A stretch of 64,000 bases of DNA from Thermoanaerobaculia bacterium (GCA_963719365.1 OY970380.1:1873295-1937294); one strand, 5' to 3'. Shown: positions 1 through 64,000, counted from the first letter of the stretch. A program made the numbers and translations. Notes: a model not told the origin generated them from the sequence alone.

Positions 1-2
1 TC

Positions 3-224
3 GGAAAAATAAGAGTGATCGAAGTGATCGCCAAAGGGACGAGCCTTCGTGATCGGCGGCGTCTCGCGCGGCTGTATGGCCGGGGTGAGTGGCGCAAGGT
101 CAAGGGGCAGGCAATCGTTCGCCTATCCGATGGTACGATTTGCGACGCTGAGATTCACTGGTACGAAGCGCATGGCATCGGCAAGAAAGAGCTCAAGTTC
201 AAAAGGCCGTTCGGGAGCCGCTAG
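3..224 (+). CDS. Small basic hypothetical protein (HWYEAHGIG motif), probably 5'-truncated by the window edge; first gene of a putative TA-like pair
   Basis: The frame is open from position 3 (GKIRVIEVIA...) to the stop at 224. The GxWRKxKG and EIHWYEAHGIG motifs match a small uncharacterised family recalled from memory. Confidence 0.7.
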   Translation, partial: GKIRVIEVIAKGTSLRDRRRLARLYGRGEWRKVKGQAIVRLSDGTICDAEIHWYEAHGIGKKELKFKRPFGSR

Positions 225-474
225 GCGTCCAGCAATGCTCGCCAAGCCCACCGCGGCTGACGGGCAATTCGCGATTTGTGTTCGCAACGATGACTATCCA
301 GCCTCCCTCGAGTTGCGCAAGCTCTATCCGGTTTTATCCGACGAGTTTGCCGCGCAGCACGACATGATCCGCGTGATCGACGAGTCGGGAGAGGACTATC
401 TCTTCCCGAGCGATTACTTCGTTCGCGTCCGCTTGCCTGCAACAGTCGAGAAGAAGCTGCGGAAGATCGCGTAA
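172..474 (+). CDS. Small hypothetical protein (YPASLELRKLY / RVIDESGEDYLFP motifs), partner of the upstream gene; alternative start at 235
   Basis: C-terminal part of ORF 49..474, with in-frame ATGs at 172 and 235. The DESGEDYL motif is characteristic. Confidence 0.7.
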   Translation: MASARKSSSSKGRSGAARRPAMLAKPTAADGQFAICVRNDDYPASLELRKLYPVLSDEFAAQHDMIRVIDESGEDYLFPSDYFVRVRLPATVEKKLRKIA

Positions 475-529
475 CTGGGCTGAGCAAGATATTTCTAAGC
501 TAACCGGTTCGAATTCGAACCTCAGTCAG

Positions 530-667
530 AGTGACAGCTCGGAGCTCCCAGTTACCGCCGCCGAGCGGACAATCCTCGAGTCTCGAATGGCAGATCTTGA
601 AGAAAACCCTTCGGCTCAGGAATCGTGGGAAGAAGCCAAGGCTTGGCTGACGTCGCGGCGGCGTTGA
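530..667 (+). pseudogene. 5'-truncated remnant of a putative addiction-module component (TIGR02574-like antitoxin)
   Basis: Manual translation from 542: ELPVTAAERTILESRMADLEENPSAQESWEEAKAWLTSRRR*. No in-frame start codon back to 473. Confidence 0.55.
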
Positions 668-680
668 GCTACCAAGTAAC

Positions 681-2535
681 CTACTTCACTCCACCCCGCA
701 ATTCCTGAACATGCGCAGCTCTCACGATCGTGGCTCCTGGAGTGATCGTCGGATCGGTGAAGGTGATCACGTTGATGCCCAGGGCGGTGAGGGCTTGATT
801 GAGGGCGGTGCGCAACTCCTGAATGTGCACTGCTTTCAGCGCGACACCGGCCAGCGATGCGTCGGTGAATGAAGCCGCACTGAGGCCGGCGGTGGCGCGA
901 AGGGCGCTGACTGCTTGGCGAAGCTCGGTCACGTGGACGGCTTTGGCAGGAGTCGTCGCGACTACCAGCGGGTCGTCGCTGAAGAAGATCGTTGTCGCAG
1001 CGTCGGGCGCGCTGAACGCGGACTGATGCAAAGCGGCATCGATCGCGCGGACTTTGTAAACGTAGCTCGCGCCTGCGATGACCGAGGTGTCGGAGTAGTT
1101 CGTGGAGGAAGTCACGATCAGAGTCGTGTAGCCGCTCGATGACGACTTGCGCACGACCTCGTACTGCGACGCGCCGGACGAGGCGCTCCATGAAATATTG
1201 ATTAGCGTCGTCGTTGCAGCCGTTGCAGTGAGTCCGGTTGGCGTCGAAGGAAACACGGCGACTGTCACGCCTTTCGAGCCATTGATCGTCGCATCGGCGA
1301 TGTCGATCGCCGTGACGATCTGGCTGCCCGTCGTTCGCATCGTGACGCCGCCTGTGAACGTGTGCACGCCGGCGTCGCTGCCAGTGAATGTGTAGTTCAG
1401 CGGCAACGTTGCCGCGCCATCCGTCGATGTGAAATGAATCGTTCCCGTGTATCCGGTGGCGACGTTGTAGCTCGCGTCGTAGGCCGTGACCGTTGCATCG
1501 TTGGCGATGCCCGTCCCCACCGATGACGGCATCGCGATCACGAAGGAGACCGGTGGGCGCCCAGCCGAGTTGGACGACCTCGAAGTCGCTCGCCTTCAAC
1601 GCGCCGAACGCTGGATTGAGGACGTCGTTGTCCCAGCGGACGTCGTAGGTTCCGCTGATGAACATGTTCGTGCCGTTGTCGGCGACGATGAGCCCGTACT
1701 TCTTGAACGCGCGAAAAATCTTCTGCACGCTGGCCGGAAACGAGGAGATGTCCTTGCCCGCCTTGAGCCGCAGACGCGCGCCCATCGGCAGCGCGCCAGA
1801 CGTCGAACCAGCGTCATGCGACGCGGGGAACACATACCCATTTGTCGGCAGCACGGTGACGCGGAAGGCATGGCGGATCTCGTCGGGGCCGAACACTTCG
1901 TCGTACCGCACGAGGCCCGGCAGAATCGCCAGGCCGGCGGCGTCGGCCGAGGTCCAGGTGTCGGGGCGGCGGTTGTTCGTGTTCATGTCGAAAAACGCGC
2001 CCGACGCCGCCTCCCAATTCGTGCCGTCGAACCAGACGTTGTAAAGCTCGTACAGCGTGTTGTTCGTTTGATCGACGATGAGCAAGTGACGGTCACCGTC
2101 CGCGCGCTGATCGACGTTCCCGGGCTGCCCGCCCTCCACCCACCCGTTCATTGTGATGGCCTCGTCCGGAATCGGATAGAACGGAAACGGCTGGCCAGTG
2201 ACGTGATTGACGCCATCACTCTGATCGCCGAAGTCGGTGAACGTCACCGTCTTCTTCGCCTGCGAGCCATCGACGATGATAAACGGAAAGCCATAGACAT
2301 CGCCTCCGCCGGCATCACCGCCGAAATCGGGATGAAGTCCGCGGGCGGCGCCACCGATGAACGTGATGAAGTTCGCCGAGTTAGTGTCGAGCGGCGCGTT
2401 GCTGACGTCGGTGTTCCACCAGTTGTTGGCCGGAAACAGCGGCAACGGAACCGGAATCGCGCCGCCCTCGGTTGCGGCAAACGACAAGCTCGCGACGATC
2501 GAGAGGATGACGGCAAGCAGGATCCACCGGGGCAC
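681..2535 (-). pseudogene. Secreted protein (signal peptide, N-terminal FPxDNxWN-type domain, Ig/FN3-like domains, C-terminal triple KAxHxxELR repeat), split by one frameshift near 1556-1558
   Basis: ORF 616..2535 is protein-like up to ...VVQLGWAP and ORF 681..1541 continues as PVSFVIAMP.... Removing one C from GCGCCCACCG (minus strand) joins them. May be an assembly error. Confidence 0.75.
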
Positions 2536-2599
2536 CGCGTCATTCTGTTCGCCTGGATGTGCGGCAGGTTGTGAGGCTTCTCACAACGAAGACCGTCTC

Positions 2600-2629
2600 A
2601 ATCTGCGTTCATCTGCTACATCTGCGGAT
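2600..2629. repeat. ATCTGC-unit tandem repeat (family A), single arm
   Basis: aatctgcgttc-atctgctac-atctgcggat. Confidence 0.7.
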
Positions 2630-2634
2630 TCGCC

Positions 2635-2832
2635 TCAGGCCTTAACGTTCGGATTCAGACAGACGACCGGCTCCGCAGCATCCAACGTCTTCAAGTGCGC
2701 CAGCAATCTTGCGCGAACCTCAGACGGCGCACCCGAGGAGTCGAGGTCGAGGAGCTCGCAAGCGCGACGGAGTTGGTCCGCGCTCGTGGCTTGGCTCTCA
2801 GCGAAACGGAGTGCGTCTTCTAGAAGTGGCAT
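2635..2832 (-). CDS. Small hypothetical protein with a SAP-like helix-loop-helix
   Basis: 65 aa; the LRRACELLDLDSSG..EVRARLLAH pattern resembles a SAP domain. Confidence 0.5.
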   Translation of the reverse strand: MPLLEDALRFAESQATSADQLRRACELLDLDSSGAPSEVRARLLAHLKTLDAAEPVVCLNPNVKA

Positions 2833-2840
2833 AGCAGGTC

Positions 2841-2913
2841 ATCCGCAGATGTCGCAGATGTTCGCAGATTAACGATCGCCTTTGATCTGCGTTTATCTGC
2901 GTCATCTGCGGAT
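2841..2913. repeat. Inverted tandem repeat hairpin (family A: GCAGAT x3 / ATCTGC x3)
   Basis: atccgcagatgtcgcagatgttcgcagatt...atctgcgtttatctgcgtcatctgcggat. Confidence 0.85.
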
Positions 2914-2924
2914 CGTCTCGCAAA

Positions 2925-3641
2925 TCAGAATGCATCTGCAAGCCTGCGCCCAATGGCAGCGTAGCCCAGCGCTCCCGGATGGAAATGATCGATCGGACTG
3001 ATGCGCTCGTCGCGCACGAGAAGATCGGCGATCCGAACAACCGTGACGCCTGGCGTGGAGGCGAACTCCTGAATCAACCCGCTATCCCACAGGTTCACCT
3101 GCGTATCGATCCACGACGCGACGCTGGTACGCCGATACGGGTTGTAAAGCCCGAGGAGATAAATCCGGGCCGAGGGATTCATTTGTTGGATCACAGTGAC
3201 GGCACGCTCAACCCTCATGAGCGTCCGCTCGCGCTGATACCACGGCCAGACGCCGCTGAGCAGGCGCGCCCACGAATCGCCATAAAGGTCGTTCCCGCCT
3301 ACAGACAGGACGATGACGTCCGACTGCCCGACCGCCGCGCGCACGGCCGGTTCGTGCAGTGCTCGTACGACATTGGCGATTCGGGCACCGTCGATCCCGA
3401 AATTCAGCGTCGCGCCAACGACTGAGGATTTCGCTCGCAGCTCACGGTCCAACCAGCCCGGCAAACCGAGTTGCTGCTCGTCGCCGGCTCCGTGAGCAAC
3501 CGAGTCGCCCAAAACGATTACCCGAAGGGCGCCGTTACTCGAGTGCACCGGCCTCGCAATCTTTTCCCGATTAGTGCTTACGACAACGGCGGTCGCGATG
3601 CCGGCGCACAGGAGGAGGAGCACGATGAGTGGTCGCCGCAT
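2925..3641 (-). CDS. GDSL/SGNH-family lipase/esterase with N-terminal signal or anchor
   Basis: Motifs GDSVAHG, GGND and DHFHP. Confidence 0.85.
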   Translation of the reverse strand: MRRPLIVLLLLCAGIATAVVVSTNREKIARPVHSSNGALRVIVLGDSVAHGAGDEQQLGLPGWLDRELRAKSSVVGATLNFGIDGARIANVVRALHEPAVRAAVGQSDVIVLSVGGNDLYGDSWARLLSGVWPWYQRERTLMRVERAVTVIQQMNPSARIYLLGLYNPYRRTSVASWIDTQVNLWDSGLIQEFASTPGVTVVRIADLLVRDERISPIDHFHPGALGYAAIGRRLADAF

Positions 3642-3854
3642 GCATACAAGTACGCGATGAGGGAGGCATTGTTTGCGACGATAGAGAGTAAGAACCCGGG
3701 TGTGTGCGACTGGTACGCGAGCTATGGCACCTCGGTCGATGCGGCTCTGACGAACAAGACCGCGGCATCATCGGCGTCATACCTTTGATCATCGCAAGGG
3801 GGAGTCGATGACCAAAGGCCCGGCCCCAAGGGGAGCGGACGTCATTCGAAAGAT

Positions 3855-5900
3855 TCAAGGTTTGGCCGCTGCGAACACCATTTTCGCGGACTGATAACCA
3901 GCCGTTACTGCGATGGTCGCCCGCGCGGGTGGTGGTGAGCCGGATGTGACCGCGCTCAATTCCTGCCGGTCGAGGGGCCAGATCTCGTAGCGGCCGGCCG
4001 GAAGATGCGTCAGCAAGAGCCGGCCTTGGTCATCGCTGAACATGGGCAGGCCCTGGTATTGGACCATTCCTTCCCAGACAGGAATCGGCAGCAGGACTCC
4101 GTTGATGCGGATCAGCACCGCGACGCCAGTCAACGCGGCGCCTGATGTCGTCTCGCAATCGATTTCGAGAGAGGCGTTACCCTCGGGGACCCGGACGAGG
4201 ATGTCGTCTGCCCCTTTCGCGAGCGAATCGAATCGAGCGAATCCGATGGAGCCTGATCTTGGGAGAGCGAAAACCATACCGTAGTCTTCGGGGCTGACTG
4301 GCAATAGGAAGCGGCCGTCCTCGTCAGTAGCTCCTACAAGCTGAGTTCCGTTCCGAGTGCTTACGTATACGGCTGCCGAAACTGGCGCGCCGAACACGTT
4401 CGTCACAACGACCGGCCGGTTTCCGGTCGCCTTGAGCTGCACTTGGGGAGTCTGGTCGGTTGCCGTCTCGTCGACGGTGATCCATGATGTCCGCCAGGAT
4501 TGATATCCACTCTTCGAGACAGCGAGCATATAGCTGCCGGTCGGAAAGGCGCCCAGCTCGAAACGTCCGTCCTCCCCGCTCCGCAGCGTGACGCTTGTTG
4601 ATTGATCGTCGTTTTTCATCGTGACTTCGATGCGAGCATCGCGGATGGGCTGTTTACCGGAGTCGTCCATGACGTGCCCAAGAAGCCGTCGGTTCGGAAC
4701 GGAGATGGACCACCGGTTCTTATCGCCTTCGATACGCTCTGTCTCCCGCCAGAATGGAATGAGTGGCCGCTGCGTAACGGTCGCGTCATAGGTCCCCGGT
4801 TGCCAGACCTCTTCCGTCACGCTCCCCTCGCTGTCCGTCGTCACGGAGGAACTCCACGAGCGATCCTCGGGTTGAATGCGGACGGTGGCTCCGGCGAGTG
4901 GCTTGTCGTCGTAGCGAACGGTCACATCGAGCACCGACGGAGAGATCTGCATGACTGCCTCTGCCTCGCCCCCTTCGGTTAACGTCACGAGTTTGCCGAT
5001 TCGCTGAAGTGGATCCGCACCTGCGACGATCACACGGTATTTGCCTGGCTCGAGCGCCTCGACAAAAGCCTCCTTTTGTCCTCCCGGGAGCCGTCCGCTG
5101 TGCGTGAGCTCGTCGCCAGGAGGCCCCGGCAACAAACGTCTTACTTCCCAAACGACCTCCTCCTGGCCAAGTGCCGGAACGAGGCTGATCGTCAGCGATC
5201 CACCTTTGGACAGACGTATGGAAAGCTCAGTATCCGCAACGGCCTTGGGCAGGAGAACGGTGCGCCTTGCATAACCGGTCATGGCCACGCGAACAAACTG
5301 CGGCCACAAGCCGGCGACAGGCGCGCGAAAGCTACCTTTCCGGTCGGTCACCGCAAGTGAGGCGCCGCTGGGCAGATACACGCGGGCATCTCGGAGCGGA
5401 ATTGCGGTTTTCGCGTCGATGACCGTCCCCGACAGGATGGGTATTTTCTGAAGGAATACATTGCCAACCTCTACATCACGCAGTTGCCGTTCGACACCTC
5501 GGTATCCGTTGCTGTTGAGCAGCAGAGTACAGCCGCTGCCAGGATGGCGGAGATCCACGCCCGGCACCGGTATGCGCGTGAGAGACCACTTCCAGGTCAA
5601 ATCCTGGCATCGAAGCTCAAAATCGAGGGTCGCTCGTGTCGAGCCATCCGACAGCCGCGGGGCCAGCTTATGGTGCTGCGAGGCAGCGGGAAGAGTGAGT
5701 ACGTTGGCGCCGGCCTGGATCGTTCCGGTTGCGATCTGCTTGAGGTCAGAGGAGATCCACACGAAATCCCGGACAGTGTCCGAAGGGGCGACGGTGCCCG
5801 GGATCTCGTTGACAGGCTGGCAACGCTGCTGAAGGCAGAACGTGGAAGGCGCTGCTGCAACAGTCTGCACCGCCAAAAACGCGGCGATCAGGATCGTCAC
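3855..5900 (-). CDS. Secreted protein with multiple carboxypeptidase-regulatory-like beta-sandwich domains
   Basis: GTG at 5900 overlaps the upstream stop (GTGA) and gives the signal peptide MTILIAAFLAVQTVAA. Repeated G.V.D...P...A.V / TDxxGxF / GxY modules. Confidence 0.75.
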   Translation of the reverse strand: MTILIAAFLAVQTVAAAPSTFCLQQRCQPVNEIPGTVAPSDTVRDFVWISSDLKQIATGTIQAGANVLTLPAASQHHKLAPRLSDGSTRATLDFELRCQDLTWKWSLTRIPVPGVDLRHPGSGCTLLLNSNGYRGVERQLRDVEVGNVFLQKIPILSGTVIDAKTAIPLRDARVYLPSGASLAVTDRKGSFRAPVAGLWPQFVRVAMTGYARRTVLLPKAVADTELSIRLSKGGSLTISLVPALGQEEVVWEVRRLLPGPPGDELTHSGRLPGGQKEAFVEALEPGKYRVIVAGADPLQRIGKLVTLTEGGEAEAVMQISPSVLDVTVRYDDKPLAGATVRIQPEDRSWSSSVTTDSEGSVTEEVWQPGTYDATVTQRPLIPFWRETERIEGDKNRWSISVPNRRLLGHVMDDSGKQPIRDARIEVTMKNDDQSTSVTLRSGEDGRFELGAFPTGSYMLAVSKSGYQSWRTSWITVDETATDQTPQVQLKATGNRPVVVTNVFGAPVSAAVYVSTRNGTQLVGATDEDGRFLLPVSPEDYGMVFALPRSGSIGFARFDSLAKGADDILVRVPEGNASLEIDCETTSGAALTGVAVLIRINGVLLPIPVWEGMVQYQGLPMFSDDQGRLLLTHLPAGRYEIWPLDRQELSAVTSGSPPPARATIAVTAGYQSAKMVFAAAKP

Positions 5901-6268
5901 AAGCTGGACCGTCCGTCCGGCCCGCGCTTCAGGGTCACGGACACCAGCTTCCACTCGCCGGAACGGTAGGGCAGGTGAGGTCCACGCCAATCTTCAACTA
6001 ATTGGGGAACGCAGCCGGATTTCGACGAGGCGGCGCAAGTATCCGCACCCAAATAACCGTTGCATAGCCCCTGCGTGTTGCAAAAGGTCCAATTTACGCC
6101 AACGTCAAACGTAGAGCACAAGATCCACGCGTCGTAAAGAGTGGAATGACAGGTCGTACAGGCCGGATAAAAGGGATCGGGACCGCACGTCTGGCACTGG
6201 GCTTGGGAGTCCGTTGCCGTGAAGACAAGAAGGAGGAGAACGGCAATACCGAGGAGCATTCCTTTCAT
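5897..6268 (-). CDS. Small secreted cysteine-rich protein (9 Cys) with a C-terminal EWKLVSVTL segment
   Basis: GGAGG Shine-Dalgarno upstream; signal peptide ending SQA; CxxC...CxxC...C pattern. Confidence 0.7.
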   Translation of the reverse strand: MKGMLLGIAVLLLLVFTATDSQAQCQTCGPDPFYPACTTCHSTLYDAWILCSTFDVGVNWTFCNTQGLCNGYLGADTCAASSKSGCVPQLVEDWRGPHLPYRSGEWKLVSVTLKRGPDGRSSL

Positions 6269-6407
6269 ACGCTAAAACCTCCAGACAGATCCTACGTCCA
6301 TACTGCTAGCGGCGTCTACGGACACTTTTGTAACGGTGTACGACAGAGCTTGTTCCGACGGAGCTGCATTCGTCGAGCTCCCATCGGCACGTTTACAATC
6401 CCCACCC

Positions 6408-7550
6408 ATGCCCGCCCTGATCATCGCCATCGCTCTCGCGACCTTCCTCCTCGCGAACGTCGCCGCGTATCGCGTGCTCGTGCGCGCGCATCCGCGCAGG
6501 CGGAGGATCGTCATCGCGTTGGTTGTTGCCGGGAATGCGATGTGGCTCTTCTTTCCGTGGCTGAATGCGCGGACGGATTTTTCGCGGGTCGTGCGGGCGA
6601 CGCTGGGGCCGCCGTGGTTTGCGTGGACTTGCGTTGCGATTTTGTATTCGGCGTTCGTGCTGCTCGTGGCAATCGGATGGATCGTGGCAGGACGGCGGGT
6701 GGCGTTTGCGCGGTTTGCTCGGTGGCCGTCGCGGGTTTTTCTTTGGACGACGTTGCTTGCGGTGGTGATTGGCGTCTGGAATGCGCTCGTGCCATTGCGG
6801 ATCGAGCGGGTGGCAGTGACGGTCGCGGGATTGCCGCGGGAGATGGAGGGATTTCGCGTCGCGTTGCTGTCGGATCTGCATACGGGGCTTTACACACGGT
6901 CTTCGCGGCTGGAGACGATCTTCAAGACGGCGGCGGCACAAAGGCCGGATGTCATTCTGCTTGCGGGCGACAACGTTGATGACGATCCGGTGTTCACGAC
7001 GAAGTTGTTGAATGCCACGCACGTGCTCGATGCGCGGATGCCGCTCATTGCGGTACTCGGCAATCATGAGATGTACGGCGATCCGTTTGATGTCATCCGG
7101 CGATTGCGCGGCAGCAGGATTCAGCTCCTCGTCAATGAAGGAACGTCCACAAGAAACGTCTGGATTGCGGGGATCTCGGACTTTGCGGCGCGGACACCGC
7201 GGCTGGCGCCGGATGTCGATGCGGCGTTACGAGGTAAGCCTGCGAGCGCGTTTCCGATCCTCCTGGCGCATCAGCCGAAGGCGTTCCCCGAGGCGATTAA
7301 ACGGGGATTGCCGCTAACGCTTTGCGGACATTCGCACGGAGGACAGTTTGCGTTTCGGCCGCTGCACTGGTCATTGGCGGGCGTGTTTCTTCCCTATCAC
7401 ATGGGTTTGTATCAGCGCGGCACGTCGCAGCTCTATGTAAATACCGGCACTGGATACTGGTTATTGCCGTGGCGGTTTGGGATTGGGATCTCGCCGGAGA
7501 TTACGGTCATTGAGCTGCGGTCCGCAGATTTACGCAGATCACACAGATAA
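6408..7550 (+). CDS. Membrane-anchored metallophosphoesterase (YkuE/YaeI-like)
   Basis: N-terminal TM helices; motifs SDLH, GD, GNHE, LAHQP and GHSHGGQ. Start placed at ATG 6408, after TACAAT. Confidence 0.9.
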   Translation: MPALIIAIALATFLLANVAAYRVLVRAHPRRRRIVIALVVAGNAMWLFFPWLNARTDFSRVVRATLGPPWFAWTCVAILYSAFVLLVAIGWIVAGRRVAFARFARWPSRVFLWTTLLAVVIGVWNALVPLRIERVAVTVAGLPREMEGFRVALLSDLHTGLYTRSSRLETIFKTAAAQRPDVILLAGDNVDDDPVFTTKLLNATHVLDARMPLIAVLGNHEMYGDPFDVIRRLRGSRIQLLVNEGTSTRNVWIAGISDFAARTPRLAPDVDAALRGKPASAFPILLAHQPKAFPEAIKRGLPLTLCGHSHGGQFAFRPLHWSLAGVFLPYHMGLYQRGTSQLYVNTGTGYWLLPWRFGIGISPEITVIELRSADLRRSHR

Positions 7551-7590
7551 AAACCCAAATCAATCTGCGTCAATCTGCGACATCTGCGGA
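7521..7590. repeat. Inverted tandem repeat hairpin (family A) overlapping the 3' ends of two convergent genes
   Basis: tccgcagatttacgcagatcacacagat...atctgcgtcaatctgcgacatctgcgga. Confidence 0.85.
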
Positions 7591-9306
7591 TAAAGCTGTT
7601 GACTCAAACCGCCGCTCGGCGTCGGCTTTCAGCGACGCTTCCACTTCTTCGTCGCCAATGGACGGCTCGTCTTGCGGATGGGCGAGGTAATAGCCTTGGA
7701 GTAAGTCGATGCCGAGGTCGCGGCACCATTCGTATTCTTCGACGGTTTCCAGGCCCTCGGCCAGCGTCTTTGCGCCGATCTTGCCCGCCAGATCGACCAG
7801 CATCTTTACGAGATCCTGTTTGATCGGCTCGTCGGCCAGTGTCGAGACCAGACCTTTGGTGATTTTTAAATAGTCGGGGGCGAGTGCGGCGATCGCTTCG
7901 AGTGAGGCGTAGCCGGAGCCGGCGTCGTCGATCGCCACTTCGATGCCTTTCTCGCGGAACTCATCGAGCAATCTGCGGAAGACAGCGTAGTCCTCGATCG
8001 CCGCGCGCTCGGTCAACTCGAACACGAAATTGCCTCGGTGCTCGGAGAAGAACGAGACCATTTCGTGGATGCGGAACTCCGACTCCTCGAACATCTCCGC
8101 TTCGAGATTGAGCAGAAACTTCTTGCCGTCGAGCTCGAACGAGCGCAGGCGCTTCAATGCCGCTTCGAGCGCAACCGTCTCGAGCGCCCAGGCCAGCTTG
8201 GCCTCGCGCGCGAAGCCGAAGAGGACGTCGGAATTGCGGAACGATGAATTCGGCAAGCCGCGGGTCAGCACCTCGTAGCCGAAGACCGTCGACTTCTGCG
8301 CCCAGACGATCGGCTGGAAAAGCGTCGTCACCTTCTTGCGGCGGATGATGTCGCGCAACTCGCGCGTCAGTTGCTTCTTGCGCTGCTGCTCGGCGTCGCG
8401 CACGGCATCGCCGGCGGTCTGCATCCCCTGATAGACCTGCCGCTCCAGCCGGATCTGAGGCCGGTAATCGATTCGGGCCGCGCCAACGAAGAATCCGATC
8501 TGCCCCTGTTGCATGTTCGGAAAGCGCTCGCGCATCGCCGCGATCAACTTCTCGCGCACGTCGTTGGCCATGAGGTCGAAGGCCGTTTCCTGGCGCAGGT
8601 CGGTGCCGCGCGACTCGAAGAAAATGTAGAAGCTCGATCCGCCAACGAGGTTCGCGGCCACGATTGCTTTCGGGAAACGCGTTCGCGCCTCGGCAGCCAC
8701 AGCCTCGCCCGCGCAACGCAGAAACTCATCGAAGAAGGCCCAGCCGTACTCCGCCTCGATCGACTCGAACTGCTCAATGTCGACGTAGACGATACCGATC
8801 TCCCCCTGCTCGATGAGCATCTCTTTCAGCCGCCCCAGCACCATCGGCATCGTCGGCAGGCCGCTGGCTTTGTCGAAGAGCATGCTCTCGGAGGACCTGG
8901 CCAAATCGCCGCCCGATTGCGTGCCGCGATGTTTGCGTTGCAGGAGCGCGGCGATTCGTTTGACGACCTCGTCGCGATTGAATGGCTTGACGAGATAGTC
9001 GTCCGCGCCAAGTTGCAATCCCGTCAGCCGGTCCTTCACATCTCCTCGCCCTGTCACGAGCACGACGGCGATGTGCGACGTTCGCTGCACCGCCTTGAGC
9101 GCCTGACAGACTTCCCAGCCGCTTCGTTTCGGCATCATCACGTCGAGCAGCACGAGGTCAGGCAGGCGCGACTGTGCGATGGCCAGCGCCGCCTCGCCGT
9201 CGCGCGCTGTGAGCACTTCGCAATCGAGCGGCCGGACATACAACGTCAGCAGGCGCTGCACGTCTTCGTCATCATCGGCGATCAGAATCACGGGCCGCTC
9301 GGGCAT
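7570..9306 (-). CDS. Response regulator: REC + degenerate GGDEF + EAL (probable c-di-GMP phosphodiesterase)
   Basis: REC motifs (ADDD, DVMMP, KPF); GGSSF in place of GGDEF; GYEVLTR, ELTE, IDDAGSGY, AEGLE and QGY. Confidence 0.88.
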   Translation of the reverse strand: MPERPVILIADDDEDVQRLLTLYVRPLDCEVLTARDGEAALAIAQSRLPDLVLLDVMMPKRSGWEVCQALKAVQRTSHIAVVLVTGRGDVKDRLTGLQLGADDYLVKPFNRDEVVKRIAALLQRKHRGTQSGGDLARSSESMLFDKASGLPTMPMVLGRLKEMLIEQGEIGIVYVDIEQFESIEAEYGWAFFDEFLRCAGEAVAAEARTRFPKAIVAANLVGGSSFYIFFESRGTDLRQETAFDLMANDVREKLIAAMRERFPNMQQGQIGFFVGAARIDYRPQIRLERQVYQGMQTAGDAVRDAEQQRKKQLTRELRDIIRRKKVTTLFQPIVWAQKSTVFGYEVLTRGLPNSSFRNSDVLFGFAREAKLAWALETVALEAALKRLRSFELDGKKFLLNLEAEMFEESEFRIHEMVSFFSEHRGNFVFELTERAAIEDYAVFRRLLDEFREKGIEVAIDDAGSGYASLEAIAALAPDYLKITKGLVSTLADEPIKQDLVKMLVDLAGKIGAKTLAEGLETVEEYEWCRDLGIDLLQGYYLAHPQDEPSIGDEEVEASLKADAERRFESTALSADVAD

Positions 9307-9344
9307 GGCTTGCGCATCTTATTGCTGGAACCGGGCCAGTGGGT

Positions 9345-9384
9345 TGAAGAGTGAAGGGTGAAGAGTGAAGTTAGAAGTTCGAAG
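9345..9384. repeat. GAAGAGT/GAAGGGT heptamer tandem repeat (family B), left arm
   Basis: tgaagagtgaagggtgaagagtgaagttagaagttcgaag. Confidence 0.8.
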
Positions 9385-9480
9385 CGCCTGCATGGTCTCT
9401 CGTCGCTCCTGACAATCAACTGATGAGGAATTCACATTCGCTGCATGGAGCGACGCCCGAGGCGAGACGAGACTCGTGCC

Positions 9481-10935
9481 ATGCCATTCATCGGACTCCT
9501 TCTTTTCGCCGCAGGTACCATTCTCACCCCACCCCATCTGATCGCCGAGGCTCCTCGGGCGGGTCATACGCAGTCGTATCAGATCGAGTCGTCGATCCTC
9601 GGCGAGACACGCCGGGTCTTCATCCACTTGCCGCCCTCGTTTGACAAGAGCGCCCCATCACGCCGCTATCCCGTAACGATTGTGTTCGATGGCGAATGGC
9701 TCATGAAACCGGTCGTCACGGTCAGTAATGTGCTCATTGAGGAAGGCCAGATCCCCGAGTCGGTCATCGTGGCCGTACACAACACGAGCGGCGAAACCCG
9801 TCTGCGCGATCTGACGCCGCCCGGCGTCTCGGTCAGCGGCAGCAGCCTCCACGAAGGAGGCGATCGCTTTCTCCACTTCATCGAGCGCGAGCTGTTGCCA
9901 GCACTGGACTCTCAGTTCCGGACTGGGGCGCCCCGAACGCTGGTGGGCACATCGTCCGGAGGCTTTCTCGCTACATACGCGGCCTCGACGCGGGACACGT
10001 TCCGTTTCATCCTGGCGCTCGATACGCCGGCGCAGCTCGAAGACGGCTGGCTCGCGAAGAAGTTCCAACAACGCGCGGCATCCCGGAACGCAATGCCGCT
10101 GCACTTCGCCGCCATCGACGCGCTCTATGGATGGAAGGACGAGGCCTGGAGGCAGGTAACTTCCAACGCCCCGTCAACCTGGAATCTCTACCGCGAGCAC
10201 GTGCCTCACGAATCGCATACGTCGATGCAGTTCATCGGCGCGTACATCGGGTTGCGCGAGCTCTTCCGCGACTATTCGATGCTCGCGGCGCCGGATTGGC
10301 CGACGACAAGCATCCTCCCGTCGTACGACAAACTGACACCTTCGTATGGCGCAGCGATGACGCCTCCTGCGCCACTGCTGACGCGTGTCATCGAGGATCT
10401 GCTGATCGAGGGCCGCGGTTTAGAAGCGCACGCCGCGCTCAATCGATTGACTGAGGACTACGGAGAGCCGGCCGGAGCAGCGGCGCTGCAAGCACAGATC
10501 GCCGGCGTTCTGCGCCGCCCTCCGCCAACCGAAACAGTCGAGAGTCTTCTGGCGACGCCATTCCCGACGGCAGAGGAAATCCGCTCATACCTCGGCGACT
10601 GGGACGGCGAGAGCTGGATCAACGCCGAGTCGAAAAGCAAGGCGTCCTTGCATCTCGCCGTCGAAGGAAACAAGGTTGCTGGAAGTTGGATCTCCTGGCC
10701 GGAGCCCGAAACGAAGCTGGAGACGCCGCTCCAATACCTGCAAGTCACGAAGTCGGGGCTGACATTCGGCTTCATGAACGGGATGCGTCCCCGCGGAATG
10801 CTGCTGCACGAAGCCCGGCTCGTGAACGGCACGTTGACGGGAGAGATGCGGTTCGGCGGAGTGAGCTTCGTGCCGCCGCCCGGCCTGGAAATGCCCGCGT
10901 TTCGATTCGTACTGCGAAAACGTGTAAAGCCGTGA
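9481..10935 (+). CDS. Secreted alpha/beta-hydrolase-fold esterase (IroE/Fes-like) with C-terminal extension
   Basis: Signal-like N-terminus; motifs YPV..FDG, RDLTP and nucleophile GTSSGG. Start uncertain (9445 or 9481). Confidence 0.8.
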   Translation: MPFIGLLLFAAGTILTPPHLIAEAPRAGHTQSYQIESSILGETRRVFIHLPPSFDKSAPSRRYPVTIVFDGEWLMKPVVTVSNVLIEEGQIPESVIVAVHNTSGETRLRDLTPPGVSVSGSSLHEGGDRFLHFIERELLPALDSQFRTGAPRTLVGTSSGGFLATYAASTRDTFRFILALDTPAQLEDGWLAKKFQQRAASRNAMPLHFAAIDALYGWKDEAWRQVTSNAPSTWNLYREHVPHESHTSMQFIGAYIGLRELFRDYSMLAAPDWPTTSILPSYDKLTPSYGAAMTPPAPLLTRVIEDLLIEGRGLEAHAALNRLTEDYGEPAGAAALQAQIAGVLRRPPPTETVESLLATPFPTAEEIRSYLGDWDGESWINAESKSKASLHLAVEGNKVAGSWISWPEPETKLETPLQYLQVTKSGLTFGFMNGMRPRGMLLHEARLVNGTLTGEMRFGGVSFVPPPGLEMPAFRFVLRKRVKP

Positions 10936-10949
10936 GCGCCGCAGGCACG

Positions 10950-11837
10950 CTAACGCAGACTGTCAGCCGGCGCTTGCCGCGGCGCCAAGGCCATCGACCT
11001 GTTCGGCGGGAGGCGGGAGCGGCGTTGCGGTGTTCCCGCGGACGGGCCTTCGATCTTGTAGCGGATTGCTTCGGTCATGCGATCGGCCATTTCGCTCTGC
11101 GCATCGACCCAGTCGCCCGGTGGTCCGGCGAAAACGTCGGCCCATTGCACGGAGCCATCGCGCGCGTCGCGCATCCGCATCGTGACGCGATACTGCGCGG
11201 CACTGCGATCCACACGCCCTTCGACGCGCCAGAGCGCGTTCCCACCGGCAGAAGGACTCGCGGCCAGATCGATCACAGGAACCCGCGATCGGAAGGAAAG
11301 GCGGCTGACGATCTGAGAATGTAGGGCGGCAGCCCACTGCTGTTCCCCCTGGGGTGCCGTGAGCGGCGCGACGGCGATGGCGCGCTCAACACGTCCATAG
11401 CGCCCCCCCCACACGCCCAGCGCAACGAGCAGTACCGCTGCCGCAGCGAGAGACACGTTGCGCACCATCGAGTGCGATGAAGAAGCGAGAGGAAGAGGGG
11501 GACTCTCAGATTCATGGGGAAGGCGGAACCGGTAGCCTCGCCCGCGCAACGTCTCGAGAAATTGCGGTGAGCCGGCCATGTCTCCCAGTGCCATGCGGAT
11601 CTGACTGATGCAGTAATTCAGCCCTCGATCGAAGTCGACGAATGTATCGTCATTCCAGATCGTCCGGCGCAGCGCCTCACGCGAAACTAGTTCGCCGGCA
11701 TGCTCCACCAGAACGACGAGCACACGTGCCGGCTGGTTCTGCAGCTTGACGAGCACGCCTTCTTTCCGCAGTTCGAGCGTGTGCAGATCGAGGCTGAATG
11801 CGCCGAAGGAAACGACTTGCTCGTTGGGAACCGTCAT
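10950..11837 (-). CDS. CadC-like winged-helix transcriptional regulator with one TM helix and a TolB-N-like domain
   Basis: OmpR-type wHTH (FGAFSLD...LVSREALRRTIW...ETLRGRGYRF), then a TM helix; GGAGAGAGG SD before ATG 11837. Confidence 0.85.
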   Translation of the reverse strand: MTVPNEQVVSFGAFSLDLHTLELRKEGVLVKLQNQPARVLVVLVEHAGELVSREALRRTIWNDDTFVDFDRGLNYCISQIRMALGDMAGSPQFLETLRGRGYRFRLPHESESPPLPLASSSHSMVRNVSLAAAAVLLVALGVWGGRYGRVERAIAVAPLTAPQGEQQWAAALHSQIVSRLSFRSRVPVIDLAASPSAGGNALWRVEGRVDRSAAQYRVTMRMRDARDGSVQWADVFAGPPGDWVDAQSEMADRMTEAIRYKIEGPSAGTPQRRSRLPPNRSMALAPRQAPADSLR

Positions 11838-11905
11838 CCTCTCTCCATTATCGGCACCAACTTGACCAAAGGAAGCATCATTCCGACGCGCGAGACTCAC
11901 CATCG

Positions 11906-11939
11906 CCCTTCACTCTTCTAACTTCACCCTTCACTCTTC
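11906..11939. repeat. Family B heptamer repeat, right arm (inverted relative to 9345-9384)
   Basis: cccttcactcttctaacttcacccttcactcttc. Confidence 0.8.
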
Positions 11940-11978
11940 CGCTGTGTTAAGTTCCCACGCCGCATTGACGGGAGAACC

Positions 11979-13379
11979 ATGATCAAATTCGGGACCTCGG
12001 GATGGCGTGGCATCATCGGCGAGGATTTCACTTTCAACAACGTCCGGATCGCCAGCCAGGGCATCGCCAACTACCTCAAAAAAGCAAATCTGAAAGGGAA
12101 CGGCGTCGTCATCGCCTACGACACGCGCTTCCTCTCCGAAAAGTTCGCGTCGGAAGCGGCACGCATCCTCGCCTTCAACGGCATCCAGGCTTACCTTTGC
12201 ACGCGCGACGTTCCCACGCCCACTGCCGCGTTCGAGACCGTCCGCAGAAAAGCAATCGGCGCGATCAATTTCACCGCCTCGCACAATCCTCCCGAATACA
12301 ACGGCCTGAAGTTCTCGACGTCGAACGGCGCGCCGGCACTGCCTGAGATCACGAAGCAGATCGAGGAAGAGATCCGCATCGTCGCCGAGACCGGCGAGCG
12401 GATCGATGTCTATGAGAAAGCCGAGCTGATCGAAGAGATCGATCCGAAAGACCGCTACCTCAACGAGCTCAAACAAAAGGTCGACGTCGACGTCATTCGC
12501 AAGAGCGGACTGCGCATCGCCATCGATTCGCTTTACGGCACCTCGCGCGATTACCTTGACTACTTCCTGCTCGAGTCGGGCGTCGAGGTGAAGATCATCC
12601 ACAACTATCGCGACCCGTACTTCGGCGGCTTTTCCCCCGAGTGCAATGAGAAGAACCTCGGCGAGTTGCGCAAGGTCGTCACCGACGAAGGCTTCGACCT
12701 CGGCCTGGCCACCGACGGCGACGCCAACCGCTTCGGCATCATCGACGACCGCAACCGCTTCGTCTCGCCGAACGTGATCATTTCGCTGCTCGCGCTTTAC
12801 CTGAAGCGCAATCGCAAAATCCCCGGCGGCCTGGCGCGGTCCGTTGCCACGACGCATCTCATGGACGCCATCGCGCGAAAGCTCGACATCGAGCTGTTCG
12901 AAACGCCGGTCGGCTTCAAGTACATCGGCGAATTGATCCTCGAGGACAAAATCGCCATGGGCGGCGAAGAGAGCGCGGGCATGTCGATGTACCGCCACCT
13001 CCCGGAAAAAGACGGCATCCTGGCCTGCCTGCTCGTCGCCGAGATGGTCGCGGCAACCGGCAAGAAACTGAATCAGCTCGTCGAGGAGATGTACGCCGAG
13101 TTCGGCTACTTCTACTCCAAACGCATCGACATGAAGCTGACGCCGCAACTCAAAGACTCGCTGGCTCAGAAGCTGGCCAACCCGCCGAAGTCGATCGACG
13201 CCTTCACCGTCCGCGAAGTCAACAAGACCGACGGCGTGAAGCTGATCTTCGACGACAGCAACTGGCTCCTCTTCCGCCTCTCCGGCACCGAGCCGGTGGC
13301 GCGTATTTATGCCGAGGCGTGCAGCCCACGGGATTTGAAGAACGTGTTGGATGCGGGGAAGAAGTGGGCGCTTTCGTGA
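11979..13379 (+). CDS. Phosphoglucomutase/phosphomannomutase family protein
   Basis: Motifs FGTSGWRG, TASHNP, DGDANR, GEESAG and RLSGTEP. Confidence 0.95.
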   Translation: MIKFGTSGWRGIIGEDFTFNNVRIASQGIANYLKKANLKGNGVVIAYDTRFLSEKFASEAARILAFNGIQAYLCTRDVPTPTAAFETVRRKAIGAINFTASHNPPEYNGLKFSTSNGAPALPEITKQIEEEIRIVAETGERIDVYEKAELIEEIDPKDRYLNELKQKVDVDVIRKSGLRIAIDSLYGTSRDYLDYFLLESGVEVKIIHNYRDPYFGGFSPECNEKNLGELRKVVTDEGFDLGLATDGDANRFGIIDDRNRFVSPNVIISLLALYLKRNRKIPGGLARSVATTHLMDAIARKLDIELFETPVGFKYIGELILEDKIAMGGEESAGMSMYRHLPEKDGILACLLVAEMVAATGKKLNQLVEEMYAEFGYFYSKRIDMKLTPQLKDSLAQKLANPPKSIDAFTVREVNKTDGVKLIFDDSNWLLFRLSGTEPVARIYAEACSPRDLKNVLDAGKKWALS

Positions 13380-13382
13380 GAA

Positions 13383-13474
13383 GAAGCGGAATGTTGAATG
13401 TTCACTGTTGAATGTGAATGTTGAATGACACAACCTGATCCCACACCCCACCCCCGACTCCCCACACCCCGACC
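13383..13474. repeat. Composite spacer: TGTTGAA heptamer arm (family C) plus CCCCACA/CCCGACT arm (family D)
   Basis: gaagcggaatgttgaatgttcactgttgaatgtgaatgttgaatg...cccacaccccacccccgactccccacaccccgacc, ending at the next ATG. Confidence 0.8.
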
Positions 13475-13816
13475 ATGAACTACCCCTTCGAGAAACATTT
13501 CCTGGTCTGCATCGGCGCTCGATGCAGCGATCCCGAGCGCGGCGTTGAGCGGGGCGAATGCATTCAGGCGGAGCTCAAGCAACACAACAAGCAGATGAAG
13601 CGAAAGGCCACTGTCCGCGTATGCGCGGTGTCGTGCCTCGACCTCTGCGATCACGGGCCGAACATGATCGTCGACGGCATCGTCTACTCGCACCTCACGC
13701 GCGAAACGGCAGCCGAGGTTTATGGGGGCGTCATGGGCGACGGGCCGAAACGCGATGATCTGCAATTATCCGAAGCCGAGTTTCTCGCTGGCACGAGCGC
13801 GGCGGTGAAGAAGTAG
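13475..13816 (+). CDS. Thioredoxin-like (2Fe-2S) ferredoxin
   Basis: C-x4-C ... CLDLCDHGP motif. Confidence 0.85.
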   Translation: MNYPFEKHFLVCIGARCSDPERGVERGECIQAELKQHNKQMKRKATVRVCAVSCLDLCDHGPNMIVDGIVYSHLTRETAAEVYGGVMGDGPKRDDLQLSEAEFLAGTSAAVKK

Positions 13817-13820
13817 ATTC

Positions 13821-14609
13821 ATGCGCCGGGCTCTCGTCGTCATCGCGTTGCTGCTGGCCGCATGCACGCGAGAGCCGAAAGCGAAATCGTTCGTTCTGGC
13901 GACGACGACAACGGTTCAGGGATCGGGCGTCCTGCCGATGCTCATCGTCGAATTCAAGCGCGACAGCGGCATCGACATCCATCCCCTCGTCGTCAGCTCT
14001 GCGCGTGCTCTCGAGTTCGCGGCGCAGCACGAAGCCGACGTCGCCATCACGCACGATCCCGGCGCCGAGCGGCAGTTCCTCAAAGCGAACGGCGCGAAGC
14101 TCTACCGCCAGTTCATGTGGAACGACTTCATCATCGTCGGTCCGCCCGACGATCCGGCGGATGTCGCGCACGCCCGCAGCGCCGCGGACGCATTCCGCCG
14201 CATTCATGAGGGCCATCGGGTTTTCCTGTCGCGCGATGATCAGTCGGGAACGAATACGAAAGAGCTCGCAATCTGGCGGGCCGCGCTGGTCGTGCCGGCA
14301 TTCAATCCCGGTTACATCAAGATGGGCCAGCCGATGCCGGCGCTGCTTCGTACATCGAGCGAGATGCGCGCTTACACCCTCAGCGACCGTGGCACATTCG
14401 AGCAGCTCGCGGACAACCTGCAACTCCGCCTCCTCTTCGCCGGCGATCCCTTCCTTCGCAACACCTACGCCGTCATCCTTCCCCAACCGTCGGGCAGGCC
14501 GGAATCCGCAAACGCTCAAAGATTCGTCGATTGGTTGCTGAATGGACGCGGACACACCTTGTTGGAGAAGTTCGAGATCAAAGGGAAGCGCGCGTTCCAC
14601 ATGCAGTGA
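13821..14609 (+). CDS. TupA-like tungstate/oxyanion-binding lipoprotein
   Basis: Lipobox LAAC; motifs LATTTT, NDFIIVGP, SRDDQSGT and YTLSDRGT. Confidence 0.8.
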   Translation: MRRALVVIALLLAACTREPKAKSFVLATTTTVQGSGVLPMLIVEFKRDSGIDIHPLVVSSARALEFAAQHEADVAITHDPGAERQFLKANGAKLYRQFMWNDFIIVGPPDDPADVAHARSAADAFRRIHEGHRVFLSRDDQSGTNTKELAIWRAALVVPAFNPGYIKMGQPMPALLRTSSEMRAYTLSDRGTFEQLADNLQLRLLFAGDPFLRNTYAVILPQPSGRPESANAQRFVDWLLNGRGHTLLEKFEIKGKRAFHMQ

Positions 14610-14611
14610 TT

Positions 14612-14675
14612 CACGCGAAGGCGCGAAGACGCGAAGATTTAACGAATTTCTTTCGCGGCTTCGCGGCTTCGCGTG
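14612..14675. repeat. CGCGAAG(A) octamer inverted repeat hairpin (family F)
   Basis: cacgcgaaggcgcgaagacgcgaaga...tttcgcggcttcgcggcttcgcgtg. Confidence 0.85.
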
Positions 14676-14683
14676 CGCAAAAA

Positions 14684-15946
14684 TTAAGGCGCCATGCGCG
14701 CGATCGTCCGTCCCACGCCGTGCGATGCCGTGATCACCGCGGGGGCGTCCTGCACGAACGCCACCTTGCCGTCGGCGCGGGTGGCGTCGGGATTGATGAT
14801 TCGCGATTGCGTCGCGGTGATCATCGATTCCAGCTCCTGCGGCGTCAGGTTCGGATTCTCGGAAAGGAGGCGCGCGGCGATGCCGGAGATGATCGGCGCC
14901 GCAAACGACGTCCCCGAGCGGAGGTTCGGCTTCGTGCCGCGGTAGTGATCGACGGCCGTGATCGAGGCGCTGAAGATTCCCTGCGACGGCGCCAGAATCT
15001 CCAGGCCGCCGTGACACGCGCCCGACCACCAACTGTTGTCCGCCGTCATGCCGCCGACCGTGATCAAGCCGTCGATCTCCTTCCCCAGCGTTGCAGGAAA
15101 ACGGTCGACCACGCCCGCGCGGCCGCAGCCGTTGTCGACATTGTTGCCGGCGACGACGAAGAGAAAGCGCTTGCCGTTCGGATCGGGATGGCCCATCGCA
15201 TCGACGCCGTTGATCATGTCGCGCATCTTCTGCTCGACCGACGCGTACGTCACCGGATTTGCATCGTGATTCGAGGCCAGCTTCTCCAGCACCCATCCGC
15301 TGATGTTGACCACCGCCGTGCGGAACTGCGGCGTCGACGGCTCCCACGCGTGCGAGACGATGCGGTTCAATCCCTCGAGGTAGGTTCGCGTCGTCGCCAG
15401 CGCCAACTCGTTCATCACCCGGATGCTGACAATGAGCGCTTCGGGCGCGACACCGATGTTCTTGCCGGCCACCAGCGACGCCACACTGGTTCCATGCGAG
15501 GCACCGGTCAGTTCATTGATGTTCGAGTAACAGGGATCGAGCGACTTGTTCGCGCTCTTGCAGTTCGATGATCCGATCGTCACGCCGCGGGTGACGTCGA
15601 AGCCGGCGATCACGCGGCTGCCGTCGCCGGCGTCGTTCGCAAACTCCGCGTGCGTGGCCAGGATGCCAGTGTCCATCACGTAGACCACGGTTCCGGCGCC
15701 GAGGTCGTGACGGCGGTAGACGCCGTCGAGGGTGCCGTCGTGCTGATCGATCCGGTCGAGATGCCAGAGCAGATCGGGCGCCGAAGCGTCGCCGCAATCA
15801 GTGAGCTTGGCGGCGTTGTGCGATGCGTCGAGAATGACCTCCGACTCGTGGCAGCGTGTCGACACGAATTCCTGCGCTCCGGCCGCCGCGGGGTAAACGG
15901 CGAGCGCAAAAAGGAAAGCGGCGAACGGTCTTCGCAGCGGGATCAC
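14684..15946 (-). CDS. Secreted S8 (subtilisin-like) serine peptidase
   Basis: Signal peptide; catalytic motifs VMDTG, HGTSVAS and SGTSFAAP. Confidence 0.92.
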   Translation of the reverse strand: MIPLRRPFAAFLFALAVYPAAAGAQEFVSTRCHESEVILDASHNAAKLTDCGDASAPDLLWHLDRIDQHDGTLDGVYRRHDLGAGTVVYVMDTGILATHAEFANDAGDGSRVIAGFDVTRGVTIGSSNCKSANKSLDPCYSNINELTGASHGTSVASLVAGKNIGVAPEALIVSIRVMNELALATTRTYLEGLNRIVSHAWEPSTPQFRTAVVNISGWVLEKLASNHDANPVTYASVEQKMRDMINGVDAMGHPDPNGKRFLFVVAGNNVDNGCGRAGVVDRFPATLGKEIDGLITVGGMTADNSWWSGACHGGLEILAPSQGIFSASITAVDHYRGTKPNLRSGTSFAAPIISGIAARLLSENPNLTPQELESMITATQSRIINPDATRADGKVAFVQDAPAVITASHGVGRTIARMAP

Positions 15947-16020
15947 CTTGATTTTCGGACGTCTTGGACGGACGCGAAATAAGATTCGGGCAAAGCGGGG
16001 AAAATGGCAAGAACTAATTT

Positions 16021-16060
16021 GGGGAGCGGGGAGTTGGGGGTGGGGGGTGGAAGCGGGCAG
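16021..16060. repeat. G-rich heptamer arm (family D)
   Basis: ggggagcggggagttgggggtggggggtggaagcgggcag; shares its gtggaagcgg end with the copy at 54164. Confidence 0.7.
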
Positions 16061-16087
16061 AGTCCGTCTGCGGGCTCTGAATCTTTA

Positions 16088-17893
16088 GTGGACGACGATC
16101 AGATCTCGAAGACCGGCGGGTCAACGATCGGAAACAACGAGGCCGAACCCGCTTTCCGCTCCCATCGAATACCACTTGCTTTACTCGCCTTCGCCATCGC
16201 CCTCGCCGTCCGGCTTCTCAACGCTCCCTACATCTTCGAAAGCGATTCGCCGCGCATCGCGCCCGTCGATGAGGACTACCACTGGAAGCGGATCACCTTT
16301 TCCGCGGCGCATTTTCCGCACGTCCTCGAATTCGATCGCGACCGCGGCATCGGCGGCGCGTTCTGTCCGTGGCCTCCGCTCTACGATGTCGCCGCCGGCG
16401 GCGCCGCGCGACTCCTCGGCGCGACGAATGCCGACGCCGTGCTCGCGAGAATCGTCTGGTTTCCGCCGCTGCTTTTCGCGCTCTTCGTTGCACTCACGGT
16501 CTTCGCGCTGGCGAGCGTCTGCGGTGAGACCGTTGCGATTCTCTGCGGTATCGCGCTTGCCACATCGCCCTTTCTCGTCACGACATCCTGGATCGGCAGC
16601 ATCGATCACCACTACCTCGAACCGCCGCTGACGTTCGCGATCCTCGGCGCCACCTGTCTCGCGCTCCGACGAACCGACCACCGCCACCAACTGATCGCCG
16701 GCCTCCTCCTCGGCATCGCCATCACCGCCGCGATGTTCGTCCAGACAGCGCTGCTCATCGCCGCGGCCCTCGCCTTCGCCATTCTCTTCTTCTGGAGCGA
16801 TGGAATCGCCGCAACGAGCGGCTTCACGATCGCCGCAATCACCGTCGCGCTCTATCGCCTCACCCGCGCGGACGGCTTCCCCGACAACCAATGGTTCCTC
16901 GGCTGGACGCACGCCGCGCTCTTCGCGGGCGCAGCAGTCGCGTGCGCGTTGATCATCCAACGAACAAGCGCCGATAATGCAGCCGAGCGTAGCGCCAGCG
17001 GCTCGCTGGCTGTACCGCCGGCGGCCCGCCGGCGACTCTTCGCCCTCGCCGCCGGCGCAATCGTTTTCCTCGCCGTCCCCACCGCCCTCCCGTCCCTCCT
17101 CACCGGCGCGCACTTCTTCGGCGGCGACCGATGGCTCAAAACCATCCAGGAGTTTCAGCCCCTTTGGCGCGCACACGCTGACGACCTTCTCTCCGCCATC
17201 GCCGGCCTTTCCGGTGGCGTCATCCTCGTCTGGTTCCTCCTCGTGCGCGCGATGCGCACACGCGACCGCACAAAACTCGCTGTCGCCATCTTCGCCATCG
17301 CCTACCTCGGCCTCACCATCACCAGCCGCCGCTTCTGGATCGTGGCCATTCCATTGCTCGCACTCGCCGGAGCGCTCTACGTGCCGATGATCGCGAAGAA
17401 ACGTTGGGCGATCCTCGCCGCGCTGGCGATCGCACTCATCCCACCGCTGCAACTCGCAGGATGGCTGCTCACTCCGATGCCGCCGGTTCCGCCCAACCAG
17501 CAGCAATGGCTCCGCGCCGCGGCGTTCATCAAGCAACTGCCGCCCGGACGCGTCCTCGGGCCGTGGTCGCTCGGACACGCCATCGACGTCGAGGGAAACC
17601 ATCCCGTCGTCCTCGACAACTTCGGCACCATGCCCGACGCGCGCACGTTCGAGCGCGCGCACGAAGCGCTGCTCAGCCGCAACGAGATTTCGCTGGCGCG
17701 TTACTGCGACGCCAACGGCATCCGCTACCTGATCCTCGACACTCCGAAGTTCGGCGTCGCCTCGGCCAACGCAATCACGGGCCAGAATCAGGAGTTGCAA
17801 TCAACGTGGTGGTGGCGCGTTCAGCATGGCGCAGAGCCGCGCCAGTTCCGTCTACTCTGGAGCGAGCCAGGCTTGCGCATCTATCAACGATGA
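16088..17893 (+). CDS. STT3/AglB-like (GT-C) oligosaccharyltransferase homolog
   Basis: Many TM helices; motifs DEDYHWKR, WPPLYD, DHH (16604), TIQE (17141) and PWSLGH (17561), then LDNFG. Start uncertain because the ORF 16004 N-terminus runs through a repeat. Confidence 0.72.
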   Translation: MDDDQISKTGGSTIGNNEAEPAFRSHRIPLALLAFAIALAVRLLNAPYIFESDSPRIAPVDEDYHWKRITFSAAHFPHVLEFDRDRGIGGAFCPWPPLYDVAAGGAARLLGATNADAVLARIVWFPPLLFALFVALTVFALASVCGETVAILCGIALATSPFLVTTSWIGSIDHHYLEPPLTFAILGATCLALRRTDHRHQLIAGLLLGIAITAAMFVQTALLIAAALAFAILFFWSDGIAATSGFTIAAITVALYRLTRADGFPDNQWFLGWTHAALFAGAAVACALIIQRTSADNAAERSASGSLAVPPAARRRLFALAAGAIVFLAVPTALPSLLTGAHFFGGDRWLKTIQEFQPLWRAHADDLLSAIAGLSGGVILVWFLLVRAMRTRDRTKLAVAIFAIAYLGLTITSRRFWIVAIPLLALAGALYVPMIAKKRWAILAALAIALIPPLQLAGWLLTPMPPVPPNQQQWLRAAAFIKQLPPGRVLGPWSLGHAIDVEGNHPVVLDNFGTMPDARTFERAHEALLSRNEISLARYCDANGIRYLILDTPKFGVASANAITGQNQELQSTWWWRVQHGAEPRQFRLLWSEPGLRIYQR

Positions 17894-19392
17894 TGTTCGA
17901 AGAATTCACAACGGAGCCGGTCAAGCCGCCGATCCTGGAGCGTTGGTTTGCGCCGTCCGCGTCGCCATCGTTCGTTCGCGCCCGCTGGATCTGGCTTCGC
18001 TGCCTCGGCGCCATCTTCTTCTCCGCGTTTTACTCCCTCTACTTCCAGATTCAAGGCCTCATCGGACCGCGCGGCATCCTTCCGTCCGGCGAATACCTCG
18101 GCGCCGTGCATCGCGCCCTCGGCCTCAAAGGCTACTGGTTCGCGCCAACGCTGCTCTGGTTCAGTGCGAGCGACGGGATGCTCAGCGCAATCGTCTGGAT
18201 TGGTTTCGCCGCATCGATCGCCATCATCCTCAATCTCTGGCCCCGACTCTCGATCGCAGTGGCCGGAGTTTGCTTCCTCTCGTTCATCGGAGCAGCGCAG
18301 GATTTCGCCGGATACCAATCGGACGGCATGCTGCTCGAGGCGGCGTTCCTCTCGATCTTTCTCGCGCCGCGCGGAATCCGGCCGCGCATGGGCACCGATC
18401 AGCCGCCGTCGCGGGCATCCGTCTTCCTGTTGCAGTGGGAGTGGTTCCGCATCTACTTCCAATCGGGCGTGGTCAAGATCCTCAGCGGCGACGAGCAGTG
18501 GCGCAACCTGACGGCGATGGACAAGTACTACGAGAACGGTCCGCTGCCATCGTGGGGGGGTTGGCATATCCAGCAGTGGCCGCATTCGTTCCACGCGTTC
18601 TCGGCGGGTCTGACGCTCTTCGTCGAGCTGTTCGCCGTCTGGCTGTTGTTCGCGCCGCGCAAGAATTCGCTGTGCCGGACGATCGCATTCATCATCGTCA
18701 CGCCGCTGCAAATCGGTATCATCCTCACCGCGAACTACGCGTTCCTCAACTACCTCGTCCTCTGTCTCGGCGTTCTTCTTCTCGATGACGCGATCCTTCA
18801 CGGACCCGCGCCGGTGCCGCGAAAGAACAAGCCGTCGCTCGTCGCGGCGTTCGTGCTGACGACGATCTTCCTCACGACGATCGCCAGTTTCCTGATGCCG
18901 TCCTTTCCTACCGTCACGCTGGTCGATCCGTTCCGCATTGCCAATCGCTACGGCCTCTTCGCCGTGATGACGCGGCAACGCATCGAGATCGAGTTCCAGG
19001 GCACGAGCGACGGTACAAACTGGATCGCCTATCCGTTCCGCTACAAGCCTCAGGACGTTCGCGCGCGCCCCGGAATCTACGCGCCCTACCAACCACGCTT
19101 CGAGTGGAATCTCTGGTTCGCATCACTCGGCTCGGTGCAGGAAAATCAATGGGTCCTCAACACCGAAGCGAGGCTGATGGAGAATTCGCCGCCAGCTCTG
19201 CAGTTGTTTGCGAACAATCCATTCGCGAACAAACCACCAATCGCCGTTCGCGCCGTGGCATGGCAGTACTGGTTCACCACGCGCGAACAGCGTTCGCGAA
19301 CGGGCGCCTGGTGGCGACGCGAGCTCCTCGGCGCGTACGCACCAACGGCGCGGCGGGCGGCAGATGGAAGTGTCTCGTTCGATTCCGAGTGA
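17890..19392 (+). CDS. Lipase maturation factor (LMF1) family membrane protein
   Basis: Motifs GLIGPRGILP, YQSDGMLLEA, SGVVK, NYAFLNYL, NRYGLFAVMT and PYQPRFEWNLWFA. ATGA overlap with the upstream gene. Confidence 0.92.
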   Translation: MMFEEFTTEPVKPPILERWFAPSASPSFVRARWIWLRCLGAIFFSAFYSLYFQIQGLIGPRGILPSGEYLGAVHRALGLKGYWFAPTLLWFSASDGMLSAIVWIGFAASIAIILNLWPRLSIAVAGVCFLSFIGAAQDFAGYQSDGMLLEAAFLSIFLAPRGIRPRMGTDQPPSRASVFLLQWEWFRIYFQSGVVKILSGDEQWRNLTAMDKYYENGPLPSWGGWHIQQWPHSFHAFSAGLTLFVELFAVWLLFAPRKNSLCRTIAFIIVTPLQIGIILTANYAFLNYLVLCLGVLLLDDAILHGPAPVPRKNKPSLVAAFVLTTIFLTTIASFLMPSFPTVTLVDPFRIANRYGLFAVMTRQRIEIEFQGTSDGTNWIAYPFRYKPQDVRARPGIYAPYQPRFEWNLWFASLGSVQENQWVLNTEARLMENSPPALQLFANNPFANKPPIAVRAVAWQYWFTTREQRSRTGAWWRRELLGAYAPTARRAADGSVSFDSE

Positions 19393-19449
19393 GCCCATCA
19401 CGAACCCGCAAAGTGCCTACACATCGTAGCTAGCGTTATCATTTGAACG

Positions 19450-19647
19450 ATGATCCGAACACAGATCCGATTGACTGAAGAGCAGCCCGCACGGCTGCGC
19501 GAAGCCGATGCAGCCAAAGGCCGGTCGACGCGCGATCGATCTGCTCTGCGCGAGGCTGCAATCGCTACTGCTGGCCGCTACCGTTCTGGAATCCGGGATC
19601 TGGCAAAACGACATGACCACTATCTGGCCTCGGACTTGACGCGTTGA
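19450..19647 (+). pseudogene. Degenerate CopG/RHH (VapB-type) antitoxin with no cognate toxin
   Basis: MIRTQIRLTEEQ...AGRYRSG..DLAKRHDHYL. The usual central S.AE.IR helix appears to be missing. Confidence 0.6.
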
Positions 19648-19680
19648 CGGGAGGGGTCAGGTCGAAACCGAAACTGACGA

Positions 19681-20739
19681 CTAGTGGCGTGTAAAGGATC
19701 GTTTGGGACCAGTAATGCGGTGCTGCACGTCGACGTAACTCCAGCGAATCGGGCGTGGCTTGTCGTTGTAGCGAGTGATGTAGGTCATCAGCTTGCGGCG
19801 TAGGTCAGGAATCGATGTGAAGACGCCGCGGCTGATCACGTCGCGCTCGATTTTGCTGAACCAGATCTCCACCTGATTGAGCCAGGAGGAGTAGGTGGGC
19901 GTGAAGTGCAGCGTGACGTTCGGGTAGTCGGCCAGGAACTGCCTGACCCGCTCGGTTTTGTGAGCTGAGAGATTGTCCAGGATGACGTGGATCTCTTTGC
20001 CTTTTGGCTGCGAGGCCACGATCGACAGCAGAAAGGCGACGAACTCTTCGCTCGTGTGCCGGGCCGCTGTTTTGCCGATGACCTCTCCGGACTTGGTGTC
20101 GAGCGCTGCGTAGAGAGAAAGCGTTCCATGCCGGTAGTACTCGAATCCGTGGCGCTCGAGTCGTCCCGGTGAGAACGGCAGAACCGGGTCGAGGCGGTCG
20201 AGAGCTTGAATGGCGGTCTTCTCGTCCACGCAGAAAACAGCGGCGTGCTGCGGCGGGTTGACGTACAAGCCGATCACGTCGGCCGCCTTTGTCTCAAAGT
20301 CCGGATCGTTCGAAGCCACGTAGCGTTCGATCCGATGAATCTTGAGGTTCGCTCGCTTCCATACCGTCGCTACCAGCGTGTGACTGATCCCGAGCTTCTT
20401 TCCCAGCTTTCGGGTCGTCCAGTGCGTCGATCCATCGCTCGGCTTGCGCGAGGTCCACTTCAGAATGCGAGCTTCCATGGCCGGAGTCAGAACCGATCGT
20501 TTCCGGCCCTGCTGTCGGGCGTACAACCCGGCAATGCCTCCCTCCAGGAATCGGCCCTTCCACCGGCTCACGTAGCTCCGGTTGCATCCCAGCTTCGACT
20601 GAATCGAGGTGTACGGCTCACCCTCGGCCAACAGCAGAATCAACCGCGCTCGGCGTGCATCCTCGGCCCGCACCATCCTGCTCCGGGCTCGGCTCTCCAG
20701 TTCTTCCTGATCCGACCGCTTAAGTACCAGCTTCTCCAT
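19681..20739 (-). CDS. IS630-family DDE transposase
   Basis: HTH N-terminus; motifs CVDEK, YYRHGT, ILDNLSAHK and TPTYSSWLNQVE. The stop codon is formed by the target CTAG. Confidence 0.95.
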   Translation of the reverse strand: MEKLVLKRSDQEELESRARSRMVRAEDARRARLILLLAEGEPYTSIQSKLGCNRSYVSRWKGRFLEGGIAGLYARQQGRKRSVLTPAMEARILKWTSRKPSDGSTHWTTRKLGKKLGISHTLVATVWKRANLKIHRIERYVASNDPDFETKAADVIGLYVNPPQHAAVFCVDEKTAIQALDRLDPVLPFSPGRLERHGFEYYRHGTLSLYAALDTKSGEVIGKTAARHTSEEFVAFLLSIVASQPKGKEIHVILDNLSAHKTERVRQFLADYPNVTLHFTPTYSSWLNQVEIWFSKIERDVISRGVFTSIPDLRRKLMTYITRYNDKPRPIRWSYVDVQHRITGPKRSFTRH

Positions 20740-20791
20740 GCAGTTGAGAACAGCAGTCTACTGGTCCCAATTGCACGTTTACACTCCACTA
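19682..20791 (-). mobile_element. IS630-family insertion sequence
   Basis: Imperfect terminal IRs (tagtggcgtgtaaaggatcgtttgggaccagta vs tagtggagtgtaaacgtgcaattgggaccagta); CTAG at both ends, with TA duplicated at 19682-83 and 20790-91. Confidence 0.92.
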
Positions 20792-20884
20792 GTGCATCGA
20801 GCGGACTATTTCGCACCGAAGTGTCGTCAGTTTCGGTTTCGACCTGACCCCTCCCGCGGACTTCGCGCCTTCGCGTGCCTGCCT

Positions 20885-21571
20885 TCAAAACTCCAATCCG
20901 AATCGCGTGCTCATTTCGCGGACGCCAACACGAGTCACGCTCAAGGCGCGGCTATCGAGATCGGGGACGACCCATTTTCGTTTCAACGCCAAGTTGAGAA
21001 GGGTGGCGCCGAGGGCACCGGCGAGGTGGGGGCGGCGCTCGCTCCAGTCGAGACAGGAGCAGGCGAAACGGCGTCGCAACGCGCGAACAGCGTCGACGTC
21101 GATGCCGAGGGATTCGATTGATTTCGTTCCGCTCGCGGTGAGTTCGTAGGCGCCATCGTCCAAGTCTTTCAGCCAGCCACGTTCTTTGAAGCGATCGTGG
21201 ATTGAGACTGCAATCGCACCGGCCATGTGGTCGTAACAAGTGCGCGCGTCGCGCAGACGGCTCGGCGTGTTCGGAACGAAGCGCTCGCGCGGCCCGCCTG
21301 CGACGACCATTAGCGCTTCCAGAGCTGCAGCGACGCTGGCCCCACCGAGGCTGTAGTAGCGATGTTTGCCTTGCGCGAGAACGTTCACGAGGCGCTGTTC
21401 CTTCAGTCGAGCGAGATGGACGCTTGCCGTCGATGCGCTCACGTCCGCCACGGCGGAAAGCTCCGTGCTCGTCCGCGCGTGCCCGTCCATCAGACAGCAG
21501 AGCATGCGTGCGCGGGCAGGTTCGGCGATGGCCGCGGCGATTCCGGAGAGCGAAGCGTTAGCAACATCCAT
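20885..21571 (-). CDS. ArsR/SmtB-family transcriptional regulator with ARTCYDHxAG C-terminal domain
   Basis: Motifs IAEPARARML, STASVHLARL, QGKHRYY, ARTCYDHMAG and CLDWSERRPHLAG. Confidence 0.9.
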   Translation of the reverse strand: MDVANASLSGIAAAIAEPARARMLCCLMDGHARTSTELSAVADVSASTASVHLARLKEQRLVNVLAQGKHRYYSLGGASVAAALEALMVVAGGPRERFVPNTPSRLRDARTCYDHMAGAIAVSIHDRFKERGWLKDLDDGAYELTASGTKSIESLGIDVDAVRALRRRFACSCLDWSERRPHLAGALGATLLNLALKRKWVVPDLDSRALSVTRVGVREMSTRFGLEF

Positions 21572-21623
21572 ACTTTGATGATAAACGAAGTGTGCCTGTT
21601 CGCAAATTGCGATACTGCGGCGC

Positions 21624-21959
21624 ATGACGATTACCTGTTTCATCCGCTACGAGATCGATCCGTTCAAGCTGGAGACCTTCAACGAGTACGCAACGAACTG
21701 GGGCCGCATCATCCCCCGCTGCGGCGGCAACCTCATCGGCTACTTTCTGCCGCACGAAGGAACGAACAACATCGCCTGGGGATTGATCTCGTTCGACAGC
21801 CTCGCGTCGTACGAGAGCTACCGAGCGCGCCTCAAAGCCGATCCGGAAGCCCGCGAGAATTTCGCGCTGGCGCAGACCGAGCGATTCATCCTTCGCGAAG
21901 AGCGGACGTTCCTGCGAGGTGTCGAGGGCACACTGAATGTTCCGGCCTGCGAGAGATAA
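21624..21959 (+). CDS. NIPSNAP family protein
   Basis: [11 protein letters not shown]...GYFLPHEG...[10 protein letters not shown]; divergent from the ArsR gene. Confidence 0.9.
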
Positions 21960-21981
21960 CATGTTCTTCTCGACCGCCCGT

Positions 21982-22209
21982 GCCCCTCATCCGGCTTCGC
22001 CACCTTCTCCCCACAAAACGCGTGGGGAGAAGGCGCTCGATGGGAGTGGGTGGCCGATGATTTTCACACATTCAGCACTCTCGTTTTCAACTCAGCCAGA
22101 ACTCGTACGCGCTCTACATCCTCCTCAGTTCTCGCCAGTCACAAACATCGAGCGCCTTCTCCCCTCGTGCTTTTCGAGGGGAGAAGGTGGCGAAGCCGGA
22201 TGAGGGGCG
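21982..22209. repeat. Pair of inverted REP-like palindromes (CCCTCATCCGG...CTTCTCCCC...GGGGAGAAGG)
   Basis: 21982-22042 and 22146-22209 are near reverse complements, and each contains an internal hairpin. Confidence 0.88.
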
Positions 22210-22301
22210 CCGCGCAGGCAGACGAACACGAAGTTTAAGTCCCAGTCCCTGATCTCTTTTTCGCCCCCGAACCTCGATGACACACATACAGAAAGACACT
22301 C

Positions 22302-22317
22302 TGGCACGGGAGTCGCT
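22302..22317 (+). promoter_or_regulatory. Putative sigma-54 promoter (-24/-12)
   Basis: TGGCACGGGAGTCGCT has GG-N10-GC spacing and ends 13 nt before ATG 22331. Confidence 0.55.
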
Positions 22318-22330
22318 ATTGCTGAGCCTC

Positions 22331-22486
22331 ATGGGAAACTTACTTTGGCTCATCATCGTGATCCTCGTCATCCTCTGGCTCGGTGGCTTTGCGATGCACA
22401 TCGGCGGTGGTCTCATCCACCTGCTGCTCGTCATCGCTGTGATTGTGCTGATCATTCAGCTCATCACAGGCCGGCGCGTCGTCTAG
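22331..22486 (+). CDS. lmo0937-family (DUF5670-like) small membrane protein
   Basis: MGNLLWLIIVILVILWLGGF...GGLIHLLLVIAVIV...GRR. Confidence 0.85.
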   Translation: MGNLLWLIIVILVILWLGGFAMHIGGGLIHLLLVIAVIVLIIQLITGRRVV

Positions 22487-22528
22487 AGCGGCCGGCAGGC
22501 AGCGTTGCGCGAGCGCGCTGCACGCCGG

Positions 22529-23336
22529 CTAACTGACGAAGCGTTTGAACGCGGCGACAAGCCGCGCCACACGATCGGAATCGACGGGCGCTCCGACGCG
22601 TCCGTCGATTTTGATCGAGGTGCCAACGATCGCGCCATCCGCATCGGCAAATGCTGACGCGTTCTGCTCAGTCAGTCCGCTGCCGATGAGAACCGGCGTA
22701 TCAGGCAGCGCCTCCCGCACGCGCGCGAAGCTGGCCCGATCGGCTTCCGCTCCAGTCTCCGAACCACTGATGATGATGCCGTCCGCGAAGCCGCGATGGC
22801 GCAGGTCTTTGGCCGCCTGCACCTCGTCGATCGATGTCAGCGGCACGGCGTGCTTGACCATGTGGTCGGCAAAAATCAGCAACGCGGGCGCGATCGCCGC
22901 ACGCAATCGCAGCGACTCCGCGGCACGTCCTTCGATGATCCCCTGATCGGTCAGCATCGCTCCCGTGTGGATGTTGACGCGGATGAACGCCGCGCCGGTC
23001 GCTGCAGCGATGGCAATCGCCGACAACGCGTCATTCCGCAGCACATTCACACCAAACGGGAGCTTCACCTCCGCCACGACCTCGGTGATGACGCGCGTCA
23101 ATCCCGCGATCGTCTCGGCCGGAACGCTCCCTTTGAAGAACGGCCGGTCGCCAAAATTTTCGAATGCGATCGCATCGCAGCCACCCTCGCAACGCCCGCG
23201 CATCGCGCATGGCCGCATCGACCACCGCATCCATCGATCCGCCAAAACGAGGCGCGCCCGGCAACGCACCGACGTGCACCATGCCGATGATGGCGTTGCG
23301 GGAGAAGCGTTTTGCAAAATCGTCGCGGCTCAGCAT
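22529..23336 (-). pseudogene. BtpA/SgcQ-family protein with a frameshift near 23188-23190
   Basis: N-terminal half IGMVHVGALPGAP (ORF 23031..23336); C-terminal half ENFGDRPF, GVNVLRND, VKHA, IGSG and DGAIVGT (ORF 22529..23317). Confidence 0.82.
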
Positions 23337-23338
23337 GT

Positions 23339-23526
23339 GATCAGTAGATTAGTGGATTAGCCGATCGATAGATTCAGGAATCGGAAGTTCCGAGCCACTC
23401 CGGACTCTGGTGCACTATCTATCAATTCACTGGTCTATTTTGCTCTGTTCCCACACCCCACCCCCCACACCCACGACCCGAAGCCCTTTCCGATCTACTA
23501 ATCTACTCATCCACTGATCTACTATC
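23339..23526. repeat. Inverted TAGATTAG/CTAATCTA octamer arms (family H) enclosing a family D C-rich arm
   Basis: gatcagtagattagtggattag...cccacaccccaccccccacaccc...gatctactaatctactcatccactgatctactatc. Confidence 0.7.
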
Positions 23527-23531
23527 GCTCT

Positions 23532-24941
23532 ATGTCCGATCTCAAGCTTTTCAACACCCTCACGCGCGAGAAAGAGACCTTCGAGCCGCTCGTTCCGGGC
23601 GAGGTGCGCATGTATTCGTGCGGGCCCACTGTCTACAACCACCTGCACATCGGCAACATGCGCACATTCCTCTGGAGCGATCTGCTGCGGCGCTACCTCG
23701 AGTTTCGCGGGCTGCGCGTGAAGCAGATCATGAACATCACCGACGTCGAGGACAAGATCATCCGCAACGCCGCGGCCGCCGGAAATGATCTGACCACGTA
23801 CACCGCGCCCTACATCGAGTCCTTTCACGATTCGCTGGCCAAGTTGCGCGTCCGCCGCGCCGATGCCTATCCGCGCGCCACCGAATACATCCCGCAGATG
23901 GTTGCGCTCGTCCAGCAACTGACCGACCGCGGCCACACGTACGTCGCCGACGGCTCGACCTACTTCAAAGTCGCCTCGCTGCCCGGCTACGGCAAGCTCG
24001 CGCGGATCGAGATCGATCAGACCAGCGAATACAGCCGCATCGAGTCCGACGAGTACGAGAAAGAGTCGGCGCGCGATTTCGTGCTCTGGAAATCGAAGAA
24101 GGACAACGAGCCCGCGTGGCAGACGCCGATCGGCGAAGGGCGTCCCGGCTGGCACCTCGAGTGCTCCGCGATGTCGATGGACCTCCTCGGCGAGACCTTC
24201 GACATCCACACCGGCGCCGTCGATCTCATTTTTCCGCATCACGAAAACGAGATCGCGCAAAGCGAAGGCGCCACCGGCAAACCGTTCGTCCGCTACTGGA
24301 TTCACGGCGAGCACCTCAACATCGATCAGCAGAAGATGTCGAAGTCCCTCGGCAACATCTACACGGTGCCCGAGGTCGAGGAGATGGGGTATGACCTGCT
24401 GGCGCTGCGGTATGCGCTGCTGTCCGTCCCTTACCGCACGAAACTGAACTTCACGATGCAGTCGCTCGACGACGCGAAGAACGCGCTGTCGCGGATCGAA
24501 TCGTTCCTGCTGCGCGTCGACGAAGTCTCGCGATCGGCCGCGCATGATGCCCGCCATTCCGACGGCGCCGCGGATCAGTTGATCGGCAAGTTCCTGATCG
24601 ATTTCGAAACCGCGATGGACGACGATCTCAACACCGCCGGCGCCCTGGGCGCGCTCTTCACGCTGATCCGCGAAGCCAACGTGGCCATGGACGAAGGCCG
24701 CATCCTGGCCGGTGATGCCGAGGGGCTGAAGACGGCGGTGATGAAAATCGATCCGGTGCTGGACCTCTTTCCAAAGCAGCGCGAAAACCTCGACGCCGAG
24801 ATTGAATCGCTCATTGCCGCTCGAAATGTCGCACGCAAAGCACGCAACTTCGCCGAAAGCGACCGCATTCGCGACGAGCTCCTCGGCCGGGGGATTCTGC
24901 TGGAGGACACGCCGGCGGGTACGCGGTGGCGGAAGGGCTAA
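23532..24941 (+). CDS. cysS: Cysteine--tRNA ligase
   Basis: Motifs CGPTVY, HIGN, GRPGWHLECSAM, FPHHENE and KMSKS. Confidence 0.97.
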   Translation: MSDLKLFNTLTREKETFEPLVPGEVRMYSCGPTVYNHLHIGNMRTFLWSDLLRRYLEFRGLRVKQIMNITDVEDKIIRNAAAAGNDLTTYTAPYIESFHDSLAKLRVRRADAYPRATEYIPQMVALVQQLTDRGHTYVADGSTYFKVASLPGYGKLARIEIDQTSEYSRIESDEYEKESARDFVLWKSKKDNEPAWQTPIGEGRPGWHLECSAMSMDLLGETFDIHTGAVDLIFPHHENEIAQSEGATGKPFVRYWIHGEHLNIDQQKMSKSLGNIYTVPEVEEMGYDLLALRYALLSVPYRTKLNFTMQSLDDAKNALSRIESFLLRVDEVSRSAAHDARHSDGAADQLIGKFLIDFETAMDDDLNTAGALGALFTLIREANVAMDEGRILAGDAEGLKTAVMKIDPVLDLFPKQRENLDAEIESLIAARNVARKARNFAESDRIRDELLGRGILLEDTPAGTRWRKG

Positions 24942-24947
24942 CGCGAC

Positions 24948-25238
24948 TCAGCTGGCTTTCCGAAGGGGCCTCGGAAGACTCCCGACGCGCGCGGCTGCGC
25001 GATGCAAGTCAACCGCTCGTTGTGCGTTCAGCCAAAAGTCCGGCGTCGTTCCAAGTGCTGCCCCTAGTTTGAGCGCCATCTCCGCCGTCACCGACGTGCG
25101 GCCGTTCACGATGCGGTTGATCACCTTGACATCGCATCCGATATGCGCCGCCAACTGGTTCTGCGTCATCGCCAGCGGTGCAAGAAACTCCTCACGAAGA
25201 ATCTCGCCAGGAGTGGTTGGAGTTCTTTGACGAATCAT
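24948..25238 (-). CDS. higA: HigA-family antitoxin
   Basis: PGEILREEFL, HTH, VTAEMALKL and FWLNAQ. Confidence 0.92.
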   Translation of the reverse strand: MIRQRTPTTPGEILREEFLAPLAMTQNQLAAHIGCDVKVINRIVNGRTSVTAEMALKLGAALGTTPDFWLNAQRAVDLHRAAARVGSLPRPLRKAS

Positions 25239-25268
25239 GTTGTGCCTTCCTCGAAGATCAGCGCTCGG

Positions 25269-25559
25269 CTAGTGGTAGTCGACGACATGGACATCTACAG
25301 CTCCCAGATCAGTCCACCGAAAAACAACACGCCATTGATCGTTCACACGAATGCTGTGAAATCCGCGCCAGCGTCCCTTCAATGCTTCCAACCGGTTTCC
25401 TGGCGGCGACGCGAGGTCTCGCAGTTCATGCGCGTACTCGATCATGTCTAGTTTGCGTGCAACGACGCGAGCGACGCTCGCCCAGCCAAGGCGTGCGCTC
25501 GCTCGTCCTCGGATGAAGAACGACTCAACGTCCTCACTGGCAAAGCTCCGAATCGCCAC
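25269..25559 (-). CDS. higB: HigB (RelE/ParE-family) toxin
   Basis: IRSF...PPGNRLEALKG...SIRVNDQWRVVFRW...VDYH; GTG start at 25559. Confidence 0.92.
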   Translation of the reverse strand: MAIRSFASEDVESFFIRGRASARLGWASVARVVARKLDMIEYAHELRDLASPPGNRLEALKGRWRGFHSIRVNDQWRVVFRWTDLGAVDVHVVDYH

Positions 25560-25669
25560 TTCGCGGCCAGCATACCTCACATCGGTATACCTTGTCAGCA
25601 CCTTCAGTCGCCGGGAGGCTTCGCTCCGCGGCGCTGTCAAAGGGCAGCATAACCAAGTAAAATCACGTC

Positions 25670-25894
25670 ATGTCCTCGCAGAACGATCCAGCCTACGGCC
25701 TCCGAGTCGCGTTCGATCTGTTCGATGCAGCCGAGGCACTTTTGCGGCAGAACATCCTGCGGGAATTTCCCGAATCCACCGAGCAGGAAATCGAAGTGAA
25801 GATCCGCGCCTGGTTGCAGGACCGGCCCAGTGACCGCCTCGAGACTGTCCCGGGATTCCGCATCCGGCGGTCGATCGCGACTAAGCCGGATTGA
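25670..25894 (+). CDS. Small hypothetical protein resembling the partners of nucleotidyltransferase-type TA-like modules
   Basis: 74 aa, AFDLFD...LRQ...FPES.E.EIE..I.AWL; TAAAAT lies 6 nt upstream of the ATG. Confidence 0.6.
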   Translation: MSSQNDPAYGLRVAFDLFDAAEALLRQNILREFPESTEQEIEVKIRAWLQDRPSDRLETVPGFRIRRSIATKPD

Positions 25895-25897
25895 TCC

Positions 25898-26596
25898 TCA
25901 CTTCATCGCCGTCAACATCACCGGCTTCGCGCGATACCACTCCGGATAGACCCGCTTCAGCGCGTCGATCTTTGGCAGGTCGTTGAACACGATGTAGGGC
26001 TGATGCGGGTTGTGGATCAGGTAATCCTGGTGGTAATCCTCGGCGGCGTAGAAGCCTTTCAGCGGCTCGATCTTCGTCACGATCGGCGATGCGAAGACTT
26101 TCGCTTTCGACAACTGATCGACGTACGCGCGCGCCACGCGCTCCTGTGACGGCGACGCGAAGAAGATCTCCGACCGATAACTCGGACCGCTGTCCGGACC
26201 CTGACGATTCAGCTCCGTCGGATCGTGGGCGACGGAGAAGAACAGGCGCAGAAGCTGGCCGTATGAGATCTGCTTCGGATCGAATGTGATCTCCACCGAC
26301 TCCGCGTGCCCGGTCGTTTCGGTGCCCACCATTTCGTAATGCGCGGTGGACTTGTCGCCGCCCGAGTAGCCGGCCACGACCTTCGTCACGCCCTTGACGT
26401 GCTCGAACATCCCCTGCAATCCCCAGAAGCATCCGCCGGCGAGGACGGCCACCTGCGAACCGGTTGCCTCGGCGGCCGGAGTGTCGACAGCCGGTGCAGG
26501 AATCGACTTGTTCACTGCTTCGGCGTTGGCGCCGCAACTCAGTCCGAATGCCGCGAGGGCAAGGGCTACGATCGTTTTTCTCATTGGGAGTCGCAT
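25898..26596 (-). CDS. msrA: Exported peptide-methionine (S)-S-oxide reductase
   Basis: Motifs GGCFWG, TGHAE, HDPT..NRQG and AEDYHQDY; signal peptide with a possible lipobox (GLSC). Confidence 0.93.
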   Translation of the reverse strand: MRLPMRKTIVALALAAFGLSCGANAEAVNKSIPAPAVDTPAAEATGSQVAVLAGGCFWGLQGMFEHVKGVTKVVAGYSGGDKSTAHYEMVGTETTGHAESVEITFDPKQISYGQLLRLFFSVAHDPTELNRQGPDSGPSYRSEIFFASPSQERVARAYVDQLSKAKVFASPIVTKIEPLKGFYAAEDYHQDYLIHNPHQPYIVFNDLPKIDALKRVYPEWYRAKPVMLTAMK

Positions 26597-26831
26597 GACA
26601 GTTTCCTTTTCGCGCTGCAAGTCTCTACGGTTCGGGAGCGCCGATGGTCTCGCGAAGCATCAGCAGCAACGCGGACATCTCTGTTACAAACGCCTCGCAC
26701 CGCCGAACGATTTCGCGTGAAGCAGACAGCGGTTCAGGACGGCACCCTGTCAATGGCTCGCCTCTTGACCCACGCGCCGCGCGAATTTCGTGAACAGAAT
26801 GTGAACTCGATCAAGAAAGTTCCGTTTCCGG

Positions 26832-26845
26832 TGTAACCGGTTACA
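26832..26845. promoter_or_regulatory. Perfect 14-bp palindrome, LacI/cre-like operator
   Basis: TGTAACCGGTTACA, between divergent msrA and the GGDEF-EAL gene. Confidence 0.55.
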
Positions 26846-26881
26846 TGAATCGCCATCTAAGGGACGTTGCAAGGAGTTTCG

Positions 26882-28861
26882 ATGTCGATGAACGACTGTG
26901 CCACCGGAATCCTCGAAGTGGAAAAACCAATCCTCGGCCATGAGCCAATCCGCGAGTTGCTCGAAGGCCTCTCGCTCTGCGCACCAGGTCCGGAGTACTT
27001 CCGGACGCTCGTCAGCGAGCTGGCACGCGCGCTTGACGCAGACATCGCCTTCGCCGCGGAACTGTCCGGCGAAGAGCCGCTGCGCGCGCGCACCGTGGCG
27101 CGCTTCGCCGATAACGAGCATGTCGCGAACATTGAATATGTCCTCGACGGAACGCCGTGCAACGACGTCCTCGAACAGCATTTCTGCTGGATTCCGGAAG
27201 GCGCTGCGGAACGCTATCCGCTCGATTACGGCCTGGCTGTGCAGTCGATCGAGAGCTACGCCGCCATCGCGTTGATCGATGGGGAAGGCGCCGCATTCGG
27301 ATGGATCGGCGTGATGAGCCGCCGGCCGATGCGCGACGGCGCGAAGGTCCGGGCAACCCTTCTCTTCGTCGCGGGACGAACGTCCGCAGAATTGCAGCGC
27401 CAGCAAACGGCCATCGCGCTCGAGCGTGCGCACGCCGATCTCGCCATTCACGCCGAGCGCGGCGATGAGCTCGAGCGCATCAACGCCGATCTGCAGCGCG
27501 AGATCGCCGAGCAGCGGCGCAGCCAGCGGCAGATGACGCACGACGCGCTGCACGATGCCGTCACCGGCCTGCCCAACCGTTCGCTCTTCATGAACCGGCT
27601 CGATCACGCCATCGCTATGAATGCACGCGAGCACATTTACGACTTCGCGGTGCTCTTTCTCGATCTCGACCGCTTCAAGCTCGTCAACGATTCCCTCGGC
27701 CACATCGCCGGCGACGATCTCCTTCGCGCCGCCGCCGATCGCCTACGGAGCTGCGTGCGTCCTTCCGATCTCGTGGCCCGCATCGGCGGCGACGAGTTCA
27801 CCATCCTCATCGAAAACATCGCCGACGCCAGCGAGGCCACCTGCATCGCCGAGCGGATCTCCGCCGAGCTCTCGCGTCCCTTCACCGTTTCGGGCGAAGA
27901 GGTATTCACGTCCGCGAGCATCGGCATCGCAGTCAGCGCCACCGGCTACCGTTCCGCCAACGCCGTGTTGCGTGATGCCGATACGGCGATGTACCGCGCC
28001 AAGGAGCGAGGCAAGGGTCGATACGAGATCTTCGATCGCCGCATGCATGTGCAGGCCGTCGAGCGGATGCTTATGGAGATGGATCTTCGCCGCGCCGTCG
28101 AGCGCGAAGAGTTCCGCATCGTCTATCAACCGATAATCTCGATCCGCTCCGGCGAGGTGACCGGCTTCGAGGCATTGCTGCGATGGGATCATCCAGTCCG
28201 CGGCACGATCGCGCCGAACGATTTCATCTCCATCGCCGAAGAAAACGGATTGATCGTGCCAATCGGCGTGTGGGTTCTCAAACGCGTCTGCGCGCAGTTG
28301 CGCCGCTGGCAGACGATGGCAAGCGCGCCGCTGACGGCGAGTATCAACGTCTCGCTGCGGCAGACGTTCGATCCGACATTGATCGACGAGCTCGATCGCG
28401 TCCTCGCGGCCGCCCACGTCGAAGGCGCGTCGATCCGTCTCGAGATCACCGAGAGCGCGATGGTCGAACGGAGCGCCGCCGATTTCTTCGAGCGCGTTCG
28501 CCAGCTCGGCATCGAGCTCTGCATCGACGATTTCGGCACCGGCTACTCGTCGCTCGCCTACCTCGTCAATCTTCCGATCGACGCCCTGAAGATCGATCGA
28601 TCGTTCGTGAGCACGCTCGATTCGAGCAGCGAACACTGCGAGCTGGTCAAAACCATCATCGCCCTCGCCCACAACCTCGGCATCGAAGTGATCGCCGAGG
28701 GCGTGGAGACGCAGTCGCAGCTCCGGTTGCTGGCATCGCTCGGCTGCGAATACGCGCAGGGATTTCTCTTCGCCGAGCCGCTATCCGAGGAGGCGGCGGA
28801 CCGGTTGGTGACGTCGGGACATATGTTCAATGCGCTTCTCGAAGGATGCCTCGCCGAGTGA
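26882..28861 (+). CDS. GAF-GGDEF-EAL diguanylate cyclase/phosphodiesterase
   Basis: AAGGAG SD; motifs TGLPNR, GGDEF, FEALLRW, IDDFGTGYSSL and AEGVE. Confidence 0.93.
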   Translation: MSMNDCATGILEVEKPILGHEPIRELLEGLSLCAPGPEYFRTLVSELARALDADIAFAAELSGEEPLRARTVARFADNEHVANIEYVLDGTPCNDVLEQHFCWIPEGAAERYPLDYGLAVQSIESYAAIALIDGEGAAFGWIGVMSRRPMRDGAKVRATLLFVAGRTSAELQRQQTAIALERAHADLAIHAERGDELERINADLQREIAEQRRSQRQMTHDALHDAVTGLPNRSLFMNRLDHAIAMNAREHIYDFAVLFLDLDRFKLVNDSLGHIAGDDLLRAAADRLRSCVRPSDLVARIGGDEFTILIENIADASEATCIAERISAELSRPFTVSGEEVFTSASIGIAVSATGYRSANAVLRDADTAMYRAKERGKGRYEIFDRRMHVQAVERMLMEMDLRRAVEREEFRIVYQPIISIRSGEVTGFEALLRWDHPVRGTIAPNDFISIAEENGLIVPIGVWVLKRVCAQLRRWQTMASAPLTASINVSLRQTFDPTLIDELDRVLAAAHVEGASIRLEITESAMVERSAADFFERVRQLGIELCIDDFGTGYSSLAYLVNLPIDALKIDRSFVSTLDSSSEHCELVKTIIALAHNLGIEVIAEGVETQSQLRLLASLGCEYAQGFLFAEPLSEEAADRLVTSGHMFNALLEGCLAE

Positions 28862-28864
28862 CGG

Positions 28865-28957
28865 TCACGCGAAGGCGCTCACGCGAAGCCGCGAAGAGTA
28901 ATAGCCAGCGTTATCCCTGGCCTTCTTCACGTCTTCGCGTCTTCGCGTCTTCGCGTG
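28865..28957. repeat. Family F inverted octamer hairpin
   Basis: tcacgcgaaggcgctcacgcgaagccgcgaag...cttcacgtcttcgcgtcttcgcgtcttcgcgtga. Confidence 0.85.
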
Positions 28958-28980
28958 AGGAAACGCGCTACGCTTCCCCG

Positions 28981-29586
28981 ATGCAATCAGTGGCATCTGC
29001 GCGTCCCGACGAGCGCGGACTGGTCGAGCGGCTTCGCGCCGGCGACGAACGAGCATTCGAGGAGCTCGTGGACAACCACGCCGCGCCGCTTCTCGCCGTC
29101 ACCCGCCGCATCCTGCGAGACGAAGAGGAAGCGCGCGACGCGGTGCAGGAAGCATTCGTGGCCGCCTTTCGCAGCATCGGCGATTTTCAGATCGAGAGCC
29201 GCCTCTCCACGTGGATGCACCGCATCGCCGTGAACTGCGCGCTGATGAAACTTCGCGTGCGCGAGCGCCGGCGCGAGCAGGACGTCGATGAGCTACTGCC
29301 GCACTTCGCAGCCGATGGCCATCAACAACAATCGTCGGTCGGCTGGAAAGAAAGCGTCGAGGACGTCCTGCAGCGGGAGCAATCGCGAGCCCTCGTCCGC
29401 GAATGCATCGATCGCCTCCCGGAGTCGTATCGCGTCGTGCTGGTCCTGCGCGACATCGAACAGTTGTCACCCGAGGTCGTCGCGGAGAAGCTGCAGATCA
29501 CGCGCGACAACCTCAAAGTCAAACTCCACCGCGCCCGCCAGGCCCTGCGCACCCTGCTCGATCCTCACATGCGAGGTGCGATGTGA
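28981..29586 (+). CDS. ECF RNA polymerase sigma-70 factor
   Basis: Region 2 (DAVQEAF, STWMHRIAVN) and region 4 (LPESYR, KVKLHRAR). Confidence 0.93.
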   Translation: MQSVASARPDERGLVERLRAGDERAFEELVDNHAAPLLAVTRRILRDEEEARDAVQEAFVAAFRSIGDFQIESRLSTWMHRIAVNCALMKLRVRERRREQDVDELLPHFAADGHQQQSSVGWKESVEDVLQREQSRALVRECIDRLPESYRVVLVLRDIEQLSPEVVAEKLQITRDNLKVKLHRARQALRTLLDPHMRGAM

Positions 29587-29825
29587 GCCACGTGACCTGC
29601 ATCGAATTCATCTCATTCCTCGACGCCTACATCGCCGAAGAGCTGGACTCCGAAACCCGCGCCACCTTCGACCTCCACCTCCTCGTCTGTCCATCGTGCC
29701 GCGCCTATCTCGCCAGCTACCAGGAGACGATTGACCTCGTGCGCGGCGTCGCCGAAAAGGAAGAGGAGTTAGCCCACGACGCCCCGCCGGAGTTGATCGA
29801 GGCGGTGAAGCACGTGAAGAAGTAG
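29583..29825 (+). CDS. zf-HC2 (ZAS) soluble anti-sigma factor
   Basis: HLLVCPSC (HxxxCxxC); GTGA overlap with the sigma gene. Confidence 0.88.
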   Translation: MSHVTCIEFISFLDAYIAEELDSETRATFDLHLLVCPSCRAYLASYQETIDLVRGVAEKEEELAHDAPPELIEAVKHVKK

Positions 29826-30008
29826 GTGTGATTTGCGACCGGCCGGTTTGGCTGATGATCGAGTTGCGGGCGGCTATTTGAGCCGTCAACGCAGTCGCAT
29901 CACTCCTTTTCGTCCAAAGCATGCAATCCGTGACCTTCGTCACGAGCCGCTTTCGGATACCGGCTACGATGAGTCACCTTTCGTCCAGCCGCAAATAGGA
30001 GAACTTTC

Positions 30009-33000
30009 ATGCATTTTTCCCGGTCGCAGACGGCGCTCGCCGCTGCCGCTCTATTCATCGCAATTCTTTTTGTACAGAACGTCCAGGCGGCTACGTTCAC
30101 CGTCATCAACACGCTCGATTCCGGAGCGGGCTCGCTGCGTCAGGCAATTACCGATGCGAATGGGACCGCGGGCGCCGACACGATCGCCTTTGCGATCCCC
30201 GGGAGCGGCCTGCACACGATCGCCCCAACGACCAACCTCCCAGCGATCACCGAGGCCGTCATCATCGATGGATACTCGCAAGCCGGATCGAGCGCCAACA
30301 CCCTGGCCCTCGGCGACAACGCCATTCTTCAGATCGAGGTGACCGGCACCGCCATCTCCAACGGCATCGGCTTCAACCTCGGTGCTGCCGTGACCAGCGG
30401 CGAGATCCGCGGGTTGCTGATCACCAAATGGAACAACGCCATTCAGATGTCCGGCACCACCAACTTCACCATCGACGGCAACTTCTTCGGCACGAACGCC
30501 ACCGGTACGGCAACGTCATCCGCGACCGCCAACGGCAGCGCGTTTTTCATTCTCAACTCCGCCGCGAACAACACGGTGGGAGGCGCCACCGCCGCTGCGC
30601 GCAACATCATCTCCGGCAGCACGACCGCCGGCATCACGATGGGCAACAGTGGCACTACCGGCAATGTCATTCAGAACAACTACATCGGCACGAACGCCGC
30701 CGGCACGGGCGCTCTCCCCAACCTTCAGGGCATCTCGCTCAACAGCCCGGACGCCAACACGATCCGAGGCAACGTCATCTCCGGCAACAACACCAGCGCC
30801 ACGTTCTCTGCGGGCATTTCCATCATCAACCTCGGCAACCACATTCTCGTCGTTGGCAACAAGATCGGCACGACCGCCAACGGCACGGCGCCACTCCCGA
30901 ACACCTACGGCATCACGCTCTCCGACGGCTTCTCGGGTGGCGCGCTCTCGAACACCATCGGCACGCAGGCGGAGCCGAACACGATCGCGTTCAACACGAA
31001 AGCCGGCGTGGCGTTGCAGGCGTTCACATCGAAGACGTCCCGCCTGAACACGATCCGCTACAACTCGATTTACAGCAACGGCACGCTCGGCATCGACCTC
31101 GGCGACGACGGCATCACGCCGAACGATTCCGGCGACGGCGACACCGGCCTGTTCAACGATCTCCAGAATTTTCCCGTGCTGACCTCCGCCCAGTTCGGCG
31201 CCGGAACACTGACCATCGCCGGAACGCTAAACAGCATGTCTTCCAGCGCTTACAACGTGCAGTTTTTCCAAAGTACGGCGTGCGACCCATCCGGCGCGGG
31301 AGAAGGACAGACCTTTCTCGGCGAGGCCACCGTCAACACCGACGCATCCGGCATCGGCACCTTCAACGTGAACTTCGCCGGCACCGCGGCTGGAGTCGTC
31401 ACGGCCCTCGCCACTGACTCGCTCGGTAACACTTCGGAATTCTCCGCCTGCCAGACGATCACCACGCCGGTCCTGCCGCAGATCAGCATCAGCGACGCGC
31501 AGTTGGTGGAAGGGAACGCCGGCACGTCGCTGATGACCTTCAACGTGACTCTCTCAGCCGCGTCGGCAGCGACCGTCACCGTCAACTATGCGACCGCCGA
31601 TCAGACCGCCACCGCAGGCTCCGATTACGTTGCCGGAAGCGGCACGGTGACCTTCAGCCCCGGCCAGACAACGAAGCCCGTCACCGTCACGATCAACGGC
31701 GACGTGACCGCTGAAGCCGACGAGACATTGCTTGTGAACCTGAACACGCCGGGCAATGCCACGATCCTCGACGGCCAGGGCATCGGCACGATCAGAAACG
31801 ATGACAACCTTTCGGCACTCTCGATCAGCGACGTCACGCTGAGCGAAGGAAACTCCGGCACGACCAGTTTCAACTTCACGGTCACGCTCGCTCCTGCCGC
31901 AGCGTTTCCCGTCACGATCAACTACGCGACCGCCAACGGAACAGCCATCGCCGGAACCGACTACCAGCCTGCCAGCGGCGCGCTGACGTTCACCGCGGGA
32001 CAAACGACGAAGACGATCAGCGTTCTCGTGAACGGCGACGTGACTACGGAGCCGAACGAAACATTCGTCGTCAATCTCTTCAATCCGGGCAACGCTTCGA
32101 TCAGCGACGCGCAGGGATTGGGAACGATCACGAACGACGACGCCAATCCGTCGATCACGATCAACGATCCTTCCGTCGTCGAAGGCAATAGCGGTTCGAA
32201 ATCGATGAATTTCGTGATCACGCTTTCGAATCCGACCTCGACGCAGCTTTCCGTTCCCTTCAGTCTCGCCAACGGAACGGCTAACGTCGGAAGCGACTAC
32301 CAGACCAATAGCGGCTCCTTCAGTGTCTTCGCCGGTAATGTCACGGCAACGGTTTCGATCGGGATCAACGGCGACACGACCGTCGAGCCGGACGAGACCT
32401 TCTTCATGAACCTCGGCTCGCTGGCCGGAGCCACGATTGCCAAGTCCCAGGGAACGGGCACGATCATCAATGACGACGGTCTGGCATCGCCCGGCATCTC
32501 GATCAGCGACGTGACGACCGGCGAAGGAAATGCCGGCACGACGAACTTCAACTTCACTGTTTCGCTCACTGCCAGCTCCGCCTCGACGATCACCGTCAAC
32601 TACGCCACGGCCGATGGAACTGCCACCGCGCCATCGGACTACGCCACGAAGTCGGGCGTCGTCACGTTCACACCGGGCCAAACATCGCAGAGCGTGGCGA
32701 TCGTCGTAAATGGTGACACCGTCTTCGAGCCGACGGAGAACTTCTTCGTCAATCTCACTGCTCCCGCCAACGCGGTCATCATCGACAACCAGGGTCTGGG
32801 AACAATCAACAACGACGACGTGGTCGGCTCAGCCGATCTGTCAATTGTCAAGACGGGAGCCGCAACCGCTTCCGGAAGCGCGAACGTCGCCTACTCGATC
32901 GTCGTCGCGAACAGCGGTCCCACCGGCGCGTCGGGAGTGACGGTCACAGACGTCCTGCCTGCCGGAACCACGTTCCTATCGGCGCAAACCACACAGGGCG

Positions 33001-33290
33001 TTTGCAGCGGTACGACGACCGTGATCTGTTCGCTGGGCGCAATCAATAACGGCAGCAACGCCACAGTCACACTGACGATTCAAATGCCCGCAGCATCGGG
33101 CACCGTCTCGAACACCGCCACCGTGACCGCAGCCGAAAACGACCCGACACCGGGAAACAACAGTTCCACCGCAGCGACGACAGTGAGCGGCGTGAGCCCG
33201 CCCCCGAGCCCTGTGCCAGCGCAATCGACATTGCTGCTGCTGATGCTCGGCGTTCTCCTGGGAACACTCGCGGTGATCCGCCTGCGATAA
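30009..33290 (+). CDS. Large secreted surface protein: beta-helix repeats, 4 Calx-beta domains, DUF11, IPTL-CTERM-like tail
   Basis: Signal peptide; GSLRQAI; four ISISD..EGN..DD repeats; ADLSIVKT; C-terminal VPAQS-hydrophobic-RLR. Confidence 0.88.
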   Translation: MHFSRSQTALAAAALFIAILFVQNVQAATFTVINTLDSGAGSLRQAITDANGTAGADTIAFAIPGSGLHTIAPTTNLPAITEAVIIDGYSQAGSSANTLALGDNAILQIEVTGTAISNGIGFNLGAAVTSGEIRGLLITKWNNAIQMSGTTNFTIDGNFFGTNATGTATSSATANGSAFFILNSAANNTVGGATAAARNIISGSTTAGITMGNSGTTGNVIQNNYIGTNAAGTGALPNLQGISLNSPDANTIRGNVISGNNTSATFSAGISIINLGNHILVVGNKIGTTANGTAPLPNTYGITLSDGFSGGALSNTIGTQAEPNTIAFNTKAGVALQAFTSKTSRLNTIRYNSIYSNGTLGIDLGDDGITPNDSGDGDTGLFNDLQNFPVLTSAQFGAGTLTIAGTLNSMSSSAYNVQFFQSTACDPSGAGEGQTFLGEATVNTDASGIGTFNVNFAGTAAGVVTALATDSLGNTSEFSACQTITTPVLPQISISDAQLVEGNAGTSLMTFNVTLSAASAATVTVNYATADQTATAGSDYVAGSGTVTFSPGQTTKPVTVTINGDVTAEADETLLVNLNTPGNATILDGQGIGTIRNDDNLSALSISDVTLSEGNSGTTSFNFTVTLAPAAAFPVTINYATANGTAIAGTDYQPASGALTFTAGQTTKTISVLVNGDVTTEPNETFVVNLFNPGNASISDAQGLGTITNDDANPSITINDPSVVEGNSGSKSMNFVITLSNPTSTQLSVPFSLANGTANVGSDYQTNSGSFSVFAGNVTATVSIGINGDTTVEPDETFFMNLGSLAGATIAKSQGTGTIINDDGLASPGISISDVTTGEGNAGTTNFNFTVSLTASSASTITVNYATADGTATAPSDYATKSGVVTFTPGQTSQSVAIVVNGDTVFEPTENFFVNLTAPANAVIIDNQGLGTINNDDVVGSADLSIVKTGAATASGSANVAYSIVVANSGPTGASGVTVTDVLPAGTTFLSAQTTQGVCSGTTTVICSLGAINNGSNATVTLTIQMPAASGTVSNTATVTAAENDPTPGNNSSTAATTVSGVSPPPSPVPAQSTLLLLMLGVLLGTLAVIRLR

Positions 33291-33311
33291 CTTTCGCAGT
33301 AGCCCTCACTG

Positions 33312-33340
33312 AAAAAGGCGGCCGTCTGGCCGCCTGTTTT
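33312..33340. terminator. Bidirectional intrinsic terminator
   Basis: aaaa-aggcggcc-gtct-ggccgcct-gtttt between convergent genes. Confidence 0.8.
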
Positions 33341-33480
33341 CTTATTGTGCCGCGCTCGCCTCAGCTTCGAGTATCAGCAGTTGCACCAATCGTCTCGCAT
33401 ACCGGCGGTCGACGCTCTGCTCCCCATCACCACTTGGATGGGGCCGCGCAAACCTTCCGAATGAGTCATCGATCCACGCG

Positions 33481-34629
33481 CTATCTAATAAATGCCTGCA
33501 ACACTGGCAACAGGAACGAAACGACAGAGGCTATATTCGCGACCTTCAGGGTTCCAGCAGTTACGGGCTGTATTCCTCTGATAATCGCAAGCTGCGTTTT
33601 CTTGTCAACGACTGTGTCGTCGCTCGCGAGAAACTGAACAGCGAAGGTTCGGCAGCGGTTCCACAGCAGCCACTCGTTGCGCAGTGGCATGGAAAACATG
33701 ATCCACGTAATGCCCCATAACACATGAGCCAGGATTGCGGAGAGCAAATATCTCTGATCGTGATACTTCCCGACCAGGTTCCAATAAAAGGTAGTTAGCC
33801 CGATAAAGCCAAGAGCCAGTACGACCGAGCACTCCGACCAACGTACAAATACCTCGGCAAAGGAAGCTGCGGCAGCAGGATCAGTCAGCACAGCAAGATG
33901 CGCGGGTCCTGATTGCCCTGTCGGATCGTCATGCTGATTGCGAACTAAGTAGATCGACCACTGTCGCCAGATGACAGCGAGTAGCAGACAGAAACCCAAC
34001 ACGATGATCTCCTGCATGACGAAGGAGGCAACGTGAATATCAATATTCGGATACCCGTAAACGACACGACCCTCGCTTGTCAGCGCAAAGTTGCGCAGCC
34101 ACAGCGGCCATTCGTAAAAGATGTGCGTCACGACGCCCAACTCAAGCGTCTTGCGGCTTAGTAACACCTGGGCGAATGAGAGCTCCGGATCCGGTGTCAT
34201 GATGATCGCGATCCAGAGCAGACAAGTATAAATAGCCGGCCACATGAGCATCTGTGGATTGAGATAAAAAGGAATCATCGCGACTGGCGGTTCAGCCCGA
34301 GCAGCGTCCTTGCTCAACACATCCCAGAATTGGTACGAGGCCGCGGCGCCGGGCTTTTGGGAAAGCACGTCTGAAACCAGCTGGTCTCTGGCAGCTTGGC
34401 GCTGGCTTTGCGTCCGCTCGAAGGTCTCTAGACGCTGGCGCGCGTCGCGTGGCAAACGCGCGATCATGTCCCCCTTGTAGAAAACTCCCCCCCGATTCGC
34501 AATTAGGCCGGGGAAAATTAACGTCAGGAGCGTCGAAATAACCGCGATACTGATGGCGCGGCCTAGAAAGCCGAGTGGACTCATGTCACGGCGCCAGTGG
34601 AACAGGCGGTGCACGGTGTGCTGGTTCAT
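33481..34629 (-). CDS. Hypothetical polytopic membrane protein with atypical codon usage
   Basis: GGGAGAG SD before ATG 34629; about 6-7 hydrophobic segments; visibly more A/T-ending codons than the flanking genes. Confidence 0.7.
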   Translation of the reverse strand: MNQHTVHRLFHWRRDMSPLGFLGRAISIAVISTLLTLIFPGLIANRGGVFYKGDMIARLPRDARQRLETFERTQSQRQAARDQLVSDVLSQKPGAAASYQFWDVLSKDAARAEPPVAMIPFYLNPQMLMWPAIYTCLLWIAIIMTPDPELSFAQVLLSRKTLELGVVTHIFYEWPLWLRNFALTSEGRVVYGYPNIDIHVASFVMQEIIVLGFCLLLAVIWRQWSIYLVRNQHDDPTGQSGPAHLAVLTDPAAAASFAEVFVRWSECSVVLALGFIGLTTFYWNLVGKYHDQRYLLSAILAHVLWGITWIMFSMPLRNEWLLWNRCRTFAVQFLASDDTVVDKKTQLAIIRGIQPVTAGTLKVANIASVVSFLLPVLQAFIR

Positions 34630-34768
34630 GTCACTCTCCCTGATGTGAAAGGCGAGACTACGTTGATAGGAGGGACAGAAAACAGGATTTCCCTGCACTG
34701 ACACCGAGTCGTGCCGGTTGAGCGAACAGTATCGCGGCCCTTCCTGGCCGATAAAGTAAAGGTTGGCG

Positions 34769-35929
34769 CTACACCGCGGCCGGTTTGAACGCGCGAATCC
34801 GATTGCACGCTTCTTCCAACGACGCAAAGTCCTTCGCGAAGCAGAAGCGGAGCATGCGTTTGCCCGTGTCTGAGGAGAAGAAGGCGGAGCCGGGGACGGA
34901 GGCTACGCGCGAGGTTTCGAGGAGTGATTGGGCGGCCTCTTTGTCGTCGCGGAAATCGTCGGGGATCGTTGCCAGCATGTAGTACGAACCCTGTGGCACC
35001 GAGGGCGTGAAGCCGGCCTCGGAGAGCGCGCCGGCGAGGAGGTCGCGTTTCTTCTCGTAGTCGGCGGCCATCTGGATGTAGTAATCGTCGCCGATCTCCA
35101 GTGCCCGGGCCACGCCCCATTGGAGCGGCGTCGGCGCGCAGATCGCGAAAAGATCGTTCATCAGACCGATGGGGCCGGCCACGCGCTCATCGGCGATGAC
35201 ATAGCCGACGCGCCACCCTGTGATCGAAAACGTTTTCGAGAATCCGCTGATCGTAATGACCAGATCGCGGCACGATGGGATGGAGGCGGCGGACACGTGT
35301 TTCCGGCCGCCGTAGACGATGTACTCGTAGATTTCGTCGGTGAAGATCCACGTGCCGAATTCGCGACACAGTTCGCCGATTTTCTCCAGCTCCTCGCGCG
35401 TGAACATTTTTCCTGACGGATTCGACGGCGTACAGACCACGATTGCCTTCGTTTTTTTCGAAAAGGCGGCGCGCAGAACGTCGAAGTCGATCGTCCAGTC
35501 CGGCGCCTGGAGCGGAACGAATTTCGGTTCGAAGCCGAGGACCTTGAATGTGTTCAGGTGGTACCCGTAATACGGTTCGAAGAGGATCACTTCATCGCCA
35601 ACATTCAAGGTTGCCATCGCCGCGGCGAGGAAGCCGCCGCTCGATCCGACCGTGACTACGATCTCTTTCACCGGGTCGGCGCTGAATCCGTTGTGACACT
35701 CGACCTTGCGCGCGATGCGCTCGCGAAGCACGTCGATGCCTTCGAACTTCGAGTAGGTCGCTTTGTTCGAGCGGATGGCATCGCAGGCGCCGTCGACGAG
35801 CTCGGGAAGCGTCGGCAGATCGCAGATGCCTTGCCCGAGGTTGATGCCGCCGACGCGCTCGCATTCGCGTGACATACGGCGGATATCAGACTGCACGAGG
35901 CCGCGGAGACGATCGCTGATCTGGTTCAT
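34769..35929 (-). CDS. PLP-dependent aminotransferase class I/II
   Basis: Motifs NLGQG, TPSNPSG, DEIY and SKTFSITGWRVGY. Confidence 0.93.
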   Translation of the reverse strand: MNQISDRLRGLVQSDIRRMSRECERVGGINLGQGICDLPTLPELVDGACDAIRSNKATYSKFEGIDVLRERIARKVECHNGFSADPVKEIVVTVGSSGGFLAAAMATLNVGDEVILFEPYYGYHLNTFKVLGFEPKFVPLQAPDWTIDFDVLRAAFSKKTKAIVVCTPSNPSGKMFTREELEKIGELCREFGTWIFTDEIYEYIVYGGRKHVSAASIPSCRDLVITISGFSKTFSITGWRVGYVIADERVAGPIGLMNDLFAICAPTPLQWGVARALEIGDDYYIQMAADYEKKRDLLAGALSEAGFTPSVPQGSYYMLATIPDDFRDDKEAAQSLLETSRVASVPGSAFFSSDTGKRMLRFCFAKDFASLEEACNRIRAFKPAAV

Positions 35930-35978
35930 GTGGGTAGTTTATCGAAAGGAGAGCGGACTCGCGAAGCGGACGTGGGTA

Positions 35979-36089
35979 GAAGCGGAATGTTGAATGTTGC
36001 GTGTTGAATGTGAATGTTGAATGACAGGCAGATCGCTGCGTTCCATTCAACATTCACATTCAACACGCAACACTCAACATTTCGCTTTT
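35979..36089. repeat. Family C (TGTTGAA/TTCAACA) inverted heptamer hairpin
   Basis: gaagcggaatgttgaatgttgcgtgttgaatgtgaatgttgaatg...cattcaacattcacattcaacacgcaacactcaacatttcgcttt. Confidence 0.9.
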
Positions 36090-36922
36090 CAAACAAACAC
36101 TCCCGCCCACCACTCCCCTTTCGAGCGCTCATCAACGATCGATAGGCCGTGTTCCGCGCACGCGGCAACGACCTCATCGCGTTTGATGACGAGGATGCCG
36201 CTGAGAATCAATGCTCCACCGACGTGCCGCTTCACGTCGCCGAGGAGCGGGATGATGACCTCGGGGATGATGTTCATCGTCACGATGTCGAAGGCGCCGT
36301 CGCGCAAGGCGTCCGTTCCGCCGATGAAGAGCGGCATCAGCGACTCATCGACGCCGTTGCGTGACCGGTTCTCGCGCAGCGCCGCAAACGCATCGACGTC
36401 GTTGTCGAAAGCGATGACGTCTTGTGCGCCGAGGCGGCACATGGCCAGGGCGAGGATGCCGCTGCCGGCGCCGATGTCGAGTCCGCGTTTGCCGGCGATG
36501 TCCATCGTTTCCAGGATCTCGATGCAGAGCGACGTCGTTTCGTGCGAGCCGGTGCCGAAGGCTTGCTCCTGCGGCACGACGAGCGCGTGGCGGTTGGTGT
36601 CGCTCGGAATCAGCGACGCGTCCGGCGCGACGATGAAATGCTCGCCGATGAACAGCGGCTCGAGCGATTGCTGATAGTGCTCGAGCCAGTCGATCCGTTC
36701 GCGCTCGGTGGCGTGGAGCTCGATACCTTCGAGGTCGCGCAACTCCGCGGCGGCGTCATCACGATCTTGCGCAGAATCGAAATACGCGGAAACGATCGAT
36801 TGACCGTTCGCCTCGGACGACGAGCTGCCGGTCGATTGCGTGAGGAACAGTCGCGATTGCACGAGATCTTCGAGCGCGAGGTCGCGCGCGTCGAACGAAA
36901 AATCGAGGATGAAGTCCTTCAC
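36089..36922 (-). CDS. prmA: 50S ribosomal protein L11 methyltransferase
   Basis: Motifs [21 protein letters not shown] and LSGIL. Confidence 0.9.
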
Positions 36923-37536
36923 GCTTCGGGTGCGCCGTAAAGCTCGGCGTAGTCTTCCATCGCCGCCTGCACGACGGCGTGCGCGTGTGCGAAACCGTAC
37001 GAGCCGGAGACGCGGATGTGCACCGGGCCGCCCGGCACGAGTTTGTACGTGGCGAAGTAATGCTCAAGCCTTTCGATGAGCACGGAGGGAACGTCGCTGA
37101 GGTCGTGGGCCTCGCCCCAGACGTAATCGCCCTGCAACACGGCGATGATCTTGTCGTCGGCCTCATCGCGATCGACGAGCTGCAACCCGCCGATCACGCG
37201 CGCGGAAAGGATAATCTCCGACTTGGCAATCGGCCGCTCGCTGAGGACGCAGATGTCGAGCGGATCGCCGTCGCCACGCTTCGTCACGGGCGTGAGCGCG
37301 GCGACACGCGGACCGCAGTAGGTCCGCGGGATGAATCCATAAAGTGCCGGCGGTTGCGACGACGTTCGCTGCGGACGATCGACCCGAAGGTAGCCGCTGG
37401 CCTTGTCGACTTCATACTTGATGAGATCGAACGGCGTGATCTCGATGTAGGCGTTGACGATACTGGGGACATCGGGCCCTGCAGGCAGCCCGTGCCAGGG
37501 ATGGGGACGCCAGCGGGAGAAGGTTTGATCGGACAC
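36919..37536 (-). CDS. ppa: Inorganic pyrophosphatase (family I)
   Basis: Motifs HPWH, KYEVDK, YGFIPRT, DGDPLD and DDKII. Confidence 0.95.
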
Positions 37537-37573
37537 GGCGAGGGATTCTAGCGCGAAGCTTACCGGCGTTCCG

Positions 37574-38002
37574 TCACGCGGGCTCCCATGGATTCAACAA
37601 CGTAACGTTTGCCTTCTTGAAGTCGTTTGTGTCGCGAGAAACCACTGTCAGCCGGTGATGAAGAGCAGTCGCGGCGATAAGTAGGTCGGGGTGAGCAAAC
37701 GTGTGACCGATCTTGCGTCCATCTTCAACCATCAGTCTCCATGTCACAAGGATGTCTTCGGTGAGATCGAGAACGCGGTTCTCGAACATCGGACGCGCAG
37801 TCTGAGCTAACCAATTAATGATCTCAATCCGCCGGATTGCATCTTTGGCGACCTCAATACCGAAGCGAATTTCAGCAAAGGTAACGACGCTGACAAACAG
37901 AAGGTCAAGTGGCTGGCTGGAAACGAAGTGCACCACGTTCGCGTCCGGTCTCGGCCGGCGCAACTCGGAAAGCACATTCGTATCAAGAAGCCAACCGCTC
38001 AC
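37574..38002 (-). CDS. vapC: VapC PIN-domain toxin
   Basis: Motifs LLDTNVLSE and [18 protein letters not shown]. Confidence 0.93.
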
Positions 38003-38295
38003 AACTTCACATCGCGCACAGGCGCGCGCGTTCCCTCGTGTTCGAACTCAAGGTCGCCCAATGGCGAGTCTTGCATCATCTTCACCAGCAGCGCGCCAGT
38101 CGGCCGGCCCTTCATGCGTCGATAATCCTCAACCGAAACCACCACGACCTCTTCATGGCCATGCACTGTGATTTGCTGCGGCCCTTCAGTCTTTGCCTTG
38201 CGGACAACTTCACTGAGGCGAGCTTTCGCATCCTGAAATGCCCAGCGTGACGGGATTTGCTCGCTCTTTGCGGCGGATTCTCGATTTCTAGTCAT
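37999..38295 (-). CDS. Phd/YefM-family antitoxin
   Basis: W..QDAKARLSEVV..A..EGPQ.IT.HG; overlaps the vapC start. Confidence 0.9.
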   Translation of the reverse strand: MTRNRESAAKSEQIPSRWAFQDAKARLSEVVRKAKTEGPQQITVHGHEEVVVVSVEDYRRMKGRPTGALLVKMMQDSPLGDLEFEHEGTRAPVRDVKL

Positions 38296-38311
38296 GCTGA
38301 CTAGTATATCC

Positions 38312-39430
38312 CTACGGCGCCGTAAAAAAGTCCTTCACCTTCCCGAACACGCCCTTGTCCTGCAGAGGCGTTTCGCCTTCGAGCTCGGCGTAGCGCGCGA
38401 GCAGATCGCGCTTCGTTTCGTCGAGCATTGTGGGGATGCGGACGGAGACGTGGACGTAGTGGTCGCCGCGGCCGGGGCCTTGCAGGAATTGCACGCCTTT
38501 GTTGCGCAGGCGGAAGATCTGGCCGGGTTGCGTGCCGGGTGGAACGCGCAGCGGTTCGGTTCCTTCGATCGTTGCGGTTTGCAGGTCGGCGCCGAGGGCG
38601 GCTTGTGTGAAGGAGATCGTTTGTTCGGAGTGGATGTCGTAATCGCGGCGCGTGAACGTGGCGTGCTCGCGGACGGCGAGGAAGACGTAGAGATCGCCGG
38701 ATGGACCGCCGTTGAATCCTGCCTCGCCTTCGCCGGCGACACGTAGACGCGAGCCGTCGTCGACACCGGCCGGAATCTTGACCGAGATCGTCTTCTCTTC
38801 GCGAACGCGGCCGGCGCCGTCGCAGGATGCGCACGGATCTTTGATCACCTTTCCGGCGCCGCCGCATTGCGGGCAGGTGCGGGCGACGGCGAAAAATCCC
38901 TGCGAGTAGCGCACTTGTCCGCGGCCTGCGCATCCGGTGCAGGTGACCGGCTGCGTGCCGGCCTTCGCGCCGCTGCCGTGACAGACGTTGCACGTAGCGA
39001 CGCGGGGAACGTCGATCGTCACATCCTTGCCGAACACGGCTTCCTCGAATTCGAGCGTGAGGTCGTAGCGGAGATCGTTGCCTCGCGCGGCGCGCGTCGT
39101 TCGTTTGCGGCCGGTTCCGAAGAAATCGCCGAAGCCGAAAAGGTCGCCCAGGATGTCGCCGAAATCGGCGAACTGGTTCGGATCGAAACCGCCGCCGCCG
39201 ACGGCCTGATGACCGAAGCGGTCGTAGCGCGCGCGCTTCTCATCATCCGAAAGCACGCCATACGCTTCCGCCGCTTCCTTGAACTTCTCCTCGGCATCGG
39301 CATCGCCCGGATTCTTGTCCGGGTGGTACTTCACGGCGAGGCGGCGGTACGCCTTCTTGATGTCGTCGACGGCGGCCGTGCGGGCGATGCCGAGGACTTC
39401 GTAATAGTCGCGTTTTTCTGTCGTAGCCAT
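38312..39430 (-). CDS. dnaJ: Chaperone DnaJ
   Basis: J-domain HPD motif, G/F region and four CxxCxGxG repeats. Confidence 0.97.
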
Positions 39431-39433
39431 CGT

Positions 39434-41275
39434 TTACTGGTTGGTCGGTTCGCTCGGACTGTTCATCTTCATCGGGTTGTAGAGCATCACGCTTGTAAGA
39501 ATGCGTGAGGCGCTCTGCAACTCGAAGATGGCGTCGTTGAGACGCTGTTTTTCTTCCGAGGTCACCTGCTCTTTCGATTTGGTGATGATCTTCTGGACCC
39601 TGTCGCGGTCTTCGTCGCTGAGCATTTTGCCAAACTCGCGGAAGACCTTTTCGTTCGTGTACAGCATGCCTTCGAGCTTGTTCTGCAGCATGCGAATTTC
39701 ACGGCGTGAGGCATCGCCGCGAGAGTGCTCGGCTGCTTCGCTGACGAGCCGGTCGATCTCGTCCTGCGACAGTCCGCCGGCCGGATTGATCTTCACGCCG
39801 GTCGACTGGCCGGTGGCCTGATCGCTGGCCGTGACGTTGACGATGCCGTTGGAGTCAATGGAGAAGGTGACTTCGATCTGCGGCACGCCACGCGGTGCCG
39901 CCGGAATGCCGACGAGGTCGAACTTGCCGAGCGATTTGTTGTCGCGCGCGAACTCGCGCTCGCCCTGGAGGACGTGCACGGTGACTTTGTTCTGATGATC
40001 GACGACGGTGGTGAAGATCAGCGAGTTCTTGGTCGGGATCGTGGAGTTGCGCTCGATGACTTTGGTGAAGACACCGCCGTGCGTTTCGACGCCGAGGGAC
40101 AGCGGCGTGACGTCGAGCAGGATCATGTCTTTGATGTCGCCGCGCAGAATGCCTGCTTGCACGGCGGCGCCGACGGCGACGACTTCATCGGGATTGATGT
40201 TGCGGTTGGGCTCTTTGCCGAATGCTTTCTGCACGGCCTCGACGACACGCGGCATGCGCGTCTGACCGCCGACGAGAACCACTTCATCGATATCCGCAGG
40301 GGTGAGGCCAGCTTGTTTGAGCGCGTCGTTGACGGGATCGATCGTTCGCTGGATCAGGTCCTCGACCATCTTCTCGAACTCGCTTCGGGTGAGAACGTTG
40401 TTCAAATGCTTCGGCCCGGAAGCGTCGGCGGAGATGAACGGGAGCGTGATGCGCGATTCGGGGGCGACGGAAAGCTCGTGCTTGGCGCGCTCGGCTGCCT
40501 CCTTCAAACGCTGCAAGGCCATGCGATCGTCGGCGAGACTGATGCCGGTCTCCTTCTGGAAACCTTCGATGAGCCAGTCGATGATGCGCTTGTCGAAATC
40601 TTCGCCGCCGAGGTAGGTGTCGCCGGACGTGGAGAGGACTTCGAAAAGACCATCTTCGAGCTTGAGAATCGAGATGTCGAATGTGCCGCCGCCGAGGTCG
40701 TAGACCGCGATGCGCTGGTTCGTTTTGTTTTCGAGGCCGTACGCGAGCGCGGCGGCTGTCGGCTCGTTGATGATGCGGAGCACATCGAGACCGGCGATTT
40801 TGCCGGCATCGCGCGTGGCCTGTCGCTGGCTGTCGTTGAAGTACGCCGGCACGGTGATGATGGCCTCCGTGACCGGCTCGCCGAGAAAGTCTTCGGCGAA
40901 CGATTTGATCTCCATGAGGACGAATGCGGAGATCTCTTCCGGCGAGTATTCGCGGTCACGGATCTTCACTTTCATGTCGCCGTTGTCGGCGGGAACGATT
41001 TGATACGGGAGAACCTGTTTGGCGCGGCTGACTTCATCAGTGTCGTACTTGCGGCCGATGAGGCGCTTGATCGCGAAGACCGTGTTGAATGGATTCGTGA
41101 TGGCCTGCCGTTTGGCGATCTGTCCGACCAGACGTTCGCTGTCTTCGGTGAATCCGACGACCGAAGGAGTGGTGCGGCTGCCTTCCCGGTTCGCCATCAC
41201 CTGAGGGGTGGTGACGTCGACGACGGCGACACAGGAGTTCGTCGTCCCGAGATCGATTCCGATGATCTTCGACAT
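39434..41275 (-). CDS. dnaK: Chaperone DnaK
   Basis: Motifs [25 protein letters not shown] and GVPQIEVTF. Confidence 0.97.
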
Positions 41276-41278
41276 GAA

Positions 41279-41860
41279 TTACGTGCCTGCCGGCGCCGTC
41301 TCCTCGGGACCGCCAACCGCGACTTTGACCATTGCCGGGCGAATCAAACGGTCGTGAAGAAAATAGCCCTTCTGCATGACTTCAACGACGGTGTGCGAAG
41401 GGACGGACGGATCCTCGACGCGGACCACGCCTTCATGAATGTTCGGATCGAAGCGGACGCCGGACTCGCTGATCGGTTTCAGGCCGTGACGCTGCAGGAC
41501 GTCGAAGAGCTGTTTGTAGATCAGGGCCATCCCTTTGTGGAACTCGTCGCCTTCTTCTGCATGCTCGAGACCGCGGTCGAAGTTGTCGAGCACCGGGAGG
41601 AGATCGCGGACCATTCCGGCCAGGGCGTAACGCTGGAAGTCGTTCTTCTCGCGCTCGGAGCGCTTACGAAAGTTCTCGAAGTCGGCGAGCGAGCGGAGGT
41701 ATCGGTCGCGGAAGTCGTCGCCAGCAGGCGCCGCTACCGGCACGGACGCTTCCTGCGCGGCCACTTCCATTTCGTGCTCGATGTCTTCGACCGTGTCGCC
41801 TGTGTCTTCGATGACGTAGCGGTCGTCGTCTTCGTCATTCGGTGTGTTGTTGTCGTTCAC
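41279..41860 (-). CDS. grpE: Nucleotide exchange factor GrpE
   Basis: Motifs ADFENFRKR, LLPVLDNF, FDPNIHE and GY.LHDRLIRPAMVKV; GTGA overlap with the hrcA stop. Confidence 0.95.
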   Translation of the reverse strand: MNDNNTPNDEDDDRYVIEDTGDTVEDIEHEMEVAAQEASVPVAAPAGDDFRDRYLRSLADFENFRKRSEREKNDFQRYALAGMVRDLLPVLDNFDRGLEHAEEGDEFHKGMALIYKQLFDVLQRHGLKPISESGVRFDPNIHEGVVRVEDPSVPSHTVVEVMQKGYFLHDRLIRPAMVKVAVGGPEETAPAGT

Positions 41861-42930
41861 TGCTGTTGCTCCTGTTCTTCTTCGATCTTGCGGCTGAGCG
41901 CGAGGCCGAGGTAATCGACCAGCGGCGCCATGCGAGCGTACTCCATGCGCATCGGTCCGATGATACCGACCATGCCGAGCGGAGCCGCTTGCGTTCCGTA
42001 GCGCCGCGCCACGAGGCTGAAGTTGTAGACCTGCGTGAAATTGCTTTCCGATCCGATCAGGATCTGCAGACCTTCCTCGGAAAGGCAGGAGTTCAAGATC
42101 TCCACCAGCTTTTCTTTTTCCTGCAGGGCGAGGAAGGTCTTGCGCATGGAGACGGCGTCGGCGAACTCCGGTTTGGTGAGGATCGACGCGGTTCCTTCGA
42201 CGTAGAGCTCGTGTTCGAGCGGCGCGACGTCGTTGACGGCTTCGATGCCGAGGGTGATGGTCTTCTGCAACATTCCGTCGTGCATGGCCCGCTCTTCTTC
42301 GGTCATCCGAATCAAGCGCCGGCGAATGCTGTCGAGCCGCATCCCGCTGAACTCGCCGGTGATGTAGCGCGAGATTTTCTGCAGCTCGTCGCGCGTGAAC
42401 GGCAGCCGCGTCTCGATGATCTTGTTGACGACCACGCCGTTCTGTCCGACGAGGATGCACATGATCTTGTTGTCAGCGACGCTGACGAAGTCCATGCTGC
42501 GGACCGTGAATTGCAGCAAGGTGGGCATGAAGATGACGCCAACCTGGTCGCTAAGCCGGGAGAGAACGCGGGAGGCAAGATGAAGGACTTCGTCGATCTC
42601 GTTGGCGTGACTGACCTGATCGTCGATCGTCTCCCGCTCGCGCTGCGTGAGCGTGCGCGACCGCATGAGGTGATCGATGAAGAAGCGGTAGCCAAGATCG
42701 GTCGGCACGCGGCCAGCCGAAGTGTGAGGATGCTGCAGGTAGCCGAGGTCCTCGAGGTCCGCCATCACATTGCGCAGGCTGGCCGGCGAAAGTTGAAACC
42801 GGCCGCACTTCGCCAGCGTGCGCGAGCTGATCGCTTCACCGGTGGCGACGTGTTGCATGATGATCTCGCGCAGCACTTCGCGAGCGCGCGTGTCGAGATC
42901 ATCACCACTTCGATCGATATATTGAGGCAT
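41857..42930 (-). CDS. hrcA: Heat-inducible transcription repressor HrcA
   Basis: Motifs SPASLRNVMADLE, PHTSAGRVPT and GIIGPMRMEY. Confidence 0.96.
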   Translation of the reverse strand: MPQYIDRSGDDLDTRAREVLREIIMQHVATGEAISSRTLAKCGRFQLSPASLRNVMADLEDLGYLQHPHTSAGRVPTDLGYRFFIDHLMRSRTLTQRERETIDDQVSHANEIDEVLHLASRVLSRLSDQVGVIFMPTLLQFTVRSMDFVSVADNKIMCILVGQNGVVVNKIIETRLPFTRDELQKISRYITGEFSGMRLDSIRRRLIRMTEEERAMHDGMLQKTITLGIEAVNDVAPLEHELYVEGTASILTKPEFADAVSMRKTFLALQEKEKLVEILNSCLSEEGLQILIGSESNFTQVYNFSLVARRYGTQAAPLGMVGIIGPMRMEYARMAPLVDYLGLALSRKIEEEQEQQQ

Positions 42931-42970
42931 GGGCTTACTGGCGAGTTTGGCAGCGAATGGCCGGGCTTGT

Positions 42971-42997
42971 CTGGCAGTCTCGCCGAATGACTGCCAA
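42971..42997 (-). promoter_or_regulatory. CIRCE-like HrcA operator (variant)
   Basis: TTGGCAGTC-N9-GACTGCCAG vs consensus TTAGCACTC-N9-GAGTGCTAA, directly upstream of hrcA. Confidence 0.85.
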
Positions 42998-43007
42998 CAA
43001 AGACGAG

Positions 43008-43036
43008 AATGTAGGAATTGCGCCGGATGGTGTCAA
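43008..43036 (-). promoter_or_regulatory. Sigma-70 promoter of the hrcA-grpE-dnaK-dnaJ operon
   Basis: TTGACA-N17-TACATT just upstream of CIRCE. Confidence 0.8.
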
Positions 43037-43150
43037 GATTCGAGGGGCGATATCACGGTAACGGCGAGGATCTACCGACCATGCAAGTACGAAATGTGAG
43101 AATCGGTGCGCGGCATGGCGATTCTGGTTCTTCGCATGGATTCGGGAAAA

Positions 43151-43251
43151 CTGAATGTTCAATGTTGGATGTTGAATGTTGGATGTTGAATGGACCGGGG
43201 CCGGGCGCGCACATTCAACAGTCAACACTCAACATTCAACATTCAACATTC
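43151..43251. repeat. Family C inverted heptamer hairpin
   Basis: gaatgttcaatgttggatgttgaatgttggatgttgaatg...cattcaacagtcaacactcaacattcaacattcaacattc. Confidence 0.88.
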
Positions 43252-43317
43252 TCACAAGTTGTGGCGCGGAACGGCTGCGTAAAACCCGCAACCAGCGCGG
43301 GCGCCTTCAGGCTCAGA

Positions 43318-43986
43318 ATGACACGTAACTCTCTGCTGCGGGCCGCTTCGCTCGCGTTGGTAGCCGTCTCTGTCATCGCCTTCATTCTTCCCCCGCCCGC
43401 GCGCGCCGCGACGCTCGACCGCATCGCCGCCGTCATCGATCAACAGGTGCTGACCGTCAGCGAAGTCGACCAGATGGCCGAGGTTCGTTTCATTCCGCGC
43501 ATCGCCGGACGAAGTGACGACGATTACCACCACGACATCCTCGAGGCGCTGATCGCACAGGCGCTGCGCTATCGCGACGTGGAGAGATTCGGCGCGCAAG
43601 ACATTCCGAAGGATTCGATCGAAGCGCGCCTGGTGGAGATCCAGAACCGTTTCGTGGCGCCGGCATCGCTCGATGCGGCGCTCGTCCGCGCGGAATTGAC
43701 GCAGGACGATTTGCGCGCGCTGATCAAGCGTCAGTTGCAGGTCGAAGCGTACATCCAGGAACGTTTCGCGCCCCTGATCTTCGTCGCCAACGACGACATC
43801 GCTGCGTACTACAACGGTCCGTGGCGTCAGCAACGCGTCGCGCGCCGACTGCCGGTTCCGCCGCTGAACGACGTCCGCGAAGAAATCCGCACGCTGATCC
43901 GGTCACGGCAGCTCGAAGAACAAATCGAGACGTGGACGACGCAGTTGCGGGCGCGGGCAAATGTGGATGTGTATGCGTGGAAGTGA
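43318..43986 (+). CDS. SurA N-terminal-domain-like periplasmic chaperone
   Basis: Signal peptide; DRIAAVID...T.SE; C-terminal W...LRARANV. Confidence 0.78.
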   Translation: MTRNSLLRAASLALVAVSVIAFILPPPARAATLDRIAAVIDQQVLTVSEVDQMAEVRFIPRIAGRSDDDYHHDILEALIAQALRYRDVERFGAQDIPKDSIEARLVEIQNRFVAPASLDAALVRAELTQDDLRALIKRQLQVEAYIQERFAPLIFVANDDIAAYYNGPWRQQRVARRLPVPPLNDVREEIRTLIRSRQLEEQIETWTTQLRARANVDVYAWK

Positions 43987-44480
43987 TGTATTGCGCTCGC
44001 CGGTGGCGAGCGCGTTGCCGGTTGTCGGTTGATTGCGCTTCGCGCGTTGTCTGTTGGTTTGTTGGCCTTACTCCATGAGGGATGACGACGCGCGAAGCGC
44101 AACTAACCGACAACCGACAACGCGCGAAGCGCAACCTCGTGGGGCCGCGTCAGCGGCAAAAGAAGGTAGCCAGCGGTGCGAGCGCAGCGAGCAACCCCTG
44201 GCACCGGAGGCCCACGAGACATCGTGTCGCGTCAGCGGCACTGGCACGCTCGACGGACGAATCCATTGCCGCTGACGCGGCAAACACCCTTCGCACGATC
44301 TTCGTTTCCAGGGGTTGCTCGCTGCGCTCGCACCCCTGGCTATCGTCAATCGCCGCGACGCGGCGAAGCCGCACCAACCGACAACTGAGAATGCGCGAAG
44401 CCGCGACCAACCGACAACCGAACGCGCGAAGCCGCAACTAACCGACAACGCGCGAAGTGCAACTAACCGATAACGCGCGG
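43987..44480. repeat. Nested repeat cluster: family E (CAACCGA + GCGAAGC) arms around an inverted GTAG-type REP doublet (about 44145-44364)
   Basis: gtagccagcggtgcgagcgcagcgagcaacccctgg (44166) and ccaggggttgctcgctgcgctcgcacccctggcta (44308), plus gccgcgtcagcggc palindromes. Confidence 0.85.
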
Positions 44481-44498
44481 CCCGCCAGGGCCGCGCAA

Positions 44499-46106
44499 TT
44501 AAGGTACTGGGTTCGCGTTCTGCGTGTAGAAGACGGTGGACCCGATCTCCGTCCGATGACCAAGGCTGTCGACGACGCTGACCGTCACGGTGTGCTTCGA
44601 GTTGGCGAGCTTCGTCGTGTCGATGGTGAAGCGCCATCCCGAGTTCTGACTATTGAACAGATAGGGATACTGCTCCGCAACATCGGGCCGCGGGAATCCG
44701 AGTTGCGCCTGTCCCTTGAAGTCTCCGTCGACGCGTATCTCAACCGAATTGGGAAGGCCGCTTTCGAGCAGCGCCCAGCCCTGGAACGTTACCGTCCCTT
44801 TCATGAAATCGTTCGTCTGCGGGACGTCGATGAACCCGTTTGCGGAAGCGATCGTGTTCAGTGCGCACTGGAAGATGACGGGGATGCCGTCGCGATTCGG
44901 CAGCTCGGCGAACGTTCCCGACTGATCGCCGACCCGAACCTTGAGGACGTGGCTCCCGGGCTCGACGCCGAGAGCCAGCAGAGCGCCGACGTCCATGGTG
45001 AAGAGGAAGCCGGAATGCGGCGCGTCGGGATAGTTGGGATAGTAGCGCTCCACATCGAAGCGCGTAAGGCCGTAGCAATTGACGTACGCGTTGAAGATCG
45101 GGCTGAAGCCGCAGTCGCCGGTTTTGTACCAGATCCGGCCGTCGACCATTAGCTCGACGTACGCGACGCGGCCCGTATCCGTCCGCGTGCCAAGATCAAG
45201 AGCCCATCCGCGAACGGGCGTGATGTGCGATGCAGGGTTGATGACTGGCGAAACAAGGGGTGGCGTAGTGCATTGCGTCCCGTAAAGAACGGCATTCGGC
45301 TTCGGCTCGTCGACGTAGCCGAACGGTTTCAGATTGGCGTTCTCATTGAAGATCTGCACGGTGCGTCGTCCGATGAGCCGCGAGAGTCCGAGGCGATCGG
45401 TCGCACGTACGTCGAGCGTGTGTACCCCATCGATCATTCGCGTCGTATCGACGTTCGCGATGAACGAGCTGTTGAGCGCATCGGGCCAGTCGGCGATCGT
45501 GTTGGCAACATCCGGCCGGGCGTCGCCGTACATCGCGTTCTGCACGACCCCGTTGTCGATGAGCACTTCGACCTTGGCCACGCCGTCGGTGTCGAGCGCC
45601 CAGCCGGAAACCGGGAAGGAGCCGGATGCGTTGTACGTGGCTGCGAGATCGGGAATGTCGACATTGCCGAACGGCGACTGATTGATCGTGTTGTCGACGT
45701 TGATCGTCCGGCGTCCGAGCTCGGTGACCGTGTTGTCGCTGGCGAACACGCGCACGGCGATCGTGTGAGCTCCGTTCGTGAACCGGCTGGCCAGCATCCC
45801 GATCTGGAAGCCGGGCGCGATGTGCTGGATGCCGGGATAGTTCGGGTAGGCCTGCTCCACATCGATGCGGGGCAGGTTCGTGTTGGAGTTGACGACGAAC
45901 TGATCGTCGACGTAGACCGCAACCCGCGAGATCGACGCAGGGTCGAGGAACCACCCTTTGACGAGGATCACGCCGCTTTGCGTCACGGACGAGTCAGGAT
46001 ATTCGAGCGCGCCATGCGTCTCGACCGTTTGCGCGGTCAGCACAGGCACGACAACGAACGACATCAGAATGGCGAGAACCAGGCCGCGGGTAACCCTTCT
46101 CCACAT
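44499..46106 (-). CDS. Secreted protein with four tandem Ig-like domains
   Basis: Signal peptide; four repeats of G..D.P...GW..D...V...VD...R.DV...P...GF...G.H. Confidence 0.8.
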   Translation of the reverse strand: MWRRVTRGLVLAILMSFVVVPVLTAQTVETHGALEYPDSSVTQSGVILVKGWFLDPASISRVAVYVDDQFVVNSNTNLPRIDVEQAYPNYPGIQHIAPGFQIGMLASRFTNGAHTIAVRVFASDNTVTELGRRTINVDNTINQSPFGNVDIPDLAATYNASGSFPVSGWALDTDGVAKVEVLIDNGVVQNAMYGDARPDVANTIADWPDALNSSFIANVDTTRMIDGVHTLDVRATDRLGLSRLIGRRTVQIFNENANLKPFGYVDEPKPNAVLYGTQCTTPPLVSPVINPASHITPVRGWALDLGTRTDTGRVAYVELMVDGRIWYKTGDCGFSPIFNAYVNCYGLTRFDVERYYPNYPDAPHSGFLFTMDVGALLALGVEPGSHVLKVRVGDQSGTFAELPNRDGIPVIFQCALNTIASANGFIDVPQTNDFMKGTVTFQGWALLESGLPNSVEIRVDGDFKGQAQLGFPRPDVAEQYPYLFNSQNSGWRFTIDTTKLANSKHTVTVSVVDSLGHRTEIGSTVFYTQNANPVP

Positions 46107-46227
46107 AACCCCAACCTCCCCGAAAATAACCTTTGCCCGATACTGCTTTGCCTGGCGTAAACGCGCCGGTTCGTTGATGAATCGGCGCTCAATCCATGGC
46201 CAGTTTGCCGGAGTTTATACTGCCCGG

Positions 46228-47190
46228 GTGAATTCTTCAAATATCGATGCGTCCGCTGTCACGATCGAGGATGTCCGGGAAGCCGCTCTCCGCATCCAGC
46301 CGTACGTCCACCGCACTCCCCTTTTGAGCAGCCGGTCGCTCTCCGAATCCATCGGCGTGGAGGTTCGTCTGAAGTGCGAAAACCTCCAGCGCGCCGGCTC
46401 GTTCAAGATCCGCGGAGCGATGAACGCGCTCTTGCAGGTACCTGAGAACCAACGCGCCAACGGCGTTGTCGCCTTCTCCTCCGGCAATCACGCGCAGGGC
46501 GTCGCCCTCGCCGCCCGCCTCCTCGGCATGAAAGCCACCATCGTGATGCCGGAGGGATCCAACCCGTCGAAGGTTGCGGCGACCGAGGCGTATGGCGCGA
46601 CGGTGGTCACTTCAGGCGTCACATCAGCGACGCGCGACACGGTCGCCCGCGACATCGCCAGCAAGAGCGGCGCGGCGGTCATCCCTCCGTTTGATGACTG
46701 GCGCATCATCGCCGGAGCCGGCACGGTCGGATTGGAGATCGTCGAGGAATGGCCCGACGTCGAGACGATCGTCACGCCGCTCGGCGGCGGCGGTTTGCTC
46801 TCCGGTGTGTCGATCGCTGCCACGTCGGCGCGGCCGGACATCGCGGTCTACGGCGTCGAGCCGCGCGCCGGCAACGACGGCGAGCAGTCGTTCAAGTCCG
46901 GCCGCATCGTCACCATTGATCCGCCGAAAACGATTGCCGACGGTGCCCGAACCCTGGCCATCGGCGAGCGCAACTTTGCCGTGATCCGCGAACGCGTTCG
47001 CGACGTCGTCAGCGTCGAAGATGACGTCCTCCTCGATGCCGTGAAGTTCGCGATGTACCGCACGAAACTCGTCATCGAGCCAACCGGCGCGCTGGGAATC
47101 GCCGCGTTGATGTCGGGCGCGATCAAACCGAAAGGAAAGACGGCGATCGTGGTTTCCGGGGGCAACCTCGATTTTCGACTCCTTTGCTGA
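46228..47190 (+). CDS. PLP-dependent threonine/serine dehydratase family protein
   Basis: Motifs KCENLQRAGSFKIRGA, SSGNHAQG, GGGGL, EPTGA and SGGN; GTG at 46228 after TATACT. Confidence 0.92.
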   Translation: MNSSNIDASAVTIEDVREAALRIQPYVHRTPLLSSRSLSESIGVEVRLKCENLQRAGSFKIRGAMNALLQVPENQRANGVVAFSSGNHAQGVALAARLLGMKATIVMPEGSNPSKVAATEAYGATVVTSGVTSATRDTVARDIASKSGAAVIPPFDDWRIIAGAGTVGLEIVEEWPDVETIVTPLGGGGLLSGVSIAATSARPDIAVYGVEPRAGNDGEQSFKSGRIVTIDPPKTIADGARTLAIGERNFAVIRERVRDVVSVEDDVLLDAVKFAMYRTKLVIEPTGALGIAALMSGAIKPKGKTAIVVSGGNLDFRLLC

Positions 47191-47225
47191 TCAATGTTCG
47201 ATTCAACACCGAATGTTTAATGTTC

Positions 47226-48593
47226 GCCTCTTCACCAGAATGTGTGGGTGAAATCCGGATGAGGCAGATCTGCAAGTGAATGGTACAGAGCAAGTTCCGC
47301 GATTCGGAAGCTCCGAAAACCGTACGATTTTCTCATAGTCACTTTCGCCTTATTGTTGAGACCCTCCACGGCGCCCGCTGAGATGTGCTTGACCTTGAAC
47401 CAGTTCAGGAGCAAAGGTCGATGTTTTCGGAGCGATGCTGCGACCTTCTTCATCTGATCGATTCGGGACCGCATCGCTCGTGTGCACCAGGAATCGAGAA
47501 AGCGTCCCGCGTGCGGCGGTGACACGTAATCCCAGAACCGCTGAAAGCCTTCCTTGAGTAGGTAGGCGCGGACGATCCTGAGATTTTCCTCAGCAGGTCC
47601 GCCAGCTTTTCATGCTGGACCTCGCTGAGGTTTTCCTCTCGTTTCAGGAACAGCCACCGCGAGTTGGTCAATACCGGTTTGCCGTTCTTCTTCTTGAGCT
47701 CACGAACCTCTTCGGCTCGGATACGATCGATCGCTTTATTCATCATCGATGCGATGTGAAACCGGTCCAGGATCTGGATGGCCTTTGCTGCCCGCAGCCG
47801 GATGACCTTCAAATACGCAGGCCACATGTCGCTGCACGCTACCTCCAACTTCTCGGACAGCTCCCGGCCGAACCAGTTGAAGAATGCGTGCAAAGTCTCT
47901 TCTCGCCGGTCCTTCCCCATCCACAGCAGCCGTTTTCTCTCTTCGTCGATCTGGTAAACCAAGGTCAGATACTTCGGTCCTCCGTGTGCTTTGGACCCTC
48001 GCCGGTGCATGATCTCGTCAACTCCGATTGACTTGATCCCATCCAGCGACACGTGCTTACGTCCCCACTCCACGGCGTGCTCCACCGCACGGCTCACTAC
48101 TCCCCATGTCGTCGTAAACGTCTTCGCCACTTCCGACCAGCTCATCCGGCGTGCCCAGTTCGCCAGAAACCACTGATACGTCGTACTCACCCGGCTCTTC
48201 CCCTCCGCCCACGGAACACTCTCCACACGCACTCCACAGCGATGACAGTTCACTCGCCGCATCTGGTAAATCAGCGTCGCCGGGATCTGCCAAAGGGGCA
48301 CGAATGCGAACCGTCTCGTTTCCTTGCGGTCGTACAAAACCGCAATCGATCCACACCCCGAACATAACGGCCAGCTGTTCTTCCGCGGCCGGATGCGCAC
48401 CTCGATCTCCGTTTTATCCTTGTTCCATCCGACCTCTTCGTAGACGAACCCTGGAATCTCTTCCACCTGATTCAGAATAGACTTCACCAGCATCCCGTGC
48501 TCCCCGTGACTTTTGGTTTTTCGACAACTCCATTGTCACGGCTCCGAGCCGGGATGCTTTGACTTTTTCACCCACTGATTCTGAAGAAGACCC
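47226..48593 (-). mobile_element. ISL3-family insertion sequence (1368 bp) with 8-bp target duplication TAATGTTC
   Basis: TSD at 47218-47225 and 48594-48601; imperfect IRs gcctcttcaccagaatgtgtgggtgaaa vs gggtcttcttcagaatcagtgggtgaaa (22/28 match). Confidence 0.93.
47232..48493 (-). pseudogene. ISL3 transposase, frameshifted at an A-run (47584-47587)
   Basis: CxxC zinc finger; motifs GVDE, SDMW, DRFH and EGLNNKAK. Adding one A restores RKNLRIVRAYLLKE. Confidence 0.88.
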
Positions 48594-48700
48594 TAATGTT
48601 CAATGTTGACTGTTGACTGTTGACTGTTGAATGAAGGACCCAGGAAGCACGAAGACATTCAACATTCACATTCAACACCCAACATTCAACATTTCGCTTC
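48594..48700. repeat. Remainder of the family C inverted hairpin interrupted by ISL3
   Basis: aatgttgactgttgactgttgactgttgaatg...cattcaacattcacattcaacacccaacattcaacatttcgcttc. Confidence 0.85.
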
Positions 48701-48719
48701 TCCGCTGATCGAACCCGTT

Positions 48720-48765
48720 TTCACTCTTCACTCTTCACTCTTCACTCTTCACTCTTCACTCTTCA
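48720..48765. repeat. Perfect (TTCACTC)6 tandem repeat (family B) directly before the rarA start
   Basis: Six exact copies plus TTCA, ending 4 nt before ATG 48770. Confidence 0.95.
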
Positions 48766-48769
48766 AACA

Positions 48770-50098
48770 ATGACCGGCTCCCTCTTCGCTGACGACCCTT
48801 TCGAACCGCCCGCTCGCAGCGATGCGCCGCTGCCGGAGCGGCTGCGTCCGCGCTCGCTCGAGGAGATCATCGGCCTCGACGAGATCCTCGGCGAAGGACG
48901 TTTCCTCCGCACTGCCATCGAGAGCGACCGCATTCCGTCGATGATCTTCTGGGGTCCGCCCGGCTCCGGAAAAACGACACTGGCGCGCATCATCGCCAAC
49001 AAGACCCGCGCGAAGTTCGTCACGTTTTCCGCCACCAGCACCGCCATCAAAGAAATCCGCACGCTGATGGAAGAAGCGCGCCGCGAACGGAAAGCGCGCG
49101 GAACGAAGACGATCGTCTTCATCGATGAGATCCACCGCTTCAACAAGGCGCAGCAGGATGCCTTTCTCCCCTACGTCGAGGCGGGAGACATCATTCTCAT
49201 CGGCGCCACGACCGAGAATCCGTCGTTCGAGGTGAACTCCGCGCTGCTGTCGCGGACGAAAGTCGTCGTCATTCCCGCGCTGGAGCGCGAGCAGGTCATG
49301 ACGATTCTCCGCCGCGCGGTCACCGATCCCTCAGTGCGCAAATACGGCATCGACGTCAGCGACGATGCCCTCGACTTCATGGCCGCGACGTCCGCTGGCG
49401 ACGCGCGCCAAGCGCTCAACTCGCTGCAGCTCGTCGTCGAGACCGCAACGAAGGACGACGGCGCGATCGACAAAACGAAAGTGACGCAGATCCTCCAGCG
49501 CCGCTCGCTGATGTACGACAAAGGCGGCGAAGAGCACTACAACATCATCTCCGCCCTTCACAAATCGCTGCGCAACGGCGACGCGGATGCCTCGATGTAC
49601 TGGCTCGTACGCATGCTCGAAGGGGGCGAAGATCCGATGTACATCGCCCGCCGTCTCGTGCGCGCGGCGTCCGAAGATATCGGCAACGCGGATCCGCAAG
49701 CGCTCGTCTTCGCCATCGCCGTCCAGCAAACCGTCCACTTCCTCGGCATGCCCGAAGCCGGCGTCGCTCTCGGCCAACTCGCGACCTATCTTGCCGCCGC
49801 GCCAAAATCGAACGCCGTCTACACCGGCTACGGCGAGGCCGTTCGCGAAGTGCGTCAGGGCGACAACCCGGGCGTCCCGCTCCACATCCGCAACGCGCCG
49901 ACAGGCCTGATGAAAGACCTCGGGTACGGCCGCGGCTATCAGTACGCGCACGACTTCGAAGACCAGACCGCGGCAATGGAATGCCTTCCGGAAGCGCTTG
50001 CCGGCCGCCGTTTCTACGAGCCGAAAGAAGCAGGCGCCGAGACGAAGATCAAGGCGCGATTGGATGCAATGCGCGACGCGCGGAAGAAGAGCAAGTGA
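48770..50098 (+). CDS. rarA: Replication-associated recombination protein A (RarA/MgsA)
   Basis: Motifs PLPERLRP, GPPGSGKTT, DEIHRFNKAQQD, GATTENP, SEDIGNADP and GYQYAHD. Confidence 0.96.
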   Translation: MTGSLFADDPFEPPARSDAPLPERLRPRSLEEIIGLDEILGEGRFLRTAIESDRIPSMIFWGPPGSGKTTLARIIANKTRAKFVTFSATSTAIKEIRTLMEEARRERKARGTKTIVFIDEIHRFNKAQQDAFLPYVEAGDIILIGATTENPSFEVNSALLSRTKVVVIPALEREQVMTILRRAVTDPSVRKYGIDVSDDALDFMAATSAGDARQALNSLQLVVETATKDDGAIDKTKVTQILQRRSLMYDKGGEEHYNIISALHKSLRNGDADASMYWLVRMLEGGEDPMYIARRLVRAASEDIGNADPQALVFAIAVQQTVHFLGMPEAGVALGQLATYLAAAPKSNAVYTGYGEAVREVRQGDNPGVPLHIRNAPTGLMKDLGYGRGYQYAHDFEDQTAAMECLPEALAGRRFYEPKEAGAETKIKARLDAMRDARKKSK

Positions 50099-50139
50099 TC
50101 CTGCGCCGATACCGGACGGCTCAGCGGAAGGGGTCAGAG

Positions 50140-50547
50140 TCACCGGCTCAGCGCGTTGGCCATGCGCTCGATCGGCAGCGGCTTGCGATCTTCGCCCACG
50201 TTCACGTAGACCACTTGCGCGTCGGTGACGAGGACTTTCTTTTGCGGGTCGGTGCCGCGGATCGCTTCGCAGACGACTTTGACGGTGATCGAGGTCCGGC
50301 CGATGCGGAGGGTTTCGGTCCAGAAGCTGATGAGGTCACCGACGAAGACTGGCTCGTGGAAGACGATCTTGTCCATCGACACGGTCAGCATCAGGCGGGA
50401 GCCCTGGCGGCGCGCTTCGATCGCGCCGGCCTGGTCGATATAGCTGAGAATCACGCCGCCGAAGATCGTGCCGTGCGCGTTCGTGTCGCGCGGCATCATC
50501 AACACGCGGATGGCGGGCTCGGCCCAGCGTTCGGCGATTTCAGTCAT
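50140..50547 (-). CDS. Acyl-CoA thioesterase (YciA-like hotdog fold)
   Basis: Motifs PRDTNAHGTIFGG and GRTSI. Confidence 0.92.
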   Translation of the reverse strand: MTEIAERWAEPAIRVLMMPRDTNAHGTIFGGVILSYIDQAGAIEARRQGSRLMLTVSMDKIVFHEPVFVGDLISFWTETLRIGRTSITVKVVCEAIRGTDPQKKVLVTDAQVVYVNVGEDRKPLPIERMANALSR

Positions 50548-50616
50548 GCTCGATCACGCAGAATGAAATCCCGATCGTTCCGTCGTCCCTGAGAACAACC
50601 CAGCCAGGCATTTCGC

Positions 50617-52566
50617 CTAGCCGGGTTGCTGCGAAGGCGTCTGCTGTTCGGTAACCTTCTTGTTGATGTCGATCGATGCCGCTTTGCGCAGGCCCTGGAG
50701 CATTGCGGCCCGAAGGTTCCGTGCTTGCGTCTGGCGCAGGTTCTCCATGAACTGCGACCGGTTTTGGGCAAGCGTTGCAGGCTCGACTGTCTTCTGCTCG
50801 ATGACCTGGAAGATCACGGCGCCGTCGCCGGTCATGATCGGACCCTTCACCTCGCCCACCGGAGCGCTCATCGCCGCGTTGACGAGGGCTGAGGTATCGC
50901 CGCTGAATCCCGCAACGGAGCCCTGCCGGTTGACCGACGTTTCCGCGGACGCGAGGCCGAGCTTGACGCCGGCCAGATCGACGGACGGTGCAGGCAGCGC
51001 TTTCGTCAGCGCCTGTTGCGCGAGCACCCGGGCCTTCTCCATTTTGGCGTCGTTCTCGACCTTGGCGCGCACTTCATCGAGCGGCGACACGCCGGCCGAG
51101 CGGATGTTGTAGAGGAACGGAATGGCCGGACCGCGCTGGGTGCCGATGATGTCGCCCACGTCATTCTGCTTGGCCGCGAAGGCCCAGCCGTTGAACGCAG
51201 GATTGTTTCCCATACCCGGAATCGGATCGGTTTTCCCGAACCACTGCGAGTCATTCGAAGCCACGTCGCCGCTCGCCAGCGCGGTGAACTCAGCGGCGTT
51301 TTTCGGCTTGTTTTCTTTGATTCGTGCGGCGATGCGCGTGATCTCGTCGCGAGCGCGATCCTTCGACTGCTGCTCGATCGTCAAACCGCGGAGGCGGTCG
51401 CGCACTTCTTCGAATTGGTGGTAACCCGGCGGACGGCGCTCGAGCACTTTGATGATGTGGTAGCCAAACTCGGTGGTGCGAATCGGATCGCTGATCGTAT
51501 TCAACGGCATCGTAAATGCCGCCTTGTCGAACGCCTCGACTGTCGTGTCCTTGTCGACCCAACCCATGTCGCCGCCTTTTCCCGCGGAGGACGGATCGCC
51601 AGAGTTTTCTTTCGCCAGTTTCGCGAAATCGGCACCGGCGCGAAGCTGGCGGACGAGATCATCAGCTTTCGCCTTGGCTGCCTGCTCGACGGCCGGGGGA
51701 GCGCCTTGATCAACCTTGATGAGGATGTGAAGAACGTGCGCGCCCTGAGGAGCTTTGAATTCCTCGTGACGCTGGTCGTAGATCTTGCGCACTTCGGCAT
51801 CGCTCGGATTGATCTGCGTCTTGACCTTGGCGTAGTCGGCGATGAGGTACTTGGCGGCGCGCTGCTCGCCGTGCGTGTATTGCGACTGATGCGTCGTGTA
51901 GTACTGCTGCACTTCAGCCGGCGTCACGGTGACGGCCGCCGCTTCGCGGGCAGCGGGATAGAGGACGTATTTGATCCGCGCGCTTTCGCTGGTGCGGCGG
52001 TATTCATCATCGGCTGACTTTGGCGAAATGATGATCGAGTTCTGGATGGCGCTCTCCATCTTCGTGAGCGTGATCTCGCGGGCAAGCTCCTCTTCGAACT
52101 CCGCCGGCGACTGATATCCCATCATCGTGATGTAGCGGTTGTAGATCTCGGCGCCGACGAACTTGCCGTCGGGATTGAGCGTCGGCAGGTCCAGAATTTT
52201 TTTCCGCACTTCCTCGGCTGACGCACCGAGGTGAAGGCGGCGGGCCTGTTGGAGGATGAGATGCTGATCGATCAGCGAGTCGAGCACCTGCTTCGGCAGA
52301 CCGAGCTGCTGAATCTGGTCGGGCGTGAGCGGCTGCCGGTACATCTGCTCGTAATTCTTTTCGGTGTAGTAGAGAGCGCGATCGAATTCGCGGGACGAGA
52401 TCGTCTCCCCGTTCACGCGGGCCGCGTAGGCATGCTGGTCGATTCCGCCGCCGTTGCCGGCGCCGCCGGCGCCCCAGTCGACGAAAATGAAGAGGATGAA
52501 GACCGCAACTATGGCGACCAGAATCCATTTGAGTTGCTGAAAGCTATCGCGCATCAACTTGAGCAT
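50617..52566 (-). CDS. ppiD: PpiD-like membrane-anchored SurA/parvulin peptidyl-prolyl isomerase
   Basis: N-terminal TM helix; AARVNG; parvulin motifs HILI, F..LAKENS.D, GGDMGW and FGYHIIK. Confidence 0.85.
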   Translation of the reverse strand: MLKLMRDSFQQLKWILVAIVAVFILFIFVDWGAGGAGNGGGIDQHAYAARVNGETISSREFDRALYYTEKNYEQMYRQPLTPDQIQQLGLPKQVLDSLIDQHLILQQARRLHLGASAEEVRKKILDLPTLNPDGKFVGAEIYNRYITMMGYQSPAEFEEELAREITLTKMESAIQNSIIISPKSADDEYRRTSESARIKYVLYPAAREAAAVTVTPAEVQQYYTTHQSQYTHGEQRAAKYLIADYAKVKTQINPSDAEVRKIYDQRHEEFKAPQGAHVLHILIKVDQGAPPAVEQAAKAKADDLVRQLRAGADFAKLAKENSGDPSSAGKGGDMGWVDKDTTVEAFDKAAFTMPLNTISDPIRTTEFGYHIIKVLERRPPGYHQFEEVRDRLRGLTIEQQSKDRARDEITRIAARIKENKPKNAAEFTALASGDVASNDSQWFGKTDPIPGMGNNPAFNGWAFAAKQNDVGDIIGTQRGPAIPFLYNIRSAGVSPLDEVRAKVENDAKMEKARVLAQQALTKALPAPSVDLAGVKLGLASAETSVNRQGSVAGFSGDTSALVNAAMSAPVGEVKGPIMTGDGAVIFQVIEQKTVEPATLAQNRSQFMENLRQTQARNLRAAMLQGLRKAASIDINKKVTEQQTPSQQPG

Positions 52567-52729
52567 CGGGACGAACCTCTGTTTTGACTTGATTTGGATG
52601 GCAACCGCGGCGCGGGACACCTCCAGCCGGGCGATCGCGTGAATCCGTAAAAAACGCGGCAGTGTAGCTATTCCCGTCGCCGGGAGCAAACTGTACCGCG
52701 GCGCGTGCTATAAACTTCGCCTCGTCCCG

Positions 52730-54163
52730 ATGGCAAAAAAGAAGCAGAGCTCCGGAGCAGCGATCGATTGGTATCTCGTTTCCATCGAGCGCCTCAAGCA
52801 GATCGGTATCGTGATTCTCATCGTTCTTCTGGGCGGCGGTGCGTGGTGGTACTACACCAATCAGAAACGTAATCCGCGCAGCTCGGCCGAGGCAGCGATC
52901 GCCGAGGCGAGACAGGCGCTGAACACGCTCGCGGCTTCCAAAGATTTTCCAATGCATCGCAGCGATTTTGATCGCGCACAGCACAAGCTCGACGAAGCCG
53001 GCACCAAGCTCGCCGCCGGCAATTACCCCGACGCCGAAAGCGCGGCGGTGGAATCGCAAACCTTCAGCCGCGCCGCGCTCAGCGGAAAAGGAGGCGCGGA
53101 CAACGACGCGCAATTCCTCACCGTCGAAGGCGACGTACAGTTTCAGAAGTCTTCGACCAGCGACTGGAGTCCCGCCGAGACGCGCACGCCGCTCTTCAAC
53201 GGCGATTGGGTGAAGACCGGACGCAGCGCTTCCGCGGAGCTCATCTTTTCGAACGGCTCGCTCTACACGATCGGACCGGATGCGCTGCTCGAGATCTATT
53301 CGCAATTCAATGCAGCGACCAGCCGCAAGAACAATTCTGTGCAGATGCAGGTCGGCTCGGTCGAGGTGGCAACAACCGACGATGCTTCGAGCGTCCGCAC
53401 GCCCGGAAGCCAGGTGACGATCGACTCCGAGTCGACCACGCAAGTCGGTGTCGATCCGCAGAAGACAACCGCGGTGCTGGCGGAAAAAGGATCCGCTTCC
53501 ATCGCGCCGTCCGATGGCAGCGCGGTAGTGAAGCTCGCCGTCGGAGAAAAGATCACCGCCACGCCGCAGGGAGCACTTTCGGCCATCCGCAAACTCCCGA
53601 TGCCGCCTGCGCTCCTCACGCCGTCCGACAATCAGGTCTTTCTGGTCACGGCCGATTCGCGCGTTCAATTTTCATGGGAAGCAGTGCCGGGCGCGGCTGG
53701 CTACGTCCTGCAAGTCTCCCGCTCGCGCCTTTTCACATCGCTGGAGATCAACTCGCCGCGCCAGAAGACGACCGCTTCAGCGCAAGTGACCGCCGAGGGG
53801 GCGTTCTACTGGCACGTAGCAGCGACGGATGCAGCAGGCAACATCGGCCCGTTCTCCGCGTTCCGCCGCTTCCGCGTCAATGGAGCGGGCCACGAAGGAA
53901 CGCCGGCTTCGGACGCTCCGGCACCCCGGCTCCAACTCAAGCGCCCGTATTCGATCGGCGGACCATTCTTCATGATCGAAGGAGACACGGACCCTGGCGC
54001 GACGGTCCTCATCAACGAAGAGGACGCCGACGTCGAGGCGAACGGTCACTTCAAGAAGCTCGTCAGCTTCAACAAGGTCGGCACCAATCTGGTCGTCGTC
54101 AAAGCAACGAACGCAGCAGGCAAACAAACCCGGCAATCCGAGACGGTACACGTGGAAGAATAG
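52730..54163 (+). CDS. Membrane-anchored FecR-domain protein with FN3/Ig-like C-terminal domains
   Basis: TM helix, helical linker, FecR-like GD.VKTG..A.L.F.NGS, then W..V.GA..Y.LQ and G.TDPGATV.IN. Confidence 0.75.
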   Translation: MAKKKQSSGAAIDWYLVSIERLKQIGIVILIVLLGGGAWWYYTNQKRNPRSSAEAAIAEARQALNTLAASKDFPMHRSDFDRAQHKLDEAGTKLAAGNYPDAESAAVESQTFSRAALSGKGGADNDAQFLTVEGDVQFQKSSTSDWSPAETRTPLFNGDWVKTGRSASAELIFSNGSLYTIGPDALLEIYSQFNAATSRKNNSVQMQVGSVEVATTDDASSVRTPGSQVTIDSESTTQVGVDPQKTTAVLAEKGSASIAPSDGSAVVKLAVGEKITATPQGALSAIRKLPMPPALLTPSDNQVFLVTADSRVQFSWEAVPGAAGYVLQVSRSRLFTSLEINSPRQKTTASAQVTAEGAFYWHVAATDAAGNIGPFSAFRRFRVNGAGHEGTPASDAPAPRLQLKRPYSIGGPFFMIEGDTDPGATVLINEEDADVEANGHFKKLVSFNKVGTNLVVVKATNAAGKQTRQSETVHVEE

Positions 54164-54253
54164 GGAGTGGAGTGTGGGGTGTGGGGTGTGGAAGCGGACA
54201 GTCATTCGCCTCGGTTCTTCTCCGACTCCCCACTCCCGACTCCCCACTCCCCG
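54164..54253. repeat. Family D inverted heptamer hairpin
   Basis: ggagtggagtgtggggtgtggggtgtgg...ccgactccccactcccgactccccactcccc. Confidence 0.88.
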
Positions 54254-54312
54254 AAACCAGGGCAACGCTCTTGCAGCAAACCTCCCAAACACCGAAAAAG
54301 GACAAGATCTAG

Positions 54313-55341
<1,029 letters not shown>

Positions 55342-55446
55342 CGGGGTGTGGGGAGTAGGGAGTGGGGTGTGGGATTCAGGCGAAAGCTCATCTCGAATCC
55401 AGCTCCGTTTCATCTCCCGCACCCTACCCCCCACTTCCCAAACCCT
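55342..55446. repeat. Family D inverted heptamer hairpin
   Basis: ggggtgtggggagtagggagtggggtgtggga...tcccgcaccctacccccacttcccaaaccc. Confidence 0.8.
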
Positions 55447-55480
55447 CTGGCTCAAAACCTGCTCAAGACGCTGAAGAACC

Positions 55481-56341
55481 ATGGCTGCACCTGCTGACGT
55501 AATCCCCCGGCGCCCGACGCTGCTGTTCATCGTCGTTCTGGCGTTGCTCTTTTTTCTCATGAGCCTGAGCAGCCGCACGCGCTACATCGGCGAGACGCGC
55601 ACGATGTTCGAGCGCAGCGTCATGATCCTCTTCGCGCCAATTCCGAAGACCGTGAACTGGGCCGGCCAGTCGATGTCGGACATCTACCACGGCTATCTCG
55701 ACATGCGCCGCTCCGTGAGCGAGAACCTGCAGCTTCACCGTCAGATCGACGAGCTCACGACCGAGAACCTTCGCCTCCGCCAGTCCGAAGGCGACCTCCG
55801 CCGCCTGCGCAGTCTCCTCGGCTATACCGAACAGTTCACGATGCCGACGACGATGGCCGAGCCGGTCATGCTCGATATTTCGGGACGCTTCAAATCGATC
55901 ATCCTCGACCGCGGATCGAACACCGGCATCGAGGTCAACGACGCCGTCGTCAACGCCAGCGGACTCATTGGCCGCGTTGTGCTGACGACGAAAGACATGG
56001 CCAAAGTGCAACTGATCACCGACGGAAACTCGTCGGTCGGCGTGCTCATCGACCGGACGCGAAGACAGGGTGTTCTGCGCGGCGATGGCGCGGCCGCCGC
56101 GCAGCTCTACGACATCCCGTCATTGTCCGACGTCAAGCCGGGCGACGTCGTCATGACCGCGGGCATCGACGGCATCTATCCGAAAGGAATCCCGGTCGGC
56201 GTGATCACGAAAGCGGAAAAGGGGCAGGATCTGTTCAAGACCATCGTCGTGCGTCCATCGATCGACTTCGGCTCGATCGAAGAAGTGATCGTGCTGCACA
56301 CGCGCAAAATACCGAATGATGTGGTGAGGTACACACCTTGA
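55481..56341 (+). CDS. mreC: Rod shape-determining protein MreC
   Basis: TM helix, coiled coil, LDRGS..G and GIYPKGIPVG; follows mreB. Confidence 0.93.
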   Translation: MAAPADVIPRRPTLLFIVVLALLFFLMSLSSRTRYIGETRTMFERSVMILFAPIPKTVNWAGQSMSDIYHGYLDMRRSVSENLQLHRQIDELTTENLRLRQSEGDLRRLRSLLGYTEQFTMPTTMAEPVMLDISGRFKSIILDRGSNTGIEVNDAVVNASGLIGRVVLTTKDMAKVQLITDGNSSVGVLIDRTRRQGVLRGDGAAAAQLYDIPSLSDVKPGDVVMTAGIDGIYPKGIPVGVITKAEKGQDLFKTIVVRPSIDFGSIEEVIVLHTRKIPNDVVRYTP

Positions 56342-56844
56342 GGTGGCTTCGATTCGCGGTCGGACTCCTGATCGCACTGACTCTCCATTCGCTACTGGAC
56401 AGCTTTTTCCCGAACGCGCTGGCGTTCTTCAATCCCTACGTCATCCTCGTCGTCTATTACTCGATGGGCGGCAACGTCTTCGGCGCGATCATCGCCGGCG
56501 TCATCGCGGGACTCGTGCAGGACGCCTACTCCGGCGCCATGTTCGGACTTCACGCCTTTGCCCTCACCGTCTGCGCGTATGCCGTCGCGTACGTCAACTC
56601 CCGCCTCGCGCTCCGCGGCACGCTGGCGTTCGGCGCCTGCCTGGTCGGCGCCGTGATCGTGAACGAGCTCGTGATCTACATCCTCGTGAACATCCTCCTC
56701 AAACAGAAAGTGGAGATGTTCGAGCAGGGAATGATCGTAAAAACCATCTTCACCTGTCTTTTCGGGATGATCGTCTATCTATTGTTGACTCTGTTTTTGA
56801 GAGAAGAGCCGATCGACGCCACGCGGCGGCCGACGGGATGGTAG
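56338..56844 (+). CDS. mreD: Rod shape-determining protein MreD
   Basis: Hydrophobic protein with GLVQD..S...G motif; overlaps the mreC stop. Confidence 0.85.
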   Translation: MRWLRFAVGLLIALTLHSLLDSFFPNALAFFNPYVILVVYYSMGGNVFGAIIAGVIAGLVQDAYSGAMFGLHAFALTVCAYAVAYVNSRLALRGTLAFGACLVGAVIVNELVIYILVNILLKQKVEMFEQGMIVKTIFTCLFGMIVYLLLTLFLREEPIDATRRPTGW

Positions 56845-57084
56845 GTTTGCCTGCGGCGTTAGTTGCCTGCGGCGTTGTCGGTTGATTGCCTGCGGCGTTG
56901 GGCTATTGCCTGCGGCGTTGTCGGTTGGTTGCCTTCGGCGTCGTCACAACGGCCTACGGCATGCATTACTTCAACAGCCTGAACTTGCCTCACAATCACA
57001 ACAACAAACGCATTACCTGACAACCGACAACGCCGAAGGCAATAAACGCCGAAGGCAATCAACCGACAACGCCGAAGGCAAAAC
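56845..57084. repeat. Family E inverted repeat element filling the mreD-mrdA spacer
   Basis: (ttgcctgcggcgttg / tcggttg)n ... (caaccga / caacgccgaaggca)n. Confidence 0.9.
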
Positions 57085-59067
57085 ATGCGCGTCTACCGAG
57101 ATGACCAGAAGTTCCTGACTTTTCGCATCAACGCTCTTCTTTGGGCGATCGTCATCGTGTTCGTGTTTCTGGCGGGCTCGTTCTGGGTCGTTCAAGGCGT
57201 GCAGGCGGAGAAGTATCGGAACCTTTCGGAAGCCAACGCCCTTCGCGAGCTCGTCACGCCGGCCAAGCGCGGACTGATCCTCGACCGCAGCGGGCAAAAG
57301 ATCCTCGCCGACAACCAGCCGGCCTACTCGCTGTCGCTCGACCGCGTGGTCATGCGTCCGATCATCAAGAACGATCCCACGCATCGCGACAAGCTCGTGG
57401 CCTTCCTCGCTCAGGTTCTCGGCGTGCCAGCGCAGGAGATCGAGGCTCGATTCGAAAAAGGGAAGGCCATTCCCAACGCGCGGCCCATTCCGGTCGCGGA
57501 AGATCTGTCGATGACGCAGGTCGCCTCGATCCAGGCGCAGGCGGTCGCGTTTCCCGAGCTCGACGTCGAGCCGGTGCAGCGCCGCAACTATCCGTACGGA
57601 ATCATGGCCGCGCACGTGATGGGCTTCATTGGCGAGGTGAACGATAAAGACCTCACCTCACACAAAGAGCTCAGGCAGGGCGATCTTCTCGGCAAACGCG
57701 GCGTGGAAATGATGTACGACGAATATCTGCGCGGCCGCGACGGCGCACAGTACTGGCAATACGACAGTCACGGACGCCGCCTCGATGAGTATCGTCCGGC
57801 GCGCAAAGAACCGGTCGCCGGCGACAACGTCTACCTCACGATTGATTTCGATTTGCAGCGCCGCGCCGAGCAGTACTTCATCGAGAACGAGTTTGTCGGC
57901 TCCGCGGTCGCACTCGATCCGCGCAACGGGGAAGTCCTGGCGATGGTCTCGTCGCCCGCGTTCAATCCCAACGTTTACTCGCGCCGCTTCACGCCCGAAG
58001 TCTGGCGGACCATCGCATCCAATCCGTTCAAGGTTGAGCTGAATCGCGCCATTCAGGGACTCTATTCTCCGGGATCCGTTTTCAAAGCGGTCATGGCCAT
58101 GGCCGGCCTGTCCGAAGGTGCGATCGATACTTCGACCTCGTTCTTCTGCAGCGGCAGCGGCGTGTTTTTCGGACGCCGTTTCCGTTGCTACAACAAGAAC
58201 GGTCATGGCGACGTCAGTGTCGCCAACGCCTTGAAAGTCTCGTGCGACATCTTCTTCTTCAACGTCGGCGCGCGGCTGGGCGTCGACAGGATTTCCGAGT
58301 ACGCGCACAAGCTCACCTTCGGCGAAATCTCACGCATCGATCTCGATGGCGAGAAAGCCGGTCTGGTTCCTTCAACCCAGTGGGCCAACACCAAGCAGCA
58401 CCGCAAGTGGTATCCGTCGGAAACGATCTCCGTCGCCATCGGTCAGGGCCCGCTCATCGTGACGCCACTTCAGGTCGCAAACATGATGGCGGCGATCGCG
58501 AACGGCGGAACCGTCTACCGTCCGCACGTCGTAAAGATGATCGAGAAGGTCAACCCGGACGGCCACGTCGAACGCCTCCAGGTCGCGAGCGAAGTACTGC
58601 ACAAGGTCACGCTTGCTCCGAAAGCGCTGGAGACTGTGAGGCTCGGTCTCTGGAAAGTGGTCAATGAAGAAGGCGGCACCGGCGGCAACGCCCGCATCGA
58701 AGGGCTGAACGTCTCCGGCAAGACCGGCACTGTTCAGGTCATCGCGCAACACGGCTGGGTGAAGACCGAAGGCTTGCCCTACAAGTACAAAGATCACGCG
58801 TGGTTCGCATCGTTCGCGCCGAAGGACAACCCGCAGATGGTCGTGGTCGTCTTCGTCGAGCACGGCGGACACGGCGGTGTCGATGCCGCGCCGCTGGCCA
58901 AGCTGCTATACGAATCGCGCTTCCGCGAACAGGTCCTGAACGCCAACCTCGATCTCTCGAATCCCGACACGCTCCAGGCAATCAAAGAAGGACAAGCGCC
59001 CGTCCCCGGCCAGGTCAAGAAAGCGCCCGCTGCGCAAGAAGGCTCGAACCCGAACCTCGGACACTGA
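57085..59067 (+). CDS. mrdA: Penicillin-binding protein 2
   Basis: Motifs RGLILDR, R.YP, PGSVFK (SxxK), SCD (SxD) and KTGT. Confidence 0.95.
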   Translation: MRVYRDDQKFLTFRINALLWAIVIVFVFLAGSFWVVQGVQAEKYRNLSEANALRELVTPAKRGLILDRSGQKILADNQPAYSLSLDRVVMRPIIKNDPTHRDKLVAFLAQVLGVPAQEIEARFEKGKAIPNARPIPVAEDLSMTQVASIQAQAVAFPELDVEPVQRRNYPYGIMAAHVMGFIGEVNDKDLTSHKELRQGDLLGKRGVEMMYDEYLRGRDGAQYWQYDSHGRRLDEYRPARKEPVAGDNVYLTIDFDLQRRAEQYFIENEFVGSAVALDPRNGEVLAMVSSPAFNPNVYSRRFTPEVWRTIASNPFKVELNRAIQGLYSPGSVFKAVMAMAGLSEGAIDTSTSFFCSGSGVFFGRRFRCYNKNGHGDVSVANALKVSCDIFFFNVGARLGVDRISEYAHKLTFGEISRIDLDGEKAGLVPSTQWANTKQHRKWYPSETISVAIGQGPLIVTPLQVANMMAAIANGGTVYRPHVVKMIEKVNPDGHVERLQVASEVLHKVTLAPKALETVRLGLWKVVNEEGGTGGNARIEGLNVSGKTGTVQVIAQHGWVKTEGLPYKYKDHAWFASFAPKDNPQMVVVVFVEHGGHGGVDAAPLAKLLYESRFREQVLNANLDLSNPDTLQAIKEGQAPVPGQVKKAPAAQEGSNPNLGH

Positions 59068-59228
59068 TGTATTGCCTTCGGCGTTATCGGTTGTCGGTTG
59101 ATTGCCTTCGGCGTTCTCGATCGCAGCCTGAAGCACGCTTTGAATGAACAGTTTGAACTTGCCTGACAATGAAAACGACAAAGGCAATGAACTGACAACG
59201 CCGAAGGCAATACCCAACGCCGCAGGCA
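59068..59228. repeat. Family E inverted repeat element downstream of mrdA
   Basis: ttgccttcggcgttatcggttgtcggttg...caacgccgaaggca; shares the loop core tgaacttgcct.acaat with the 56845 copy. Confidence 0.88.
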
Positions 59229-59594
59229 CTAATAAGGTCTTTTGAACTTGTCCGCGTCGCGTCTTTCGCGTTTCGTCGGACGTCCCGCTCCTCGCTCGCG
59301 GAACACGGCATCATCAATCTTTTCGATGACGGGCGTCTCGTCGATGTACGTCGTGCGGGCGATTTCCTTCGGTTGCTGTTTGTCGGGGATGCCCTTCACG
59401 ACGAACTTCCGGAATCGATCGCCGGCGTACAGCTCGACGACGTCTCCTTCGCGCACCGGGGCGGCTGGCTTGACGCGCTGGCCGTTGAGTTTTACGTGAC
59501 CTCCGCGGCATGCCTCGGTCGCATCGGTCCGATGCTTGACGAGGCAGACATGCTTGAGCCAGGTGTCGATGCGATGACGCTCTGAGTCGCTCAT
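59229..59594 (-). CDS. hslR: S4-domain RNA-binding protein (Hsp15/HslR-like)
   Basis: RIDTWL...K.R..A..AC.GG.V..NG..VKP and RGAGRPTKRERR. Confidence 0.88.
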   Translation of the reverse strand: MSDSERHRIDTWLKHVCLVKHRTDATEACRGGHVKLNGQRVKPAAPVREGDVVELYAGDRFRKFVVKGIPDKQQPKEIARTTYIDETPVIEKIDDAVFRERGAGRPTKRERRDADKFKRPY

Positions 59595-59601
59595 TCGGAA
59601 G

Positions 59602-59611
59602 AGGTTATAAT
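59602..59611. promoter_or_regulatory. Overlapping bidirectional -10 elements
   Basis: TATAAT (+, 59606-11) is 7 nt before the hup ATG; TAACCT (-, 59607-02) is 7 nt before the hslR ATG. Confidence 0.6.
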
Positions 59612-59618
59612 CCCGGCC

Positions 59619-59888
59619 ATGATTAAAGCCGACATCGTCAACAAGGTGGCGGAAGTGTCCGAAATTTCGCGCGTGAAAGCCGCTCAGGCGGTCGACACGG
59701 TCATCGAAGGCCTGCGCCATGCGCTCGCGCGCGGCCAGCGGATCGAGCTCCGCGGATTCGGCGTTTTCCAAGTCAAACAACGGAAGAAAGGGATCGGCCG
59801 CAATCCCAAAACCGGCGTCGAAGTGAAGATCCCGCCCGGCAACACCATCCGTTTCAAACCGGGCAAAGAACTGCGGAACCTTCTGTAG
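59619..59888 (+). CDS. hup: HU/IHF-family DNA-binding protein
   Basis: Motifs [16 protein letters not shown] and FKPGKEL. Confidence 0.93.
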
Positions 59889-61459
59889 TGTCGCCCGAGG
59901 AAAACCGGCGGCCTGTTGGCAACAGCCAGACTGTACTCGTTCTCGATTTCGGTTCGCAGTACACGCAGCTCATCGCCCGGCGCATCCGCGAGCAGAGCGT
60001 CTACTCCGTCGTCCATCCGTTCGACATTCCGATCGATCGCATCCGCGCGCTCGCGCCGCAAGCGATCATTTTTTCCGGCGGACCGCAATCGGTTTACGCC
60101 GATGCCGCGCCGATCTGCTCGCGCGAGATCTTCGACCTCGGCGTCCCCATCCTCGGCATCTGCTACGGCATGCAGCTCACTGCCTATCTGCTCGATGGCA
60201 AAGTCGAAGCATCGGCCGAGCGCGAATACGGCCGCGCGGAGATCGATGTCAGCGCAAACGACTCGAAGCTCTTCGCAAGCACGCCTGCGCATCAGCGCGT
60301 GTGGGCAAGTCATGGCGACAAAATCCTGCGCGAGCCGCCCGGCTTCCGCATCACGGCGTCATCGGCGAACGCGCCGATCGCAGCGTTCGAAAGCATCGAG
60401 CGGCAGTGCTTCGGAATTCAGTTTCATCCGGAGGTCACGCACAGCGAGGCCGGAACATCGATTCTTCGCAATTTCCTTTTCGACATCGCCCACTGCACTC
60501 CCACCTGGAACCTCGGCGACTACCGCAAACGAAAGGTCGAAGAGATTCGCGCTACGGTCGGCGACAAACAAGTCATCGCGGCAGTCAGCGGCGGCGTCGA
60601 TTCATCGGTAGCCGCGTTGCTCGTCGCCGAAGCCATCGGCGATCAGCTCACGGCGATCTTTGTCGACAACGGCGTCTTGCGAAAGAACGAAGCCATCCAA
60701 GTCATGTCGCGCTTGTCCGAAGGCCTCGGCATGCACATCATCGCCATCGACGGAAGGCAGCGCTTTTACGACAAGCTCGCAGGCATCGAAGATCCTGAGG
60801 CCAAGCGCAAGAAGATCGGAAACGAATTCATCGCTGTCTTCGAAGAGGAAGCGAAGCGCATCGCTGGCGCCGAGTTTCTCGTGCAGGGAACGCTCTATCC
60901 CGACGTCATCGAGTCGGTCTCGGTCAAAGGTCCCTCGGCCGTCATCAAAACTCATCACAATGTCGGCGGCCTGCCGGAAAAGATGGGCCTCAAACTAATT
61001 GAGCCGGTTCGCGAACTATTTAAGGATGAAGTGCGCCGCCTCGGACTCGAGCTCGGTCTCGAGGACGAATTTGTCTGGCGCCATCCGTTTCCCGGCCCGG
61101 GACTGGCTGTCCGTATCCTTGGCGAGGTGACCGCCGAGCGCGTGGCGATCCTGCAGAACGCGGACGAGATCGTGATCGAGGAGATTCGCCGGGCCGGCCT
61201 GTATCGCGAGATTTCTCAAGCATTTGCGGTCCTGCTGCCGGTGCGCAGCGTCGGCGTGATGGGGGACGAGCGGACCTACGAAAACGTCGTCGCCGTCCGC
61301 GCCGTTTCGACGACGGATTTTATGACCGCCGACTGGTACCGAATGCCCCACGACGTGCTCGATGCCATCAGCCGGCGCATCGTCAACGAGGTTCGCGGCA
61401 TCAACCGGGTCGTCTACGACATCTCCTCAAAACCTCCCAGCACGATCGAATGGGAGTGA
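59888..61459 (+). CDS. guaA: GMP synthase (glutamine-hydrolysing)
   Basis: Motifs [34 protein letters not shown] and KPPSTIEWE. Confidence 0.98.
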
Positions 61460-61607
61460 CGGAGAATGAGAATCAATTACTCGCCCGCCTCCCGACTTTC
61501 CATTTTTGTGTAGCTCTGCGTCACAAGACGTTGTAAGTTACTCATACGCGTCCCTACCGAAAAACAGTTCCTCGCACATATCGTGCGTGGTGAAGAGGAG
61601 AACCTGC

Positions 61608-63113
61608 ATGAACTCAGCCCGGTCTCTTACCCGTTTCATCGTCGCCTCCATGTTGTGTCTGCTTCTGCTTCCAGCGATCGCCCTCGCTAAATCCGGCAAC
61701 TCCGATCCGATTGCCCGAACGACGGCATCCGGCTCGGTGGCAATCTGGACGACGGCAGTCAGCCACGACAAGATCGCACTCACCGTCGTTGGTCCTGATG
61801 GAGCCGTGTTCCAGAAGGAGTTTGCGGCGGGTGCCACGCCAATGTTCCGCCTGCAGGATCTCGGCAAAAACGTGGCGGACGGTTCCTACACGTACGAGAT
61901 GCGCATCATCCCGAACGTTTCATCCGCCACGAAGCAGCAGCTCGCAGCAGCACGCGAAGCGGGCGACGATGCAGCGGCGGCCCGCATTCAGCGCGAGGCC
62001 GGTATCGCGGAGCAGATGGTGCAGTCGGGGACACTGTCGGTGTCGAACGGTGCGTTCATCAATCCCGACTCCACCGAGCCAGGGCACCAGCCTGCGCCGG
62101 CCGCCATGAGCACGACGAGCGGTACACCGAGCGCGTCATCGATCACCGCGCCGCATAACCCCACCGCCCTCGACATCGTGCAGGCTGATGACGTGATCAT
62201 TCAAGGGAGCCTCTGTGTCGGCCTCGACTGCGTGAACAACGAGTCGTTCGGCTTCGACACGATCCGCCTGAAGGAAAACAACACGCGCATCAAGTTCGAC
62301 GACACCAGCACGTCGACCGGTTTCGCGAACCATGATTGGCAGTTGACGGCCAACGACTCGGCCAGCGGCGGCGCGAACAAGTTCTCCATCGAGGACATCA
62401 CCGCGGCGACGGTTCCCGTCACGGTCACCGGGTCCGCGCCGACGAACTCGATCTTTGTCGACAGCAGTGGCCGCGTCGGTTTTCACACGGCCACGCCCGT
62501 CCTCGACCTTCACGTTGCCACGAGCAACACTCCTGCACTGCGTCTCGAGCAGAACAACAGCGGTGGTTTTACCGCGCAGACCTGGGACGTCGCGGGCAAC
62601 GAAGCGAACTTCTTCGTGCGCGACGTGACCGGCGGCTCGCGCCTTCCGTTCCGCATTCGTCCCGGCGCACCGACCAGCTCGATCGATATCGCGGCGAGCG
62701 GCAACGTCGGTATCGGAACAGCGTCGCCATCATTCAACCTGGATGTTAGTTCAACGTCAACAGCATTCCTGGAGATCAAAGGAACCACTGCTGGCATGCT
62801 TCTAAACCACACGACAGCCAATAACCAGAGCGCCATCAACTTCCGTGAAAACGGAACTGATAAGTTCATCATGGGCACTGGTGTCTATAGTGCGGATACA
62901 ACAAACTTCGACATCGGCACAAATGCGGCCAGCATTGTCAGGATTCAGTCCGGCGGCAACGTAGGCATAGGGACAACGTCGCCTACCAGCAAACTGCAGG
63001 TCGTCGGTTTGCCAGCGTTCGCCAACAACGCCGCGGCAGTTGCCGGCGGCTTGACGGCCGGCGCGTTCTACCGCACGGGTGGCGATCCCGACTTGGTTTG
63101 CGTCGTTCACTAG
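61608..63113 (+). CDS. Secreted tail-fibre/adhesin-like protein with GNVGIGT repeats
   Basis: GAGGAG SD; signal peptide; GSLCVGLDCVNNESFGFDTIRLKENN; two GNVGIGT..P units; C-terminal ANNAAAVAGGL..G..YRT. Confidence 0.72.
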   Translation: MNSARSLTRFIVASMLCLLLLPAIALAKSGNSDPIARTTASGSVAIWTTAVSHDKIALTVVGPDGAVFQKEFAAGATPMFRLQDLGKNVADGSYTYEMRIIPNVSSATKQQLAAAREAGDDAAAARIQREAGIAEQMVQSGTLSVSNGAFINPDSTEPGHQPAPAAMSTTSGTPSASSITAPHNPTALDIVQADDVIIQGSLCVGLDCVNNESFGFDTIRLKENNTRIKFDDTSTSTGFANHDWQLTANDSASGGANKFSIEDITAATVPVTVTGSAPTNSIFVDSSGRVGFHTATPVLDLHVATSNTPALRLEQNNSGGFTAQTWDVAGNEANFFVRDVTGGSRLPFRIRPGAPTSSIDIAASGNVGIGTASPSFNLDVSSTSTAFLEIKGTTAGMLLNHTTANNQSAINFRENGTDKFIMGTGVYSADTTNFDIGTNAASIVRIQSGGNVGIGTTSPTSKLQVVGLPAFANNAAAVAGGLTAGAFYRTGGDPDLVCVVH

Positions 63114-63138
63114 ATCCGCGAGTCTGATCGTTTAGTCT

Positions 63139-63187
63139 AAACCGCGCGGCGAGTGGAGATCCTCCACGCGCCGCGCGGTTTTTCTTT
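63139..63187 (+). terminator. Intrinsic terminator
   Basis: aaaccgcgcggcg..gtggag-atc-ctccac..cgccgcgcggttttt. Confidence 0.8.
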
Positions 63188-63221
63188 GCACGCGAACGTC
63201 GCGCTCGGACTGCTCACGTAG

Positions 63222-63260
63222 AAAAAAGTACGGGACGCGGCGGAAGACCGCGCCCCGTTA
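63222..63260 (-). terminator. Probable intrinsic terminator of ftsZ
   Basis: GC-rich imperfect hairpin (acgggacgcgg...ccgcgccccgt) preceded by aaaaaa on the plus strand. Confidence 0.55.
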
Positions 63261-63336
63261 CAGAGCAGATGATCCCGGGTCCCTCTCCCCTGGATCGCGT
63301 GCAGCGCGCAGGAGGGGCGCGCCGCGTTGGGAAACG

Positions 63337-64000
63337 CTAGTCGCTCAAGTTGCGGATCACCGTCGGAATATCGAGGTCATTGCCGAAATCACTCGACGCC
63401 ATCGGCCCGAAGCCGCCGGAGCCGTCGGAACGGCTGAATCCTTTGCGAAAAAAGGGAGGATCGTAAATCTCCCCCTCCGCGCCCAACTGCGGCGCCGCCT
63501 GAACCGCTTCCTGCGTTACCTCGTGCTGCGCCGCGATCTCTTTCGGCGCGAAAGGCCGGAACGGCACCTGCGTGGACGTTGTCGCAGGCCGCGACGAATG
63601 ACCCGACGAGAGCTGCTCGCCGCGCGTGTTGAGAAATCCTTTTGTCGCGGAATCAAACCCGGTCGCGATGACCGTGACTTTGACTTCGTCTTTCATCCGC
63701 GGGTCGATGACCGTGCCGAAGATGATGTTCGCTTCTTCGTCGGCCGCTTCCTGAATGATCGACGCCGCTTCATGAACTTCGAACAGCGTCATGTCGGGAC
63801 CGCCGGTGATGTTGATCAGAACGCCCTTCGCCCCTTCGATCGACGCCTCTTCGAGCAGCGGCGATGAAATGGCGCGCTGCGCCGCTTCGACCGCGCGATG
63901 CTCGCCCGAGCTCACGCCCGTGCCCATCAGGGCCATGCCCATGCCGTGCATGATCGTCTTCACGTCGGCGAAGTCGAGGTTGATCTCTCCCGGAACCGTG
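63337..64000 (-). CDS. ftsZ: Cell division protein FtsZ (5' part outside the window)
   Basis: Motifs [33 protein letters not shown] and C-terminal LDIPT.IR. Confidence 0.96.

Follow-up and report, generated by a model that had tools for sequence, protein, structure and literature searches.

The spacers of a 64-kb stretch of genome from a Thermoanaerobaculia bacterium (Acidobacteriota; hereafter the window) are studded with short tandem repeats, which raises the question of what these repeats are and whether they belong to a mobile or RNA-processing system, as a first-pass annotation had supposed. By TRF and reading of the sequences, we located approximately 23 intergenic arrays of 7-10-nt units (Table 1), which represent at least seven unrelated unit families and most of which are inverted arms flanking a short unique loop. 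Arms consist of 4-5 tandem 7-nt units, sometimes of an 8-10-nt unit or a compound unit of 23-31 nt; family A, for example, uses 9-10-mers with GCAGAT inside (2601, 2844/2885, 7521/7560). Each array listed in the first-pass annotation was found, the one at 20860 being marginal with two units only. The claim that all families form inverted-arm hairpins held for most, but all three copies of family B and the arms at 13389, 13440, 16020 and 23450 are single arms lacking a local partner. Likewise, family E, described as CAACCGA plus a mini-hairpin, does carry mini-hairpins (with GNA loops), but its unit is the compound one of 23-31 nt.

Table 1. Repeat arrays and hairpins of the window, with neighbouring genes and predicted folding energies
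Feature	Position	Strand	Context	Fold or source
A single arm, ATCTGCG-type 9-10-mer x2.7	2601..2626		9 nt 3' of stop, 65-aa ORF	TRF, sequence
A hairpin, arms 2844-2869 / 2885-2910	2844..2910		15 nt downstream of stop of minus-strand GDSL gene	-47.5 kcal/mol, z -8.3
A hairpin, arms from 7521/7560	7521..7588		convergent genes, both ends overlapped by arms	-31.6 kcal/mol, z -6.6
B single arm, TGAAGAG x3.7	9345..9370		divergent spacer, 39 nt 5' of RR-EAL gene start; C/T-rich in sense of that gene	
B single arm, opposite orientation (CCCTTCA/CTCTTCA)	11906..11939		40 nt 5' of phosphoglucomutase start	
C arm, GAATGTT x5.7, no local partner	13383..13430		immediately 3' of phosphoglucomutase stop	
D arm, C-rich strand, CCCACAC x4.4	13440..13473		ends 5 nt from next start codon	
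F hairpin, ACGCGAAG / CTTCGCG 8-mers, arms from 14613/14652	14613..14673		convergent genes	-40.6 kcal/mol, z -5.0
D arm, TGGGGAG x4.4	16020..16050		divergent spacer; C-rich in sense of S8 peptidase gene	
Two F-like units (CTTCGCG) only, marginal	20859..20877			sequence
H hairpin, GATTAGTA / ATCTACTA 8-mers, arms from 23339/23493	23339..23524		divergent btpA/cysS spacer; 132-nt loop contains D arm 23450-23472	
F hairpin, arms from 28865/28924	28865..28956		3' of GGDEF-EAL gene stop	-54.3 kcal/mol, z -7.1
C hairpin, near-perfect, arms from 35985/36044	35979..36090		two minus-strand genes either side	-77.8 kcal/mol, z -12.1
C hairpin, arms from 43152/43211	43152..43251			-50.6 kcal/mol, z -8.3
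E hairpin, GGTTGTC heptamers + GCGCGAAGCGC-type mini-hairpins	43987..44135			TRF, sequence
E compound array, 25-31-nt units	44358..44479		20 nt from Big_7 gene stop	
C-like degenerate array	47193..47243		3' of PALP gene stop; separated from next hairpin by ISL3 insertion	
C hairpin, arms from 48595/48655	48595..48693		related hairpins at orthologous spacer in relatives	-31.5 kcal/mol, z -4.5
B single leader array, TTCACTC x6.6, perfect	48720..48765	+	ends 5 nt from mgsA start	
D hairpin, arms from 54163/54225	54163..54252		begins at FecR-like gene stop codon, upstream of mreB promoter-like motif	-47.5 kcal/mol, z -3.4
D hairpin, degenerate 3' arm	55343..55437		between mreB stop and conserved TGGC-N8-TGCT motif	-51.2 kcal/mol, z -4.0
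E hairpin, arms from 56863/57029	56845..57081		fills mreD/PBP2 spacer; conserved CGGCC..ATGCA motif inside loop	TRF, sequence
E hairpin, arms from 59068/59190	59068..59228		convergent PBP2 / S4-domain genes; arms match those of 56863-57081	TRF, sequence

Whereas 88.8% of the window is coding according to our gene map, 21 of its 22 arrays of 7- or 8-mers are intergenic, and a strict detector returned seven arrays from the window and none from any of 20 sequences simulated with a second-order Markov model. For nine hairpins of the window, predicted folding energies range from -31.5 to -77.8 kcal/mol (z -3.4 to -12.1), and at most 2 of 200 shuffles did equally well. The comparison was extended to 78 related loci, with 1.28 Mb searched for hairpins; strict hairpins are present in 57 of the loci and heptamer arrays in 71. 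In TRF rows for the window and loci, period 7 (346 rows) prevails over periods 6 (81) and 8 (88), and while at least 61 unit families occur among strict hairpins, the canonical heptamers number 129 overall. An inverted 9-mer partner lies within 150 nt of 219 of 296 heptamer arrays, compared with a direct partner for 21, so arm pairing is far above chance and unrelated units do share one architecture, as had been claimed. When only the window was considered, exact 9-mer matching gave a partner for 8 of 22 arrays, and imperfect pairs were recovered by unit matching (six hairpins) or by folding. The arms have a median length of 4.4 units (IQR 4.0-5.1), or about 31 nt, and approximately 94% of their pairs are Watson-Crick, with no excess of G:U on the sense strand (196/3413 vs 237/3498, n=92, Wilcoxon p=0.15); we take this near-symmetric complementarity to be of DNA-level origin. 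Intergenic heptamer-repeat hairpins with this anatomy are a class found across this lineage of soil bacteria.

The hairpins directly follow stop codons and precede the promoter-like motif or start of the following gene, with near-uniform handedness. The 5' arm starts a median of 2.5 nt past the upstream stop (10 nt or less in 54 of 66), and the 9-mer inverted-match test detected hairpins in 96 of 332 co-directional, 12 of 57 convergent and 9 of 126 divergent spacers. A TGGC-N8-TGCT motif precedes the ATG by 28-38 nt in 63 of 64 mreB/mreC spacers, and all arrays are upstream of it in each of the 40 spacers having both. G exceeds C in the 5' arm of 94 of 102 strict hairpins, 53 of the 61 unit families being G-first only; arrays up to 15 nt after a stop are richer in G than C in sense (87/96), and those up to 15 nt before a start are the reverse (34/37). 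Like Rho-independent terminators, the hairpins are stable stem-loops that lie just 3' of a stop and ahead of the promoter-like motif that follows. Unlike terminators, they lack a U-tract in all but 2 of 102 strict cases, so that classical intrinsic termination is not expected, and their arms of about 31 nt, the 5' one G-rich, are far above the usual length.

Heptamer repeats of the cyanobacteria Calothrix and Nostoc are known as STRRs. The closest published kin of the present repeats are Xanthomonas GGGAATC and Nostoc GGGGA(C/T)T (PMC4692102, where Calothrix and Nostoc heptamer repeats are also cited), which are likewise tandem heptamers with a preference for about four units, 89-93% intergenic, and situated about 50 bp or less after a stop with the G-rich strand in sense, or in antisense upstream of an ORF. 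They too are rarer between divergent ORFs and vary in length and sequence among close relatives, and each Xanthomonas genome has 70-75 convergent inverted pairs (PMC4692102). Since inverted heptamer arrays with the same placement have been published, the label "poorly described" in the first-pass annotation has to be tempered. As far as that account goes, however, each genome has one G-rich family, read as a quadruplex former, and a four-helix-bundle link is absent from it, whereas here at least seven unrelated families in a single window and at least 61 in the lineage, most of them non-quadruplex, replace one another at orthologous sites. Family D (GGGGTGT/GGGAGTG) does have runs of three or more G and agrees in placement with the Xanthomonas and Nostoc repeats (PMC4692102), but that the arrays in general are G-quadruplex-forming regulatory repeats of that kind is barely credible, for families A, B, C, E, F and H lack G-runs but agree with D in architecture, placement and handedness, and most relatives' units (GTTGCTG, GGTTGTC, GTTCTTA and others) cannot form quadruplexes. 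Contradicted by sequence for most families, quadruplex formation could at most be retained as an incidental trait of family D.

Turnover at orthologous spacers is fast, and arms recur from site to site while loops do not. The repeats are not fixed, as comparison of orthologous spacers revealed presence/absence and family replacement between near-identical genomes: where both genomes have arrays, the same unit family occupies the same spacer in 10 of 14 pairs at MreC identity of at least 97%, falling to 25 of 443 pairs at 70-80%. The FecR/mreB spacer differs among the window, L001/L002 and L004, and unrelated families are found at one site despite 97-100% MreC identity, with both in tandem in L004. 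Over 46-49 nt, the family C arms of three window sites have 94-96% identity, irregularities included, around unrelated loops (the arm at 13383..13430 matches that at 35978 with 94% identity over 49 nt). L008 and L009 have the same 5' arm, but a conserved local segment has the 3' arm on one side in L008 and on the other in L009, which counts for arms behaving as separate modules, and some orthologous loops are conserved local sequence with different arms, which fits in-place generation as well as spread. A non-systematic look at individual sites revealed no target-site duplication.

These data bear on whether the hairpins are home-grown rather than mobile. Selection for a long stem after stops, as terminator or insulator, could take tandem heptamers as the easiest mutational route, in which slippage lengthens arms, periodicity lets them pair whatever the register, and one arm is copied onto the other by template switching at quasi-palindromes; on this view four-helix-bundle genes would be opportunistic cargo lodged in stems. 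The PALP/mgsA hairpin, which keeps its position while its units drift from GAATGTT to AAATTTC to GAATGAA (MreC identity 67-100%), agrees with such an origin, as do orthologous local loops between differing arms, the symmetric, nearly perfect complementarity that DNA-level copying predicts, the apparent suitability of any unit (61 families, 129 heptamers) and the presence of other cargo beside arms. We nevertheless regard it as rather unlikely, given that common irregularities across sites of one genome are not expected from independent slippage, that unrelated families succeed each other at one site in near-identical genomes, and that terminators of the classical kind would have U-tracts.

The first-pass annotation had stated that similar repeats flank four-helix-bundle and GxxExxY genes elsewhere, neither gene being in the window. 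ORF profile searches agreed that both are absent from the window, and the former association was recovered: the gene L033:10472-10822 of a Thermoanaerobaculia relative matches PF05635 (E 1.3e-14) and TIGR02436 (73.5 bits, cutoff 24) and is bracketed by inverted AAACCWG arrays (AAACCTG... / ...CTGGTTT), a family that forms an empty hairpin in L019. In a set of 23 plasmid copies of the gene, mostly cyanobacterial, 18 are flanked by inverted arms whose score exceeds that of every one of 280 shuffles; the arms of 17 of these have period 7 and typically four units, and clear inverted arms within 100-120 nt are missing at five. Loaded copies occur in three phyla, Cyanobacteriota, Chloroflexota and Acidobacteriota. 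Gene and arm vary together, with protein identity averaging 78% for same-unit and 48% for different-unit pairs, a difference reached by 0 of 2000 label shuffles among pairs that come mostly from Nostoc plasmids and are not phylogenetically independent. The units differ in all five same-host plasmid pairs, and the same unit accompanies a similar protein in different gene contexts (L089 vs L085/L094; L098 vs L090/L096/L097); such joint travel of gene and arms between hosts and contexts argues against home-grown hairpins. The AATTCAA/TTTTGAA unit flanking plasmid genes is the Nostoc TTTTGAA/TTCAAAA unit of bioRxiv 10.1101/2022.06.06.494920. Among 51 window ORFs and in scans of 17, 19 and 114 ORFs, Pfam gave zero matches to GxxExxY/PDDEXK_3, DUF559 or Y1-transposase (RAYT), so the GxxExxY association and the suggested DUF559 or RAYT genes between arms found no counterpart in the window and loci. 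A DUF4926 + DUF6883-like gene pair adjoins arms in L056, and a 65-aa ORF adjoins an arm in the window. Neither the window nor any locus except L033 holds a four-helix-bundle gene or remnant, only L033 duplicates having matched among 18,282 short ORFs searched for remnants in loops; the 1.28 Mb thus contain one loaded copy against approximately 100 empty hairpins, with zero loaded in the window.

We propose, with confidence evenly poised between acceptance and doubt, that the window copies are cargo-less versions of an element that, when complete, encloses a gene of TIGR02436, the 23S-rRNA intervening-sequence protein family, between like arms. By analogy, the hairpins would relate to the four-helix-bundle gene as REP/REPINs do to RAYT genes, which always lie between two inverted copies of their own repeat, co-evolve with it and are outnumbered by many gene-less copies; REPs, BIMEs and REPINs are also short, intergenic, species-specific and arranged as inverted doublets (PMC2817692). 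These likenesses, together with long hairpins near gene ends, would also suit elements of REP/REPIN type mobilized by a RAYT (IS200/IS605-like tyrosine transposase) from another part of the genome (PMC2817692), but this is highly improbable: a REP unit is itself a palindrome with a GT(A/G)G head (PMC2817692) and the arms here are tandem heptamers, Pfam scans of window and loci ORFs gave no match to a Y1 transposase, and several RAYTs would be required to serve the seven or more families of the window. A second parallel to the proposed element is the 23S rRNA IVS, in which complementary termini form a stem of about 28 bp, a substrate of RNase III, around an S23p/four-helix-bundle ORF, and for which a selfish or mobile nature has been proposed (PMC4990558). 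The IVS differs in residing inside rRNA helices and in that no tandem heptamers are described at its termini (PMC4990558); the window elements are intergenic and have no ORF.

Several observations count against the cargo-less reading: the single loaded copy among so many empty hairpins, the many cognate genes that the seven or more families of this 64-kb window would need if recognition is sequence-specific, the five plasmid genes with no clear arms and the lack of target-site duplication at the sites inspected. Nor did the arms show an RNA-level signature, in G:U asymmetry (n=92) or U-tracts (2/102). Moreover, RAYT is a known DNA-cleaving enzyme, whereas the gene flanked here encodes a small helical protein with, to our knowledge, no catalytic activity.

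The lone arrays invite another interpretation, namely that arrays are putative binding sites for a single-strand nucleic-acid-binding protein, one heptamer per subunit, which tunes translation or RNA decay, the binder being a cold-shock protein or the four-helix-bundle pentamer and the hairpin a stored inactive state. The median of 4.4 units per arm would suit a pentamer, the closest solved relative of the four-helix-bundle protein being 2rld, an entry with five chains, and a family member being homopentameric (PMC4990558); CspB binds one heptamer per protein (cited in PMC4679880). Lone arrays close to start codons are C-rich, and those of families B and D resemble the TAACTGA repeats of Beggiatoaceae, cyanobacteria and Bacteroidetes, which are intergenic, have 2-6 copies and end a few nt before starts, but comprise 169 direct sets vs 1 inverted and a single unit across phyla (PMC4679880). 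Cyanobacterial heptamer repeats also form several tandem intergenic families per genome near start codons, where they affect expression in Nostoc (bioRxiv 10.1101/2022.06.06.494920); that account, so far as it extends, describes them as direct, with regulatory effects and with neither inverted arms nor an enclosed gene. We consider binding sites of this kind improbable, as unit diversity is ill-suited to one general binder and the sites would be hidden by pairing in 74% of arrays.

Returning to the cargo-less element, its arms would arise and disperse as DNA, through a process that copies arms, not whole elements, and that the four-helix-bundle protein may assist in trans. Once a polymerase has read both arms, these would pair in the transcript as a duplex of about 30 bp that may end or cut it, by serving as an RNase III substrate like the stem of the 23S IVS and/or by blocking 3' exonucleases, while a lone C-rich arm beside a start codon would give a G-poor, unstructured leader. 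What the hairpins point to is an element, selfish or RNA-processing, of a kind that has been little described, and its copies would serve as transcript boundaries.

TRF called an array at every position at which the first-pass annotation had reported short-unit repeats, and inspection of the sequences agreed. The accompanying claim, that all families share one architecture of inverted arms (tandem arrays of short units) round a loop, stood for most arrays, with nine window hairpins that fold strongly (-31.5 to -77.8 kcal/mol, z -3.4 to -12.1), but not for family B (TGAAGAG) and several copies of families C (GAATGTT) and D (GGGGTGT/GGGAGTG), which are single arms; one site of the 8-mer family F has just two units, and family E has compound units that include GNA-loop mini-hairpins. 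A strict array detector found seven arrays in the window versus none in 20 Markov simulations, and 21 of 22 window 7/8-mer arrays are intergenic, noncoding DNA being 11% of the window in our own gene map. According to that map, based on third-position G+C and Pfam, the window (60.9% G+C) is ordinary bacterial chromosome, with hrcA-grpE-dnaK-dnaJ, cysS, mreB-mreC-mreD-PBP2, guaA, the end of ftsZ and two transposases among its genes; an Rfam scan of the window matched no rRNA and no other family. One transposase, IS630-like (DDE_3), adjoins two F units; the other, of the ISL3 family, is present between PALP and mgsA in the window only and separates a degenerate C array from a C hairpin. One chimeric spacer, in which a C arm abuts a D arm and neither has a local partner, is beyond any simple model.

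Related loci were collected by an MreC search of species-representative genomes, which yielded 79 loci (1.22 Mb); homologues at 78-95% identity came from entries named 'Thermoanaerobaculia bacterium' and 'Acidobacteriota bacterium', and all counts use the 78 Thermoanaerobaculia/Acidobacteriota MAG loci (L001-L078), one cyanobacterial outlier being excluded throughout. Because the order Big7-PALP-mgsA-4HBT-surA-fecR-mreB-mreC-mreD-PBP2-S4-guaA is kept across loci, orthologous spacers are comparable. In the window and loci together, TRF rows of period 7 predominated (346, versus 81 of period 6 and 88 of period 8) and grouped into 129 canonical units. An inverted 9-mer match lay within 150 nt of 219/296 heptamer arrays and a direct match of only 21/296. 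Strict calling gave 102 hairpins in 1.28 Mb, with at least one in 57 of the 78 loci; the median arm is 31 nt (4.4 units) and the median loop 27.5 nt long, the arms being tandem heptamers without self-complementarity.

All window copies sit between protein genes, and across the dataset the 5′ arm starts at a median of 2.5 nt past the upstream stop codon (within 10 nt in 54/66, with the stop overlapped in 17). Hairpins occupy 96 of 332 co-directional, 12 of 57 convergent and 9 of 126 divergent spacers, counts that omit the overlapping mreC-mreD junction (0/76). On the U-tract test we do not call the hairpins intrinsic (Rho-independent) terminators, whose stem is followed by a U-tract: a T-run (at least four T within 12 nt downstream) follows just 2/102 hairpins and at least four A precede 4/102. 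A TGGC-N8-TGCT motif lies 28-38 nt ahead of the mreC ATG in 63/64 spacers, and the arrays fall between the mreB stop and this motif in 40/40 spacers having both; at mreD-PBP2, a related motif lies within the loop in several genomes and beyond the hairpin in L008. In the window and the orthologous spacers of L001-L078, GG-N10-GC motifs of sigma-54 (-24/-12) type precede mreB, mreC and PBP2, which suggests that each mre-cluster gene has its own unusual predicted promoter. Such a motif was rejected as a window-wide pattern, only two of nine window matches being intergenic and upstream of a start.

Coordinates of individual features in the window and in two related loci
Feature	Record	Position	Strand	Description
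Motif upstream of mreB	window	54260-54275		GGGCA..TTGCA
Motif upstream of mreC	window	55448-55463		TGGC-N8-TGCT
Motif upstream of PBP2	window	56950-56965		CGGCC..ATGCA
65-aa ORF	window	2635-2832	minus	between family A arms
Chimeric spacer	window	13383-13473		C arm abutting D arm
IS630-like transposase	window	19681-20739		DDE_3
Family F site	window	20860		two units
ISL3-family transposase	window	47450-48493		between PALP and mgsA
Four-helix-bundle gene	L033	10472-10822		directly after guaA
Truncated tandem copies	L033	10721-11170		5′ part of the gene plus arm
DUF4926 and DUF6883-like genes	L056	6855-7521		mreB-mreC spacer

An inverted repeat is identical on both strands, so that hairpins are intrinsically handed. 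The 5′ arm has more G than C in 94 of the 102 strict hairpins, and among 61 unit families 53 are G-first only, seven C-first only and one both. In sense, 87/96 arrays within 15 nt past a stop are rich in G, and 34/37 within 15 nt ahead of a start are rich in C; the latter may provide a G-poor, unstructured leader. Inverted heptamer arrays with this placement have been published for Xanthomonas and Nostoc, and the G-rich repeats of these bacteria were reported to follow the same rule of handedness (PMC4692102). The repeats here resemble them in their tandem 7-nt unit with about four copies per array, in their intergenic position near the upstream stop, G-rich in sense after stops and antisense before starts, and in their frequent convergent inverted pairs. 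They differ in G-quadruplex potential (at least four G-tracts of at least three G): runs of G occur only in family D and are absent from A, B, C, E, F and H, and the handedness extends here to units incapable of quadruplexes. In this lineage the class is defined by architecture, placement and handedness, not by unit sequence or G-quadruplex potential.

The repeats are not fixed at orthologous sites. At FecR-mreB the window carries a GGGGTGT hairpin whereas L001 and L002, whose MreC is 98-100% identical, carry a GGGAGTC hairpin, and a further relative (L004) has both in tandem; the mreD-PBP2 spacer measures 3-9 nt in many genomes, but others have 80-300 nt there and hairpins that belong to differing families. 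Among genome pairs that both carry arrays at a shared spacer, the same family was found in 10/14 at MreC identity of at least 97%, 35/73 at 90-97%, 115/342 at 80-90%, 25/443 at 70-80% and 24/358 below 70%. At PALP-mgsA, comparison of genomes shows the hairpin kept while its unit drifts. The main rival to dispersal is that slippage and template switching generate the hairpins in place, with selection favouring the stem. It accounts well for such drift and for the orthologous loops, but it leaves unexplained the arm irregularities common to different sites: between window copies of one family, similarity is confined to the arms (at most 49 nt at 94-96%, irregularities included), and the loops are unrelated. 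In addition, L008 and L009 have the 5′ arm in common, but a conserved local segment precedes the 3′ arm in one and follows it in the other. The arms thus act like modules set around local sequence. Stem pairs are about 94% Watson-Crick, and among 92 hairpins in co-directional spacers G:U and A:C pairs showed no asymmetry between sense and antisense and no sense-strand G:U excess; the arm complementarity therefore looks like the outcome of a symmetric DNA-level process, and we make no claim of RNA-level selection from sequence.

The repeats break short-read assemblies: in L001-L078, 11 of 69 MAG contig ends fall no more than 80 nt from an array versus 4.2% of positions, about four times the expectation, which limits how well this uncultured soil lineage can be assembled. 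The loop of the L050 mreB-mreC hairpin contains a run of N. A second class of repeat, long non-tandem G+C-rich palindromes with arms such as GGCGGGC..GCCCGCC or of CGGCGAGACGCC-type, flanks inserted gene blocks at mgsA-4HBT and other spacers (L010, L042, L045, L063, L066 and L070), and one such block (L063) carries a Uma2-family nuclease gene.

Genes proposed as cargo of the arrays were sought in the window and loci. Pfam and NCBIfam scans of ORFs near or between arms gave no GxxExxY/PDDEXK_3, DUF559 or Y1 transposase (RAYT) match; Y1_Tnp had no match in sets of 51, 17, 19 and 114 ORFs from the window and loci. Enclosure by distant same-family arms was rejected, since 46/46 long-range pairs were neighbouring hairpins round housekeeping genes, and 42 closely bracketed ORFs likewise proved to be housekeeping genes between neighbouring same-family hairpins. 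The 65-aa ORF between family A arms has no Pfam or NCBIfam match; by eye, it may be a SAP/HeH-type helix-extension-helix peptide. In L056, DUF4926 and DUF6883-like genes, likely a toxin-antitoxin-type pair, have a GAGGAAA hairpin on one side and another inverted arm on the other; the mreB-mreC spacer of L047 has the same repeat family without genes.

The proposed link to four-helix-bundle genes (TIGR02436/PF05635, the 23S-rRNA-IVS protein family) fared differently. As the annotation had stated, the window has no such gene: a profile of 120 database homologues and 15 locus proteins, searched over 10,659 ORFs of at least 60 aa and 18,282 shorter ones from the window and loci, found no copy besides that in L033. 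The link nevertheless stood in this one relative and in plasmid copies, where the gene lies between inverted arms. The L033 protein matches PF05635 (E 1.3e-14), TIGR02436 (73.5 bits, cutoff 24) and PDB entry 2rld (E 3.9e-17), which has five chains; its gene has AAACCTG/AAGAGTG arrays on one side and inverted CTGGTTT arrays on the other, and the 5′ part of the gene with the arm recurs twice more in tandem, truncated, at 94-97% identity and 163-164-nt spacing. In L019 the AAACCAG family occurs as an empty hairpin, with no gene between its arms. Four-helix-bundle proteins are common in the phylum (1402 clusters at E of at most 1e-5), and those with names come from Thermoanaerobaculia and Terriglobia; many lie on contigs below 2 kb.

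A tblastn search of plasmids with the L033 protein returned 26 records, from which 23 loci were analysed. Inverted arms flank the gene in 18 of these (scores 14-40, versus a maximum of 11 in 280 shuffles), with period 7 in 17/18, usually four units, and units including TAATTCG, CAATTCG, AATTCAA, GGAAGTC, AATCGTA and ATTTTAG; two further loci have weak arms, and in the other three the repeats present are not clearly inverted within 100 nt. The plasmids with clear arms belong to cyanobacteria and a Chloroflexota, and Bacteroidota and Spirochaetota copies are among the unclear ones. Mean protein identity is 78% for same-unit and 48% for different-unit pairs, a difference reached by 0/2000 label shuffles that ignore kinship, and pairs from the same host carry different units (5/5). 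A similar protein with the same unit was found across different gene contexts and genera, and generation in place leaves this joint travel of gene and arms unexplained. An opposite hand in gene-bearing elements was dropped when more loci were added (eight C-first, five G-first, five equal). The plasmid genes sit between co-directional genes, often inside defence operons (L081, L082, L084, L087 and L091, all plasmid loci), in the contexts helicase-gene-N6-methylase, DUF1156-gene-Swt1-HEPN (two phyla), DrmD-gene-MmeI and between cas2 and cas1. This placement agrees with an earlier report noting four-helix-bundle genes between cas genes (PMC3936711).

RAYTs were recognised as the agents of REPs from a particular pattern: the gene always lies between inverted copies of its own repeat, the two vary together, and gene-less copies outnumber it (PMC2817692). 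The four-helix-bundle gene shows the same pattern, lying within inverted arms of its own unit, co-varying with them and far outnumbered by gene-less copies. As in REPINs, many inverted doublets form long hairpins; a REP unit, in contrast, is an imperfect palindrome of about 20-40 nt, whereas the arms here are non-self-complementary tandem heptamers. MITEs are conserved whole, internal part included, and have a target-site duplication, whereas only arms of at most 49 nt are alike here, with loops unrelated, and the junctions inspected showed no such duplication. The four-helix-bundle family is encoded in 23S rRNA intervening sequences (IVS), whose complementary ends form an RNase III-cut stem (PMC4990558). 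IVS-type elements share with our hairpins complementary termini and a stem of at least about 28 bp (the median arm here measures 31 nt); they differ in being inserted in a 23S rRNA helix, whereas the window copies lie between protein genes and enclose no PF05635/TIGR02436 ORF.

The RAYT/REP-like pattern, together with IVS stems linked to the same protein family, leads us to favour the reading that the window hairpins lack cargo but belong to a system resembling both IVS and REPINs, with stems that may act as RNA transcript boundaries. The four-helix-bundle protein would promote the spread of arms, and RNase III, by analogy with IVS, would cut the hairpin stems. A fuller version, which we consider unlikely, would unite four-helix-bundle (23S-IVS-protein, Avd-like) genes and heptamer hairpins in one selfish system that spans phyla and parallels RAYT/REPIN but uses a different protein. 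Each gene lineage would recognise its own 7-nt unit, possibly with one pentamer subunit per unit, a match that would account for the 4-5 units of an arm, and would drive arm copying to new sites just past stop codons. The hundreds of hairpins without a gene (cyanobacterial STRRs, Xanthomonas GGGAATC and the families described here) would be its non-autonomous offspring, which hosts would use as RNase III-cut transcript boundaries.

A literature search in which most subscription journals lay outside coverage found no paper tying four-helix-bundle/IVS-protein genes to flanking tandem heptamers and no description of these repeats for Acidobacteriota; within that incomplete coverage no account was found of many families occurring together, of turnover at orthologous spacers or of the four-helix-bundle tie, whereas inverted heptamer arrays so placed are already published for Xanthomonas and Nostoc. 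To our knowledge, heptamer tandem repeats are over-represented in bacteria with no agreement on their origin or role, and we know of no function for the large family of 23S-rRNA-IVS/four-helix-bundle proteins. The repeats are physically tied to four-helix-bundle genes in three phyla (Cyanobacteriota, Chloroflexota and Acidobacteriota), so that the two questions, of repeat origin and of protein function, become one testable hypothesis: whether this gene family creates or recognises the repeats, and whether the hairpins mark transcript ends.
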